The notes below the pieces were generated by a model that had not been told where the DNA came from, did no database searches, and saw only the letters and a program-made list of their open reading frames with translations. This document shows positions 1 to 64,000 of a stretch of DNA of 64,000 bases, in pieces; within the stretch, counting starts at the first letter, position 1; every line of letters begins with the position of its first letter. The stretch is from assembly GCA_023920165.1 (NCBI GenBank), contig CP089274.1, positions 5,208,001 to 5,272,000 of the forward strand. Reading direction: 5' to 3'. A program made the position numbers and the translations under genes. The stretch comes from Curvularia clavata (taxonomy: Eukaryota).

Positions 1-123
1 GTATATCTAAAAGTCTACATATGCAGAGGTGCCATCTAGAATGACGGAAGGAAACCAACAACGGCACCTTTTGCAGCACTAGGAAACCCGCGCTAGATAG
101 CGGCCTAAACACACAAAAGGTGC

Positions 124-1737
124 TCACGCACCAGCATGTTCCTTGGTCCCAGACTGGTCCGCCTCCTGATCCGCCTTCGTCTCCATCTTCATTCTTACAA
201 ACTCCTTCTTCATGCTCTCAAACTCCTTAAATCCCTGGAAATACTTTCTACGAAAGTCATTCAGTTCGCTAGCTCTCGTGCCCTTCTCATACTCTCTTTT
301 GACAGACTCCAACGCGCCCTCTGGTATTTCCGACTCACGGCGACGCCTGTACGTGAGGAGCCGGCGTGACCATTTGTTGAACGCTTGCACGCACACCGAA
401 GTCAGCTCCAGGCCTGGATGCGAGGGTATGATGAGCTCAATGTCCTCGTCGTTGGCAGTCGGCATCCACATGCTGATGCGGCCATCTTCTACCAACGTGA
501 CAAAGGCAAAGGCGAGTATGTCGTCGAGTAGTGCAGTGAAGGAGTATGGTCGCTTTGGTGGAATGTAGCCTGGCTCCTTGAACTGGTCTTGGTGTGACTT
601 TCGCTCATTTTCCAGAAGTTCTTGACGAGATCCAAGTACTTTGAGCCCTTCGCGAATACCATAAGGTGGATCACAGACGATACCATCAAGGTAGCCTCTG
701 GGGTGCTTGGTACTGGTCGGCAAGAGCCTCAGCGGCGTATTGGTGAGATCGGAGACGAATGCGCCTAGATATCTCGACTCTATACCGTACTGTTTGAAGT
801 TGCCGACCACGTCGTACTTTCCGGTTTGCCCTCTCCTGGCACTTCCTCCTGTGCCCCGAATAGTGCGACCATCAATGTCGCTCCCAAACACTACGGCTCC
901 AAAATGAGCGCATGCAATTGGAAACCCGCCCGTACCCATGAAAGGGTCATAGAACAGCTTGCCTGGAGCCACCTGTGCGATGTTGGCCGTGACGAGCGTA
1001 AGCTCCGCATCCATGGAAGTAGTGCTGATGTAGTGTCTCTTTTTGAGATCAAATGTCTTTTTCGCCTCATTGCGGCAAGAGTCTGCTAAGAAGCGACCAA
1101 AGTACAGATACTTTGGCTTTTTGGCGTCAAGTTCGTAGTCTTCAAAGACGCGAAAGGCGACGTCAGGATCGCGCATTCGTGGTGTTCCCTTGAACGCCAT
1201 GTACGAGAAACTGTCGATGATCTCACGCTGTTCGTCGCTCGATCTTCCGCCACGATAACCTTCTATGGTGAAGCGGAAGGAGGCTGTCTCATACTGAGGC
1301 CATTTCGCAGTAGTCAAGCTGCGGACGGACTCGTGGAGAGCATCGTAATCCGTACCCTGGCCCCATAGCTCGTAGATGCCTTGTGATAGAATGCTACGGG
1401 CGATGAGTTTTCGTGCCGCAGCGTCTGATGGTAGTTCCACTATGCAATAAGGAGACTTGAAATGTCAGGACGGGAGGCCTTTTCATGCGCTGGGATATGA
1501 TTTTTTTCTTGATACCAAATCTTAAACAGAACGACAAAATCTACTACAGAAAAAAAGAAAGGCTGGACAAAAAAATTAAAGCGTAGCAAGATAGGCTGTG
1601 AGAAACAAGAGTGCACTCACATCTTCTTCGTACTTGACAAAATGCAGTACTATGCCCGCAACGTCTGCCAAGGCCTGCAGCTCAACCTTGCGAAAGCTTT
1701 CGTGTGCTTGCGCAAGCCTAACCAGATACTGAGGCAT
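124..1737 (-). CDS. TRM11: tRNA (guanine-10-N2)-methyltransferase catalytic subunit; exons 1737-1621, 1455-124
   Basis: SAM-MTase motifs YDPFMGTG, GSDIDGR, DPPYGIREG and the Trm11-type LKKRHYISTTSMDAEL; exon 1 MPQYLVRLAQAHESFRK joins in frame through a GTGAGT..CTGAC..AAG intron (1620-1456). Confidence 0.92.
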
Positions 1738-2075
1738 GGTTACTGGGGCGGTCCAGAAAAATCCGAGGCTGAAATGTCTACGTCAAGTACAATTTCTCAA
1801 TCAGGTATCGGCATGACAAAGCCGCACGATCACCGAAATGTTTGCTTTATTCTTGCCCACAGTCCCTCTCCAAATGTGGAGGAGTCACGAGCCGCGCCAG
1901 CAAATTGGGATGAGTAGGTAGCGAAAAACGAAAAAAAAAAATAGGTGGGGAGGTTCATAGTGTGCCATTGGTTCGTTTGCAGAGGCTTTAGACTACATCT
2001 GCCAGCAGGGGTAAACCTTTCACCATTCGTCTTCCTAACCGCTATCCATGCAGGGTCAAACTAGCCGACCAACTT

Positions 2076-2651
2076 CTAACAGTGAATGACATCGGTTTCC
2101 ATCTCAGCCCAGGTAATGTTGCAGACGAGCCCGCTCACTAACTCTTCTTTTGATGCAAATCCCTCTGTCCATGTCTCCCAGAATCTCAATAATTTGCCGC
2201 TCCATGCATCCCAAAGATAGTACTGCTTGTTTGCATCGCGAAGGATAAATCTGTCGTCGTTGATGGCTCTGACGACTGGGCAAAGGCCGTCGACGTTGAA
2301 GTCCTTGGCTAAATTTATGTCGAGTCTTGGGTCGAAACAATATTCGAGGTATAGTTCTTTGGGATCATTTGTCCACGACTTTCGTAGGCAATGGTGGTAT
2401 TCGCTGTTGAGTTTGACGTATGGTATGCCGTTGTGGCGCTCGGTTTCTGGTATGTCTGTATCGGTCGGGGAAGGCGGGGGCGAGGAAAAGCAGAAAATCC
2501 CTTGTAGTAGACTCAGTAGATGCCACTTGAGAATGCTAGAGCGGAGAGTTGATCTTAGCCATGGTATAGTGTGGATGATGAGATAGCTTTGCAGGAACGA
2601 ATGAGTGATCGTAGGATCGAATTCGTGCTCTGCTGGGTGGATTCGGATCAT
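2076..2651 (-). CDS. Hypothetical protein, 191 aa
   Basis: Uninterrupted ATG-started ORF with protein-like composition; no motif recognised. Confidence 0.5.
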   Translation of the reverse strand: MIRIHPAEHEFDPTITHSFLQSYLIIHTIPWLRSTLRSSILKWHLLSLLQGIFCFSSPPPSPTDTDIPETERHNGIPYVKLNSEYHHCLRKSWTNDPKELYLEYCFDPRLDINLAKDFNVDGLCPVVRAINDDRFILRDANKQYYLWDAWSGKLLRFWETWTEGFASKEELVSGLVCNITWAEMETDVIHC

Positions 2652-3729
2652 CTTATTTTCATTCTTTGGAGGTGATGGAATAAAGTAGTCTTTGTATTTG
2701 AGTTGTGTCTTTGCTAATAGCAGAGCATTTGCATGAATTTATCCTCTTTGGGCTGCAGAAAAGGCTGACGTTATGTTACCCTGTACTAAAAGCAAAGCCA
2801 TCACCAGACATTATCTGTCCAAGCATGGCGTTCCACGTAGCTATTCCCGCCACTACGCCCATAAACTAGCGTGTATTGTCATCTCGTGATACTCGAATAG
2901 CGAGAATCAGAGAACATCACAAGAGCGTACCTGTGTAAACCCTGTACCAGTTCCTGCATCTAGACGTAGTGATTTCCTTCTGAAAGACATCAGATTAGCC
3001 GTGTGATAGTCGGCGACCAATGGGTTGAACCATAAGCCATGTAGATACCATGAGGTCACTTCACTGATTTGATCGATGTGTCAGCATCGTTTGCTACATC
3101 TCATAAGAAGCATGCGTATTCTACTATAAAGCGCCCCTTTGTGATGGTGTCGCGGAGTCTGGCTCCCTCCAAAGTCTCCGTGTCAGGCTCACTGGGCAGA
3201 TGATCGCCAGTCGATGGTGCCTGATGACTTCCTAGAGAACTACCTTGGTGGAAATACCATGTCTTCCCTGATATGTCACGCTGTTTCAATTCGATTTTGA
3301 TTTATGCTCTCATTACATCAAATGGTCTATGTAAGAAGCACAACACGAGGATCGCATGTTGGATTTTACAAAGACATATCCAGTAGCTCATGGCAGTCAC
3401 GCTGCAGATCGCGCAAAGCTGAAAATGGTGCCTGGACCCCTGTCTACTAAGGCTGATTCGATCTACTTGGTCCTGACGATCATAAATATGTGGATGGACA
3501 TCACTGGCCAAAAGACATAAAAGCAAAAAAAGTTGCGTGCGGCCCCTTGCGACAAGGCATATCTCCTTCTTCGGCAGCCACACCATTGCTTTCTCCCCAG
3601 TGAGCCCTGCCTTCCAGTCTGACACAATATCATATGTCTATGTACGAAACTACCCCTTCACTTTATCTCTAAAGTACACACAAAAAATACACACTCAGAA
3701 ACAAACAAACCACAGTCCTTAAGTGACAT

Positions 3730-4527
3730 CTACTTGCCACCCTGATTAAAATTCATACTATACCCGCCACTCTTCTCATCCTTCGTAAACTGAAAGTTGT
3801 CTGTACTCAGTCCAAACGGCTTCAGTATGCCATTGCCCAGCTGCTTCAGCTTATCCATCATATCCGCCATCTCCTTGTTCTTCGTCTCTTCCAACTGCCG
3901 CGGCAGTGTCCTCAGCGCCGCTTGCACTGCTTTCAGGTCAAGGCTCGAGAGCTGATGAGGCGGTTTGGAGAGGGCTTGGTAGTCTTCGAGTGAGCCCTGG
4001 AGAGAGGCCCAACCACCGACTTCGTGACGCGCTTTTGCGCGGCGAAGGAGCGCTTTGGTACGGAGCTTGTGAACATCGTTTATGGTATGATTTGTGCGTG
4101 TGAGCGCGTCGAGGTAGATTTCGGTAGTGTCGTCGATTTCTTTGATGGCGCCGCCCGTTTCTCCTTTTGCTCCGTCTTTGCCTGTGTCTTGTGCTGCCGG
4201 GGGAGGGTCTATGCGCTCCAATGCTTCCAGGGCCTGTGTGGCGGATTCTACAGCTTGCTTCCACTCTTCTAGCTTCAAGTGGCATGCGGCTATGTTGGAA
4301 CGGAGGACAGCGACGTCGTATTCGAGGTAATTTGGGCAGACTGCAAGCGCCTTCTCATAACCTTGTATTGCGCTGTTGTATTCGCCCGATGCAAATGTCT
4401 TGTTTGCCAAAGCCTTTTCTGCGGTTGCTTCATCGAGTAGTTTCTTCTCTTCGTCTGGCGGAAAGATTTCAGGCGGTGCTAACTCAGTCGCATCGTTCTT
4501 TGAAGGAGGATCACTTTGGGATGACAT
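3730..4527 (-). CDS. TPR-repeat protein (TTC1-like)
   Basis: TPR helices (ANKTFASGEYNSAIQGYEKAL; SNIAACHLKLEEWKQAVESATQAL) and TTC1-type C-terminus KLKQLGNGILKPFGLSTDNF; first ATG at 4527. Confidence 0.85.
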   Translation of the reverse strand: MSSQSDPPSKNDATELAPPEIFPPDEEKKLLDEATAEKALANKTFASGEYNSAIQGYEKALAVCPNYLEYDVAVLRSNIAACHLKLEEWKQAVESATQALEALERIDPPPAAQDTGKDGAKGETGGAIKEIDDTTEIYLDALTRTNHTINDVHKLRTKALLRRAKARHEVGGWASLQGSLEDYQALSKPPHQLSSLDLKAVQAALRTLPRQLEETKNKEMADMMDKLKQLGNGILKPFGLSTDNFQFTKDEKSGGYSMNFNQGGK

Positions 4528-4789
4528 GCTTGGCCAAGTATTAACAATGTATCGAGTTGTCTGTTCCTGGTTGATCCGTGACACAGTACCTGTAGATCTG
4601 TTTGCAGAGTGACGTCTGTGGCCGAGTCGGGGGTCCGACTAGCGCCCCGCGTCTCGGGTCAGCGACAGAACGTGGGGTACCATCAGCCATTCATCTCGCC
4701 GCGGGTTTTGAAATTTCTCTCCGTTCAAGACCAACACAAACCTCTGCCCTTCTATAAGCCTTTCATAGATACCCCGGAAACAAATTCAA

Positions 4790-5708
4790 ATGGGCTCAAA
4801 GTACGCGACTCTAACCCAACGTATCCCGGAAACCTCAACTAACATGATGCAGCACCGCTATCCCACCACCACCGCCCATACGGGCGGCGCTGTTCGATAT
4901 GGACGGCCTATTGATCGACTCTGAAGACATCTACACCATAATCAGCAACACAATTCTCGAGCGTTATGGCCGTCCACCAATCCCTTGGTCTATCAAAGCC
5001 CAGCTCCAAGGCCGGCCCGGTCCCCAAGCCGGACTTATCTTCGACGAATGGGCCAAACTACCCATCTCAAAAGAGCAGTTCAGAGCCGAGCAAGCCGAAC
5101 TTCAAACAACCCTTTTTAAAAATACGAAGCCCCTTCCCGGTGTCGTTGACTTGCTGGCAGGCCTGAAGAGCCGGGGAATCCACGTCGCACTCGCAACAAG
5201 CAGCCACAAGGCCAACTTTGAGATTAAGAGCGCGCACTTGGGCCATTTGTTCGATAGCTTTGCGCCTGAACACCGCGTTTTGGGTGATGACCCAAGGATA
5301 GCGCCCGGCCGCGGTAAACCTGCTCCGGATATTTACCTGCTTGCGCTTTCCACATTGAATAGGACAATGGAGGAACGGGGGGAGCCTCCTATTCAGCCCG
5401 AGGAATGTCTGGTGTTTGAGGACAGTGTACCGGGTGTGGAGTCTGGCCGGAGGGCAGGCATGCAGGTGGTGTGGTGTCCGCACCCAGGGTTGCTGGCCGA
5501 GTACAAGGGCAGGGAAAAGGAGGTACTTGCAGGGTTGACAGGCGAGCACAAGGAGACAGAGGAAGAATTAGCAAAGGTTGTAGAGAAGTCTGTGGAGGGA
5601 AAGAGACTGATTGGCTTGCCTGGAGAAATCGATGATGGATGGGCGAGGTTATACAGCACCTTGGAGGACTTTCCATACGACAGCTATCAAATGGTAACTA
5701 AGACATAG
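4790..5708 (+). CDS. HAD-superfamily phosphatase (pseudouridine-5'-phosphatase/HDHD1-like); exons 4790-4800, 4853-5708
   Basis: HAD motifs LFDMDGLLIDSE, ATSS, GKPAPDIY, LVFEDSVPGV; GTACGC..CTAAC..CAG intron restores motif I in frame. Confidence 0.85.
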
Positions 5709-6023
5709 AACACGTAGATAAAAAGGAACCTTCCGAAAGTATATCATAATTCCTCGTTTCTCTTGGATCGAACTCTTTCTCGTTCGTGAGAAAAACATGA
5801 TTCGTATTTGTTCTGTCGTGTACTGCATGATTCAATCGTTATCCGCATCCGCACGCTGAAATTCCAAAGACACAGCGGCTTGTAGATGCAAAATCGTCCT
5901 TAGCCATTTTCAGACCACACTCATACTTCTCCTAAAACACTGCGTTGCCGCCGGCCCATCTTGCGCGCCACCTGAACCTAATCTTATGCGGTACAAGCCG
6001 CTGAACGCGGAAATGTTGCACGT

Positions 6024-6849
6024 TTATGCGACCTCCTCAATCTTGGGCTTGTCACTAGCGGGTTCCTTGTCCTTGCTGTCCTCGTCGTTCTCAAGCTCGG
6101 GCATATCGTCATCGTCGTCGCTGTCGTCGCCGCCGCCGGGGGCACCACCGCCCATGTTGGCCATCATCTGGCTCATGTCCATGCCCTCCATTCCTGGCAT
6201 ACCTCCGCCTGCGCCAAGCTTGCTGAAGTCGATACCGCCGAAGCCTCCATCGCCGCCCATTGGGTTCATGCCACCCATATCAAGGTCCTCAGGGTTCTCG
6301 TCTTGCTCGTCCTCATCGACCCACTGTGGCAAGTCAGTCTGATGCTCCAGCTCCCATTGTCCCTGGCCAACTCACCTTGTCGAAATCGGTCTTGAGGAAG
6401 TGCATCTTTTTTGTGTCTTTGAGCAGACGTGGCCAGTACTCCTGCTTGAGCTCCTTCTTGCGCAGTAGTAATACGATGTCGCGGCCGTTGTTAACGATCT
6501 TGGACTCCTTGGGGTCGATCTCGCCGTAGAACTCAAGGTCGACAGCGTATGTGCACTTCTTGGAAGTAGAGGTACCCTGGAAGCTAAGAGACTGCTCCTT
6601 GAGGTCGAGCTTCATGTCTGCGTTGGGTACATCGGGGGCGACGATGGTGAGGTATACCACGTTCTTCGCGGGGTCATCAACGGATGAGCGTTGCGCCCAG
6701 GTGACTATTGCATGTTAGCATGTCTTGATCCGTAATCAAGGCCTTGCGGGCGCGTCTGTGCCAGCAGCACATATTATGTACACAACAGAGTGCGTTTAGG
6801 GCGTCTATGGTAAACAAGGCTGCAACTCACCTTCTGGAGTAAGGGACAT
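6024..6849 (-). CDS. SBA1: Hsp90 co-chaperone p23 (Sba1/Wos2); exons 6849-6831, 6704-6376, 6323-6024
   Basis: PEVTWAQR, YWPRLLKD, LKTDFDKWVDEDEQ and acidic Gly/Met-rich tail; two canonical introns. Confidence 0.93.
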
Positions 6850-7533
6850 GTTGAGCGCGGTAATTGTGCGATGTCAAGATCCAATCGAGCTGTAAACTCT
6901 ACTAAAGAGTATCTCAATAAGCGTAAGCTGAGACGATTGCTGTTCAGTTGGAGTGTTCGTCTGGCGGAAGCAGATGAAGGGGGAAGAAATGCGGCCCTGT
7001 GGAGGGACTAGCGTGGAAAGCAATAGAAGCTCTATGGAATCTTGAGCTTCAACGACCCGTTTTTGGTCAATCAATTACGAAATTCAGCTGAGAGGACAGT
7101 GCAGTAGTGTATCCAAAGGCTACCCAGGTTTTCTTGCCTGTCTCCGTGCGAGTCGCGTTGGCTGGCACCGTCCGATGATGAGGCTAGTGGGTTGCTTGTG
7201 CCCCGCGGCCAGCTCAACGTCACCATGGGCCCGAGCTTGATCCAAGAGCCGGTGCAAGGCAGCCTCGGACCCTTACATACATGCACATGCGCTTGCTTGC
7301 CTACATGCTAACAACCTCATGAAACTATCAAATCTTCATGCTAAGACCTGGACTGACCTGCCGTTTTGCCAATCGCTCAACCTAGCCGTGGTCACGCGTC
7401 TCTTGGTTCCAGGGCCAGCCAACTCCCGCTCTACCCGCATCCTTTAGCGCCAGACAACTTCCACCTCAACCCAGCACAAACCTACCACTTGTAGAACCAT
7501 ACTGAGCGCGTCTGTCTTGACTGATTGTCCGCC

Positions 7534-8278
7534 ATGGAGACCATCAAGGGTCTCCTGTGGAAGCCTACGCCCGAGGAGCAGGTACGGAGCCCAACGTCTT
7601 GACACAATCTCTCTCTACACCGCAAGCTAACAAACATCATAGAAGCGCAAATGCAACGCCCTCGTGCGCCAAAATGTCCGAAAACTCGACCGCGACATCC
7701 AGCAGCTCAAGGCCACGGAACAAAAAACCAAGACCCTCATCCAACAGTCGTCCAAGCGCGCCCAACGCAACCCGGCCATGGCCAAGCAGGCCAACCAAGA
7801 TGTTCGCATCTTCGCCCGCGAGTTGATTCGTGTCCGGAAACAAAACAACCGCCTCATGACTTCCAAGGCCCAGCTTAACAGCGTACAAATGCAGGTCAAT
7901 GAGGCTTTCTCCGTCAGGAAGATCGAGGGCAGCATCAAGGCCAGCACAGGCATCATGAAGGACGTAAACAGTCTGGTCAGACTGCCAGAGCTGACGGGCA
8001 CAATGCGAGAGCTCAGCTCTGAGCTCATGAAGGCTGGCATCATTGAGGAGATGCTGGATGATACATTGGGCGAGAATGAAATGCTCGAAGGTGAAGACGA
8101 GGAGGCCGAAGAGGAGGTTGACAAGGTGCTGAGCGAGGTACTCAAAGACCGGTTACCACCGAGCAAGGCTCAGGAACAGGAGCTTCCTGCTGCACCCCAA
8201 CCAGAGGAGGAAGAGGAAGAGGACCAGGCAGAGATGTTGGCTCAGATGCGGGGCCGCCTCGAGGCGCTCAAGAGCTGA
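7534..8278 (+). CDS. VPS24: ESCRT-III subunit Vps24/CHMP3; exons 7534-7581, 7643-8278
   Basis: Snf7-family sequence (SKAQLNSVQMQVNE, ELMKAGIIEEM, C-terminal MRGRLEALKS); canonical intron. Confidence 0.92.
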
Positions 8279-8619
8279 TCTCAATCTATGTCGATTGCCT
8301 TTGGCCCTCATGTCTATAGATTCACAATGTGGTGTTACGGAGTTACGGCGCGTTTGCGAGCACCCCCCCAAAGCGACTTCGGATTTGCCTAGCCAGGACC
8401 AGGATTTTGGCGATTCACAAGAGAAGCAATTCTGGTTACAACTACATTGTTCATTGATTCATTGATCTGTTCGAGGATACGCAAAACGATATTGTCGTTC
8501 CTCGTCTAGCTACACGGTACCATTTGTAGTTCTATTGGGTGGATATCACGAAGCCTTAACATCATGACAACAATGCACTTCATCTTTTTTTTTCTCATTG
8601 CCAGTACTTCCCTGAAATG

Positions 8620-11053
8620 TCACGAATCGCCTCTGATAATCTTTGCGACAAATTTGAGTTCCCACTCTTTCGGATCTTCCCCCACGAAACGTGCGTTTGC
8701 ACGCTCATCCAGCATCTGCGTCGTCACAGCAATACCGTTGTACCATTCCCGCACCTTCTCGTCGGCATCCTCGTTCCACACTGTTAGAGCTCCGTCAAGG
8801 CCCGCCGAGGTGACCTTGGGAGGGACGCCGCGCATCTTGAGCAGCATGTTGAGGATGTCGCTGAACTTTTCGCCTTGTTGCGAGAATGTCGAAGGCGATT
8901 TGTCTAGTGGCCATCGAGGATTGCGAGGAGGCTGATTCTGAACATCCTGGGTTGGAGCGGGAGGAGAAGACGATGTGGCCGTGGTCGGTTCAAGGGCAGA
9001 CGCAAGATCGGGATGAACAGCAGGCGCCTGCTTAGAAGCATCCTCACCATTGCTGCCTTCTCCTGTTGCCGTTGCAGCGGGGACCTCCCAAGAACGGAAG
9101 AGCCAGCACATTCGCTCCACACAAGCAAGGAGTATGACAGCGACAAGGAATGTTTCAAACGGATTGGCTTGCTGTCGCTGCAGTAATCTGCGTTCAAGGT
9201 CGTTCATAACGATGCGCGCAAGGCATGCGGCACGCTTCTCTGCTGCGCCCATGAGCTGCATGGTAATGAGATTGTGGGAGGAGGTATGCTCGAGAGGCGT
9301 GATGGGCGTGCGAACCGCGTCCTCGATGTCCGCAGCAGACATGGTTGAGGGCGCGAGGGTGGGTGCGAGAGACGGGTTAGAGAACAGGTGCCACTCGAAG
9401 TTACGGGATGTCAGTATGCGAGTCAAATTCCATAGCTCTAGTGACTTGGTTATTAGTCCGTCTGGACTTAATGACGCTATGCCTTTTGCACTTTGCACTG
9501 TAGTCTTCATGAAATGTGATTCCTCGGTGTCGGCAAAGTGACTCGCCATCTTCTTAACATAGTGGTCCACTTTCCCACTGACATCGTCATCGCTGTCTAT
9601 CAACTCTAGGTCTGGTGAGTTTAGTCCGGAGAAAATGGCCGGGTCGATGTCCGCGTTCTGAACTGGTGGCATTTGTTGACATTTCAGCGGGGTGAAGGTG
9701 GCAAAAGTACCAGTTGAAGGAAAGTGACTGGCTTCTATCCGACCAGGTGTCTGGTCAAGACGTATCTGGCCTTTTGCTTGGTTAGTAGCGTGGAATGCAA
9801 GGACGCTGTGTAAGCCCGCAGTGTAGAGACCAAACTCTTCAGCTATCCGTGTCCGGATGCAGGGCTGTTTCCATAACCGTGCACTCTCCACGTTTTGACA
9901 AGTATTGCATGGGTTCTCTCCTGAACAAGGCTTTTTGAGCATACGACACCGGATGCACGCGCCTCGTTTCCGCACCTCTTGCACTTCCTTGCGCCTAGAA
10001 TCGGTGAATCTTCCTCTGACCTTGGGCTTTGCCGGCTTCTGATTCATGCTAAAGTCCGTGGTGAAGTGTGTTTGATTACCTGCATTCATAGCAAGCGGTC
10101 GCGGATGACCCATTCCTTTGTTGTGGTTATCGCCCATCTGCATATGTTCCTTGCTATGGTCTTGCAACATTGGATCCAGGGAATTGGGCTGTATGTTCGG
10201 CCAATGTGCGCGCCCTTGAGGGTGAAAGAATTTTCCATCAGCCATGTGCTGTAGATCATGCCCTGAGAGATTCATTTCCGAAGCCATTGCCAAGGCGCTC
10301 GATAGTGGCATCAATTCATTAGCCGCAGATGCTGCCATGACGAGAGAAGGAACCATGTGCGACATAGACGAGGGATTTGTGAGAGGCATGTGACCCATGT
10401 TGGGGGAGTTTGTCGGTGAGTGGTGTAGCGAGTTGTTGAACTGGTACATAGACGGCATAGCGGGCGGGTTCGACATGTCCATGCCCTGCGAGAGAGTACC
10501 CAAATCAGAACTATCCGGTCTGTCATCTTGTATCAGGAACTCATCCAACAACCCCGCATGACTCGTATTGTTATGAGTGTGTTGCGTCTGCGAAGGCTGC
10601 TTCTCTGCCATGCGCTTCCCAGACAGGTCCAAGTGTTGTCGTGAGACCTCAGCCAGCGTCTCGAGAGCTGAGAGCTGTTTCGATGGCACGAATGGGAGGT
10701 TCATCTTCTGGCCATGCTGTATTTGGCTCGGCCCCGGTGCGTTCGTATTGGCCGTTTGCGTCATGTTGTCTGGGAGGGGGAGCTCGTGCATTTGCAGCAG
10801 CGCCCGCTGCCGGTCCTGAAGAGGTAGCGCAGGACATTTCTTAACCAGGTGGTTTGTGAGACTGTCTATGCGACCTTTAGGAAACTTGGGCTCGTTAGCT
10901 ATTCTTCACTTTTACTCGCAGATCTTTTGTCGCGGGGGTACGTACCTTTTCACCGCACGATTTGCACGTATGCTGGTAGCGATTGCTGGCATCTTCGAGC
11001 TTGGGGCCGCGCTCGAAGTATTCGAGGATCAGCTGGTTGGGTCGGCGGCCCAT
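8620..11053 (-). CDS. Zn(II)2Cys6 transcription factor with N-terminal BED-like zinc finger; exons 11053-10946, 10884-8620
   Basis: Zn2Cys6 ACIRCRMLKKPCSGENPCNTC; spliced N-terminus MGRRPNQLILEYFERG..HTCKSCGEK|FPKGRIDSLTNHLVKKC via GTACGT..GCTAAC..AAG intron 10945-10885. Confidence 0.82.
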
Positions 11054-11190
11054 GATCAGCCCAAAGGTTGAGCCTTTCGACCCTGCAGTGGGTTGTGAAT
11101 GTTTTTGCCGGACTTATTGCGCGGTGAGGACCTGGGCAACTTTGGCGGTGTAAGTTCGGAGGATCTGATTGGCCGGTCACCGCTCAAGTA

Positions 11191-13014
11191 AGCTCGGACA
11201 TATACTTTCCGCGCACATAGGGTTCCCGCGCACATAGGGTTCCCGCGCACATAGGGTTCCCGCGCACCCACACAAAGCAGCTATACTGGATACAGTCGCG
11301 ATTTTCTCAACAACAACAATTATATTTGCCACTCATTACACATAGAGCTAAGAGTAAGCGCTGCCGCTTCTGCTGCCGCTTTTTCAGCTGCTTTTTCAGT
11401 TGAAATAGTTGCCCGTTGTGCCTGTAGAGCTGCTGCTCGGTCAATAGCAGCCTTAATACTCTCAACGTTACTAAAGCGTTCATTTGGGTTAACTTGAACT
11501 CGTTTTCTTACGCGAGTAATCTTATAGCTATCTAGTTGATATCTAAGCTGTTGATTTTGAGCTTCAAGTTGGGCAGCTCTAGTATTTGCCTCCGCAATAG
11601 CCTTACCTGCTTTGCTAAGCACCAGCCGGGTGCTTCGTGAGAGAGATTCTGACAGCAGTAGCTGCTGTTGGGTCTTATGTAGAGCCTATGAGCTCCGAGG
11701 TGTATTAAAGACTTGTTCTGGTAGTTCTTGGGCCTGACGGGCGGCTGGCGGAGTAACTGGTCGGCCAGTTATTTGAGACGAGAGTAGCACAATGTCTGGG
11801 TTGTATGGACAGAGCCCAGCAGCCCTCCAGCCAGCTCTAATAACACGCTCTGATAGTCCTTCTGCTCTAGCTTTATTGTATGATACAACAAAGCGCTCTT
11901 TTTTTACTGGAGCTGCGTCGTCAAGCGCTGAGAGAGCTTGAATCTGATTACGATAGCGAGACTTGAGTACAGAGAAGGGAGCTAAGTCTAGCGGCTGCAG
12001 CAAGTGAGAGGCATGCGCAGGAAGATATAGTAGCTGGATCCTATTCACCTTACAAAGCCACATGAAGTCGATAGGCGTGTGGGAGCCATGGCCGTCAAGA
12101 AGGAGTAGTCGATATCCACCACTTGTAGGCGCAGTATTTGGTATAAAAATCCGCTGTAGCCACTCAGATCCAATCAAATTCGACGTCCACCCATTCTCTG
12201 ACGTAGTGTATAGCCAATCTGGTGTACTCGTAGCTGGAAACCACGTAGTCTGAAGATGCTTGCCCTTAAAGACAACTAGACACTGGAGCTTGGCGCCTGT
12301 GGCGGAGACGGTCTCAATAATTGACACCCACTCGCGATCCTCTGGAGACTTGACGTAAGCTTTCTTCTTTGAAGAGCTTGCAAGCACTCTAGCGTTCGTA
12401 CATACCCCTAGCGCGACTCCAGTCTCGTCCATATTCCATATATCTTCGTACTGTATGCCTAGCTCTATACGCGTACGTTCAAATAGCTCAAGAAAGGCTT
12501 TAACAGTCTCATAGTTGGCACCAGTAGTACGCGCGCTCTCGATCTTTCGGCCGACTATTGATGCGACGCGTGGGTTACGTGCAATGAAATGGGGTACCCA
12601 AAGCTGTCCAAGTGGCTCGTAGTCACTATTCATATGCAGAATTCGAGTGGCCATTTCTCGTACGCGTAGATGGGACGGGGGTTGTGCGCGTGAGTCCTCA
12701 TCAAGTATCCAATCTACTAGAAAGGTCTCTTGTTCTGGCGTTAATCGCTGTTGTTGTTGATGAGCTGTTGCGTGTGGTTGTTGACCTTGCTGCCGACCGC
12801 GTATTGTAGATTCAGAGATGCCGTACCACTTAGCAGCCTTACGCCGGCTTGTAAAAATACCTGAATTAAGATCTGCGATAGCATTTTGTATAGCAAGCTC
12901 TTTGGGATCCATTTTAGTCTCGTGGGGTTGATGTTACAAGCGTTGCAAGTGAAGCAACGCGTTGTGGTGGGGTGCGCGGGAACCCTATGTGCGCGGAAAG
13001 TATATGTCCGAGCT
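11191..13014 (-). mobile_element. Fot1/pogo-family (Tc1-mariner superfamily) DNA transposon, element A
   Basis: TA at 11189-90 and 13015-16; 43-bp perfect TIR AGCTCGGACATATACTTTCCGCGCACATAGGGTTCCCGCGCAC; HTH plus DDE transposase inside. Confidence 0.96.
11320..12912 (-). pseudogene. Transposase of element A, interrupted by one nonsense codon
   Basis: DETG/DGHGSH/QPLD motifs; TAG at 11686-11688 where copy D has CAG; reading frame continues to 11320. Confidence 0.88.
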
Positions 13015-13836
13015 TACATCCATCCCATAGACAAATGAAACCAAGCGTTACCGACTTACTGACAGGTTTCGACGCAGAGATACAGCACTATATTTATATA
13101 AACCTACAGTAAGATAGTGGCGCTCAGACATCTCCTTATATTAGAAACAAAATTCGATATATTGTTGTGGTTGAGCTGCGGTTGAGTTGTACGACAGTGA
13201 GTTTCGTATCAGCGTTTGGTTATATCTGCTTAGGGAATGCACCTCTCTTAGGTTCGCATTATGAACGCTGGACAATGCTAGAAATCAGTTGCCATGTGCC
13301 TTTCAAGTCATACGTGCAATTTTTCTCACACCTTATTTTCAGCGTGCGTAAGAGTGTAGTGGGGAGTCCACCGTGACTTGGTACCGGAAGCCCACTCACC
13401 GCGACAAATTAACGCGGAAGTTCTGCTCTAATTAATCCATGCTTAAACAGTACGTACAGTTCATATGCCTGGAAAAAGTAACGCAAGTGACAAGCAGGAT
13501 ATGGCACAGGGCGATTCTTCTCAAGATGGCACAACTCTAAAGCCTCAAAGTTCTACTCAGCCATGCAGACGTTGACCAACGTGACATAATAGAAACATCA
13601 TTTTAAATTGACAAAACCCAGAAGTATTCAGGATGAACGCTGCCATCATCTAAGACTCAAAAGCAATTCGGGGAGTGATGACGTCAAGGTGACTCGTAAC
13701 ACCACCACACTCGTCATGGTCAAACAACGTAGGGATGTCAGCTGTGAATTGAGACTTCTGTTCCCCAAACCCAAGAAACTTCGTTGTACAAACTATTTGC
13801 CTCTCCTGAATTTTGAAGCCCTCCACAAACCTGCAA

Positions 13837-14446
13837 ATGTCATCTGCAAAATCACCAGCAGCGAATCCCAGCATAACACCTGATCCTGCCCAGGACGGTT
13901 CAACGATCCGCAAAGCATTCGTGCTTGAAGCCGTTGCAAATCTCTTCACCATACCTTTGATAACAAATACGCGCTTCACACTCTCGCTCCTCCTCAACAA
14001 TCCATCGCGAGACATCACTCCTGCTTCAGTCTTATTCGCACGTCTGTTTGGCGGCTTGATTGTTGGTGGTCTCACGTCGGCACTATTTGCTGGTGCGACA
14101 AACACCAGGAATGGTATTGAGTCCAGAAGGCCAACTTATCTTTTGTTAGGTCTAGGAGAAGCAGTTCTGATTCCCATCTTGGCATTGGAGTTGATACAGG
14201 GAGCGCCAGGCGCGGCGCTGAGTAGAACAGTTGCGGGCGTGAGCATTGGGTTTTTAGTACCACCGCTGTTATGGAGGATGTATGTGCTATTTGTCAGACC
14301 GGACCTCTTGGGGAGGTATGTGGAGGAGGGAACGGGCGGTCGTGGGGCAAGTAGGAGAGACGGATGTAAGTATTTGGTTTCTGCATACAATTATGACGAC
14401 AAGCTAATCTGACTTAGATGGCTCTATCAATATGCGTGAGGACTAA
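13837..14446 (+). CDS. Hypothetical multi-pass membrane protein; exons 13837-14365, 14418-14446
   Basis: About four hydrophobic segments; GTAAGT..GCTAAT..TAG intron near the 3' end. Confidence 0.7.
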
Positions 14447-15033
14447 GATGATGGGTGCTAACATGGAACTCAGCTGCGCAGTAGTGCCCCTGCTCGTTGT
14501 GCTTCGAAGTTAGCTGACAGTAGTGTTACAACGGACAATATCCTGTTGTTAGCCACATTCACCATCAAGCAATCGCCCTCTACGTATGTTGCTCCATATT
14601 TCGGTCGGTATTTGATACCCACCTAATGCCCACGCTAGGAGCCCACCCGACCACGGAGGAAACGATTGCTTCATGGTCAGATACAAGATATTGCAGTGTT
14701 TATACACGATAAGATAGGATAGACAGTATAGGAGACTTGGTGACCTGGCAATTAGCATACTGCCGTTCCCCATCGAGGAGGCAAACAAGTCAAGCGGTAT
14801 CATGACCTGCACTGATCACGCGATCCTTCCCCATAACCAGTCTATACCAGCTTAGAGTGCCGATAGGCATCAATCATGTGGTTGGCTAAGCTGCGCATAA
14901 TGAATTCTTGTTAGAATTTACGTGTTGGTTCCTAGCTTCTGAATCTAGTACTTTTCCATGCTATCTTAGCCAAGGTCGAATATCCATAAACGCCGCGCTG
15001 AAATCACATGCAATGTCTCTGTTGGCACCATTA

Positions 15034-15916
15034 TTAGTCCGCGAAGCCTCCCCATTCCGCCTCTTCGTCTTCCTCTTCAGGCTCGCTCTCGGCTTCGCTT
15101 TCTTGCCCTCTCCAATTCCTCAATCTCTCGTCAGCGAGACACTCTTTCGCCGCGTTCCTCAATGGTTTCAACACCCCGTCCTTTGCCATCTTCTCAATTG
15201 GCTGCATCAAAGTCTCCAAGGTCTCCTTGTTTTCATCTTTCTCCCATTCCTCACCCTCCACCTTCTCCAACTCGTCAACCCACACATCCATGACATGATA
15301 TCTGAGTCCATTCGAAATTCTCATATTCCGACATTCTATGGGTGTCTCTTCCATGATGCTATTCCATTGTTCCAACAAGTCCTTCTTCCACTTGTTTCGG
15401 CTTAGGAACGCAAAAGATGCATTGACGTATTGACGGATCAAGTACAGATATTTGTCGAGTCTCAGCGCTTCAATGTGACTCCACTCGCGAGACATGGTAA
15501 GGAAGAAGGCGCGGACAAAGGGTAGAACGACGGGTGTGCGAAGGATAGAGACGATCGATGCGAAATCGCGGGAAAGGCGCTGCTGGAGAGCGGGTTTGTC
15601 TTGCATCCACAGGCCTGCAAATGCTGTTAGTCTCTTCATCTGGCTGGTCGCGAAGAGACCAATGGTCCGTAACTAGAATGCGCTTTAATGCAATACTTAC
15701 AGTAAAACAGTCCCTTCCATAGCTTCAACAAATCCAGTTCTGTAATCTCTGACTGTGCGCCGAGATACGCTTTCAAGGAATCAAGTGCCTGGTCGCGAAC
15801 TTTCTTGTCTGTCGCAAACGTCAATCTCTTGTTACTGGAGCCCTAATATACCATGTTTCCATACCGCTCGAGGCAAGGTTTCTTATAAACGGGTTGTTTT
15901 GCGCGTCCGAAGCCAT
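15034..15916 (-). CDS. RRP1: Nucleolar pre-rRNA processing protein Rrp1/Nop52; exons 15916-15865, 15808-15701, 15614-15034
   Basis: [53 protein letters not shown]; two canonical introns. Confidence 0.92.
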
Positions 15917-16536
15917 AGTGTGTGGAATGACGGTATTGCTGATGTGCCCAGGTGAGGTTCAAGACAGGCGTGGAACTTTTTTTGGGGGTTGCGGAGCTAG
16001 GGTATCGATAAGACCCGCCACTGGTAAATTAGCGTCTTTTGGTGCCGTCAGTCGTCCTTTGTCTGCACGATGGACGAGACAATAAAAAGCAAGCAGATTT
16101 ACATGGCTTTACCGTTGCTAGTACTTTCCAGCATGGGTATGGATGGAGCAATTGTTCTTAGACATTTTTGCACAGGATTCATTAGGAAGAAGTTTGTGTT
16201 TTTGAAAACCGTTGGTCAAGATGATCAGCCGAGAATGGTTAAGCAGAACAAGCGGAAGATCCCTGATCTTGTTTGTATATCTACCTAAACTTGCAACTGA
16301 CTATATATGCACTTTAAAGTACACAGCTGCTAGAGATGACACTAAATTCGGCCTTATATTTACTATGTATAGCTCGAGCAGAATTAGTATTTATAGAATG
16401 TAGAGAAATGCAAGAGTGAAATTAGGAAAAAAATACAGCGTCTGAGAAAGTGAGTTTTTACTAGTACTCACTAGATGTAATTATGCCTGATACTAAAATA
16501 TTTTTTGTAAGAGGGGAGAATTTAATATTCTAGTTA

Positions 16537-18382
16537 ACGTCAAAGATCAGTAAGCTGCGCGGATCAGTAAGCTGCGCACCCCACCCAACCTAATCCAACT
16601 CTCTTCACCATTGATCCACAACAACGCAGTAAAATTAGATAAAATTTAACGGATATAATTTATTGTCTAGATTTACACGAAGTGCGAGTGTGACCTTGAA
16701 TATGGCAGTTTGTGCACGTCGGCGGCGCGCGCTGGCGTCGCTGACTGCCCTCACTCTGCTCTGCCTCTACAACTACTCTTTCTGCCTCTAAAGCGAGCTG
16801 CCGAGCCTGCTGCACCTGGAGCACTCCGCCAGAAGCGATATATTGACGCGGCTGATTCTGCTTTTGTCGCTGGCGCTGATTTTCTTCACGTAGCTTTTTG
16901 TTCTCCTCCGCGAGTATTACTGCTGATTGCATTGCAAGCTGAGCGCTCTTAGCAAGCTGGCGGATAGCAATGCTTGTTGGACTCTCTGGCTGCCGCCGCA
17001 GTCGCTCTTGGAGATAGCGCACCTGCTGCTGAAGCTGCTCTACTGTATGTGGTGTCTCTGTCTGCGCCGCTGCCTGCGCTGTAACGTTGTCATCTACAGT
17101 TGTCTGTGGTGGAGACGGCGTCCGGACGACAGTTAGCGACGACAGAACACGATCTGGACAAGAAGGGACAAGACCTGTCGCCCGAAAGCCTGATTGGATA
17201 TTCTGCTGCGTAAATATAGTCGGCCGGATCCGTGTATAGGCTGTAAGGAAGTCGATCTTGTCGATATGGTAGACGCCTTGGCGGGCGAGCTCCTCAATCT
17301 GACGTCCGTACGCGCGCTTAAGAGGGGAGTAGCAGCTTACGTCTAGAGGCTGGAGAAGATGGGAGGTATGTGGCGGCATACAGAGAGTAATAATCTTGTT
17401 ATCGGCGCAGTACTGGTCGAACTCTGGCGTAGCGTGGCTGCTATGGCCGTCGAGGATAATAAGCCGATAGACTCCAGCTGTTCGAGCCGCTGTATGCTGA
17501 TTGAAGTGCTTCACCCACTCTAAGCCTAGCTCATCTGTCGTCCAGCCGTTGTCTGACACGCCAATAGTCCAATCGAGTGGGAGGTCGCGGTACCAGCTGC
17601 TCTGGTGGACTTTACCAGACAAGATTATGAACGGTGGAAGACACCAGCCAGACGCGTTGACGCACTCGATAGCTGTTACCCACTCGCGATTGCCTGGCTG
17701 TATTACAACTGCGCGGCCGACTCTATCAGAGCTAGTCACGACTTTTGATGTTGCAGCGACGCCCATTGCGAATCCAGTCTCGTCAAAGTTGTAGATATCT
17801 TGGTCAAGAACGCCATACGTCTGTCGCGTCTCCTCTACTAGTTTAAACCACGCTGTAATCGCGATAGGATCCTCAGAACTAGCGCGCTGGCTATTAAGCT
17901 TTCTAGTCCACTTTGTCTGGAGCTCTGGCTGGCCTTGGATAAAGCGCGACACCCATTTCTTGCCTACAGGTAGTGGAGGTGGATCTTGGCCACGCGCGGC
18001 GAGTAGAGCGTCTGCCATTCGTCGCACGTCGATGATATGGGGTGGAAAACCACGCCGGTCAAGGTCTAAGATCCACTGTACGAGAGAATGCTCTTCAATA
18101 GACGATAGCTTACAATTAGCAGGTCGCACCTCAGATCGTGGCTGGGTACCACTGACGCGCGTCTGGAGTGTGGATCTTGGTACATCAAAGGCCATTGCAA
18201 GAGCGCGGAGAGACTGTTTTGGATTATTACGATAGGACGCGATAGCAAGACTTATTCTGCCTTCACGAGAAGTCTGTATAGAGCGTTGTTGTCGCGGCAT
18301 TATGGTAGTTGTAGAGAGAGTCGGATCAGGTGGGGTGGGGTGGCCAGCTTGCTGATCTGGCCAGCTTGCTGATCCTTGACGT
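16537..18382 (-). mobile_element. Fot1/pogo-family DNA transposon, element B (intact ORF, imperfect TIRs)
   Basis: TA at 16535-36 and 18383-84; ends begin ACGTCAARGATCAG, about 50 bp with 8 mismatches. Confidence 0.95.
16660..18300 (-). CDS. Fot1-like transposase, 546 aa (HTH, CENP-B-type HTH, DDE, C-terminal CCHC knuckle)
   Basis: NFDETGF, LDGHSSH, LQPLDV, CTNCHIQGHTRTSC; no stops. Confidence 0.94.
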   Translation of the reverse strand: MPRQQRSIQTSREGRISLAIASYRNNPKQSLRALAMAFDVPRSTLQTRVSGTQPRSEVRPANCKLSSIEEHSLVQWILDLDRRGFPPHIIDVRRMADALLAARGQDPPPLPVGKKWVSRFIQGQPELQTKWTRKLNSQRASSEDPIAITAWFKLVEETRQTYGVLDQDIYNFDETGFAMGVAATSKVVTSSDRVGRAVVIQPGNREWVTAIECVNASGWCLPPFIILSGKVHQSSWYRDLPLDWTIGVSDNGWTTDELGLEWVKHFNQHTAARTAGVYRLIILDGHSSHATPEFDQYCADNKIITLCMPPHTSHLLQPLDVSCYSPLKRAYGRQIEELARQGVYHIDKIDFLTAYTRIRPTIFTQQNIQSGFRATGLVPSCPDRVLSSLTVVRTPSPPQTTVDDNVTAQAAAQTETPHTVEQLQQQVRYLQERLRRQPESPTSIAIRQLAKSAQLAMQSAVILAEENKKLREENQRQRQKQNQPRQYIASGGVLQVQQARQLALEAERVVVEAEQSEGSQRRQRAPPTCTNCHIQGHTRTSCKSRQ

Positions 18383-18414
18383 TAGATGTTTTAGCTTAGT
18401 AAGCGGCCAAGATA

Positions 18415-20256
18415 ACGTGCGCCACCAGTGAGCTGGCCACACCAGTGAGCTGGCCGCCCCACCAAACCTGACCCAACTCTCTCCACAACCACCACAATGC
18501 CGCGACAACCACGCGCTCAATCAACTTCTCGTAAAGACAGAACTAGTCTTGCTGCAGCTTCTTATCATAATAATCCAAATCAATCTATCCACGCTCTCGC
18601 AAAAGCGTACGATGTGCTAAAATCGACTCTTCAGACACGCCTCCGTGGTGTCCAGCCGCGATCAGAGACAGCCTCTGCTAAACGAAAGCTATCGCCTATT
18701 GAAGAGCAGTCTCTCGTACAGTGGATCCTAAAGCTAGATAAACGAGGCTTTCCGCCTCATATTATCGACGTGCGACGAATGGTAGACGTTCTGCTTGCCG
18801 CGCGTGGCCAAGATCCACCTCTACAGCCAGTTGGTAAGAACTGGGTATCGCGCTTTATCCAGAGCTAGCCTGAGCTTCAGATAAAGTGGAGTAGAAGACT
18901 CAATAGCTAGCGCGCCTGCTGTGAGGATCCTAGAGTGATTACAGCGTGGTTTAAGCTAGTAGAGGAGATACGCTAGACGTACGGCGTCCTTGATTAAGAT
19001 ATCTATAACTTTGACGAGACTGGATTTGCGATGGGCGTCGCTGTATCGTCAAAGGTAGTCACAAGCTCTGAAAGAGTTAGACGGCTAGCTGTTGTAGAGC
19101 TAGGCAATCGCGAGTGGGTTATAGCAATCGAGTGCGTTAACGCGTCTGGTTGGTTTCTACCACCCTTGGTGATCCTGTCTGGTAAAGTCCATCAGAATAT
19201 CTGGTATCGCGATCTCCCACTTGACTGGACTGTCGGCGTCTCAGACAACGGCTGGACGATAGATGAGCTCGGTGTAGAGTGGGTGAAGCACTTCAACCAA
19301 CATATAGCTGCTCGTACAGCTGGAGACTATCGGCTTCTTATCGTAGACGGCTATGGTAGCCATGCTACGCCAGAGTTCGACCAATACTGCGCTGAGAACA
19401 AGATTATTACCCTCTGCATGCCACCCCATACCTTCTATCTTCTCCAGCCTCTGGACGTAGGCTGCTACTCTCCTCTTAAGCGCGCGTATGGACGTGAGGT
19501 TGATGAGCTCGCCCGTCAAGGCGTCTACTATATTGACAAGATAGACTTCCTTACAGCCTATACGCAGATCCGACCAACAATATTTACGCAGCAGAATATT
19601 CAGGCAGGCTTCTAGGCGACAGGTCTTATTCCTTTTCGTCCAGATCGTGTTCTCTCGTTACTAACTATTATCCGGACGCCATCTCCACCACAGATAATTG
19701 TAGATAGCGGGACCACTAATAGCGCCTAGCAAGCAGAGACGCCCCATACAGTAGCTCAGCTTCAGCAGCAAGCAAAATGTCTTCAAGACAGGCTTCATCG
19801 GGAATCTCAGAGCCCAACAAGCCAACTTCTCCGTCAAGTTATTAAAGGCTGTCAGATTGCAATGCAATCAGCAACAATACTTGCTGAAGAAAATAAGAAG
19901 CTACGTCAAGGTAGTGAGCGGCTAAGACAGAAGCAAGATCAGCGGCGTCAATATATTGCTTCTAGTGGAGTTCTTCGGGTGCAGCAGGCTCAGCAGCTTG
20001 CTGCAGAGATAGAAAGGATGGTCGCGGAGGTTGGGCAGAGTGAGGGCAGTCAGCGACGTCAACGCGCGCCGCCAACGTGCACGAAGTGCCACGTTCAAGG
20101 ACACACTCGGACTACCTGCAAAACTAGATAGTGAATGTTACTTCCATATTCTATCTAATTTCATCACGTTGTTGTGGATCTATTGTGTGTCGCGGCAGGT
20201 CAGGTTTGGTGGGGCGGCCAGCTCACTGGTGTGGCCAGCTCACTGGTGGCGCACGT
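18415..20256 (+). mobile_element. Fot1/pogo-family DNA transposon, element C (RIP-damaged)
   Basis: TA at 18413-14 and 20257-58; 59-bp perfect TIR ACGTGCGCCACCAGTGAGCTGGCCACACCAGTGAGCTGGCCGCCCCACCAAACCTGACC. Confidence 0.95.
18497..20131 (+). pseudogene. Transposase pseudogene of element C
   Basis: Collinear with transposase B but with in-frame TAG/TAA near 18866, 18908, 18973, 18994, 19613 and 19727, several at Gln positions of B; DGH changed to DGY. Confidence 0.92.
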
Positions 20257-20590
20257 TACAAACACGTCTAACTAAATTAGAGAAAGCGCCAGAACACGCG
20301 GACTTCTACCTTTACTAAGATAGGAATCCTAAACACTCATTAATATCTCTAAACTCCACTACGCCTTCTAATTGCTTTTTTTGAAAGAAAAAGCATATTC
20401 ACGTCTAGAAAAGAAAGAGTAATTACTAGCACTTCTTAGCCTGTCAGTCTAGCCCAATCTAATTACCTTGCGAAATTCCTAGTATACGGTATAATATTAT
20501 GCGTATCTTCTAGATTAAAGATGAAGGATAACTCCGCGCATATGAAAGAGGCTAACGTGAGGCAGGGTTGGTGCTGTGATGCCGTCTGTT

Positions 20591-22294
20591 ATGGTTAGAA
20601 TACCATCGGACGGCCACACTTGGCATCGCGTTCGGGTCGATCGCGTAAGCACAACATCACCTCCTAAACGCGTCATAACTGGCTGATCGTATTTAGATCC
20701 ACTCGATCGTCTCCAACCGCGTACATAGAGACGTGGGTAGTCCTTCATTATACATGGTCTGTGCAAGAGTACCTGACTGGGCGCATATAGGACGAACAAT
20801 ATCTCGTCCGATGGACGACCGAAGATGCATCCATTCAAGCGCCGCTGAGCTGGCATTCCATTAAAGACCTGTTGCGATGTCTCGAGCACGTTCAAGACTA
20901 CCTTGAACTGAGAGCGAGGTATAGGGCCGAATTGCTTCAATATAGAGCACGTGATATCGCTGACCTCACCTAGCTCTCGCACGCCACAAGATCAAGCCCA
21001 GGCTGTAACAAGGAAGCGAAAGTCTCCAGACAATGAGGTAGAGCACGAACGTCGTTTCTCTCCATTTGACTCTCACCTCCGTCAACCAAGCCAGACACGT
21101 TCGTCACGGTCATCCCCAGTGTCTTCTTCCCCGCCACCTTTACCCACTGAGGTTTACAACGGCACCCTGGAAAGCGACGAGTATGGCTTCCTCTATTGCA
21201 GCCCAGCTACTGGATCTGAAATACCGCGACTCGACGTCCGTACCGTCCCAACGCCAGAGATGAGCCGGGCTGCACAGGAAGCTAGTGTCAGCAAAGCACT
21301 CATCTACATCCGGAACGAATATGTCCGTCGACTATCCAAGGTGTCAACAGAGTATGCCGCGCCAATCCGGCTAGTCAACCTGATCGATTCGTCCACCCCA
21401 TCACTGCGATTTCGCTACATCTCTGGCTACGTCCTGCGAGCCGGCGTCTATCGAGCCGCGTCAGAGACACAGCAAGGCTGCATGCGATGTTCTCCACACA
21501 TGGGCCGCCACATTGGTTGCGAATACACGCAGCGATGTGACTGTTTAGAATACGCCGCAGTCGACGAATCACGTCTGAGCGCCTCGCAGCGAGCGGAGTA
21601 TGAGGTTGCCCTCGCCACAGGCGCCTCAACTATGGGCCTGCCCAAGAAATTCCCTTACTTCGCCAGTGGCACCAAGCGCGAGCACGAAGGCTGCCTCGTG
21701 CCCTTCTACCTTAACTCGCGGCGCCCCATCTACGAATGCAACGACAAATGCCACTGCGGGCCCCACTGCCGCAACAAAAACGTCCAATTCGGCCGCCAAG
21801 TTGAAGTTGAGATCTTCCGGTCTGCTGATGGCCGCGGCTGGGGCCTACGCTGCTGGGAGGACCTGCACGCTGGCCAGTTCATCGATACATACCGTGGCGA
21901 GGTTATCACTGATGCCGAAGCCACGCGCCGCGAGAACGCTTCCTCCAAGGCAAAAGCATCATACCTTTACTCTCTCGACAAATTCGCAGAGTCCGAGGGC
22001 CTCGCTGAAAGTGATTTGTACGTCGTCGACGGCGAGTTCATGGGTGGTCCGACCAAGTTTATCAATCATTCTTGCGAGCCGAATTGTCGACAGTATACGG
22101 TTAGCTATAACAAGCATGATCCCAGGATTTACGAGATTGCGTTTTTTGCGAGAAGGTTCATTCCGAAGGGAGAGGAGCTGACGTTTGATTATCTGGACAA
22201 GGATGAGGATGATGAGGAGTTGGAGGAGCCGGGTGAGGATGCGATTCCGTGTCTCTGTGGCACGGATAAGTGTCGGAAGTGGTTGTGGACATGA
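20591..22294 (+). CDS. dim-5: Histone H3K9 methyltransferase DIM-5/Clr4/KMT1 with chromodomain-like N-terminus; exons 20591-20644, 20697-20732, 20791-20918, 20974-22294
   Basis: Cys-rich pre-SET, SET motifs GRGWGL, FINHSCEPN, ELTFDY, post-SET CLCGTDKCRKWLW; three in-phase canonical introns upstream. Confidence 0.9.
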
Positions 22295-23099
22295 GATTGT
22301 GGCTGAAGGAGTCCACTGTCAATTGCATGAGGCATAGGTATTCTGGGGACAAGAAAGAAAAAGACATGGGATAGCTTAGCATGCTTCTGAAGTTGTTTCT
22401 AGGGGAAACGGGCTGAGCAGGACGAGTCATTGTTTCCAGGTGAACTTTGATTGTCATAGGGTTTTCCGGGGTTTCAGGACTTTTCCGTCATGGTTACTGT
22501 ATTTTCTTTCCTTCTTTGCTTTCACGAGTGGCGACAGAAAAAGGTCCAGAGATATTAGATACCTCACATCACTTAGCGAATTTCAACAACACTGCAATAT
22601 AATGAGGCTAATGAGTTCGATTCTGATCCCTACTCCGTCTGAATCTAACTAAAACTCCAACCAGCCTATTCTGCGCCTTTGCCATAACCCAAAGGCGCAA
22701 TCCACATAGACACACACAAGAAACTAGCGAAGAATTAAAACGATATTGTGTTACAATTTGTATTACAGACAAAGTGTTGTTGATGTTCTTGTTGTGGAAT
22801 AGAAAACCAATCAGGCAGTCTTGAGGGGTATACATATGTCTCTAATATCCAGCCTTTCGACAAAGTAAAAAAGAATGAGACTCATGGGGTAGAAAAAAAG
22901 GGTGTAAAAGCAAGCATTAGGTACATATGAGAGAGATGGCATTCTGTCTCTCTAAGCGCACACAAGCAGAGAAGCCCAAAAGAAAAACCAGTATACGTCA
23001 AGACAAAGGATGGAACGCTCCTACGAACAAGAGCAGAGATAAGGAAATTCACAAAGGAAAATGTGGGTTATTCAGTTTGAACTGTGTTTGGAAACGGGC

Positions 23100-26000
23100 T
23101 TATTCCCGTAGATCCCTTCCAAAGTTGAGCGCCAGGGGCGTCAATTGTCCATCTTCAATGGCACTCTCATCTTCATAGAAGCCGCTCTCGCTCCATGGCT
23201 CAAGGTCTGCATCCTGGTCATATGCCTGCTTCCTCATGAGAGGTGGTGTGCGAGGCTGCTTTCCAAGAACTGGGAAGCCGATTTCAGTCGAGGCGTGCGA
23301 GCTGATAGAGTTCGAACGCTCGGCTTGTGGGCGTTGAGAACTGGATGGAACATCGGGCGTGCGGCGCATGTTGGAGGTTGGTGGTGTCATAAGACCAGAG
23401 AGGAAGGATTGCGCGGAGTGAGACTGGGGACGGGATGGCGTCTGGTTGCGAGGTGCGTTTGCTGGCTTTCCAGCAAGGGCAGACGTAGCTTCTCCTCGGC
23501 CTTTGCGCCAGTTGCCAATAGCAGCAGCAAGCTGAACTGCTTTGGGTGATGCAAAGTTGGACAGCGTGCTGAGTGTCGGGAAGGATTGTTGTCCGCCGGA
23601 AATGAGGCGCTCCTTCTCCGACTGCTCCATCTGCAAGTTGGTGCGGATGCGAATAGCGGCATCACGAACAGTCTCGCGATCAAACGTTGGCTGAGCCAAG
23701 GCAGTAATGAGATCGTTCAGGTCGTCGACACGTACACCGAGCAATTCACGCAGCCAGTTGATCTCAGTTTCACGTTCCTTGAGCTTAGCTGGCGCCTCAG
23801 TATCAATCTCTTCGAGTTGCTGCTCGAGCGACTCGATGCGTCCCTCACGCTCCTGTAGTTGCTCTTGTAGAACAGCAATGGACTCGCGCAGTGCTTGAGT
23901 CGAGATCTTTTCGGAGCTGTTCAGAGCGAAGGACGTAGTAGAAGTTGGTGACTTGGAAGCTGCAGCAACTGCAGCGTTGGCGGCTTCCTTTGCGACCTGT
24001 AGCTTCTCTTCCAGCAGCGCGATCTTGTCCTTGAAATGGTCGAGCTTGGAGTCTGCCAAAGCAAGCTTGTCGTTGTGGAAGGCCTCGGCACGCTCCTTGT
24101 CTTCACGGATGAATTCAAGAGCACGTGCATGCTCTTGCTTGACGTGCTCGAGTTGACGCTCAAATACACGCTGCTGCTCCTGCAGACTGTGCCTCTGGTT
24201 TTCAATTGCTTGCTGAACCGCCTGCTTCCTTGCGTCAGATGCTGCCTCTAGGTCAAGCTCATGCTTCTCTTTGGCAGTGTCGGCGTCGAGGCGAACCTGA
24301 TCCAATTCGGCGCGAACACGGTTGATCTCGCTCTCAAGCTCATGGCGAACAATGTTGACTTGGTTGTTGGCGGCGTCGAGGTCAGCCTCCATGAGCACGC
24401 GGGTGCGGCGGATCTCAACGTGCGCAGCGTCCCTCGCTTCACGCATATCGCGCTCGTAGCGCTCAGCGTTCCTCTGGTGCTCCATAGCCTCTTTCCTAAG
24501 CTGCTGAACAGCCTCCTCGAGCCTAGCGTTATGCTTCTGCGTCTGTTCGAGGTGGATCCTGAGTTTCATGCCCTCACGCTCCTGAGTCTCCAGGCGTTCG
24601 AGTTCTCTCTCCAGGCGCTCACGTGTGCGACCCTCAGCCTCAATACGCGCGCTGAGAACTTCATATTTGGTTGCCGACTCTTCCTCCTTCTTCTGCCATT
24701 GAGCGCGTTCGGCTGCAACCTGCTGGGAGGCCGCAACCATATCTTGCTGGAGCTTCTCAAACTTGGCACGCATCGATTCCCGGACACGAATGGCCTCCTC
24801 GGCTTGGAAACGTGACTCTCCGATAGCCTTGCGCAGCTGCTCTGCCTCCTCGTGAGCTTGCTGAAGGTCGCCACGCCATTTGTTGGCCGAGATGCGGTGC
24901 TCTTCCAACGTGAAGGTCAGAGCCTCATTTTCAGCAGTAACAGAATCCAGCTTCTTCTTGAGATCCTCCTCAGAACTTTCCAAAGCGATGTTTGAAAGCT
25001 TGAGCCGTTCATTTTCGCTGTCGAGTGTAGACAGTCTGTCGCGGAATACATCTTCGTTGCTCTTGAGAGTCTCGAGGCTATGACGAAGATCATCGCGCTC
25101 TTCCGTCAGACTGTGAATCTTCCTCTCGTCATCACGAGCAGCCTGCTGGAGAAGCGTAAGCTCTTCTTCAGTAACCTTGAGAAGGCGAGCAGAGTCGACT
25201 TCACGGGCTTCAAGGGCCTTGCGTGCTTCAGCCTCGGTGTCAAAGCGCAGAGTAGCTTCCTTGAGCATTGCCTCAAGGTCGGCAATCCGTGCATCCCTCT
25301 CCTGAACGGCTTGAGACTCCTCCCGCTTGGCAACCTCCATGTTCTGGCGCTTGAAGGCATCGTCGATAAGCTCGCGAACGTCCTCAGCCTGAAGGTGATG
25401 ACTCGTAGTCTGTGCGATAGAAGCTTTGAGACTACCGATGATCTGGTACAGCTCGGACATGTCAAGAGATGGCTGTGGAATATCGACAGGCGCCTCCAAA
25501 GTAGCCATGGGTTTCTGAGATGCTAGTGCTTCGGCGACGATGGAGCGGATCATGTCCGGCTGAACAGGATCCGCAGTTGGCGCCGGCGGAGGTGGGGTGT
25601 GCGAAGAAGCAATTGCTTCTGCGACAATAGCCTTGAGGTCATCAGGCCAGATCTGCTCAGGAACTGGTGCTGGCAATGGCTGGGGCGCGTGCGTCTCGAA
25701 CGCCTCCATAACAATCGATCTGATGTCATCAGTCTTTACGGGCTGAGCATGAGACGCGAGCATATCAGCAAGAATGGATCGCACGTCTTCGGCCTTGAGA
25801 GACTCAGTGGTGTGCTCGGGTACTGATTTGCTGGAAGCAATAGCATCTTGAACAATTTCGCGAATCTGATCGACCGGAATAGGCTCAACGTGTTGGACGG
25901 GTGGCTGGTGCTGCGTAATGACATCAGTGACAATGTCACGGATCTTCTCTGGAATGATTGGTTCTGGTACTGGTACCGGCACCGGCAGCGACGTGATCTG

Positions 26001-29000
26001 TGACTGGTGAACCTCAAGCGCGTCCATGACAATGGACCTGATCTTCTCCAGCTTCTTGTCCTTGCCTCGAGATCTGTTGCGATAGTCTGCCTCGGTACCG
26101 ACCTCGTCGTCCTCATCATCTGCGTCGCTGTCAAGACGTTCATTCGTGGACATGCTACGTCGGCCGCGTCGTGAACGCTGCGACATAGTCACCAGCGCTT
26201 GCTGAATACCTTGCAGGTTTTGCTCCAGCGGGCTCAGACGGTCTTGCAGAAGACGGCCCATAAGCTCATCGACATGTTTGTCGAAGAAGCCACTGCGCAT
26301 CTGGACCTTGTTTTCGTCCTCGCTGAGAAGGCCATCGTCCCAGTCGCTCAGGTGTCCATCGTCAACGTTGATCACATCACGCACAGGAGACTGGTAAGGA
26401 ATTGCAGCCCTCTCGCTGTCAAACGGATCCTGCACCGAAGTTGCGGAGCCAGGAATGTTGACGCCACGACCAGGGAAGAATCCTCGGCGAGGGCTGGGGC
26501 TAGGAGCATCACTGCGCATCTTGAAGTTTGGTTGCAAGTCGTTGCGCTCAAACACATGCGGCGTCCTCTGAGGAGAGGACTGGTCCCAAGACGTCTCGTC
26601 ACGTTCAACACCAAAGTCTGAGCCCTCTCCGTCCATGTGCTTCATGACTGCATCAATGTCGTTGAACGAAGCATCACCGATGTTATCGAAATCAACACTC
26701 TCGCTCTCGGGGTAACGTGTTTGTCTACCAGACTCCATGGCCGTCTTGAATGAACCGTCGTCACTGGGTCGGTAAGTCGTTGCTGGGCTCCTGCTAGCAA
26801 TTCTTGGAGGCGACAGCTGAGCCTTCTCAGGATCTTCAACTTGAGATGGCTTCGTAACGTGGAAGCCGAAATCGTAGCCAGCATGAAGCTGTGGCTTGAA
26901 CTCGAACGGTTTGGCGGTGGCGGAGAGACTGCTCTTGTGGCCGTGTTTCTTGGTCGTTGGCTCGGGATCCTCAGTGGTTGGCGTGGGTATATCACTGACA
27001 TGAGGCGTATCATCCTCCGCGCCTTCTTCGCTTCCGGGAGCAGGGGAGATAGGCTCAAACGGCCTTGTGTCCTGTTGCTGTGGCAATGGTGAGGGACTCT
27101 TTGATTTGGTCTTGGTCCGTTTGCCATCTGGCGAACGGTTCTCCTTGTCCTTGGCAAAGTCTTTCTCTGCAATCTTAGATTCAACCACAACAGCGTTGGG
27201 CTCCTTGACTTCAGCCAGAGGCTGCGACGGCAGAATGGGCTGGAGCGCAAACTTGGGCACATCATCACCATCAGGACGGTTGCGTCGTACACGCTTCTCA
27301 CGACCATCAGGTTGAATGGGCCGGCCAGACTCGTCCTCGCGGTCTTCCTGCTCTTTGGGCGTTTGCTGACGTGTGTTATCAGGTCGTACAATGGGGACAG
27401 CCTTGGAGCGCGTAGCCGGCTTGATGATGTCATTGGCAGAGATATTAACATCTCCAAAGATCTTTGAAGAGAAGCTCGTTGGAGCAGGGGCAGGCTTGTT
27501 GATATTGAACGTCGACACTCCAGGACTGAAGACAGGCGCATCGGGCTTGAACGCGGGTGCATCTGGCTTGAAAGCAGGAGCCGAGACATTGAAGCTTGAT
27601 GGCCCGTCGATGCTGCTCTTGTTAGTCTGGTGAGCGGCTTGTTCTGTAGCGGGCTTGACAGCAGGTGCAAAGCTGAAGCCAGATGAGAATGATCCAGGAC
27701 TGAAGGATGCTGTAGGGTTGAACTTGAACTCCTTGGCTTCGACATTGAGCTTCGAAATGGACGAGCGCGAAGCATGTTTGCTATGCGCAGCTGGCGCAGG
27801 GTTGCTAAAGGCAAATTTGTTGTCTTTCCAGGAACTGCTGACTTGCGAGGGCGCCTTGGTATGCTGTACAGCGCCCTGGGTGGCGTTGTGAACCTCTCCG
27901 TCTTCCAAACTGGGGTTGGTGTTCTCGGAGAGATTCGTGCGCGCACCGTCACGGTCAGAAGCTGGGGTCTGTTGCGCTGGGAACGAGAACGATACGGGGT
28001 TCTGTGACTGCGCAAGGGAGTGAGTCCTGCTGTGTGGTTGAGGCTGATGAAGGATCGGTCGAGAATCCTCCCACTTGGGCTTAGCCACGGCATGTGCAGG
28101 CTTGAATGGCATGTTGGTCTCTGGCTCCGTACTGAAATCTCCGCCTTCAGCAAACTGCTTGTCAATAGCCTGCTCCAGATGATACTCCTCGTTAGCAGCC
28201 TCACGTTCGAGGTTCTCGCTGATATTATGGCGATGACCACGAGGAGTTGGTACCGCGATTTCTGTCTGGGTTTGAGTGGCATGCTTCATGGCTGGTACTT
28301 CATCTTCCTCGTCCTCGTCCTCAGGTACTTCAGCAAGCGTAGAAGAGGGCCGCATACCAATGGCTTGCTGCTGCTGTTGCTGGAGAAGCTGAGCCTGAAG
28401 CTGCTGCTGCTGCAACTGCATGTGTAGCTGGAGATCATTCCTTTGTGTTGGCGTGATAGGCATCTGCTGACCCATGCCGAATGGCGAACGGGGCGAGATG
28501 AGTTCGGCAAGGTCAGGACGGCTGAGAGCAAGAGCAGGCGATGCGGTGCGACCATCTTGAGGATTGAAGTAACCACTCGGTGACCATGTTCCAGAAGGCG
28601 AGTAGCCGTGCTGAGCAAAGTTTGCCGGTGATCCAAAAGTCGAATGGCGATGCATGTGCATACTTGTGCGCGGGTTTGCAAAAGCTGCAGGAGAAGCAAT
28701 CGACTGTCGAGACATGTGGCCTGGAGATGGTCCATATGGGAAGCCAATCGAGGCGATGCTACCCGGTCTGGCCATGCGGATGCTACCAGCAGACGAGGTA
28801 GGCAGAGGTGGAGAGAAAACCGTTCCTGGATGCTGCTGCGAAGATGTCTGGCGTGAGAGAGGTAGAGCAATGTCCTCTTCGCCACCTAGGCTAACACCAA
28901 GTGCGGCAAGCTTTGCCTCGAGCAAAGAGTTCTGGTAATCTTTCCATTCCGACTCCTTTGACACACGGACTCTGAACTTCGAACCGGAATTGGTACGTTC

Positions 29001-30317
29001 TGCTTGCATATCAGCCTCTGCTGGCCAGATGGCTTTGTTATGTGTCTCTTGGCCTCCAGTGCTGAAGCCACGAATATCATAACCTTGCTGCTCGAGTTTC
29101 CTGAGCTTTTCGTTGACAGCTTCTTGGCTCATTGGCTTGGGGGGATACCCAGGATTACCCCTAGGGATATCTCGCGGTATGGAGATGATACAACCCTTGC
29201 CTTTGACCATGACCTTTTTACGCATTCTCGGATGTGCAGGTGCAGCGCTTGGGGGAGCAAGGAAGGAGCTTGCTTGGGGATTAGGTCTGCTCATCGATGA
29301 CACTTGACTTGACGGCTTTGCAGCATCGCCATTTCCGGACTTTGTTGGGGTCTCGTTGGCTGGTTTTGTTGCCTTTGAAGGAGTCGGGATTGGTGTCTTC
29401 TCAGAGGACGCGCTGTTGCCATTTGTCTGGGGTGGGCCTGAACCAGAGGTTTGTCTTTGGGGAACCGCCGGCTCGGCGTCCGCGTACTTTGAGGCCATCA
29501 TCTTACCCAGTGCTTCCTTCTGGTCCTTACTAAAGTGACGCCAGAAGTCCTGCTGGTTTAGCGTCTTATTGGTATTTCTGTCTCTGTGTCCTCGCTTCGG
29601 TGGGGCAGCAAGGGACACTTCTTGATCTTCTGCAGATCCTTCAGTGTCACTGTCGTTGCTCCGCCAATCGTTTGTCTCGCGATTCCAACGCTGCTCAAGG
29701 AATCGTTGAACCCACTCTGCGGATGTGGGGTTTGGGTCGGACGGTCGTGGGGTGCTGCCAGAAGCCCGTTCTTCTCTTGACAGAAAATCTAGATTGGGCA
29801 ACCGAGATCGAATTAAGTGTTCAAGCGTAAAGCGGTTAGGCGATACGTTGCGGTCTAAAGAAGGAATAAGATGCTCGAGATTGAAGCGATTCGGCGAGTC
29901 TGCTTCAAGATCTAGTCGCGAGGGAAGCAAATGTCCAAGTCCAAACTGGAGACCAGATGGCTCCTCGTCAAAGTCGTCACTGTCGAGATTGGTCGAGACT
30001 TGGCGGCCAAGGTTAAAGGATGGAGGGGGGTGTCGGTACGGACTGCCCCAGCTTGCCGTATAGTACGAGGTATCGGTTCGCTCGCGCCTCGCAGCAGTAG
30101 AGGGCGTGCGCGGTTGGTTTCCAAGTACGGAGAAGGAGGGAAGTAGAGGCAGCTCTGGGCTTGAATGCCCCAGCGTACGAGACGGGGATGGGGCAGTCCA
30201 AGTCGGCGAGACTACTTCGCGCTCCTCCGATGGCGACGTTGCTTCGCCAAGATACTGAGGAGCAGGTGGAGGAGATGAGGGCGGCAGCGAGGGGGAGTTG
30301 GACCGTCTAGCTTGCAT
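23100..30317 (-). CDS. Large protein (2405 aa): disordered N-terminal half with PAM2-like motifs, C-terminal myosin-tail-like coiled coil
   Basis: 7.2-kb uninterrupted ORF; long E/K/R/L/A heptad region; no motor domain seen. Confidence 0.85.
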   Translation of the reverse strand: MQARRSNSPSLPPSSPPPAPQYLGEATSPSEEREVVSPTWTAPSPSRTLGHSSPELPLLPSFSVLGNQPRTPSTAARRERTDTSYYTASWGSPYRHPPPSFNLGRQVSTNLDSDDFDEEPSGLQFGLGHLLPSRLDLEADSPNRFNLEHLIPSLDRNVSPNRFTLEHLIRSRLPNLDFLSREERASGSTPRPSDPNPTSAEWVQRFLEQRWNRETNDWRSNDSDTEGSAEDQEVSLAAPPKRGHRDRNTNKTLNQQDFWRHFSKDQKEALGKMMASKYADAEPAVPQRQTSGSGPPQTNGNSASSEKTPIPTPSKATKPANETPTKSGNGDAAKPSSQVSSMSRPNPQASSFLAPPSAAPAHPRMRKKVMVKGKGCIISIPRDIPRGNPGYPPKPMSQEAVNEKLRKLEQQGYDIRGFSTGGQETHNKAIWPAEADMQAERTNSGSKFRVRVSKESEWKDYQNSLLEAKLAALGVSLGGEEDIALPLSRQTSSQQHPGTVFSPPLPTSSAGSIRMARPGSIASIGFPYGPSPGHMSRQSIASPAAFANPRTSMHMHRHSTFGSPANFAQHGYSPSGTWSPSGYFNPQDGRTASPALALSRPDLAELISPRSPFGMGQQMPITPTQRNDLQLHMQLQQQQLQAQLLQQQQQQAIGMRPSSTLAEVPEDEDEEDEVPAMKHATQTQTEIAVPTPRGHRHNISENLEREAANEEYHLEQAIDKQFAEGGDFSTEPETNMPFKPAHAVAKPKWEDSRPILHQPQPHSRTHSLAQSQNPVSFSFPAQQTPASDRDGARTNLSENTNPSLEDGEVHNATQGAVQHTKAPSQVSSSWKDNKFAFSNPAPAAHSKHASRSSISKLNVEAKEFKFNPTASFSPGSFSSGFSFAPAVKPATEQAAHQTNKSSIDGPSSFNVSAPAFKPDAPAFKPDAPVFSPGVSTFNINKPAPAPTSFSSKIFGDVNISANDIIKPATRSKAVPIVRPDNTRQQTPKEQEDREDESGRPIQPDGREKRVRRNRPDGDDVPKFALQPILPSQPLAEVKEPNAVVVESKIAEKDFAKDKENRSPDGKRTKTKSKSPSPLPQQQDTRPFEPISPAPGSEEGAEDDTPHVSDIPTPTTEDPEPTTKKHGHKSSLSATAKPFEFKPQLHAGYDFGFHVTKPSQVEDPEKAQLSPPRIASRSPATTYRPSDDGSFKTAMESGRQTRYPESESVDFDNIGDASFNDIDAVMKHMDGEGSDFGVERDETSWDQSSPQRTPHVFERNDLQPNFKMRSDAPSPSPRRGFFPGRGVNIPGSATSVQDPFDSERAAIPYQSPVRDVINVDDGHLSDWDDGLLSEDENKVQMRSGFFDKHVDELMGRLLQDRLSPLEQNLQGIQQALVTMSQRSRRGRRSMSTNERLDSDADDEDDEVGTEADYRNRSRGKDKKLEKIRSIVMDALEVHQSQITSLPVPVPVPEPIIPEKIRDIVTDVITQHQPPVQHVEPIPVDQIREIVQDAIASSKSVPEHTTESLKAEDVRSILADMLASHAQPVKTDDIRSIVMEAFETHAPQPLPAPVPEQIWPDDLKAIVAEAIASSHTPPPPAPTADPVQPDMIRSIVAEALASQKPMATLEAPVDIPQPSLDMSELYQIIGSLKASIAQTTSHHLQAEDVRELIDDAFKRQNMEVAKREESQAVQERDARIADLEAMLKEATLRFDTEAEARKALEAREVDSARLLKVTEEELTLLQQAARDDERKIHSLTEERDDLRHSLETLKSNEDVFRDRLSTLDSENERLKLSNIALESSEEDLKKKLDSVTAENEALTFTLEEHRISANKWRGDLQQAHEEAEQLRKAIGESRFQAEEAIRVRESMRAKFEKLQQDMVAASQQVAAERAQWQKKEEESATKYEVLSARIEAEGRTRERLERELERLETQEREGMKLRIHLEQTQKHNARLEEAVQQLRKEAMEHQRNAERYERDMREARDAAHVEIRRTRVLMEADLDAANNQVNIVRHELESEINRVRAELDQVRLDADTAKEKHELDLEAASDARKQAVQQAIENQRHSLQEQQRVFERQLEHVKQEHARALEFIREDKERAEAFHNDKLALADSKLDHFKDKIALLEEKLQVAKEAANAAVAAASKSPTSTTSFALNSSEKISTQALRESIAVLQEQLQEREGRIESLEQQLEEIDTEAPAKLKERETEINWLRELLGVRVDDLNDLITALAQPTFDRETVRDAAIRIRTNLQMEQSEKERLISGGQQSFPTLSTLSNFASPKAVQLAAAIGNWRKGRGEATSALAGKPANAPRNQTPSRPQSHSAQSFLSGLMTPPTSNMRRTPDVPSSSQRPQAERSNSISSHASTEIGFPVLGKQPRTPPLMRKQAYDQDADLEPWSESGFYEDESAIEDGQLTPLALNFGRDLRE

Positions 30318-31749
30318 TCACGGATGTCTCCCCTAACGTTTTGCCGTAGGCAGCCTGTCTGAGCTGCTACACTTGTCTTTTTTCTTCTTCTTTCTCTTTT
30401 CCTCCCTTGTCTGAGATGCCAAAACGCGTCAAACGAGCGGGCCTAGATGGTCGATGGGGCAGTCGATTGCCCGGAGCGAGGGAACGCGTACCGGGGAGGG
30501 TCTCGAGCGCAGGAGGGGCGTAGGTGGAGGCAGTATGATTAGGTATACGGACAGGAACTAGGAAAGGGATACTGGGCAAAGCAGCTAAAAGAGTGACATG
30601 AGGTGGGATAGCACAAATCTGGAGACTACTGGACGCTGGAGCATACCGAGCAGCAGGCAGACGACGAAGCGAGGAGAAATGGCAGTCAAAGGCGTGCCAG
30701 TGTCGTCGACGACAAATTGTGGACACGGACAAGAACAGGAGAGCAACGAGACTAAGGTCGGGCATTGCTTAGCGGCATGACTGCCAGTTGGCACAGTCCC
30801 GCGTCAGGGGGCCAATGGGCGCCATTTGATGCACACGCCCAGACCGCATTGAAGCCTCGCACGCGCAATTCTATATATTGCGCCCGGTAATTACAAGCCC
30901 TGCTCGAGGCGGATACGTGCGCCGTTCGCCTCTCTCCACCTAGCTGTCCTCTGCTGTGCTCTCCCTCGACACCATCACCACCACCATTTTCACGTGCACC
31001 CCAACGGCTTTGTGGCAGCAGAGAATATGCTACGACGCGTCTTGAGGTCATCCCGAGCCGGCTATGCCAATTAGACGTGTCCGGTTAGCAGGGGACATTT
31101 AAAATTCCAGCCAATCACGTGCGCGCACGACTGAATTGCTGTGCGTCAGCGCACGTCAAGAAGAGCGACCGACTGGACGACAAGCTCCCAACCTACGACC
31201 CCGCATTGCCATCCGACATTTTCCTGCTTCCAGTCGCCTCATTTTTTCTCAACATGACCAGGCAGATATGGATTTTCTGTGCTCGTGACTTTGGACTTCT
31301 CTCCAGACATGTCCAGCATGATTTAATAAAGTCCAAATAGGGGACTCCGCTAGTGGTCAGATGCGGCGGGAACTAGAGCTGCCAGACAAGGGTACCTGGG
31401 CATTGGCTGGCATTGCTCCCAAAGAGAAAGACTGGTGTTCCCAATGTTTGCTTCTTGCAGCAGAGACGGCTGGATTGGTTGCAAGTGAGGGGATGGCTTC
31501 GTCTCATGTAGCTGAGCGCTGCACCCCTCAGCCATGTTTAGAACACGCTCAAACATAGACAAAAACAACTTTTTGTCCACATCGGCATGTCACGTGGGAG
31601 TATCCAATCTACAATTTACCATGCGTATCTGACCATTAATAACATACACTGACTTTCTCCCCAACAAATGGCCTGTACACTCTATCGAAGGAATTTTCAG
31701 TCCGTAGTCTAGAAGAAAGAAATAAAGACGTTCTATACACCAAGCTGTC

Positions 31750-33287
31750 CTATACTTTCCGTATCATGAACATCCTCTTCACGAAAGGGCTCTTCCCCTC
31801 CACCGTTTCAGCACCAGCCGCAGGCCCTTCGCCATTCTTCCAAGCCATAGCCGCCATCTCCTCGTCCTCGCCAATCTTCCAGGCTCGAACCAACCACAGG
31901 AAGATGGCCGCACCAACATACATCCACCCCGTGAACAAAATAGCCCCCGTGTACGATCCACCGTTGAAAGCTACGATTTCCAATCCAATAGCCTCAGAGA
32001 CTATTCATCTTTGTCAGTTAAGTTCAAACAAGTACGAGAAGTACGAAGACACTTACAAGTCGTAGGCAACACCAGCACCAACCATGTAATACTCAACGCA
32101 CTCGGCAGATCCTTCAATCCCATCACCTCCGTCGTGACGGGCGCAGCCGTAGCCCAGAACGTCCCCGCTACCATTCCCCCAACCAGACCAAAGAAAACCA
32201 GCACCCCAAAGCTCTTTGCAAAGATCCAAACCACCAGACAAAGTAAGCCGGCCAGAAAAGTCATACTACTCGCCATATTAAGCCTACCTATCGAATCCGA
32301 AAAGTATCCTATCGGCGGTCTTCCAATCGCCTGACCCAGATTAAAAATCGCTCCAATAACGCTGCCCTGCTGCGCCGACAGCCCAACGGTCCTTGCATAA
32401 TTCGGCAGCGAAAAAAGCAGTACCACATATCCCAGCATGGACAAAAACCCAAACACCAACAAGCCCAGAAAATGTAATTTCCTAAAGAGCCGATAGTCAA
32501 ACCCCAACTGGTTACTTCCAATCTGCTTGTTGCGATCGCGAATCAGCAGAGCGCACACACTATTCACCACAAAGGCAATGACAGCCAGCGTGCGAAAAGC
32601 CCAGGGGAGCCCAATGCTTCGAATCATAGCCTGAGCAGCGAGAGAGTAGACGAGGCCGCCGAGCCCAGAACCCGCAGCCGAACAACCATTTGCCAGTGAC
32701 CGACGCGTACTAAACCATTGAGCGGCGATGCCGACGGAGCCTACGAAGAGGAAACCCATGCCCCAACCGAAACAGATGCCCTGGCTGAGGAATAAATGCC
32801 AGATCTGCGACGCGAAGCTCGCGCCGATGAAGGAAATCACTTCCAGTGCGACACCAATGAAGAGCGTAGTGCGCGTCCCGAAGCGTCGTGTTGTTAGTGT
32901 TGCGATTGGCGAGACGATGAGGGCTTGGGATATTGAGAGTCCGCCGATGAAGGCGTACTGGAGAGGTGTGGCCGAGGGGAAGACGTCGTTGGCGAGGTAG
33001 TATGCAAGGAAGACGCCATAGGCGGAGTTGAGACCCCAGGTGTGGCCATTGATGGTGGCGATGGCGGCGACGCAGACCCAGCCGTAGCCGCCGTTGGGAG
33101 GGACGTCTTGTTCCTGGAGTTTGGCGTCGAGTCTTTGCTCTGGGTGTTTCTCTTGGACTGCTTTTCCCCCTAGGACGCTGTTCTCGCCATTGTTGTCTTG
33201 TTGCGAACGTTCTGTTTTCTCCTCCATCTCAATTCCCAATTCACCCCCTCCTCTTTCATTTTCCTCTCCTTCTTCAGTCTTCGTCAT
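31750..33287 (-). CDS. MFS transporter, monocarboxylate porter (Mch-like) family; exons 33287-32057, 32000-31750
   Basis: PPNGGYGWVCV, QWFSTRRSLANG, GYFSDSIGRLN; about 12 hydrophobic helices; GTAAGT..TAG intron. Confidence 0.9.
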
Positions 33288-34028
33288 TCTCTCTCTTTCT
33301 CTTTTCCTTCTACTTTGCTAGAGTGTTTCCCTCGGCTCCCGGAAATAAGCCTTTTGTCCCCTCAGAAAGCTTAAAAAAATAATCCACCACTTCTTTTCCT
33401 TAAAGTAATTTGTACCTCGGGTCCTCCTCTTGAGAAGCCTAACAGTTTCCTTTCTTTAACCAAAACAGTGTCCAAACTACCCTTGTTCTTTTGACGTGTT
33501 TACTCAAAAAGCCAGGAAGAGGGAAGAACCAACATCCCCCCTTTCTGTGAATGAAAAGAGTAGAAAACAGTCAAACGGACAGACGGACGAAGATAAACAG
33601 ACAAGAGAGTATGTATGTGTCATAGCTATGTATTAAGCGCGCCTCCTTCCTATGTATCGGATGCAAGCACCAAAAAAAAAGTGGAGATGGGAGAGGGGCG
33701 CGACCGACCGAACATCGGGTTGACCGTTCTCAATACCCGGGAATAAGGCAGCCCAGCCCTGTATACGGTATTCTGCCCCGTTGGAACAACGCCTCTAACG
33801 CCTACGAAATCGTATTCCGTTAGAAAGCCTTGGTGTAAAATTGGCGCGTATGTAATCATGACAGTCATGATGCAGCTGTAGAGGCTGGGTTGAGGATATA
33901 ATTTCAATGTATTCGGGTTTTCTGTTTATAAACAACATAGGAGAGAGCGTGAGAACGCTATTTCATCAATCTAAGCCAAAGAGGTATATCATCATCATTC
34001 GTCGGGTGCCTTCTTCCCAGCACAATGT

Positions 34029-35424
34029 CTATCTCACTTCGCACCTCGGCATGTACCTATCCATGCTTCCAGCATCCAGGAACCCTGTTGGTGTTTCCAT
34101 ATCCATTTCATCTGCCTCGCTCGTGTGCAGGCTCTCGTAGCCTGAAGGCGACGAGGCGGATAACCATGGGTTGGGTTCAGTCATGAAATCATCCAGCTGG
34201 TCGTAGCTGTGTTCTGATGGCGTGGCCCAGCCTTCTGACTCAGTCACCGAGGGTGTGAGCATGTTGGCCCAGTCGATGTGTGGTTGCACGTGCTGACGGT
34301 TGGCAATAGGTTTTTCGAAAAAGGAACATTCCGAAGGCGTCTGGCTTGGGGCAAATGGGAAGCGGAGGGCCATGTCCGAGCCGACAAACGAGTTGAACCT
34401 CTCGTCCTCATGGACTACACCGCGCGTAACCCCAAAGTCGTTGCATATCGCCTCCACTGTCTGCATGTCGCAGCCAGGGAAATGAACCCTGAGTGCCGAG
34501 TTTTCATATGATATGGGTAGGTCTCCCAATCCTGACAAACGCTGCAAGTCGTTCAAAACCGCCGCCAATTCCTGGACAGCGCGGGAGAAGTCGACAGAGA
34601 GGGCGTCCAAAAGACCCTCGCTGTGGAGCGTCTCCTTCTCCTGAGCGAAAGAAGCAAAGCCCTTGACAGCCTTCAGGGGAGTGAGAGCGGTGACAGTGGG
34701 GTTGATGTTGAAGTTGATATAAGAGCCAGGGCTGGTCTTGGGAACCTTGTTCAGTGTACGGTTGACTTGAGCTTGGAGTGCCGACACGCTCTTGAAACGC
34801 TTCTCACCAGTGTGCGGATTGACACCATCGAACTGGGCCTTTTGTCCGCCGACGAGGAATGCGCGCACAGCCTGAGAGACATTGTTGATGACCTGAGCAG
34901 GCGCAGCAGGGCCATGCGAGAAGTATCGAGCGCCTCCGGTCCTGCCGGAGCCCCATCCATAACCCCCCGCGGTCCGTCCAAGGGCACCACCCGTGAGGTT
35001 AGGACGAAGAGTCGATGCAAAGGGTGCACGACCAGCCTGCGCGATGACGATGCTTCCAATCCGAGATTTGGGAAACGAGGCCTTGTCGTACTTTACACCC
35101 GCATTGCGAGCAGCCGACGTAGTGAATCGTCTAACGGCGGCACCAATCAGGCTATGCGTCGTGTACCATCGGCCCTTGCTCTGCTTGAGGTAGGCGATGC
35201 GATGAAGAGGGTGTTTGGGAGCGTTCCGCGCAAGAATGGGCTGTAGAACTGCATCTGTAGGTCTTGCGGATTCAGGTAGTTGTTTCTGTACCAGTTTCGC
35301 TGCATGTTTCCAGGCGGCCCTTTGATATGTCAGTATGTAGTTGCCTAGCAAGACAGGAACAAACTCACTTGAACGCTTTCGCGTTCGTGACCACCAGTCT
35401 ATGCAGCACCGCGGCCGGTGCCAT
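34029..35424 (-). CDS. Fungal hypothetical protein; exons 35424-35369, 35319-34029
   Basis: Long ORF with spliced start MAPAAVLHRLVVTNAKAFK|AAWK (GTGAGT..CTGAC..AAG); basic N-terminal half, acidic C-terminus; function not assignable. Confidence 0.72.
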
Positions 35425-36382
35425 GGTGAGATTGTGTTACCAAGAGGGGAGAGGAGTAGTGAGTCCCTGAAGTGTGGGGAAGGCGACCTTAATGAGGCGC
35501 AGGGTGTTATCGCCACCGGCGTCGGGGCTGGCACTCTAAAATGCCGAGCCACCATGACGATCACATGCCACCTCACTCACCGACCCGTATGCTCCCAAAT
35601 GCTGTTGCCTGCTACTTGTAGTTCCAAAATGTTTCTGGAGACAGTGGGAATGAACATCACTTGGTGTCCTTTTCTTGCGCCTGGAAACAATTCCCTCAAC
35701 GCATTTATGTGCTCACACCTAGCCATCTCGAATGAGTCATGGACTAGCATAGCCTTTGATGGGATACGTAAGAGTTTGAATTACCGGTGAGGCAACAGAC
35801 ACCACGTCTATATTCCGCACTGGGGAAGTATTATGCACGACCGGGAACACCTGTGATTCTCATGATTCTGCAAAGTCAGATAGTCTGGTTAATATCTTCC
35901 ATTTCGTACTTTTACAAAGCCAAAGCCCACATTTGCACATAAGAAACAAATACCGATGCCGCTATGTTTGAGGGGAGAAACATGTTTTCTGGGGCTGTAT
36001 GCGGGGCTGAGGGAATGCGAGAAAAACAACCACATAATACGCCAGCCTTGAATGCTATAGAGACCCTGTGCAAAGCCCGTAGATCCAGAGAAGACGGTAA
36101 ACCAGATCCTTTGAAGGGTATTTCGTATCGTGTTGGAATGGAATCGTGTGAACATTAAGAGAAGCCAAAACTGTGTGCAAAAGGGTCTATCGGAAACATG
36201 GGACGGACCGCCGACCGTACAAAAACGCCAAAACATGAACTTTTTGTTGATGTGTGAAATGCCCAGAGAATTCGCAAGGACGTTCGGAAACAACGACCAC
36301 AGCTGATGGAAAAAGCGCCGAAAGACATCAGCTCTTGCAAGTACTGATGTCCCTACGGAGCCCATCAGGTACAAACAGACAG

Positions 36383-39300
36383 TCATGTTGTCAGTAGAGC
36401 TAATGTCTCCGCATCGAGCAAGTCGCTGATGCGCTTCCAACTCTCAGGAAAGATGCCACCGCTGTGAACAGCCGACCGTAGTTGGTCGAAAGCATGACGC
36501 CCATCCTCGAAATTGATCAATTCAACGTAGTCAAAAGCGACCTGCCACCGAATGGCTCCATGTGGCGAAAGCAAAGACTCGACGTAAAACTTGACCAAAC
36601 TCGAGATTCCGGCATCCGTTCCCCAGTAGATGGCGTCTTCGAGAGCCAGATAACGGAATTCGTCGTACATTGATTGATTGAAATTCCGGACCAGAAAGTG
36701 TGACCAGAATTGATAAAGAACGTTCATATCGTAAGGAGTTGCGCCAAAGGGGGCGTTCGAGCGCTTTCGAAGAGCTTTTGACCGAAGGTGATAATACGAC
36801 TCATGCGAATAATCATAAGGAATGAAATGGACCGGGTTCTCTTGGTCCTTGACCCGGTAGAGGCGAACAGGAGGAGAAGTTGATTGTTGAGACTGCTCTT
36901 CAATAACACTGCTCCGTGTATTAGCTTTGATTTTGGACATGAGCTTGTGAGGAGCATGAATGTGAAGCATGTAACGAGACTGGTCTCGATGGTCGGCAGC
37001 ACAGGAGCGCATTGGGTACGCATGAGCAGTGCGAGGGCCGCAGCAACATGTTGTGAGAATGGTGGAAGCGCCGACTTACCCATCGAGAGAGCTGGTGTCG
37101 CTGGCGTTGAATTGACATGAGATCAACTTATCCAGTTTGCCTGACGGGCCGTTTTTACTATCAATAAATTCATTAGAAAATGCTCGTGGAGATGAAACAG
37201 GTAACGCTTCTTGTAATCGGTCTTGCTTGCGGACAACAATTGTCAAGCCGCCAACTTGGAAATCAGAAAATGAATCAGGTTCAACACTCACAGCCGTTGT
37301 TGAGGCCTCTTCTGGGTGGCCGTTGGGGATGGCCGCACCATTCGCCTCTTCCACAGATGCACCGTTGACTACAGTCTCAGCCGGTGCAAGTCCAGCATCC
37401 TGAGGAACGGGATGGAAACCGTTCATCTGAGGGTATGTGCCGTCAGCTCCGTAGGGTGGCATGGGAAAGCCAGGAGACATGGTCTGCCATTGTGACATGT
37501 TCGAGGGATCGAAGCCTGCAGGTTGGGTAATCTCAGGCCGCTTAAGCTCTTTCGGGCCATCATTCTGTGCTGACGGGTCACGGTCTGCCATTTCAAGCAC
37601 CCACTGTGCCCAGCCATCCTTGCGACGCAAGCGGTCTTGGCCATCTTCGCCAGTGCGATACTCGATGGACTTGGACTGCTGGCAAACATATTTGATCAAG
37701 TCAAGGTCGGGTGACAGGTGCTTAATACGGTTGAAACCAGCGATGAACTCGAGCGAGACGAATCCCTGAGAGTCCATGTGGCGACGCAGAAACATGTCCT
37801 TGAGCAGGTTGTCAACAGAGAAATAGTACTCCCTAGTATACTGTTAGTAATAGTTGATTGCTATGGCCAAAGCAAACTTACACCTGGGTAGTGAGCAAGC
37901 TGAGGAGATAGGACTGATCAAATCCGTATGGGCTGAATGGGGTAGTAGCACTCATTGGCTGTACCATGCCGTAGGAGTACATGTCATGGGACGTCTGCAG
38001 AGGGGCAACTGGATATCCGTTCTGGTAGGATGAGAACCGGTAGGGATCAGTAGTAAGCGACTGCGACCGATGGCTGTTGCGGCTGTACTTGCCCTGGGAG
38101 GCTGGGAAGAAGCTGTTGCTCTCAGGGACAAAAGTAGTGGGAGACCGTGAGCCTGCGGGGAAACTTGTGGAAGAATGTCCGTTGGTGAAGTGGTGGCCGT
38201 TGGCATAGCCGCCACGAGCGCCGCGACCACCTCGACCACGTTCACGGCCGCTGGAGAATGAACTGAAACGCTTGGAGTGGCCGTGTGGGCCATCCTGGTG
38301 GGAGGGCGCACGGCGCTCACCATCTGCGGGAGCATCTGCTTGCGTTCCAGCGGGAGTCCAGGTGTTATCCTTGGTGGGTGACGATGCACCGTCTCTCCTT
38401 CGCTCTCCAGCACCGTGGAAATCGCCTCGTCGACCCTTGTGGGGCTTGTTAGGGTACTGGCGGGGGTAGGCACCATTCTGATGCGGTGCCTGTGAGGACG
38501 GCTTAGCGTTTGCTTCAGACTCGGTGGTTCCGTTGCTCTGTGCCTTTGCAGCAGCATCTCCGTTAGTTGTGGGAAGCTGGTTCTTCAGTGGAGGAGACGC
38601 AGCACCACCAGCACGCTTGGACTTGAGAGGACCATCTTGCGAGGCGGCCTTGGTCTGCTCGCCATTTGGTGCCGATCCATCCTTCTCAAGCTGCTCGGCA
38701 TTGTTATTCAAGCCAGCGGACCTGCCACCAGTCTGCGCTGCGCCACGTCCTCCGGGCCTACCACCTCGCCTTGCGTTTGCCGCATTAGGCAAAGGTGTGT
38801 TGAACACGACGGATGGAGTGTATGGGATTTTCACCCACTCCTGCTTGCTGGTAGGGGCACCATCTTTGCGCTCCTTCTCAACCTTGTCGCCCTTCTCTTG
38901 GGCCTTCTTGCGGTCTTCATCGACAGCGGTATCTGGAGTTGGCCATGATTCCTGGTCACGGTGCGGGGGCGGGGGGAGAACGCTCGATGTCGATTTGGTG
39001 TCTTTGTCGGAAAACCTGCCCTTGGCACCATTTCGAGTCTCGACGTCACCCTTGAAGTCTTTTCGGCCAGAAGCACCTTCGCTTCGGCCCTTGTTCCTGC
39101 TCTCTCCGTTGACGGCCTTCTCTTGGGATGTTGAATCGCCCTTCTTCGCAGGAGTGCCGTTCAGCCCTTGTGAGGCACCGTTCAATGCGGATGCAGGAGC
39201 AGCCTTCTGCGCCTTGGACTTCATCTCGTCGGCCCGGATCTTCCACGGGTTGACGGTCGGTACGGGTGCCTCGTGAAGGGCCTTGGCGACTGCATTCTTT

Positions 39301-39743
39301 CCCTTCTTGACTTTGTCTGATGTCTTTTCAACGGGCTCGACAGACTTGTCGACGGAAGTAGAGGCCTGAGACTTGTTGTCCCAGGTAGTGGACTCGGATG
39401 CGGTATTTGGAACCGAGGAAACATCGTCATCCTTGGTGACAGTTGACGAGGACGAGGCGCCCAGATCTGGCGAGGATACATTTGAAGCATCTACAGGCTG
39501 TGAAGACTTGGTTATGTCGGAAGCAGGCTGCTCTGCGCGCACCTCACGGACTGCTGCGGGCTGCTCGGAACGTGACTCTGCCTCGACGTCTTCAGCCCAG
39601 TTGGCTGGTGAGGCATGAGTGTCTGGGACAGGGGCGCTGCTTGCATCCTTGGATGGGGTCGCGGAGCCGGACGTCGGCTTGCTCGCGGTGGTGGGCGTGG
39701 AAATGCCTTTTGCGGCTTGCGCATATGAAAAGGTGGAAGCCAT
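36383..39743 (-). CDS. La-related RNA-binding protein (LARP1/Sro9-like) with La motif and C-terminal DM15-like region; exons 39743-37882, 37832-37080, 36908-36383
   Basis: [27 protein letters not shown] (La motif, after splicing), RGG boxes, LYQFWSHFLVRNFNQSMYDEFRYLALED (DM15-like); both introns in phase. Confidence 0.88.
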
Positions 39744-40086
39744 TGCGAAATTTGTGTCTGTGTCTCGGCTAAAGTCGAATTGCTAAAGGCGAGGGTGAGC
39801 GCTCAGAATCCCAGGTGGGAGCGCTGCAGCGATCTGACCAGCAGGTGGAGGTGCTGGTATGTCCGGAGAGGTATGTCTTGACCTCCCCGCACGCAAGCCT
39901 TTTTTTCGCAGCTACCAAGATTCGGGTCGGCGATGAAATGAGGGTGGCGCGTAGTAACCCTGCGGCGGCAGAGGACTATATGGGGCCGTGGGCGTTGGTC
40001 CGTAGCCGAGGCGATCACACACGCAGTGGGAAAGTGAATGTGCTTCTACGCACGACCTGTGAAGACCGGGGTTGCTGTTGTGCGTG

Positions 40087-40469
40087 CTGAAAGAATTGGC
40101 GTTAGCGATATTTTTTTCTGGAATGGAAATCAGGCAAGATGACAGTAATCGAAGTGTGAATAAGAAATGTTGAATGGAAGACGCCCAAGGCAGTCATGCG
40201 CTGAGAGAGCGGGTGTGGCGGGTATGGGTGGTGGTAGGTCTGGGAGCGCAGGGTAGGTCGGACTCAAGACAGCTTGGGCGGTAGCTGGTGAGTATACAAG
40301 AGGAAGAGTGAGCAGCATCCGAGCGGCTACTGGAGAGTGGCCAGAGGCACATGGCGGAAAGGTACAGCGAAAAAAAAAACATTGCGCGGGGTTGCCAAAC
40401 AGGCTCCGGGCGCGGAAGAGGAAGGTAGCAAGCATGTAGTGGCATGCTGCTCGTATGAGCACAACTAAC
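40087..40469 (-). other. Predicted 5'-UTR intron of the LARP1-like gene
   Basis: Minus strand AAG|GTTAGT donor and GCTAAC..TTCTTTCAG acceptor. Confidence 0.6.
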
Positions 40470-41594
40470 CTTTGGCAAGCAGTCTCCGGTGACTGTGGGA
40501 GTGATTGGGGGCGGGAGGTCGAGTCGAGCCGATGAGGGGCTGCGTCGAGTCGAGGTGGGAGAAGGAGAGATCGGGAGGGCGGGCGGTGGTAGAAGTAGAG
40601 AATGAGGGTGGGGAGTGGCAGACGAGGTCAGGTCCAAGGTCGGCAGGCAGGGACTCGTCCAGGCACCACCACAAGAGAGAAGTCGACGGCACGGGCGGGC
40701 TGAGGCGGCGTCTTTGGCGTCGTGTGCAGGTTGTCGAGGCAGACCAGGCGCCGGGAGACAAAATTGACAGTCGTGTGTGCGGGCGGTGCAAGCGCAGGTG
40801 GGAAACAAGAGGGTCACTGTGAAGCGCGAATTTTTCTTTAGTCAACTTGGGTGCTCTACCTAAAAGAAGCCGACAGCCAGCCCAGCCCACACACACAGAT
40901 TCGCTCACACTTGCTCACGCTACCTCTCGGCGCATTCGCCCGCGCCCTTGGCCCAGCCAGGCCCATAAAGCCAGCCTGCGCGCTCATTCATTGCGTTACT
41001 GCGCTGCGCTGCCATGCGCTGCGTGCTTGCAATTTCGGCCACGGGAGGTTGGACGCGCCCTCTGCACGCCAATGACGTCTCGCGAGCGCCTCGACCCCTC
41101 ACCCTCATCCTCACCCTCATCGGCCGTGGTACAAGCAGAAGCATCATCACCACGGCCAGCTATGCAATAACATGTGCCTGCTTCGTGGCCTGTCGACGCC
41201 TTCCTGCCGCCGTGCTTTGCTGCCCTCCTGCCAATTCTCGCCGCCTGCCCGACACGGCGTCGGCATGGCCCGTTGCCTGAGGCCCCAATTGGCTTCCATC
41301 TCGGGCTTCCTCGTGTGCAAGCCATAATTAGCGGCACCGCAAGCGGGCCCCATCCCGCAATCCTTGTGCCATGCGGAAAAACGGGATTATGTATTAAAGG
41401 TATTGCCGAAGCACCGCCACCGTATTGCCTGCTTGGGGTGGTACCTCGAAGCAATTAGTATTAGACATACGTACGACATACCTCCGGCCATGCGCTTGCG
41501 TGGCTGTCAGTTGCCTAGTATATGCCTAACCATTCATCCATCATACACGCACGCGCTGGTACCGCATCGCTGCCTCGGTCGCGATAAGCTGATA

Positions 41595-43384
41595 AGCTCG
41601 GCCATATAGTGTTCGGCCACATATAGTGGTCGGCCACCTTGGCCAGCCCACAACACAATTTAGATTCGCGATTTTCTCAACAACAACAATTACATTTGCC
41701 ACTCATTACACATAGAGCTAAGAGTAAGCGCAGCCGCTTCTGCTGCTGCTTTTTCAGCTTCTTTTTCAGCTGAAACAGTTGCCCGTTGTGCCTGTAGAGC
41801 TGCTGCTTGGTCAATAGCAGCCTTAATACTCTCAACGTTACTAAAGCGTTCATTTGGGTTAACTTGAACTCGTTTTCTTACGCGAGTAATCTTGTAGCTA
41901 TCTAGTTGATATCTAAGCTGTTGATTTTGAGCTTCAAGTTGGGCAGCTCTAGTATTTGCCTCCGCAATAGCCTTACCTGCTTTGCTAAGCACAAGCCGGG
42001 TGCTTCGTGAGAGAGATTCTGACAGTAGTAGCTGCTGTTGGGTCTTATGTAGAGCCTGTGAGCTCCGAGGGGTATTAAAGACTTGTTGTGGTAGTTCTTG
42101 GGCCTGACGGGCGGCTGGCGGAGTAACTGGTCGGCTAGTTATTTGAGACGAGAGCAGCACAATGTCCGGGTTGTATGGACAGAGCCCAGCAGCCCTCCAG
42201 CCAGCTCTAACAACACGCTCTGATAGTCCTTCTGCTCTAGCTTTATTGTATGATATAACAAAGCGCTCTTTCTTTACTGGTGCTGCGTCGTCAAGCGCTG
42301 AGAGAGCTTGAATCTGATTACGATAGCGAGACTTGAGTACAGAGAAGGGGGCTAGATCTAGCGGCTGCAGCAAGTGAGAGGCATGCGCAGGAAGATATAG
42401 TAGCTGGATCCTATTCACCTTACAGAGCCACATGAAGTCGATAGGCGTGTGGGAGCCATGGCCGTCAAGAAGGAGTAGTCGATATCCACCACTTGTAGGC
42501 GCAGTATTTGGTATAAAAATCCGCTGTAGCCACTCAGATCCAATCAAATTCGACGTCCACCCATTCTCTGACGTAGTGTATAGCCAATCTGGTGTACTAG
42601 TAGCTGGAAACCACGTAGTTTGAAGATGCTTGCCCTTGAAGATAACTAGGCACTGGAGCTTGGCGCCTGTGGCGGAGACGGTCTCAATAACTGACACCCA
42701 CTCGCGATCCTCTGGAGACTTGACGTAAGCTTTCTTCTTTGAAGAGCTTGCAAGCACCCTAGCGTTTGTACATACCCCTAGCGCTACTCCAGTCTCGTCC
42801 ATATTCCATATATCTTCATACTGTATGCCTAGCTCTATACGCGTACGCTCGAAGAGCTCAAGAAAAGCTTTCACAGTCTCGTAGTTGGCGCCAGTAGTAC
42901 GTGCGCTCTCGATCTTTCTGCCGACTATTGATGCGACGCGTGGGTTACGGGCGATAAAGTGAGATACCCATAGTTGCCCAAGTGGCTGGTAGTCGCCATT
43001 CATGTGTAGAATTCTAGTAGCCATTTCTCGGACACGTGGATGAGATGGCGGCTGTGCGCGTGAGTCTTCTTCGATTATCCACTCTACTAGAAAATGCTCT
43101 TGTTCGGGAGTCAATCGCTGCTGGTGTTGGTGAGCTGTCGCGTTGGGTTGTCGGCCTTGGAGACGTTCTTGAAGTGTGGATCGCGGAATACCATAGGCCT
43201 GAGCAGCCTTGCGCTGGCTAGTAAAAACACCAGAATTTAAATCTCTGATAGCAGATTGTATAGCTAGCTCACGGGGATCCATTTTGGATTCGTGGTGTTG
43301 AGAATACAGACGGAAGTCACGCGTTGTGGTGGGTGGCCGAGGTGGCCGACCACTACATGTGGCCGAACACTATATGGCCGAGCT
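41595..43384 (-). mobile_element. Fot1/pogo-family DNA transposon, element D (intact, potentially active)
   Basis: TA at 41593-94 and 43385-86; 51-bp TIR AGCTCGGCCATATAGTGTTCGGCCACATRTAGTGGTCGGCCACCTYGGCCA with 2 mismatches. Confidence 0.96.
41690..43282 (-). CDS. Pogo/Fot1-like transposase, 530 aa
   Basis: NMDETGV, LDGHGSH, LQPLDL; uninterrupted ORF. Confidence 0.94.
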   Translation of the reverse strand: MDPRELAIQSAIRDLNSGVFTSQRKAAQAYGIPRSTLQERLQGRQPNATAHQHQQRLTPEQEHFLVEWIIEEDSRAQPPSHPRVREMATRILHMNGDYQPLGQLWVSHFIARNPRVASIVGRKIESARTTGANYETVKAFLELFERTRIELGIQYEDIWNMDETGVALGVCTNARVLASSSKKKAYVKSPEDREWVSVIETVSATGAKLQCLVIFKGKHLQTTWFPATSTPDWLYTTSENGWTSNLIGSEWLQRIFIPNTAPTSGGYRLLLLDGHGSHTPIDFMWLCKVNRIQLLYLPAHASHLLQPLDLAPFSVLKSRYRNQIQALSALDDAAPVKKERFVISYNKARAEGLSERVVRAGWRAAGLCPYNPDIVLLSSQITSRPVTPPAARQAQELPQQVFNTPRSSQALHKTQQQLLLSESLSRSTRLVLSKAGKAIAEANTRAAQLEAQNQQLRYQLDSYKITRVRKRVQVNPNERFSNVESIKAAIDQAAALQAQRATVSAEKEAEKAAAEAAALTLSSMCNEWQM

Positions 43385-44901
43385 TAATGCGCGTCTGGAT
43401 TGGTTACTGGTTTGGGAATGCAGCAACGCCAATACTCAGCCTGTGCAGAGGCACGTGCCAGTCGACATTGGACGTCTCACAAACTGACCTCAGACTGTCC
43501 AAGTCAACTTTAGAAGCCCTCTCCTGTGCTGATCCTTCCATGCGTCTTACAAATCTCCGCCAAAGAGGCACTCGCGCCCTCCCAGCAACTTTGGCCTAGT
43601 GGTCATTGCAATCTATTCTCAATCTACCTTTAAAATTTATATATACATGCAACAGATTGCTTGTTAAGAAAAAATCAAGTCGAAACGATTGCTGAACGGA
43701 AAGGAAAAAAGGGTTCAGGCACCATCTCCCGCAATTTGTCCGTGACCTCTGGAAAAAAAGCTTCGTTCCTCTCCGCATTCCTCCGTCCCGGTCTTGCCTC
43801 GTGTTTCCCCTACAACCTTGTAAGCTCGGAAAATAGCAATTTCTTAACAGTAATGTTAGAGCACCCAAAACACTACCTTCGTGTACAGCTGAAATGCTAA
43901 CTAACTCAGCACTCTAAACTATTCTCTCAGTATGCGTCACCAATTCCACGTAGTGACCGTGAATTATTTCGTGTCTTGATAATATGCCTTGGGCGACAGC
44001 TCGGATTGGTTTTCCGGTTTTACCGGTTGTGTACAGGAGAGCCTCGGGTCTCGTGAAGAATGCGCCTGGCACGACACACGTGACCCGGCCTGGCCCGTCG
44101 CCGCATCGCTATTCACAGCATCACGTACCGCAGTATGCGCCTTAGGTATTGTGCCGCCAAGGCGTTTTTTTGTGCAAAACTACCATATATACAAGGCTCG
44201 CATACAGGCACACACATGCCAGTCTCGTCTTACTATACTCAACTATGCCCAACGCCGGAAAGTGGTTGGCAAGCGGCTTTTGTTTCGTTCAACGTAAGCG
44301 GCAAGATCCTTGTAAAAGAGTAGGATTCTGTTCAGTTGATAGTCGTGTCTGTACTGAGAGGTGCGCTAAATGACAGAACGCATGACCTCAAGATAGACGC
44401 TTCGTCGGCGTATGACATGAGCCGTCATCTTGCATGTTCGCTCCAAGGGGTCACATCATCAACGCTTCCAAGGAAGTAGTGAGCAATCTCTCCCGTGAAA
44501 CTGGAAAATGGCACTCTAGCAAAGCCACTATATTTCAAAGCAGCCGTAGTTGTTATAGTCACACTATTTACTGTACTTTCACTCTATTGACAGCGTAGGT
44601 GATGTCGTTTTAATTTTCCAACTTTACTGACTGCGGGAAAACCGGTACACTATGGCGAGATAGGGTTGCTGCATCCACTTGCACAGAGTGAAAGAAGCAC
44701 CATGGTAATCGTAGACTGAGATCAAAGACGCGTCGTGGAAGACGAACAAGCTGCAACCACTCCGATTGGCTGCCCCATGCCTACCGTGCCCTGATTGCTT
44801 GGCGTGCCGTTCTCTCACTTCCGCTTCGTCTCCGCAACCCGACTCAACCCCTCACGTCATACCACCCACCCAGTCGCAATACGTTTAATCAATCCATCGC
44901 C

Positions 44902-45617
44902 ATGTCCGAAAATAACGCCCAGCCTTCCGACACCAACATGGAGGTGAACGATGAGCTTGACCGCACCGTTGATGAGGAGATTAAGCACGACGCGACAGAG
45001 GCCGATGCCATGAATCTCGACGGCGCAAACGATACAGAGCCTCCCGCGGTGAACGGCGTATCAGATCCAGTCGCCAGCTTTGAAGCGCGGATACCTGCCA
45101 AAAAGGATGCAACGTTGCGCGAGTTCCTGGGGAAGATGGACGAGTACGCGCCCATTGTATGCTCACCCAGCCTCCGAGTGACATGGCCATGTACTGACAG
45201 CACCGCCAGATCCCTGATGCAGTGACAAACTACTACCTCACGCGCGCCGGTCTGCCACCACCGCCTCAGACATCGCAGCATCTTGCGCGCCTCTTAGCGC
45301 TTGCGACACAGAAGTTTATTGCAGACATCGCCGCCGACGCCTACCAGTTTTCCCGTATTCGCTCTTCAAACACAACAAGCAACAACCCCATGGGCGGCGC
45401 CGGAGGGCCACCTGCAGCAGCTGCGCCGGGCGGAGCACCAGGTGGGAAGGACAGTGGAACCAAGGCCAAAGACTACAACCTTGGCATCCAGCGGCCTGGC
45501 TACGGTGGAGGTGGTCAGGGTGGTAGCCAAGGACGTACTGTGCTCACCATGGAAGACCTGGGCATGGCCGTCGGCGAGTACGGCGTCAACATCAAGCGTG
45601 GCGAGTTCTACCGTTAG
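44902..45617 (+). CDS. TAF10: TFIID/SAGA subunit Taf10; exons 44902-45156, 45210-45617
   Basis: [61 protein letters not shown]. Confidence 0.95.
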
Positions 45618-45884
45618 TCTTGCATTCATGCCGTCCCTAGGCGGCCCACTTGGCATCCGCTTTCATCATCGTACGTGAAAGCTGAGTAATGACGGACATG
45701 GGTATCTTGCTATCACAAGAGGCATCATAGGCGTTGAATTGGCATCGCTGGCGTAAGGGGTTTTTGATCGGAGTATTTCGCCCAGCAAAGGGCTCATTGC
45801 AATTGTACAGTAGCAGTACAGAATCGTTTTAGACAAATCAAAATGATACCCAAACTCCCATAAGATGTTCGCGTGACCCGTTCT

Positions 45885-46346
45885 TCATTTGTTCTTGGTA
45901 TGCTTGTATACGAACTGCTTCCGTGTCCTAGAATCAAATCATCAGCCAAAGCTTCCTCTCTCGTGTTTGCCAACACTGGCACATTCGGAAAGACGTACGG
46001 CGCAAATTCTCCCAGTTTGTGCCCTACCATATCCTCCGTAATGGTGATATCCAGGTAACTCTTGCCATTGTGAATTTGGAACTTGAGGCCGACAAAATTT
46101 GGCAGTATCGTGGCAGAGCGGGCTTGTGTCTTGATTGGTGGGACTCGTTCACCCGCCTTTTTCTGTACTATTGGGAGACTTTTGAACGCAGTTAGAGAGG
46201 TTGTTGGGGGGCTTCAGGTAGAGGCGTACGGGACGATATTGGGTCCTAGCGAACAGTAAGTTTTCTCTCATATCTAGCCAGACAATTCGAAGCAGGGAAT
46301 TACCTTTCCAGACCGATCGAGCGCATAGCGCGCGCGTGGGTAACAT
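45885..46346 (-). CDS. RSM19: Mitochondrial ribosomal protein uS19m (4 exons)
   Basis: Spliced product [45 protein letters not shown]; three canonical introns and a 16-nt microexon. Confidence 0.92.
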
Positions 46347-46615
46347 GGCGGCGTTGAACGTGAAAGATGTGGTCGGCGAATGTTTTCAGATGCTTCCGAT
46401 GGGCTCTTGACGCCCACGTGAGAGCGCGGGGGAGATTCTGGGCTAACGGCTTGGCTGGGCGCGTCGCGAAGCGTGAGTGATTGCCGCACGCCATTGTTCT
46501 CGCAGAGTGCATTTGCTGTATGACAATCCTGCAGTGCCTACCTGAGGCCTCTGAAGTGCTCTATAAACACTGAAGGCCCAAAGAATAAGGCTTTGTAGCG
46601 ACACCACTTGCCAAT

Positions 46616-48957
46616 ATGCCACCACGAGGGCGCGGTCCTCAGCGAGGTGGGCGATAGTAACAAGACGAGATGATGCCTATGTGCTAACATGCTTTGTAGG
46701 TGCAGATACTATTCGCATACTCGTCGCTACAGACAGCCACGTCGGATACAACGAGCGCGATGCGGTACGAAAAGACGATAGTTGGAGGACTTTCCACGAG
46801 GTCATGTGCCTAGCCAAAGAGCACGATGTGGACATGGTGTTGCACGCTGGAGACCTTTTCCATGAGAACAAGCCGTCAAGAAAGTCCATGTTTCAGGTTA
46901 TGCGCTCACTACGCATGAACTGCCTTGGGGAAAAGCCATGCGAACTAGAGATGCTGAGCGATGCGAGTGAGAACTTTGGCGGCATGTTTGACCACGTCAA
47001 CTACGAAGACGAGGACATCAACATTGCAATCCCAGTTTTTGCTATACATGGTAATCATGACGACCCATCGGGGGAAGGTTCTTTCTCTCCACTTGACTTA
47101 CTGCAGGCATCTGGGTTTGTCAACTACTTCGGGCGCACACCGGAAGTGGACAAGATAGCAGTCAAGCCAGTGCTGCTCCAAAAAGGCGGTACGAAGCTGG
47201 CATTGTACGGACTGAGCAATGTTCGAGACGAGCGTTTGTTTCACACCTGGCGAGACGGCAATGTCAAGTTCTTCCAACCCGGTACACAGAAGGACGAATG
47301 GTTCAATCTCATGAGCGTTCATCAGAACCATCATGCACACACACCAACAAGCTACCTACCCGAGAACTTCCTCCCTGACTTCATGGATCTTATTGTATGG
47401 GGCCACGAGCATGAGTGCCTAATAGATCCACGGTACAACCCTGAGATGGGGTTCCACGTTATGCAGCCAGGCTCGTCAGTTGCAACATCTCTGATGCCAG
47501 GCGAAGCCGTGCCGAAACATGTGTGTATTCTGAGCATCACTGGTAAAGAGTTTACGACTGAAAACATCCGGCTGAAAACCGTGCGGCCTTTCATCATGAA
47601 AGAGATTGTTCTAGCAGAAGAGAGGGAGATCAAGCAAAAGGAGCTGTGGCGCGTGAGCGATAACCGTACAAAGATTACACAGTATTTGAACAAAATCATC
47701 GAAGATCTCATTGAAGAAGCAAAACGGGAATGGTTAGAGCTTCAGACAGATCGTGAAGAAGGCGACGACATCGAGATTCCGCTTCCACTTGTTCGCTTGC
47801 GTGTTGAATACACTGCTCCTTCACCGGGCGAGTTCCACATTGAGAATCCACAGCGCATCTCAAATCGCTTCATGAAAAAGGTAGCGAATGTCAATGACAT
47901 AGTACAGTTTCATCGAAAGAAGAAACAATCAACCAAGGCTCTGAAAAACAACATCGACGAACCAGACGATCAAGTACTAGCGGAGCTATCAATCGACTCG
48001 ATAAAGGTTGACAAGTTAGTCAAGGAGTTCTTGACAGCGCAGACGTTGACAATACTACCACAAAACTCGTTCGGAGATGCTGTTTCACAGTTCGTTGACA
48101 AGGACGATAAACACGCCATGGAGACTTTTGTCAAAGAAAGTCTCACGACTCAGCTCAAGCATCTTATGGATGCCAATGAAGTCGATGAAGAGGAAATTGG
48201 AAAAGAGATGGCAGAGTTTCGAGAACAACTAGAAGATTTGTTCGCTTCAGGTCAGCTGAAGAGAACTCGCAAGTCCAAGACCAAGCCAAAGCCAGATGGC
48301 TGGGACAGTGATTTCGAGGGCCATTGGGCGGACCAACCTGGTGCTATCATTCGCTCCGACAACGAGGAGGAGAAGGAGGATGATGAGAGCCTTGCTTCAA
48401 TACCGACGAGGAAGGCTGCTCCACGAGGCCGCGGAAAAGCTACTGGCACAACTCGTCAAACAGCTGCAACCACAAAGAAGGCAGCACCCGCTGCCAAAAG
48501 CACTCGAGGCAAGAAAAAAGTAGTAGTAGAAGAGGAGGAAGAGGACGAGGATGACAATGACGTTATAATGGTTGACGATGATGATGACGAAGACAGCGCA
48601 GAAGACCTATTCGTAGCATCACAAAAGAAGCCTCCAGCAAGAAAGCCAGCTGCCAGAACGACAAAAGTGCCTGCACGGGCGAAATCACCAGCGAAAAAGA
48701 CACCTGCCACGCGGGCAAAGGCGCCATCCACGCAGACAAAATTGAATTTTTCGCAGACGCCGTCACAGCCCAACCAGCCGACGCGACCTGTCCCATCACG
48801 TGGAAAGCAGGTTCGAGAACCAGTATGCACCCTTGTTCAAATCCATCTAGTATACACACATGCTAACTAATACCTACAGAGCGATGATGAGATCGAGTCT
48901 GACGACGCTTTTGAGTCCGCCCCACCTCCAAGTACTCGCCCCACCCGCAGGAGGTAG
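46616..48957 (+). CDS. MRE11: Double-strand-break repair nuclease Mre11; exons 46616-46646, 46700-48822, 48880-48957
   Basis: Phosphoesterase motifs ATDSHVG, GDLFHENKPS, HGNHDDP, HQNH, WGHEH. Confidence 0.96.
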
Positions 48958-49898
48958 GCTGCTGTCTTTCACCTTGAGATGTTGTTTTAAGAAAAAACGA
49001 AGGAATCTGAAAGGATAATAGGCGGTGTGTGTACGTGGGCCATACAGCAGGTTGAAGGCGTTTAGGTGTCAAGCTAGCGAGAACAATAGGCTTTACCATG
49101 TGGAAACTCGGCGAGGCATACTGAATCAAAATTACATCACTTGCTCCCTCTTCCACAATCAGTGAAACCGGAAAATGGCGGCCTAACCCACCCTACTTTC
49201 CAAGGTAGCTACAGTTGTCACAGTTATTTACAAGTGTTGACAGCTTGTCTTTGTAGGGGAGCTCGTTTTGATGATCCGTTCTCACTACTTGTGGCTCTCT
49301 CATATGCTCTCAATTACAACTTCTGCGTTCTTGCTATCACGTGGACCATATCAATAGCGCTTTCCGTATTCACCATGGAAGTTGACCACGCTCCTGTCGT
49401 CTCCGCTTCCCCACGATCTTCGCCGTCGTTTGCGAGGTACTCGTTGTCACTGCCGCTTCGTCTCTTTCCACATTCACCGTGGGTAGTCGCAGCAAACGTA
49501 GAGCTATAACAACCTTCCCATCGTCTTGTTCACTTCTCCAATACAACACAAAAACTCACAATCACTCATTTTGGTCTCCTCTCTTTGCTTGCCCTCCCTT
49601 CTTTCACATTGCTGCACTCTGGCTTTTGGTTAGCGGTAACTTCCCTCGTTGTTCACATCGATCAGCTTTGAGGTAGGTCGGTGGTCCTCCCATCGCCATG
49701 GCATACACTTCCAGCAGCACGCTCAAGGGTACATGCTCGCGAACCAAGATTAACAGCGAAAGGATATTTGCATCAAACCATCTCAGCCCTCTTCGCCTTT
49801 TTGACTTGCCGTCCCATTGGCCGAACGATACCGACAAACGCACCCAGGTTAGCGCCTCGTCACGCACGGTATCCGTCTCCGGTGACGGGTGACCCATA

Positions 49899-52800
49899 AT
49901 GTCGCTGGCATACAAGGTGGACGAGCTGCTTGCACTCCGGGATTCGGTCTCGGAATCAGCCGTGTCAATCGAGAAGTTTGCCGATGAGGACGTCATCAGA
50001 GGTTGGTGATGGGCTCACCTGGTCTTCACCTTTCACCTTTCACCCTATCCCCACACAATAGTTTTATCCCTCAAATCTACTTGAATACCCGTGCTCCTGT
50101 CGCCTTACCTTACCTTACCTTACCTTACCTTACGCCACCCCTTATCTCGTCTTCCTCTATCCTTTCCACATCTGCACACAATTACTGAGATTCTTTTTAT
50201 CAGAACACGTCTTGCGTCCATCCGCATCCGCAGCAGCAAATCTGAACAGTAGGTCATCGAACAGTCTGCGACCCCCTGCCGCCCCAGCTCCCACTCCCGT
50301 CGCACCTCAGAAACGCCCATCGCCTTCTCCGTCACTGAAACGAGGAAAAGCCGAGAAACTCCTCAAGGAGCACGGCAGTCCACCTGGCCTGCGAGTAACC
50401 GCAGGTGGTCGGATTGTTCCCAGCGACCTCCCACCGCTTGGAACTTCTCGATACAGCGACGCCGTTTACAGACAACAGCAATCATTGCGAGCTGCTTCCG
50501 GCAACGTCATGGCAATGCAGAATCATCCAAACAGCAGCAATCTTGCGAGAATCGAGGTTGTCAATGGCCAACCCGTTGTTTTCGTCGGCGATCGCATGTT
50601 TGCCCTCCCAGCAGTCAACACCACCACCTCTGCACTGCCTGTGAATGGCGTTGCCGCCATGGATCCAACCATGAAGCGAGCTCCTGAGCCGCCTACCCCG
50701 GGTATACATGGTGCTATGCCAGGGAGCTACGGTGGTCCATCACGTTCTGCCACTCATACTCCGTTTGCTGGCTTGGACCTTGCAACACTGAAGACGCAAC
50801 AGACCCTGAAGAAGCAAGAGCTGAAAGTAGTCGAACAGACCGAAGTTCTGCAAGCCAACCACCAGAATGAGGCGTGGCGAGCGGCAATGATCGAGAAGAA
50901 GCGCTCTCTCATCATCGAGCTCGATGCTTTGAGGAAGCAGATATCGGCAATGGAGACGGGTGCTACGACAGCGCAGCCTTCTCCCATACCCACCGCGATC
51001 AGTGCATCCGCAACGCCGATACCCTCCTTTGCAGTTCAGGGTCAACCGCCTTTTACTCCTGCGATGTACCCATTCCCTGCTGTCAATCAATTCGTGCCGG
51101 TGCCGACACCAATGTACCAACCTCAGCCGCAGCCTTACAGTGGTTACCCTAGCTTTTCCACAGTGGAGCCGGCAGCATTTGTCCCAAGCATAATCACTCC
51201 TCAGGCAGCGCACTCTCCTCCAGGATCAGCCAACCGCCGCTCCTGCGCCATTGAGATCAAGCCTCCGCCTCCCGAAGATAGCAAGAAGCCGTCGGCCCTG
51301 AATCCGAAGAGCCCCACGTATGAGCCAGCCACCAAATCCAATGCCTTGAAGGAGCCTGTACCGCCTACTCCTTCGCCAGACAAGTCATCCCCTTGGCATG
51401 TCCAGGAGGCCTCGGTATCTGTCAAGCACGAGTACGGAACAGCGAGCCGAAAGCACAGCCTATCCAGCGTTGACACCACGGATTTCTTTCCCACCAATAC
51501 ACATGAGCATTCATCTACACGAGTAGCACCACAGGCCAAGGACATCAAAGAGCCTGCAGTGTCTGCCGCTGGTCCAACTACGCCTGAGAAGAACTGGCCT
51601 GCCAGCCCATGGAACGAGGGACAATCAGGTCACTCGAGCAAGCGTGATCCGACACCCAAGCTTACGTCATGGCCAGAGGCATTTGGCAAACAGTCTTCAC
51701 AGCAATCTCTGCGGCCGAGTACCACAAACCAGTCCTTGTCCGCATCAGGACAGAATTCAGCTGTGGGTGTGACCTTGACAGCATCTCTGGCGGCATCCTC
51801 TCGCAGCAGCAATGCAACTGCCAAGACGCACTCTGGTCAACAAAGCAGCGCAAACCAGAGCTGGCTGCTTCCCGAAAAGCCAGTGATACATGTCCCATCG
51901 ACGTATCAAGAAGGCTACCAGGCTGGCTACGATCACGTTGGTATCCCCGATAACGCAGAGGTCCTGCAAGGTTATATCCAGGGTCTCTTGCACTTCCTCA
52001 CGGATGAGTCGAAGAAACGCCAGGCCGAGTACCAACGCCATGCTAGCTCCAGAACTCCTTCGCTAAGGGGACTGGTTGCTGACTCTCTGCCTCATGATCC
52101 CATCTTTGGCACAGGCATCAGCCGTAACAGCCTGAACGGTGAGCAGGAGAATGTTCGATTGACAAAGACGAGCCCGAGCGATGATGGCCGCCACAACAAT
52201 GGATACAACTTACAGGGCCACTTTGTGGACACATCTGGTTCCTACATGACGGGCCATAAGATGGCACAGCAGTCAGGGCACCGAGTCGCCTCGAGCACAC
52301 AGCATTCCAAGCCTCCTAGTCTTTTCCTACCACGAATGACGTCTGGCCTCGGGCAAGCCGTGGGTTCAAATGGCCAGAAGGACGCGAGCAAAGGGATGAT
52401 GCACAACCAAGGTACTTCGTTCCATGGTGACTTGCACTCGAACGAAGAGACTCCTCAGCCGTTTGTGGGCACTCAGATACAGAATCGCAGCCAGGGCGCA
52501 TCGTTGACCATGCAACGCCTGTATAGCACAGCCAAAGAGCGAGGATCTCATGAGCTTAGTGGCTATGCCAGGCCTCCCAGCCGGGCTTTTGCTGACCTCC
52601 GCTTGACAGGGCTTGATGGCGCTATGGACGACCTGGCCGAGATGATGACGGATACGCAGATTGACGAAGGTCGCACGAGTGCATCGGCAGAGAAGCAGAC
52701 TCCTGTGGAGCATGAAGACATGGATGCGTCGTGCTTCAAGTCGAGCAACAAGGGCAAGCAGAAGGCAACATCGTCGCCAGCAAAGACGACCGACACAGAG

Positions 52801-53049
52801 CGCGAGACGGCAGCGTCGTCACGTACGAACACTCCCGGTTCGCCCAAGAAGGCTGGGGAGCATTCGCCTGCAAAGGTCAAGCTGGAGCAAGTGACCAACA
52901 AGTTCCGTCGCGGCAAGAAGGACGAGGGTCGAACCATGTCGCCTGATGAGAGGACCAAGCGTTCGGAGAAATGGCGACAGCGGTTTCAACAGCTCAAGAG
53001 GACCGAGATGGACGAGATCGAGGCGTACCGTAGGAACTCGCGTACTTGA
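49899..53049 (+). CDS. Uncharacterised ~980-aa low-complexity protein, candidate eIF4E-binding protein; exons 49899-50001, 50204-53049
   Basis: Exon 1 MSLAYKVDELLALRDSVSES.. joins the 945-aa ORF in phase via GTTGGT..CTGAG..CAG intron; function is inferred. Confidence 0.78.
50103..50133. repeat. (CCTTA)6 pentanucleotide microsatellite inside an intron
   Basis: ccttaccttaccttaccttaccttaccttac. Confidence 0.9.
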
Positions 53050-54258
53050 GTACTCAGGGACTTTCTAATCGAGTTGAAGCATGGCTAGGCGGAGCACGGT
53101 TATGGCTATGAAACGGCGTGAAGGGGTTCACACAGGAGCCAGGTCACGCAATGTGCTTGGCAGGTTTGTTTGGTCTGTTTTATTTTCCTTTGTTTCTTTC
53201 TCTTTCGGCACGCAACAGGTGGGCATGGTAATAGGGGTGGAGATGGAAAGGGGAAAGGGGGCTATAGTTGCATGTGTTTCTGTCGGTATTGTTTTTGCCC
53301 AAGTATGGCTTGCATACGGAGTAGGGAGTGCATGATCAAGTAGACGGTATAGTCAGCCGTCTTGGGCAGCAGAATAATGGTAATAGTAATACAATGATTT
53401 GACACAAGGCACACAGGGCGAAGAGGCGTGGTTGGGTGGCCGTGTTCATGTCAGGCCCATTGGGAAGATGGGATGGTATGGTATGGTGAGATGAGATGGG
53501 ATTCAGCATGGCGGTGGTAGACCGGGCCCGGAGAGGCACCATGACCCAAACAAGACAAGTCTAGACCGGATCAGCGATATACGCCACGGCCAGTGGATGC
53601 AAGCAGTGGAAGCATGCGTTCATCAGGGCGAAGCGCAACGCCACAGGGCGAGCTGAAGATAGCCAGGAGAGCAGGCCGAGCGGAGGCTGAGCTGGTGATG
53701 GGGATGGGGATGCAGGCGGTGATGCGATGACGTACGGAGGCAGTGAAGGTGTGTTGGTGCTGATAAATGGCGGAAGGCCGTGGCAGTAGACGAGTGCTTG
53801 GAAATCCAGCGGCCGCGCGGTGGTAACCAGTCTCCACCCGTCGCCGTCGTTGATTCGCCGCCGCCGCCGTGATTGTATCCGGCACGGCTCTGGCTTCCTT
53901 CCTGTACCCAGCCCGCCCTGCCTATCCTATTCTACCCTGCCCTGCCCTCTGTCTCCTCCACCTCTTTCTTCTCCTCGCCCTCTGCCCAGCTTGGCACTGC
54001 ATCGTCTTCGCCGCCACCGCCGCCGCCGCTGTTCCTCTAGCCAGCCGCCAGGGACCTTCCTTGACGTCTGCCGTCGACGCTCCAGCCGCACGCACCGCGA
54101 CCCTGAGACATTACCCTCCCGCCGTGCCATGGCCCACTGACCGTGCTACGCGCCCGACAACTCCCTGAGCCCACGCCTTCGCCTCACTACGTGCCAAAGA
54201 CTAGCTGTGGCCCCTCTCCGCTACGCGCCTTTTCCCATCCCGCTCCTCGACGACGGCT

Positions 54259-56366
54259 ATGACGCAGCTCTTCAACTCGTCCCCATCCAGCCACTCCACC
54301 ATGACTGAGAAACGCACCTTCACCGGCAAGGCCATGTCCACCAACAAGTCGGTCAATGCAAAGGATGGCCAGGTCTCGCAGCGTATCAAGAACTTCTTCC
54401 GCATCAACAGCAGCAACGACGCCCAGAAACTCGCCGCCGACGACGCCTCCAGTGGCACCAAGAACGAGAAGTCGGGATTTCGCCAGTCACGATTCATCCC
54501 TCACATCACTCGCAATCGCTCCCAGACCGTCGCCAGCGAGGGCAATCCATTGGACGACAGCCTTTCGCCCACCGCCCATGCCAACCCCTACTTTGCCCAT
54601 CAGGGACCTCCTGCCCTGCGCCATCACAACGAGGGCAGCGTCCCTCCATCTCCCCCAGATACGCCCGCCATACCAAAGACACAAGTCAACGGTGCCAATG
54701 CCCCCGAGGATGACGATCATGCCACGTCGGCTGGAAAAGAGGAATTGGCAAGGAAATTGCGTAGGGTAGCTTCCGCGCCAAACGCCCAGGGCTTGTTCGC
54801 GTCTGGAAAGTCCAATGAACGACCCCAGACTGCAGAACTCGGCAAACAGCCTGTTCTGCATCATCCAAACTCGTCCACCCTGAGCATGGTCGAAACCCAG
54901 TCGCAAGACTCGACTCATCTCCTGCCCAGCGACGCTAACAAGCCAATTCCAAGCCCGGGCCAGATTCGCCAGTCTGTGGCTTTCAGAAGAACATACAGCT
55001 CAAATTCCATCAAGGTTCGAAACGTCGAGGTCGGCCCGGGCAGCTTTGACAAGATCAAGCTGATCGGTAAGGGTGATGTTGGAAAGGTCTATTTGGTGCG
55101 AGAGAAGAAGTCTAGCAGGCTTTACGCTATGAAGGGTACGATACACTGTTCTGGTGTCGAGATTCCATGCTAATAATATCCAGTGCTGAGCAAGAAGGAA
55201 ATGATTAAGCGAAACAAGATCAAGCGTGCGCTGGCTGAGCAGGAAATTCTGGCGACCAGCAACCACCCCTTTATTGTTACTCTATACCACTCTTTTCAAT
55301 CAGAAGACCATCTCTACCTCTGCATGGAATATTGCAGTGGTGGTGAGTTCTTCCGCGCTCTGCAGACACGACCAAACAAGTGCGTTGACGAGGATGCGGC
55401 GAGGTTCTATGCGGCAGAGGTTACGGCAGCGTTGGAGTATCTGCACTTGATGGGCTTCATCTATCGAGATTTGAAGCCAGAAAGTAAGACGCTTCGCTAA
55501 TTTCTCAAAAGTACGATACTAATCCTTTTAGATATCCTCCTTCATCAGTCCGGTCACATCATGTTGTCAGACTTTGATTTGTCGAAACAATCCGACACTG
55601 GCGGTCGTCCTACCATGATTCTCAGCGGCCGAAGCGGTACTTCATCGACCAATCTGCCAACTATTGACACCAAATCATGTATCAACAATTTCCGAACCAA
55701 CTCATTCGTTGGTACCGAAGAGTACATTGCGCCAGAAGTTATCAAGGGATGTGGACACACAAGTGCGGTTGATTGGTGGACCCTTGGAATCCTGATCTAC
55801 GAAATGTTGTACGGAACTACACCCTTCAAGGGCAAGAACCGCAACGCGACTTTTGCAAATATTCTCCGAGACGAGGTACCGTTCCCAGAGGGTCATGGTG
55901 CGCCGCAAGTGTCAAAGTAAGTCTGCACAAAACTAGTCTATAGTATTGTTTTCTAACGCACCATAGTCTTTGCAAGGCCATCATCCGCAAGCTGCTCATC
56001 AAGGACGAGACACGCCGGCTTGGCTCACGTGCCGGTGCCTCTGATATCAAGAGTGCACCCTTCTTCAAGACCACGCAGTGGGCGCTGCTCCGACACATGA
56101 AGCCACCAATCATTCCCCACCAGGGCCAAGGCATAGAAACACCAAACTTCCGAAATGTCAAGGAGTCGCAGAGTGTGGATATCGGTGCCGCAAAGTCCAA
56201 GGGTGTGCCGCTAGACTCAGGCCTGGCTACACCTATGGGCGAAGTTGCAGATCCCTTCGAGGAGTTCAACAGCGTCACCCTCCACCACGATGGCGACGAT
56301 CATCATGACCATCACATGAGCGATTCTGGACATTACGACCTCTCGCAAACCAACTCGCATCGATAG
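54259..56366 (+). CDS. nrc-2: AGC Ser/Thr kinase NRC-2 / Fpk1-Kin82 (flippase kinase) family; introns 55136-55183, 55484-55531, 55917-55966
   Basis: [27 protein letters not shown] (DFD in place of DFG), [15 protein letters not shown]; start at 54259 or 54301. Confidence 0.92.
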
Positions 56367-57120
56367 AACGAGTAGGATTTGCACTCTACAGGTGGGGCCT
56401 TTGTTAGGAAGGTCACTCGTACGCGCTTCTCTTCTCGACTCTACTTATTTGCTTTCGATGCATCATAGACAGATGTGCGTCTTTCATGTCATTGGCGTTC
56501 CAGGGGTATCCACTTCGTTTGTGTTACATGGGCATTTTTTCAATCTTTCAAGTCAGCATCTCTCAGTTACAAAATCTTTTCGGCGTTGTTTGTTGTGCTT
56601 TAGGCGCACTGAATGTTGAAGGACACGCAGTATAAAGGGGCAGCTTGAATTGCAGGCTGCAGGACGATGTCGACAGGACTTGTGATTATAGGACAGGGAA
56701 AATAACCACAAAACATCTTTTCATGGATTATACGTGCATCGAGTCGTGACCAATTTGTTTCAAAAGTGATGGATGGTAAACGTGCATGGGCCACTCGGAG
56801 TTTGCGGGGAAGACGCGACGACCGATTCGTAGGATTGATTGATTGTTTCCAACGCGACGAGTGTTTTCCAGCACCACGCATTCACGAACTCTGTTCAAAG
56901 AAGATCTCTTGCTGAACAAGAGACTGCCATATCCATAAACGGCCTCCTCATACTACGAATCCTCATCTCCTCTCATAACCCAACCATCGTACAGTCAACA
57001 ACCCCGCGCCTCCCACCACAAAGGACCTATCCACGCGTAATTCCAAGCCGTCGATATACCACATAACCTACGCTCAAATACCAAAGAGAAGAACTACTCC
57101 TCGACAAGAGACAAAGAACC

Positions 57121-57535
57121 ATGGCATCCGACCCGCAAGACCCCACCATAGACCCCGACGACGAAACCCTCACCCCACTCGAGCAAGAAGTCTTAGATGA
57201 ATACGCAAGATTACTCGAGAACCTGAATACTGTATGCGTCCCTCTATTTTCACCTTGTCCCCTTATCCCCTTACCACTACACCTCTGTATCACCTCCCTG
57301 ACCCACCAACCCTATGGTTGTCGCGAACACAGCTAACGCCTCCAAGATGTCCAGCCTCCTCCACACGCTTTCCAACGCCCCCAGCGCTGCTATCCTCGAC
57401 GGCCTGCGCGGCCTCGAGCGCAAGACATCGCTTGTGTTTACGTTGTTGAAAGCAAGTGTGTATAGTATTGTGTTGAATCAGCAGATTGAGACGGGTGGGG
57501 AGGAAACTATGATGCAGGGCGAGGAGGAAGATTAG
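57121..57535 (+). CDS. DAD3: DASH/Dam1 complex subunit Dad3; exons 57121-57231, 57347-57535
   Basis: LTPLEQEVLDEYARLLENL..ILDGLRGLERKTSLVFTLLKASVYSIVL. Confidence 0.9.
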
Positions 57536-57562
57536 CAAAGGAGGAGCAGAGAGGGGCTGGGA

Positions 57563-57580
57563 TGAGAGAGAGAGAGAGAG
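57563..57580. repeat. (GA)n microsatellite in the DAD3 3' region
   Basis: About 8-9 GA units. Confidence 0.8.
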
Positions 57581-57830
57581 GAAAAAGTTATGATACCCCC
57601 AAGAGAGAACGAAAGGATAATGTACATGGGCAACATGAAGTTTTCTTGTTGAAGCAGTTGGTGAGAAGCCTGAGATATGATATACACGAGAGATTTCTAC
57701 AGCTCTATTCATGCACGCAGAAACACACAATCTGCATTTCACCTCAATATCATGTCATGTATATAGTACACACAAATCTTCATCTTTTCGCCCTTGGCCA
57801 ACCTATCATACAAGCAAGGTTCGTATTCAT

Positions 57831-59201
57831 CTAGTGTATAGATCCTCCATAGTAAACCTTGCGCACATCAACCAGCTTCTTGCCTCTTGCTCGGGCGATC
57901 TCGTCGGGCAGCTTCTGGCTGGTGAGTGCTTCCCAGGTAGCTTTGATGACGTTCATTTTATTTCTTGAGCGCGGGGTTTTGGCAGAGAGGTCTTGGAGGC
58001 CGGCGGCGCGGGCGAGTTCGAAGATGAGGTGTTGGACGCGGAGACCGAAGCCTGTGGAGTTACATGGTTAGGCGGGAGTTTCGCGCAATCATAGGGGCAT
58101 TATTCGAGAGACAGCAGGATATGAACAAAAGGAAGCAAAAAAAAAAAACTTACCTGGTGGTCGTGCAAAGAGCTGCACCTTTGTCGCGCCAACCTTCTTC
58201 TCCAAATCGCCAAATGTCGTCCTGTTCTCATACCGTGGGACGGGCCTCATATTCCTAATCGCACTCATGATGCTTTGTTTCCTGCCTTCTTCGGGCTCTA
58301 CAGACTTGCCCTCACCTACACCTAGCAAACCATCCTGGTTCCCCGCAATAGTGAGGTAGTATAAACTCCTGATCTTGCCCATGCGAGTCTGGTTCGTCAC
58401 ACCGTGAACAACCAGTGTCTTGGTCCTAATAGTGCGCAGCTTCTGCTTGTCCCAACCCAGGTACTGCAAAAGGCGCTTCTGTCTTGGGTCCTCTTCTTCT
58501 TCGGTAGAGAGCCGGCGGGTCTGGCGTGCCATACGGTTTTCTACCCTGGGTAGATCCGGTGCAATCACGGAGTGGCGCTCATCGCCCAATGCCTGGAGCG
58601 CGGCGGGGTTGTTCGAGGTGTATGTCGCACGTGGATCAAGGGCGGCCTGGGTGATTGCTGCGTCCATGGCATTCTGTAGGCCTGGGTCGTCTTCTGGTAT
58701 GCCGTCCGGGTACATCTTTGCCAAATTCTCCGATGCGATACGGGATATGTTCTCGTCGCGCTCCACCTCGTTGGCAATTCGGAATGTCTTTGGGCCTTCA
58801 ATGTCGTCGCCGGTCAGCTTCTCCGGTCGGTCGGTGACTGGATCCACTTCTGCGAGATCGTCCTCGTAGTTGAGGCGCCAAAAGTCGGTTCTCCGCTGAC
58901 CCTGCGTGAGGACATCTCGGGCATCGATTGTATTTTCGGCGGCTTTGATGGCGGCGATTTGCGAGGGCGTGTATTTCTTTTCGAGCAGCGCAGTCTCGTC
59001 TGTGTTGTACTTGGGGTACTCAGCCTCAGCGGCCTGGTTGAGGAGCTTGAGTTCGTCTGCCTTGATCGACGGGTAATGCGGTCTTCTCTTGCGGGCTTGT
59101 CGAGATGCGGAGGCGTGGAAAGTTCGTTGCGGAGGTGGTTTAGGAAGGGTCGTTGACGCTGCCTTGGTAAAGAGACATCTTGCGGGGCGGCAGACGCTCA
59201 T
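57831..59201 (-). CDS. MRPS5: Mitochondrial ribosomal protein uS5m; exons 59201-58154, 58051-57831
   Basis: Presequence-like N-terminus; [48 protein letters not shown]. Confidence 0.92.
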
Positions 59202-59403
59202 TGTTGCCCTTGAGCCACCGTGCGAAGGCCAATTGAGCGTGGACAGGCGGTAATTGCGGGTTTCCTGCGACCTTGGTGGTGCTCGAAAGTGAAGTTCGGA
59301 AAGTTCGTCTGACTAAGCGCATGGGTAGGAAATGCTGTAGCCAATCACATCTCCCTCCAAATGAGTGACTAACGTAACTTTTCTCGACTGAGATATTTGG
59401 TGC

Positions 59404-61197
59404 ATGTACTCCAGAATTCTCTCTCAACCGCTTCGGAAGCTGCTGAACGGTAGTCGATATTCTCAGATTGCCAGATATAGCATGGCTTCATCCGCAGATA
59501 ATGTTGCGCCTATTGAGAGCAATGGCGCAAAAAGACATGCCGAGACACCTTTGCGCAGCGAGGAAGGCTCACGAGGCAGTTACAGATTCAAGAATAAACG
59601 AATGAAGAACGGCCATGCAGAGCAGAGCAAAATTCTAAAGACGAATGGCACCAACGAGGAGGTTTTGTTGGAGGATGTCACGGCGCTCATCAAAAACTTC
59701 AAGCTACAAAGAGAAGGAAATGCGACATCGACCCAGCTGCCTGAAAAGTTCAAAGAAATCACGGTTGAGATCAAGGAAATATCTTCTACGGGAGATGGTA
59801 TTGGGTTCCAGCAAGGTTCGGACTCAGATCAAGTCTACGTTGTACCTTTTAGTGCTCCAGGAGACGTGGTTACCGCACGTCCGCACAGGCATTTCGAAAA
59901 AGAGAAGTACTCCATGGCGGATTTTGTCAATGTGGTCACGCCCTCACCTCACCGCGACTCGTCTCTGGTCAAGTGCCCTTACTTTTCGAGCTGTTCAGGT
60001 TGCCAGTTCCAGATGCTGCCCTATGACTTCCAACTACAACACAAGAAGTCGATTGTTCAGAAGGCTTACAAACACTTTTCCAACCTACCGCCTGAGCTCG
60101 TTCCCACGATTGGTGACACCATCGGATCGCCCTTGCAATACGGATATCGCACAAAACTTACGCCACATTTTGATGGGCCACCAGATGCTCGTCGAAGCGA
60201 CGGTCGAAATGGTATCAAACGCACATTCAAGGAAGTACCTCCGATCGGCTTCATGAAGAAAGGAACCAGGACCACCATCGACATAGAGGATTGCCCAATT
60301 GGTACAGACGCTGTGCGCGCAGGCAACAGGCGCGAACGCAAACGTGTGGCGGATACCATCGACAAGTACCACAAAGGCGCCACGATCCTACTCCGCGAAA
60401 GCACTACCCGGATACCTAAATCAGAGTACGATGTCACTAAAGAAGAAGACTCTGATGCTGTAATTGAAGACCGAGGCGATTACATCGACCGCAAGACATG
60501 CATAACAGATTCCAACGCCAAATCCACCGAATACATCGGCGACTTCCAATTCGTCAACCCAGCCGGATCCTTTTTCCAGAACAACAACAGCATTCTCCCA
60601 GTATTCACCCAATACATCCGCGAGCACATCCTACCCTCGACCCCAGACCACAAAATCACCCACCTGATCGACGCCTACTCCGGCTCCGGCCTCTTCACCA
60701 TCACCCTCTCTAGCCTATTCAAAACGTCCCTAGGAATCGACATTTCGTCGTCAAGCATCGAATCCGCAACTACCAACGCTCGTCTGAACAACCTCCCTGA
60801 AAGCTCAGCCCGCTTCATCGCTGCCGATGCCGCGCGCCTCTTCGCCTCGATCAAGTCTCCCGCTGACGAAACAGTTGTCATGATCGATCCACCACGTAAA
60901 GGCTGCGATGAATCGTTCCTGCGACAGCTGGTGCAGTATGGCCCAGCGAGAATCGTCTACGTCAGTTGTAACGTGCATACGCAAGCCAGGGATGTTGGCG
61001 TTTTGGTCGGTGGCATGAAGGGCGTAGATGGCGGGTTTGGGAAGGGCGAGGGATGCTATGAGATTGAGAGTTTGAGGGGGTTCGACTTCTTTCCTCAGAC
61101 GGGGCATGTGGAGGGCGTTGCTGTGCTGAGTAGGAAGGCTGTAGGTACGGGTGAGAAAACGAATGGGGCGATTGAGGGAGAAGTGGCCATGGCGTAG
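59404..61197 (+). CDS. TRM2: tRNA (uracil-54-C5)-methyltransferase
   Basis: TRAM-like region, CPYFSSCSGCQFQ, YGYRTKLTPHF, SFFQNN, IDAYSGSGLF, DPPRKG, YVSCN, DFFPQTGHVE. Confidence 0.93.
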   Translation: MYSRILSQPLRKLLNGSRYSQIARYSMASSADNVAPIESNGAKRHAETPLRSEEGSRGSYRFKNKRMKNGHAEQSKILKTNGTNEEVLLEDVTALIKNFKLQREGNATSTQLPEKFKEITVEIKEISSTGDGIGFQQGSDSDQVYVVPFSAPGDVVTARPHRHFEKEKYSMADFVNVVTPSPHRDSSLVKCPYFSSCSGCQFQMLPYDFQLQHKKSIVQKAYKHFSNLPPELVPTIGDTIGSPLQYGYRTKLTPHFDGPPDARRSDGRNGIKRTFKEVPPIGFMKKGTRTTIDIEDCPIGTDAVRAGNRRERKRVADTIDKYHKGATILLRESTTRIPKSEYDVTKEEDSDAVIEDRGDYIDRKTCITDSNAKSTEYIGDFQFVNPAGSFFQNNNSILPVFTQYIREHILPSTPDHKITHLIDAYSGSGLFTITLSSLFKTSLGIDISSSSIESATTNARLNNLPESSARFIAADAARLFASIKSPADETVVMIDPPRKGCDESFLRQLVQYGPARIVYVSCNVHTQARDVGVLVGGMKGVDGGFGKGEGCYEIESLRGFDFFPQTGHVEGVAVLSRKAVGTGEKTNGAIEGEVAMA

Positions 61198-61524
61198 CTG
61201 GGCTGAGGCTATTTTGATCTTTTAGAGGATGGTGCGTACGGACAAAAGTGTTGAGCCTTGTTGTTTGGCCTTGACTCTACTGAATTCCACATCATGGGCG
61301 TTCGAGGAGAGTCAGCAAATCTAGCACACATATACCACGTTGTTTGTTTGATCAAATTTCATGCTAGATGACTTTGAGTTCTGGCTGATGCATCACCTTA
61401 AATTATTATATGGTTCAAGTTGTGCGTTGGTCTCATCGTTCTTAATAGCTTTCCACTTGTTTCGTGCTCGCTCAGTAAATTGTCTCAAAATCTACATTTG
61501 CCGTCTACATTCATATCCAGCCTC

Positions 61525-63066
61525 TTACGTGCTTCCTGGTCCACCAAGCAGGGCGAACCGTCGGACAATGCTAGGACCGATTTCATCGTATTCGGCCTTG
61601 GTGTGGCAGTAGCTCTTGAACTCAGGCGTTTGACCGAGCAAGCTACCTCCGAACCAAGGGCCGTGTCTTTGCCTCTTGTGCGTAATGACTTGTACATCCA
61701 AACCACCACTCTTCGCACCTCCACTCCGTGCCTCTGAGGCCTTGATTCTGGCATCCACCATATGCCTGATGTCACGCTGCAAGCGGCGACCGAAATCCTT
61801 GTAGAGTGTTGAACCACCAGACAATACAATGTTCTTGTAAAGCCCTCTGCGTACATCGATGGGCGAGGATTGAATGACAGTATCGACAATCGTAGGTAGT
61901 GGAGTTAGGAAATCAGAGGAGTAGATTTCAGGGTTAAAGAAGATTTCGGGTGCGAGGAAGCGCTCGTAACCAACATCGACAGATGCGGTCTTGCCGTTGG
62001 GGTAGTTGACGGTGTACTTCTTGAATCGGTCGTCTGATTCGCGGTCGAAGCGAGCAAACTCTTTTACGATATCGGGACAAACGTAACAGAATTCCTCCTT
62101 GATGCGCTCGGCGGTCTGGAGGGACGAGTCGGGCTCGCCACGTTCTCGGAGGAGCGATTGGACAAAGTTGGTAATGTCCCGACCGGCAATGGGGACACTC
62201 TTGATCGAGGAGCCGATGACGTAGCCTTCAGCAACTGGGATAACGTGCGTAACACCAGCACCGGAATCGATGACGGTACCAGTGAGGGATCTGTCTTGGA
62301 CCTTGGAGCTTGTCCATGACGCGGCCAGTGCGAGCACGGCTTGCACGGCAATGTAAAGACCGGCGACGTTGAAGGACTCGAACATAATCTCGGCGGTGGC
62401 TTCACGGTTCTCTGGGGGGTTCAAAGGCTAGGCTCAAATCAGCATCTTGAGTCCTCAAGTGGCAGAGAAACGCGTACTGGCTCAGTGAGCAGGAAGTGGT
62501 GGTCCTCAGGCTCCACCCGTAGGTACTTGAATATCGAATTGGACCAGAAACGCTCCATGAGATCCTGCCGACTGTTAGTATTTAGCCCTTTCCTGCTTGT
62601 TCCCTCGGCGTACCCAGTTGTCGATCTGGCCGTGCCTAATTGGGTAGTTGATGCCATAGCCCGCGCCTCCTGCAGCAGCCAGAGCTTCATCACCGATGAA
62701 GAAGTCGAGGTCTTCAGTGCCACGCTTTCCAGACAGATGTCCACCAGGCCCAGCTCCGCCGGTCAGGAACGAGGGTTTGTTTGCGACAGCTGGGCGTCCA
62801 GAGCCTGAACCGCCGGTACCGCCAGTTGGGCCCTTGGTAGCTATGGCCGTGGGGAAGACGAAGGACGGGGAGTCGTTGCCGGCGAAACCTGAGGTCGGAC
62901 GTTACTAAGAGGTGAGGAGGCTGGAATCGATGTCTAGCATACCAAGCTTCGAGTATCCCGTACCGCTACATGCCAACGTCAGTACTCAATTGGGCGTGGA
63001 GATGCCAACAGGCAGCTGGGAGCTAGCTTACTTGTCCATGACAACGGCGGGGGTTTGGGACGCCAT
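61525..63066 (-). CDS. ARP3: Actin-related protein 3 (Arp2/3 complex), multi-exon
   Basis: [69 protein letters not shown]. Confidence 0.96.
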
Positions 63067-63876
63067 GTTTGCTGCTGCTTGCTGCAAAAACAAATATGCA
63101 AAAGCGGCTTGGGGAGTCCCGCGTGAAGAGGAAAAGCGAGAATCGGGTGTGGAGGTGGCTTCGTCAGAGAGGTTGATGGCGGAGGTCGGTGCTGGGTTGC
63201 AGTGGGCTGTCGTCGAATCAGGCACCGCCCCGCTCCGCTCTTGGCGGCGGACATGGGATGCAATGGCGGGGAACGCTTGTGGGTGAGGTCTCTACGCACT
63301 GTCGCTCCTTCTTCGTGAAATGCCATACCTGCTGCTTATGACCTGGCAGTGTGTCGCGTGTTATGATTTGCATGCCAAGTGCACGGCTTCAGCAGGCGCA
63401 AAGGAAGCTGCCTTCGCCATTGAAGCTCTGACAATCGCTGCTAACCTCTCTTCCTCCTTCACTAATTGCAACCCTACAGCGCTCGTCGAGCATCTCTCTG
63501 ACTCTCATTTTCACCCGACCCACGGCACACAGTCTCTTTGTAGCCGCCTCAGACTCTTCATTAATTTCCTGACCTCGTCCCTTTCTCCTCTTCCTCAGCC
63601 AGCCCGTGCTATCTTCATTTCCTTCCTATCTATCTCATCGTTGATTCCAAAGCGTTTTCAATCTTGAATGCCGCCTGAAGACCGCTTCTTCTAGCAGCTC
63701 GCGGTGACCTAACGTCTCCATACCAACTTCATTGGCACGTGCCGAACGCAAACGCGGCTTGCACGGCTCACTTTCGCCTTTATCCTAGCATCAACTGCAA
63801 ACATTGAAGCAGGACGCTGAAGACTTTCGCTCCTCGCTTTCGATACCTGTGCCGGTGTCTACCAAGACATAAAGGC

Positions 63877-64000
63877 ATGTCGGTTTCAACTCACCAATTC
63901 GCGCCTGTAGACGGAGTACCCCATGTCGACACACAAGTTCGCAAAGCCACGCGTGGTCCGCCCAACGACGACATGTGCTGCATCTACGTCCATGCTGGCG
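63877..64000 (+). CDS. 5' fragment of a probable Ntn-hydrolase (asparaginase-2/taspase family), truncated by the window end
   Basis: MSVSTHQF..DMCCIYVHAG; IxVHAGAG is the family N-terminal motif but only part of it is visible. Confidence 0.5.
   Translation, partial: MSVSTHQFAPVDGVPHVDTQVRKATRGPPNDDMCCIYVHAG

Follow-up and report, generated by a model that had tools for sequence, protein, structure and literature searches.

Transposon sub-families that reside in the same genome are thought to persist through not recognising each other's ends, and natural pairs that isolate the determinants of end recognition are, to our knowledge, rare. Sequence exchange among dispersed, near-identical copies of Tc1 was reportedly documented in C. 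elegans by Fischer, Wienholds and Plasterk in 2003, within one family sharing the same ends.

Fot and Fot-like elements are DD35D transposons (Gao et al. 2020, PMC7386202). Most of them are flanked by TAA duplications, TA being reported for the FotC and FotD clades, and the parts of that study cited here describe neither mosaic elements nor TIR/HTH specificity classes for the Fot family. In the pogo-like Lemi1/Emigrant system of Arabidopsis, the cited part of the literature (PMC1636448) reports binding of the protein to the TIR and cooperative binding to repeated motifs in the subterminal region. For structurally variant elements of the Galileo/P superfamily, gap repair with template switching and ectopic recombination has been invoked (PMC4168063, in the part cited).

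Overall Architecture of Elements A and D

Element A (11191..13014, minus strand, 1824 bp) is a complete Fot/pogo-type transposon bordered by TA at 11189-11190 and 13015-13016, and element D (41595..43384, minus strand, 1790 bp) is likewise complete, with TA at 41593-41594 and 43385-43386. A blastn search of the window (the whole 64-kb stretch of DNA analysed) finds only these two copies of the family, which share 91.6% identity over 1676 nt. D harbors an intact ORF of 530 aa (41690-43282, minus strand). A's copy at 11191-13014 carries a premature stop, an in-frame TAG at codon 409 (11686..11688, minus strand; CAG in D) that shortens its ORF to 408 aa. The CAG form of this codon (place 11688) occurs in the Logan contigs of all four public runs compared (X1, X3, X11 and X12).

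The transposase possesses a bipartite HTH at its N-terminus (Pfam PF05225 HTH_psq, residues 8-44, and PF03221 HTH_Tnp_Tc5, residues 58-113) and an RNase H-like DDE_1 domain (PF03184, E 7.9e-33, residues 193-362). The N-terminal 115 residues gave chance matches only against PDB sequences (E of at least 0.15), and the secondary structure of the HTH region was taken from an AlphaFold model in place of a PDB homologue. In this model the HTHs form two three-helix bundles, the third helices of which span residues 34-41 and 105-112. The best Foldseek matches of the fold are Mos1 transposase chains. All of the 60 sequences compared have D162 and D273, and nearly all have D309, with 35 residues between D273 and D309 (DD35D); this conservation points to the three aspartates as the probable catalytic triad.

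The Fot family is recognised by TIRs 40-60 bp long and by target duplications of TA(A), and A and D display TIRs of 43 nt and 61 nt with TA on both sides. They are members of one fungal Fot/pogo (DD35D) cut-and-paste transposon family. With the Fot elements, as covered in the part of PMC7386202 cited, they share the HTH_psq/CENP-B-type, HTH_Tnp_Tc5 and DDE_1 domains, the DD35D signature, the TIR length, a size of ~1.8 kb, a single ORF and Dothideomycete hosts. Unlike most of those elements, which duplicate TAA, A has an empty site that shows TA, present in precise form in run X3 (joint 11188->13015, 1826 skipped, 2 shared letters).

Terminal Repeats and Recognition Helices

The ends of A and D have in common the terminal heptamer AGCTCGG and two subterminal direct repeats of 17 nt, as well as, on the 5' side, an inner CCCACCACAACGCG box. 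The 5' TIR of A (12972..13014, minus strand) holds the heptamer and two subterminal repeats with the core CCGCGCAC, and its 3' TIR region (11191..11267, minus strand) the heptamer and four subterminal repeats, one outer and three inner, with the core GCGCAC. In D, the 5' TIR (43325..43384, minus strand) is composed of AGCTCGG, two repeats with the core TCGGCCAC and a third, partial one (CTCGGCCAC), while the 3' TIR (41595..41655, minus strand) carries GGCCAC repeats as in the 5' TIR. The two TIRs match over 43 nt at 100% in A and over 61 nt at 93% in D.

According to the original prediction, which was drawn from the sequence alone, the TIRs of A and D differ beyond AGCTCGG. This stands for the repeat cores, set apart by their central dinucleotide as GGCC (GGCCAC) in D and GCGC (GCGCAC) in A. 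The TIRs are not unrelated, however: they follow one architecture and align at 74% identity with gaps, and the A TIR aligns without gaps at 81-82% identity with the GGCC-type TIRs of the relatives L009 and L001. An unrelated neighbouring element, B, also exhibits a GGCC/GCGC alternation, its 5' and 3' ends being mismatched.

The change of recognition helix that had been noticed is confirmed: the third helix of HTH1 reads RSTLQERL in D and ESTIRGRQ in A (R34/Q38 vs E34/R38). When P0121 and P0065 are translated in frame further upstream, the reading runs through GCGCAC-type TIRs, and for P0123 it runs through a GGCCA-type TIR, supporting the view that TIR type goes along with HTH type in the relatives. 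Helices and repeats were scored in 27 elements (A, D and 25 loci). Where position 34 is R, GGCC repeats were scored in 18/19 cases (L018 being GGCCC), the exception being L036 with CGGCA; the three lineages without R carry GCGC (A), GC[T/G]C (L017) or GATC (the L011 group). Counted as changes, this covariation comprises three in the residue and four in the repeat, and the independent pairs number no more than 2-3, too few for significance (sign test p 0.5). HTH1 helix 3 may read the repeat core.

Lemi1/Emigrant provides a functional model for these direct repeats, although binding was established experimentally there, for a plant element and its MITE partner (PMC1636448, in the part cited), whereas A and D are known from sequence alone. 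IR/DR Tc1-like elements such as Sleeping Beauty, as presented in the cited part of PMC5224488, likewise possess at least two transposase-binding direct repeats per inverted repeat, the corresponding sites of A and D being putative. Unlike those of Sleeping Beauty, a Tc1 rather than a pogo element, the repeats of A and D are packed within 43-77 bp and not ~230 bp.

A Mosaic Transposase Gene

A nearly identical core behind strongly diverged first ~110 codons had been predicted for the two genes, and both parts of this description hold. In pairwise alignment, an internal tract of 1284 bp (11296..12579 in A, 41666..42949 in D, both minus strand) exhibits 43 differences (96.7% identity); in A it covers the linker, DDE_1, the C-terminal coiled coil, and the stop codon plus 24 nt. 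The first 333 nt of the ORF exhibit 78 differences (~77% identity). They encode codons 1-111, namely the A-type DNA-binding module (HTH_psq and HTH_Tnp_Tc5; 12580..12912, minus strand) and its D-type counterpart (42950..43282, minus strand). Identity changes sharply at A 12579/12580 (D 42949/42950), and a second time at A 11296 (D 41666). In the AlphaFold model, helix 3 of the second HTH ends at the first of these breakpoints (codon 111/112).

Synonymous divergence is far from uniform along the ORF, as had also been anticipated. By the Nei-Gojobori method, dS is 1.09 and dN 0.14 over codons 1-112 (dN/dS 0.13), against 0.109 and 0.012 over codons 113-530. A single breakpoint is best placed at ORF nt 333, with a maximum chi-square of 150.3 (1000 permutations: mean 5.1, maximum 25.0). 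A linear-fit screen of all protein pairs, dominated by low-identity noise, left A-D outside its top 25; the 55 close pairs were compared by a Fisher test instead, and there A-D is the most extreme pair (24/112 vs 6/288 differences, Fisher 1e-9). The ten-fold difference in dS, together with a low dN/dS in both parts, indicates that the mosaic stems from recombination and not from rate variation.

Within the tract dS is itself uneven (0.38 for codons 113-160, 0.10 for 161-380 and 0.057 for 381-530), which is not explained by one clean event. The zone of codons 113-160 differs modestly from the remaining tract (10/147 vs 33/1113 differences); a parent for it was sought among metagenome loci, where identity in this zone reaches at most 85% and leaves its parentage unsettled. 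RIP was considered as the origin of the core differences and rejected, since these display no CpA>TpA bias (7/20 A-derived transitions in that context). Both A/D junctions lie at identical stretches, one of 30 nt at the codons for NPRVASIV and one of 27 nt from the stop codon onward.

Origin of the Mosaic

The reading we favor, with a probability of roughly 0.75, is that A is a recombinant having A-type ends and HTH, the internal 1284 bp of which were overwritten from the D/P0002 lineage via conversion or gap repair. Each sub-lineage would own a pair formed by the 17-nt subterminal direct repeat of both TIRs and the N-terminal bipartite HTH. D would belong, without admixture, to the common GGCCAC type. 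A would have its two TIRs, its 5' UTR and its codons 1-111 from a distinct and older GCGCAC type, and its linker, DDE domain and C-terminal coiled coil from the other lineage. The likely process would be ectopic gene conversion, or repair of the double-strand gap left by excision with a template switch to a non-allelic copy, the tract ending within the 30-nt and 27-nt stretches identical in both types. An internal tract leaves both ends and the adjacent HTH matched, so that the chimera should still be recognisable by a transposase of its own type.

The original prediction went further, proposing that a core exchanged between lineages with matched HTH and TIR pairs generates new non-cross-mobilising families. 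The recombinational mosaic, the incongruent trees (see below) and the agreement of TIR type with HTH type bear out its first part; the creation of a new specificity by the swap does not follow. The A-type HTH and GCGC TIR already occur in P0121, P0065 and P0103, the cores of which lie elsewhere in the core tree, and the A-type specificity is therefore older than the swap. A selected exchange of cassettes, in which HTH plus TIR form one functional module and the catalytic core another, separated by a fixed border, is accordingly unlikely, although helix 3 of the second HTH ends exactly at the 5' breakpoint, the 3' breakpoint lies just inside the 3' TIR, and TIR and helix types co-vary. Junctions on identical stretches of 27-30 nt are expected at the end of any homology-driven tract.

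Recombination elsewhere in the family also speaks against a fixed border. In three contigs (L011, L025 and L027), ORF nt 1-600 resemble L022 (92-98%) and nt 600-1400 resemble L007 (93-100%), with a TIR and helix of the L022 type; the relatives used to assess recurrence are short-read metagenome contigs, in which assembly chimeras are possible. L007 and L022, examined as a mosaic pair, were discarded, their identity being uniform at ~80%; the actual recombinant is the L011 group. The breakpoints of the other family recombinants lie at ORF nt ~600, ~687 and ~1400, none at the HTH/DDE border. This second recombinant with different breakpoints favors internal gene conversion or gap repair, and the A/D border looks like a place where a conversion tract ended, at the 30-nt identical stretch.

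Conversion or gap repair involving non-allelic copies of Tc1/mariner-type elements resembles the exchange reported among Tc1 copies in C. elegans; the sub-lineages of A and D differ from those copies in having distinct TIR repeats and recognition helices. The Galileo/P case, as described in the part of PMC4168063 cited, concerns defective copies of another superfamily, unlike the A/D chimera, which is coding-competent. A pogo/Fot chimera with a swapped core and retained TIR and HTH was not found in the open-access literature searched.

Phylogenies and Direction of the Exchange

Separate trees of the N-terminal part and of the core were built from 32 rows each, including the relatives P0002, P0065, P0103 and P0121. 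In the N-terminal tree, A belongs to a clade with P0065, P0103 and P0121 (99/94), and D groups with P0002 (94/62); in the core tree, A and D are sisters (100/99) and P0002 joins them (100/100). With the N-terminal data, the AU test rejects {A,D} (p 0.0004) and, marginally, {A,D,P0002} (p 0.047); with the core data, it rejects the A-type clade (p 3e-52). The HTH and DDE trees are incongruent with strong support, as the prediction required.

Since the core of A groups with D and P0002 and its N-terminus with the A-type proteins, A is most likely the recipient, and an A-type element would have acquired its core from the D/P0002 lineage, a direction argued mainly from P0002. D and P0002 represent the donor lineage, and partial proteins only (P0121, P0065 and P0103) the recipient lineage. 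The cores of the A-type relatives are spread over the core tree, so none of them serves as a clean parental reference. The reverse, by which D would have received its core from an A-type element, appears improbable. The A-D core clade alone gives no direction, and D is nearer P0002 in its N-terminus (95% identity) than in its core (88%), but such an excess of N-terminal identity is common in close pairs (e.g., P0003 and P0005), and it is P0002, D-type in its N-terminus, that forms the sister of the A/D core, while A-type cores lie elsewhere.

In a model with no recombination, A and D would be recent sisters, the HTH and TIRs of one of which diverged fast under selection for a new specificity. 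Residue differences are indeed densest in HTH1 (12 in the first 40 residues), but dS is raised ten-fold in the same N-terminal part under a dN/dS of 0.13, the N-terminus of A has a relative closer than D (P0121, 87% identity), and {A,D} is rejected by the N-terminal data, making this model very improbable.

Independent Sequence Data for Element A

An assembly or polishing artefact blending two repeat families is hardly credible: repeats are prone to consensus blending and run X1 may be the source sample, but the contigs of X12, from another organism and study (2013), carry the A-type N-terminus and, in the junction zone, the variants specific to A. One of these contigs spans 12521-12999 with 5 differences, and a second spans 12403-12550 with 0 differences and the A state at 11/11 sites distinguishing A from D. 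A-type N-terminal pieces with 0 differences are also present in X3 and X11. The 5' breakpoint is bridged by contigs of X12 and X1, which extend only 46-56 nt into the core. In X1, the A-type N-terminal contig has a depth of 273 and the flanks 90-103, which hints at about three copies of the A-type N-terminus, contig depth not being equal to copy number.

Significance

A and D differ almost only in their HTH module and TIR repeats and have the core in common, which makes them a natural domain-swap experiment. As a tentative and rather doubtful extension, the end-recognition unit (TIR repeats and HTH1) and the core might be separable units repeatedly re-assorted by internal conversion; a swap of charge at two residues of HTH1 helix 3 (R34/Q38 to E34/R38), coupled to an inverted central dinucleotide in the repeat core (GGCC to GCGC), might then suffice to render two transposon systems orthogonal despite a 97%-identical enzyme, and the alternation seen in element B might reflect a binary switch of recognition that is general among fungal pogo elements.

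The A/D pair is a natural test bed for the residues and bases that set end specificity in pogo/Fot elements, and a possible starting point for orthogonal transposon tool pairs. It also suggests that a catalytic core can shift between specificity classes by internal gene conversion, which complicates transposon trees based on the DDE domain alone.

Elements A and D share a core but not their ends

Elements A (11191-13014) and D (41595-43384) both lie on the minus strand, are bounded by AGCTCGG...CCGAGCT and have TA on either side. The D ORF of 530 codons is intact; its equivalent in A is interrupted by one in-frame TAG at codon 409 (11686-11688). The transposase comprises the Pfam domains HTH_psq (residues 8-44), HTH_Tnp_Tc5 (58-113) and DDE_1 (193-362). 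A 60-sequence alignment shows no variation at D162 and D273 and almost none at D309, which gives the DD35D spacing that Gao et al. 2020 (PMC7386202) describe for Fot and Fot-like pogo elements. The top fold matches of its AlphaFold model (mean pLDDT 77) are Mos1 transposase chains. The window is fungal DNA, and the closest transposase homologues are found in Ascochyta, Boeremia, Didymella and Pyrenophora and on many metagenome contigs. No third copy of the family was found in the window by blastn.

In pairwise alignment, A and D are ~77% identical across the 5' UTR and ORF nt 1-333. Identity then jumps to 96.7% (43 differences over 1284 bp) up to 24 nt beyond the stop codon, and divergence resumes downstream, in the 3' TIR. 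The Nei-Gojobori dS is 1.09 for codons 1-112 and 0.109 for codons 113-530, with dN/dS of 0.13 and 0.11, respectively. Low dN/dS in both parts, together with unequal dS, indicates purifying selection on both over very different durations; judged by these figures, rate variation cannot explain the contrast. The maximum chi-square breakpoint falls at ORF nt 333 (chi-square 150; permutation maximum 25, n=1000). Alignment, the ten-fold dS contrast and the breakpoint test thus bear out the original observation of a mosaic, with a synonymous divergence that is not uniform along the ORF. The substitutions of the shared tract lack the dinucleotide bias of RIP, which was rejected as their source. From 5' to 3', dS within this tract is 0.38, 0.10 and 0.057, which may reflect more than one conversion event, the relatives compared being too distant to resolve this.

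Separate trees place the two parts of A differently

Trees of the N-terminus and of the core were built separately from A (its stop coded X), D and 30 of the 129 returned proteins, namely the closest full-length homologues and the partial ones nearest the A N-terminus. The N-terminal tree (112 columns) places A in a starred clade (99/94) with the homologues P0065, P0103 and P0121, and D with P0002 (94/62). The core tree (418 columns) makes A and D sisters (100/99), with P0002 next (100/100). This disagreement is supported by AU tests: the N-terminal data reject {A,D} (p 0.0004) and, only marginally, {A,D,P0002} (p 0.047), and the core partition rejects the N-terminally defined A-type clade (p 3e-52). 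A recombinational origin of the mosaic is strongly supported. The simplest reading of the trees, though not an airtight one, is that an A-type element was the recipient of a core donated by the D/P0002 lineage. The A-type relatives are partial proteins whose cores are dispersed across the core tree, and no full-length pure A-type element was found among the sequences compared.

Recurrence among relatives

The A-D pair shows the strongest N-terminus-versus-core contrast among 55 close protein pairs (Fisher 1e-9), other outstanding pairs being P0008-P0011, P0045-P0088 and P0045-P0046. Among related loci on metagenome contigs, the three contigs L011, L025 and L027 match L022 at 92-98% over ORF nt 1-600 and L007 at 93-100% over nt 600-1400. 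They retain the L022-type helix and TIRs (GATCAC repeats), and the 3' UTR of L027 reverts to L022-like. The similarity of L009 and L023 splits at nt ~687. These loci are short-read metagenome assemblies and might in principle be chimeric, although the L011-type structure came out of assembly three times. If real, they would repeat the pattern of A, with the ends of one type and the middle of another.

A fixed functional cassette border as the unit of exchange is argued against by these other recombinants (if real), since the L011-type and L009/L023 breakpoints fall within the catalytic region. Together with the junctions of A, which coincide with A/D-identical stretches 30 and 27 nt long, they favour internal conversion tracts that would stop where homology permits.

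Terminal repeats and the HTH helix

The TIRs of A and D had been described as different. Their repeat cores are, GGCCAC in D and most relatives versus GCGCAC in all six A repeats, but the TIRs are homologous in plan: a terminal heptamer, at least two 17-nt direct repeats and a CCCACCACAACGCG box on the 5' side. The A 5' TIR is 81-82% identical, ungapped, to the GGCC-type TIRs of L009 and L001, so the A type appears to be derived, by inversion of the central dinucleotide in each of its repeats. The gene models of P0121 and P0065 extend upstream across their TIRs, which from the translations are of the GCGCAC type; the P0123 translation shows a GGCCA-type end. In relatives the TIR type goes with the HTH type. 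The 5' TIR of L014 has its outer part swapped for unrelated GC-rich sequence, its inner repeat and ORF being intact; either the insertion is truncated or the contig is chimeric.

The third helix of HTH1 spans residues 34-41 (AlphaFold model, pLDDT about 90), and A and D differ at five of these eight positions. Among 27 elements scored for both helix and repeats (A, D and 25 loci), GGCC repeats were scored in 18 of the 19 with R34 (L018 reading GGCCC), the sole exception being L036 (CGGCA). The three non-R34 lineages are A (E34, core GCGC), L017 (P34, GC[T/G]C) and the L011 group (Q34, GATC). That helix 34-41 recognises the repeat core is proposed as a hypothesis, not a result, since a significance test would need more than three independent changes. 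In the wider family, helices of the type x-E-S/T-T-L/I-R are frequent, with 14 of 90 sequences tallied carrying one. The pogo-type protein Lemi1, which binds the TIR and subterminal repeats, provides an experimental precedent (PMC1636448). The Logan-derived P0012 (530 aa) has an apparently D-like N-terminus of ~30 residues followed by an A-type helix (AESTLRGR...GQQPH), and pairs with P0013 in both trees; it may be a mosaic within HTH1 or a convergent helix switch.

Neighbouring features

A second pogo-type transposon, B (16537-18382, minus strand), is TA-flanked, with a 546-aa ORF (16660-18300) 35% identical to the D protein. Its ends are mismatched, both 5' repeats reading ...GCAAGCTGGCCA and both 3' repeats ...GTAAGCTGCGC[G/A], the same GGCC/GCGC alternation as between D and A. 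Its helix is of the R..Q type (VPRSTLQTR). B may be a single-crossover chimera, or its transposase may tolerate both cores. Element C (18415-20256, plus strand), also TA-flanked, lies head-to-head with B, 32 nt apart. Its 54-nt TIRs are perfect and contain GGCC repeats, and its protein is 75% identical to that of B over 537 residues. A 2405-codon open frame (23100-30317, minus strand) has no Pfam match at E <= 1e-5, and the 546-codon frame overlapping it on the same strand (26642-28282) has no Pfam match either.

Element A in independent sequencing runs

Part of 11000-13200 is present in 19 of the 21 public runs listed, from 16 studies, and the Logan contigs of four (X1, X3, X11, X12) were compared with this region. 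An X1 contig spans 12531-12999 with 2 differences, X1 being possibly the source sample. X12, from another organism sequenced in 2013, yields a contig over 12521-12999 (5 differences) and a second over 12403-12550 (0 differences), the latter with the A state at all 11 A/D-distinguishing sites of that stretch. A-type N-terminal pieces with 0 differences also come from X3 and X11. Where contigs cross the A 5' breakpoint, they do so by just 46-56 nt, and contig depth is not copy number. An X3 contig runs from 11188 straight into 13015, leaving out 1826 bp, with 2 letters shared at the joint; it represents the precise empty site of A and retains one TA. Related organisms are thus polymorphic for the insertion, and TA is its target duplication. 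Codon 409 has the CAG form in contigs of all four runs and TAG in none, so the premature stop is apparently rare or confined to this copy. Loose contig ends at 11296 and 12579 continue as D-type sequence, which indicates that A and D types coexist in those genomes.

Mechanism and significance

Sequence exchange among dispersed Tc1 copies has reportedly been seen previously. An internal conversion tract would overwrite the middle of an element and by construction leave its HTH and both TIRs matched; only products with matched HTH and TIRs would stay mobilisable. Variant cut-and-paste elements are, as a standard, explained by template-switching gap repair or by ectopic recombination (PMC4168063). 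In the open-access papers searched, no pogo/Fot core exchange was found between sub-lineages differing in TIR repeats and recognition helices. The A/D case is rated a variant of an already known process. Support is only partial for the further proposal that the swap could give rise to new, non-cross-mobilising families: the recombination stands, but not the new specificity, because the putative specificities pre-date the swap. In practice, A and D are useful as a natural pair with which end recognition can be dissected.
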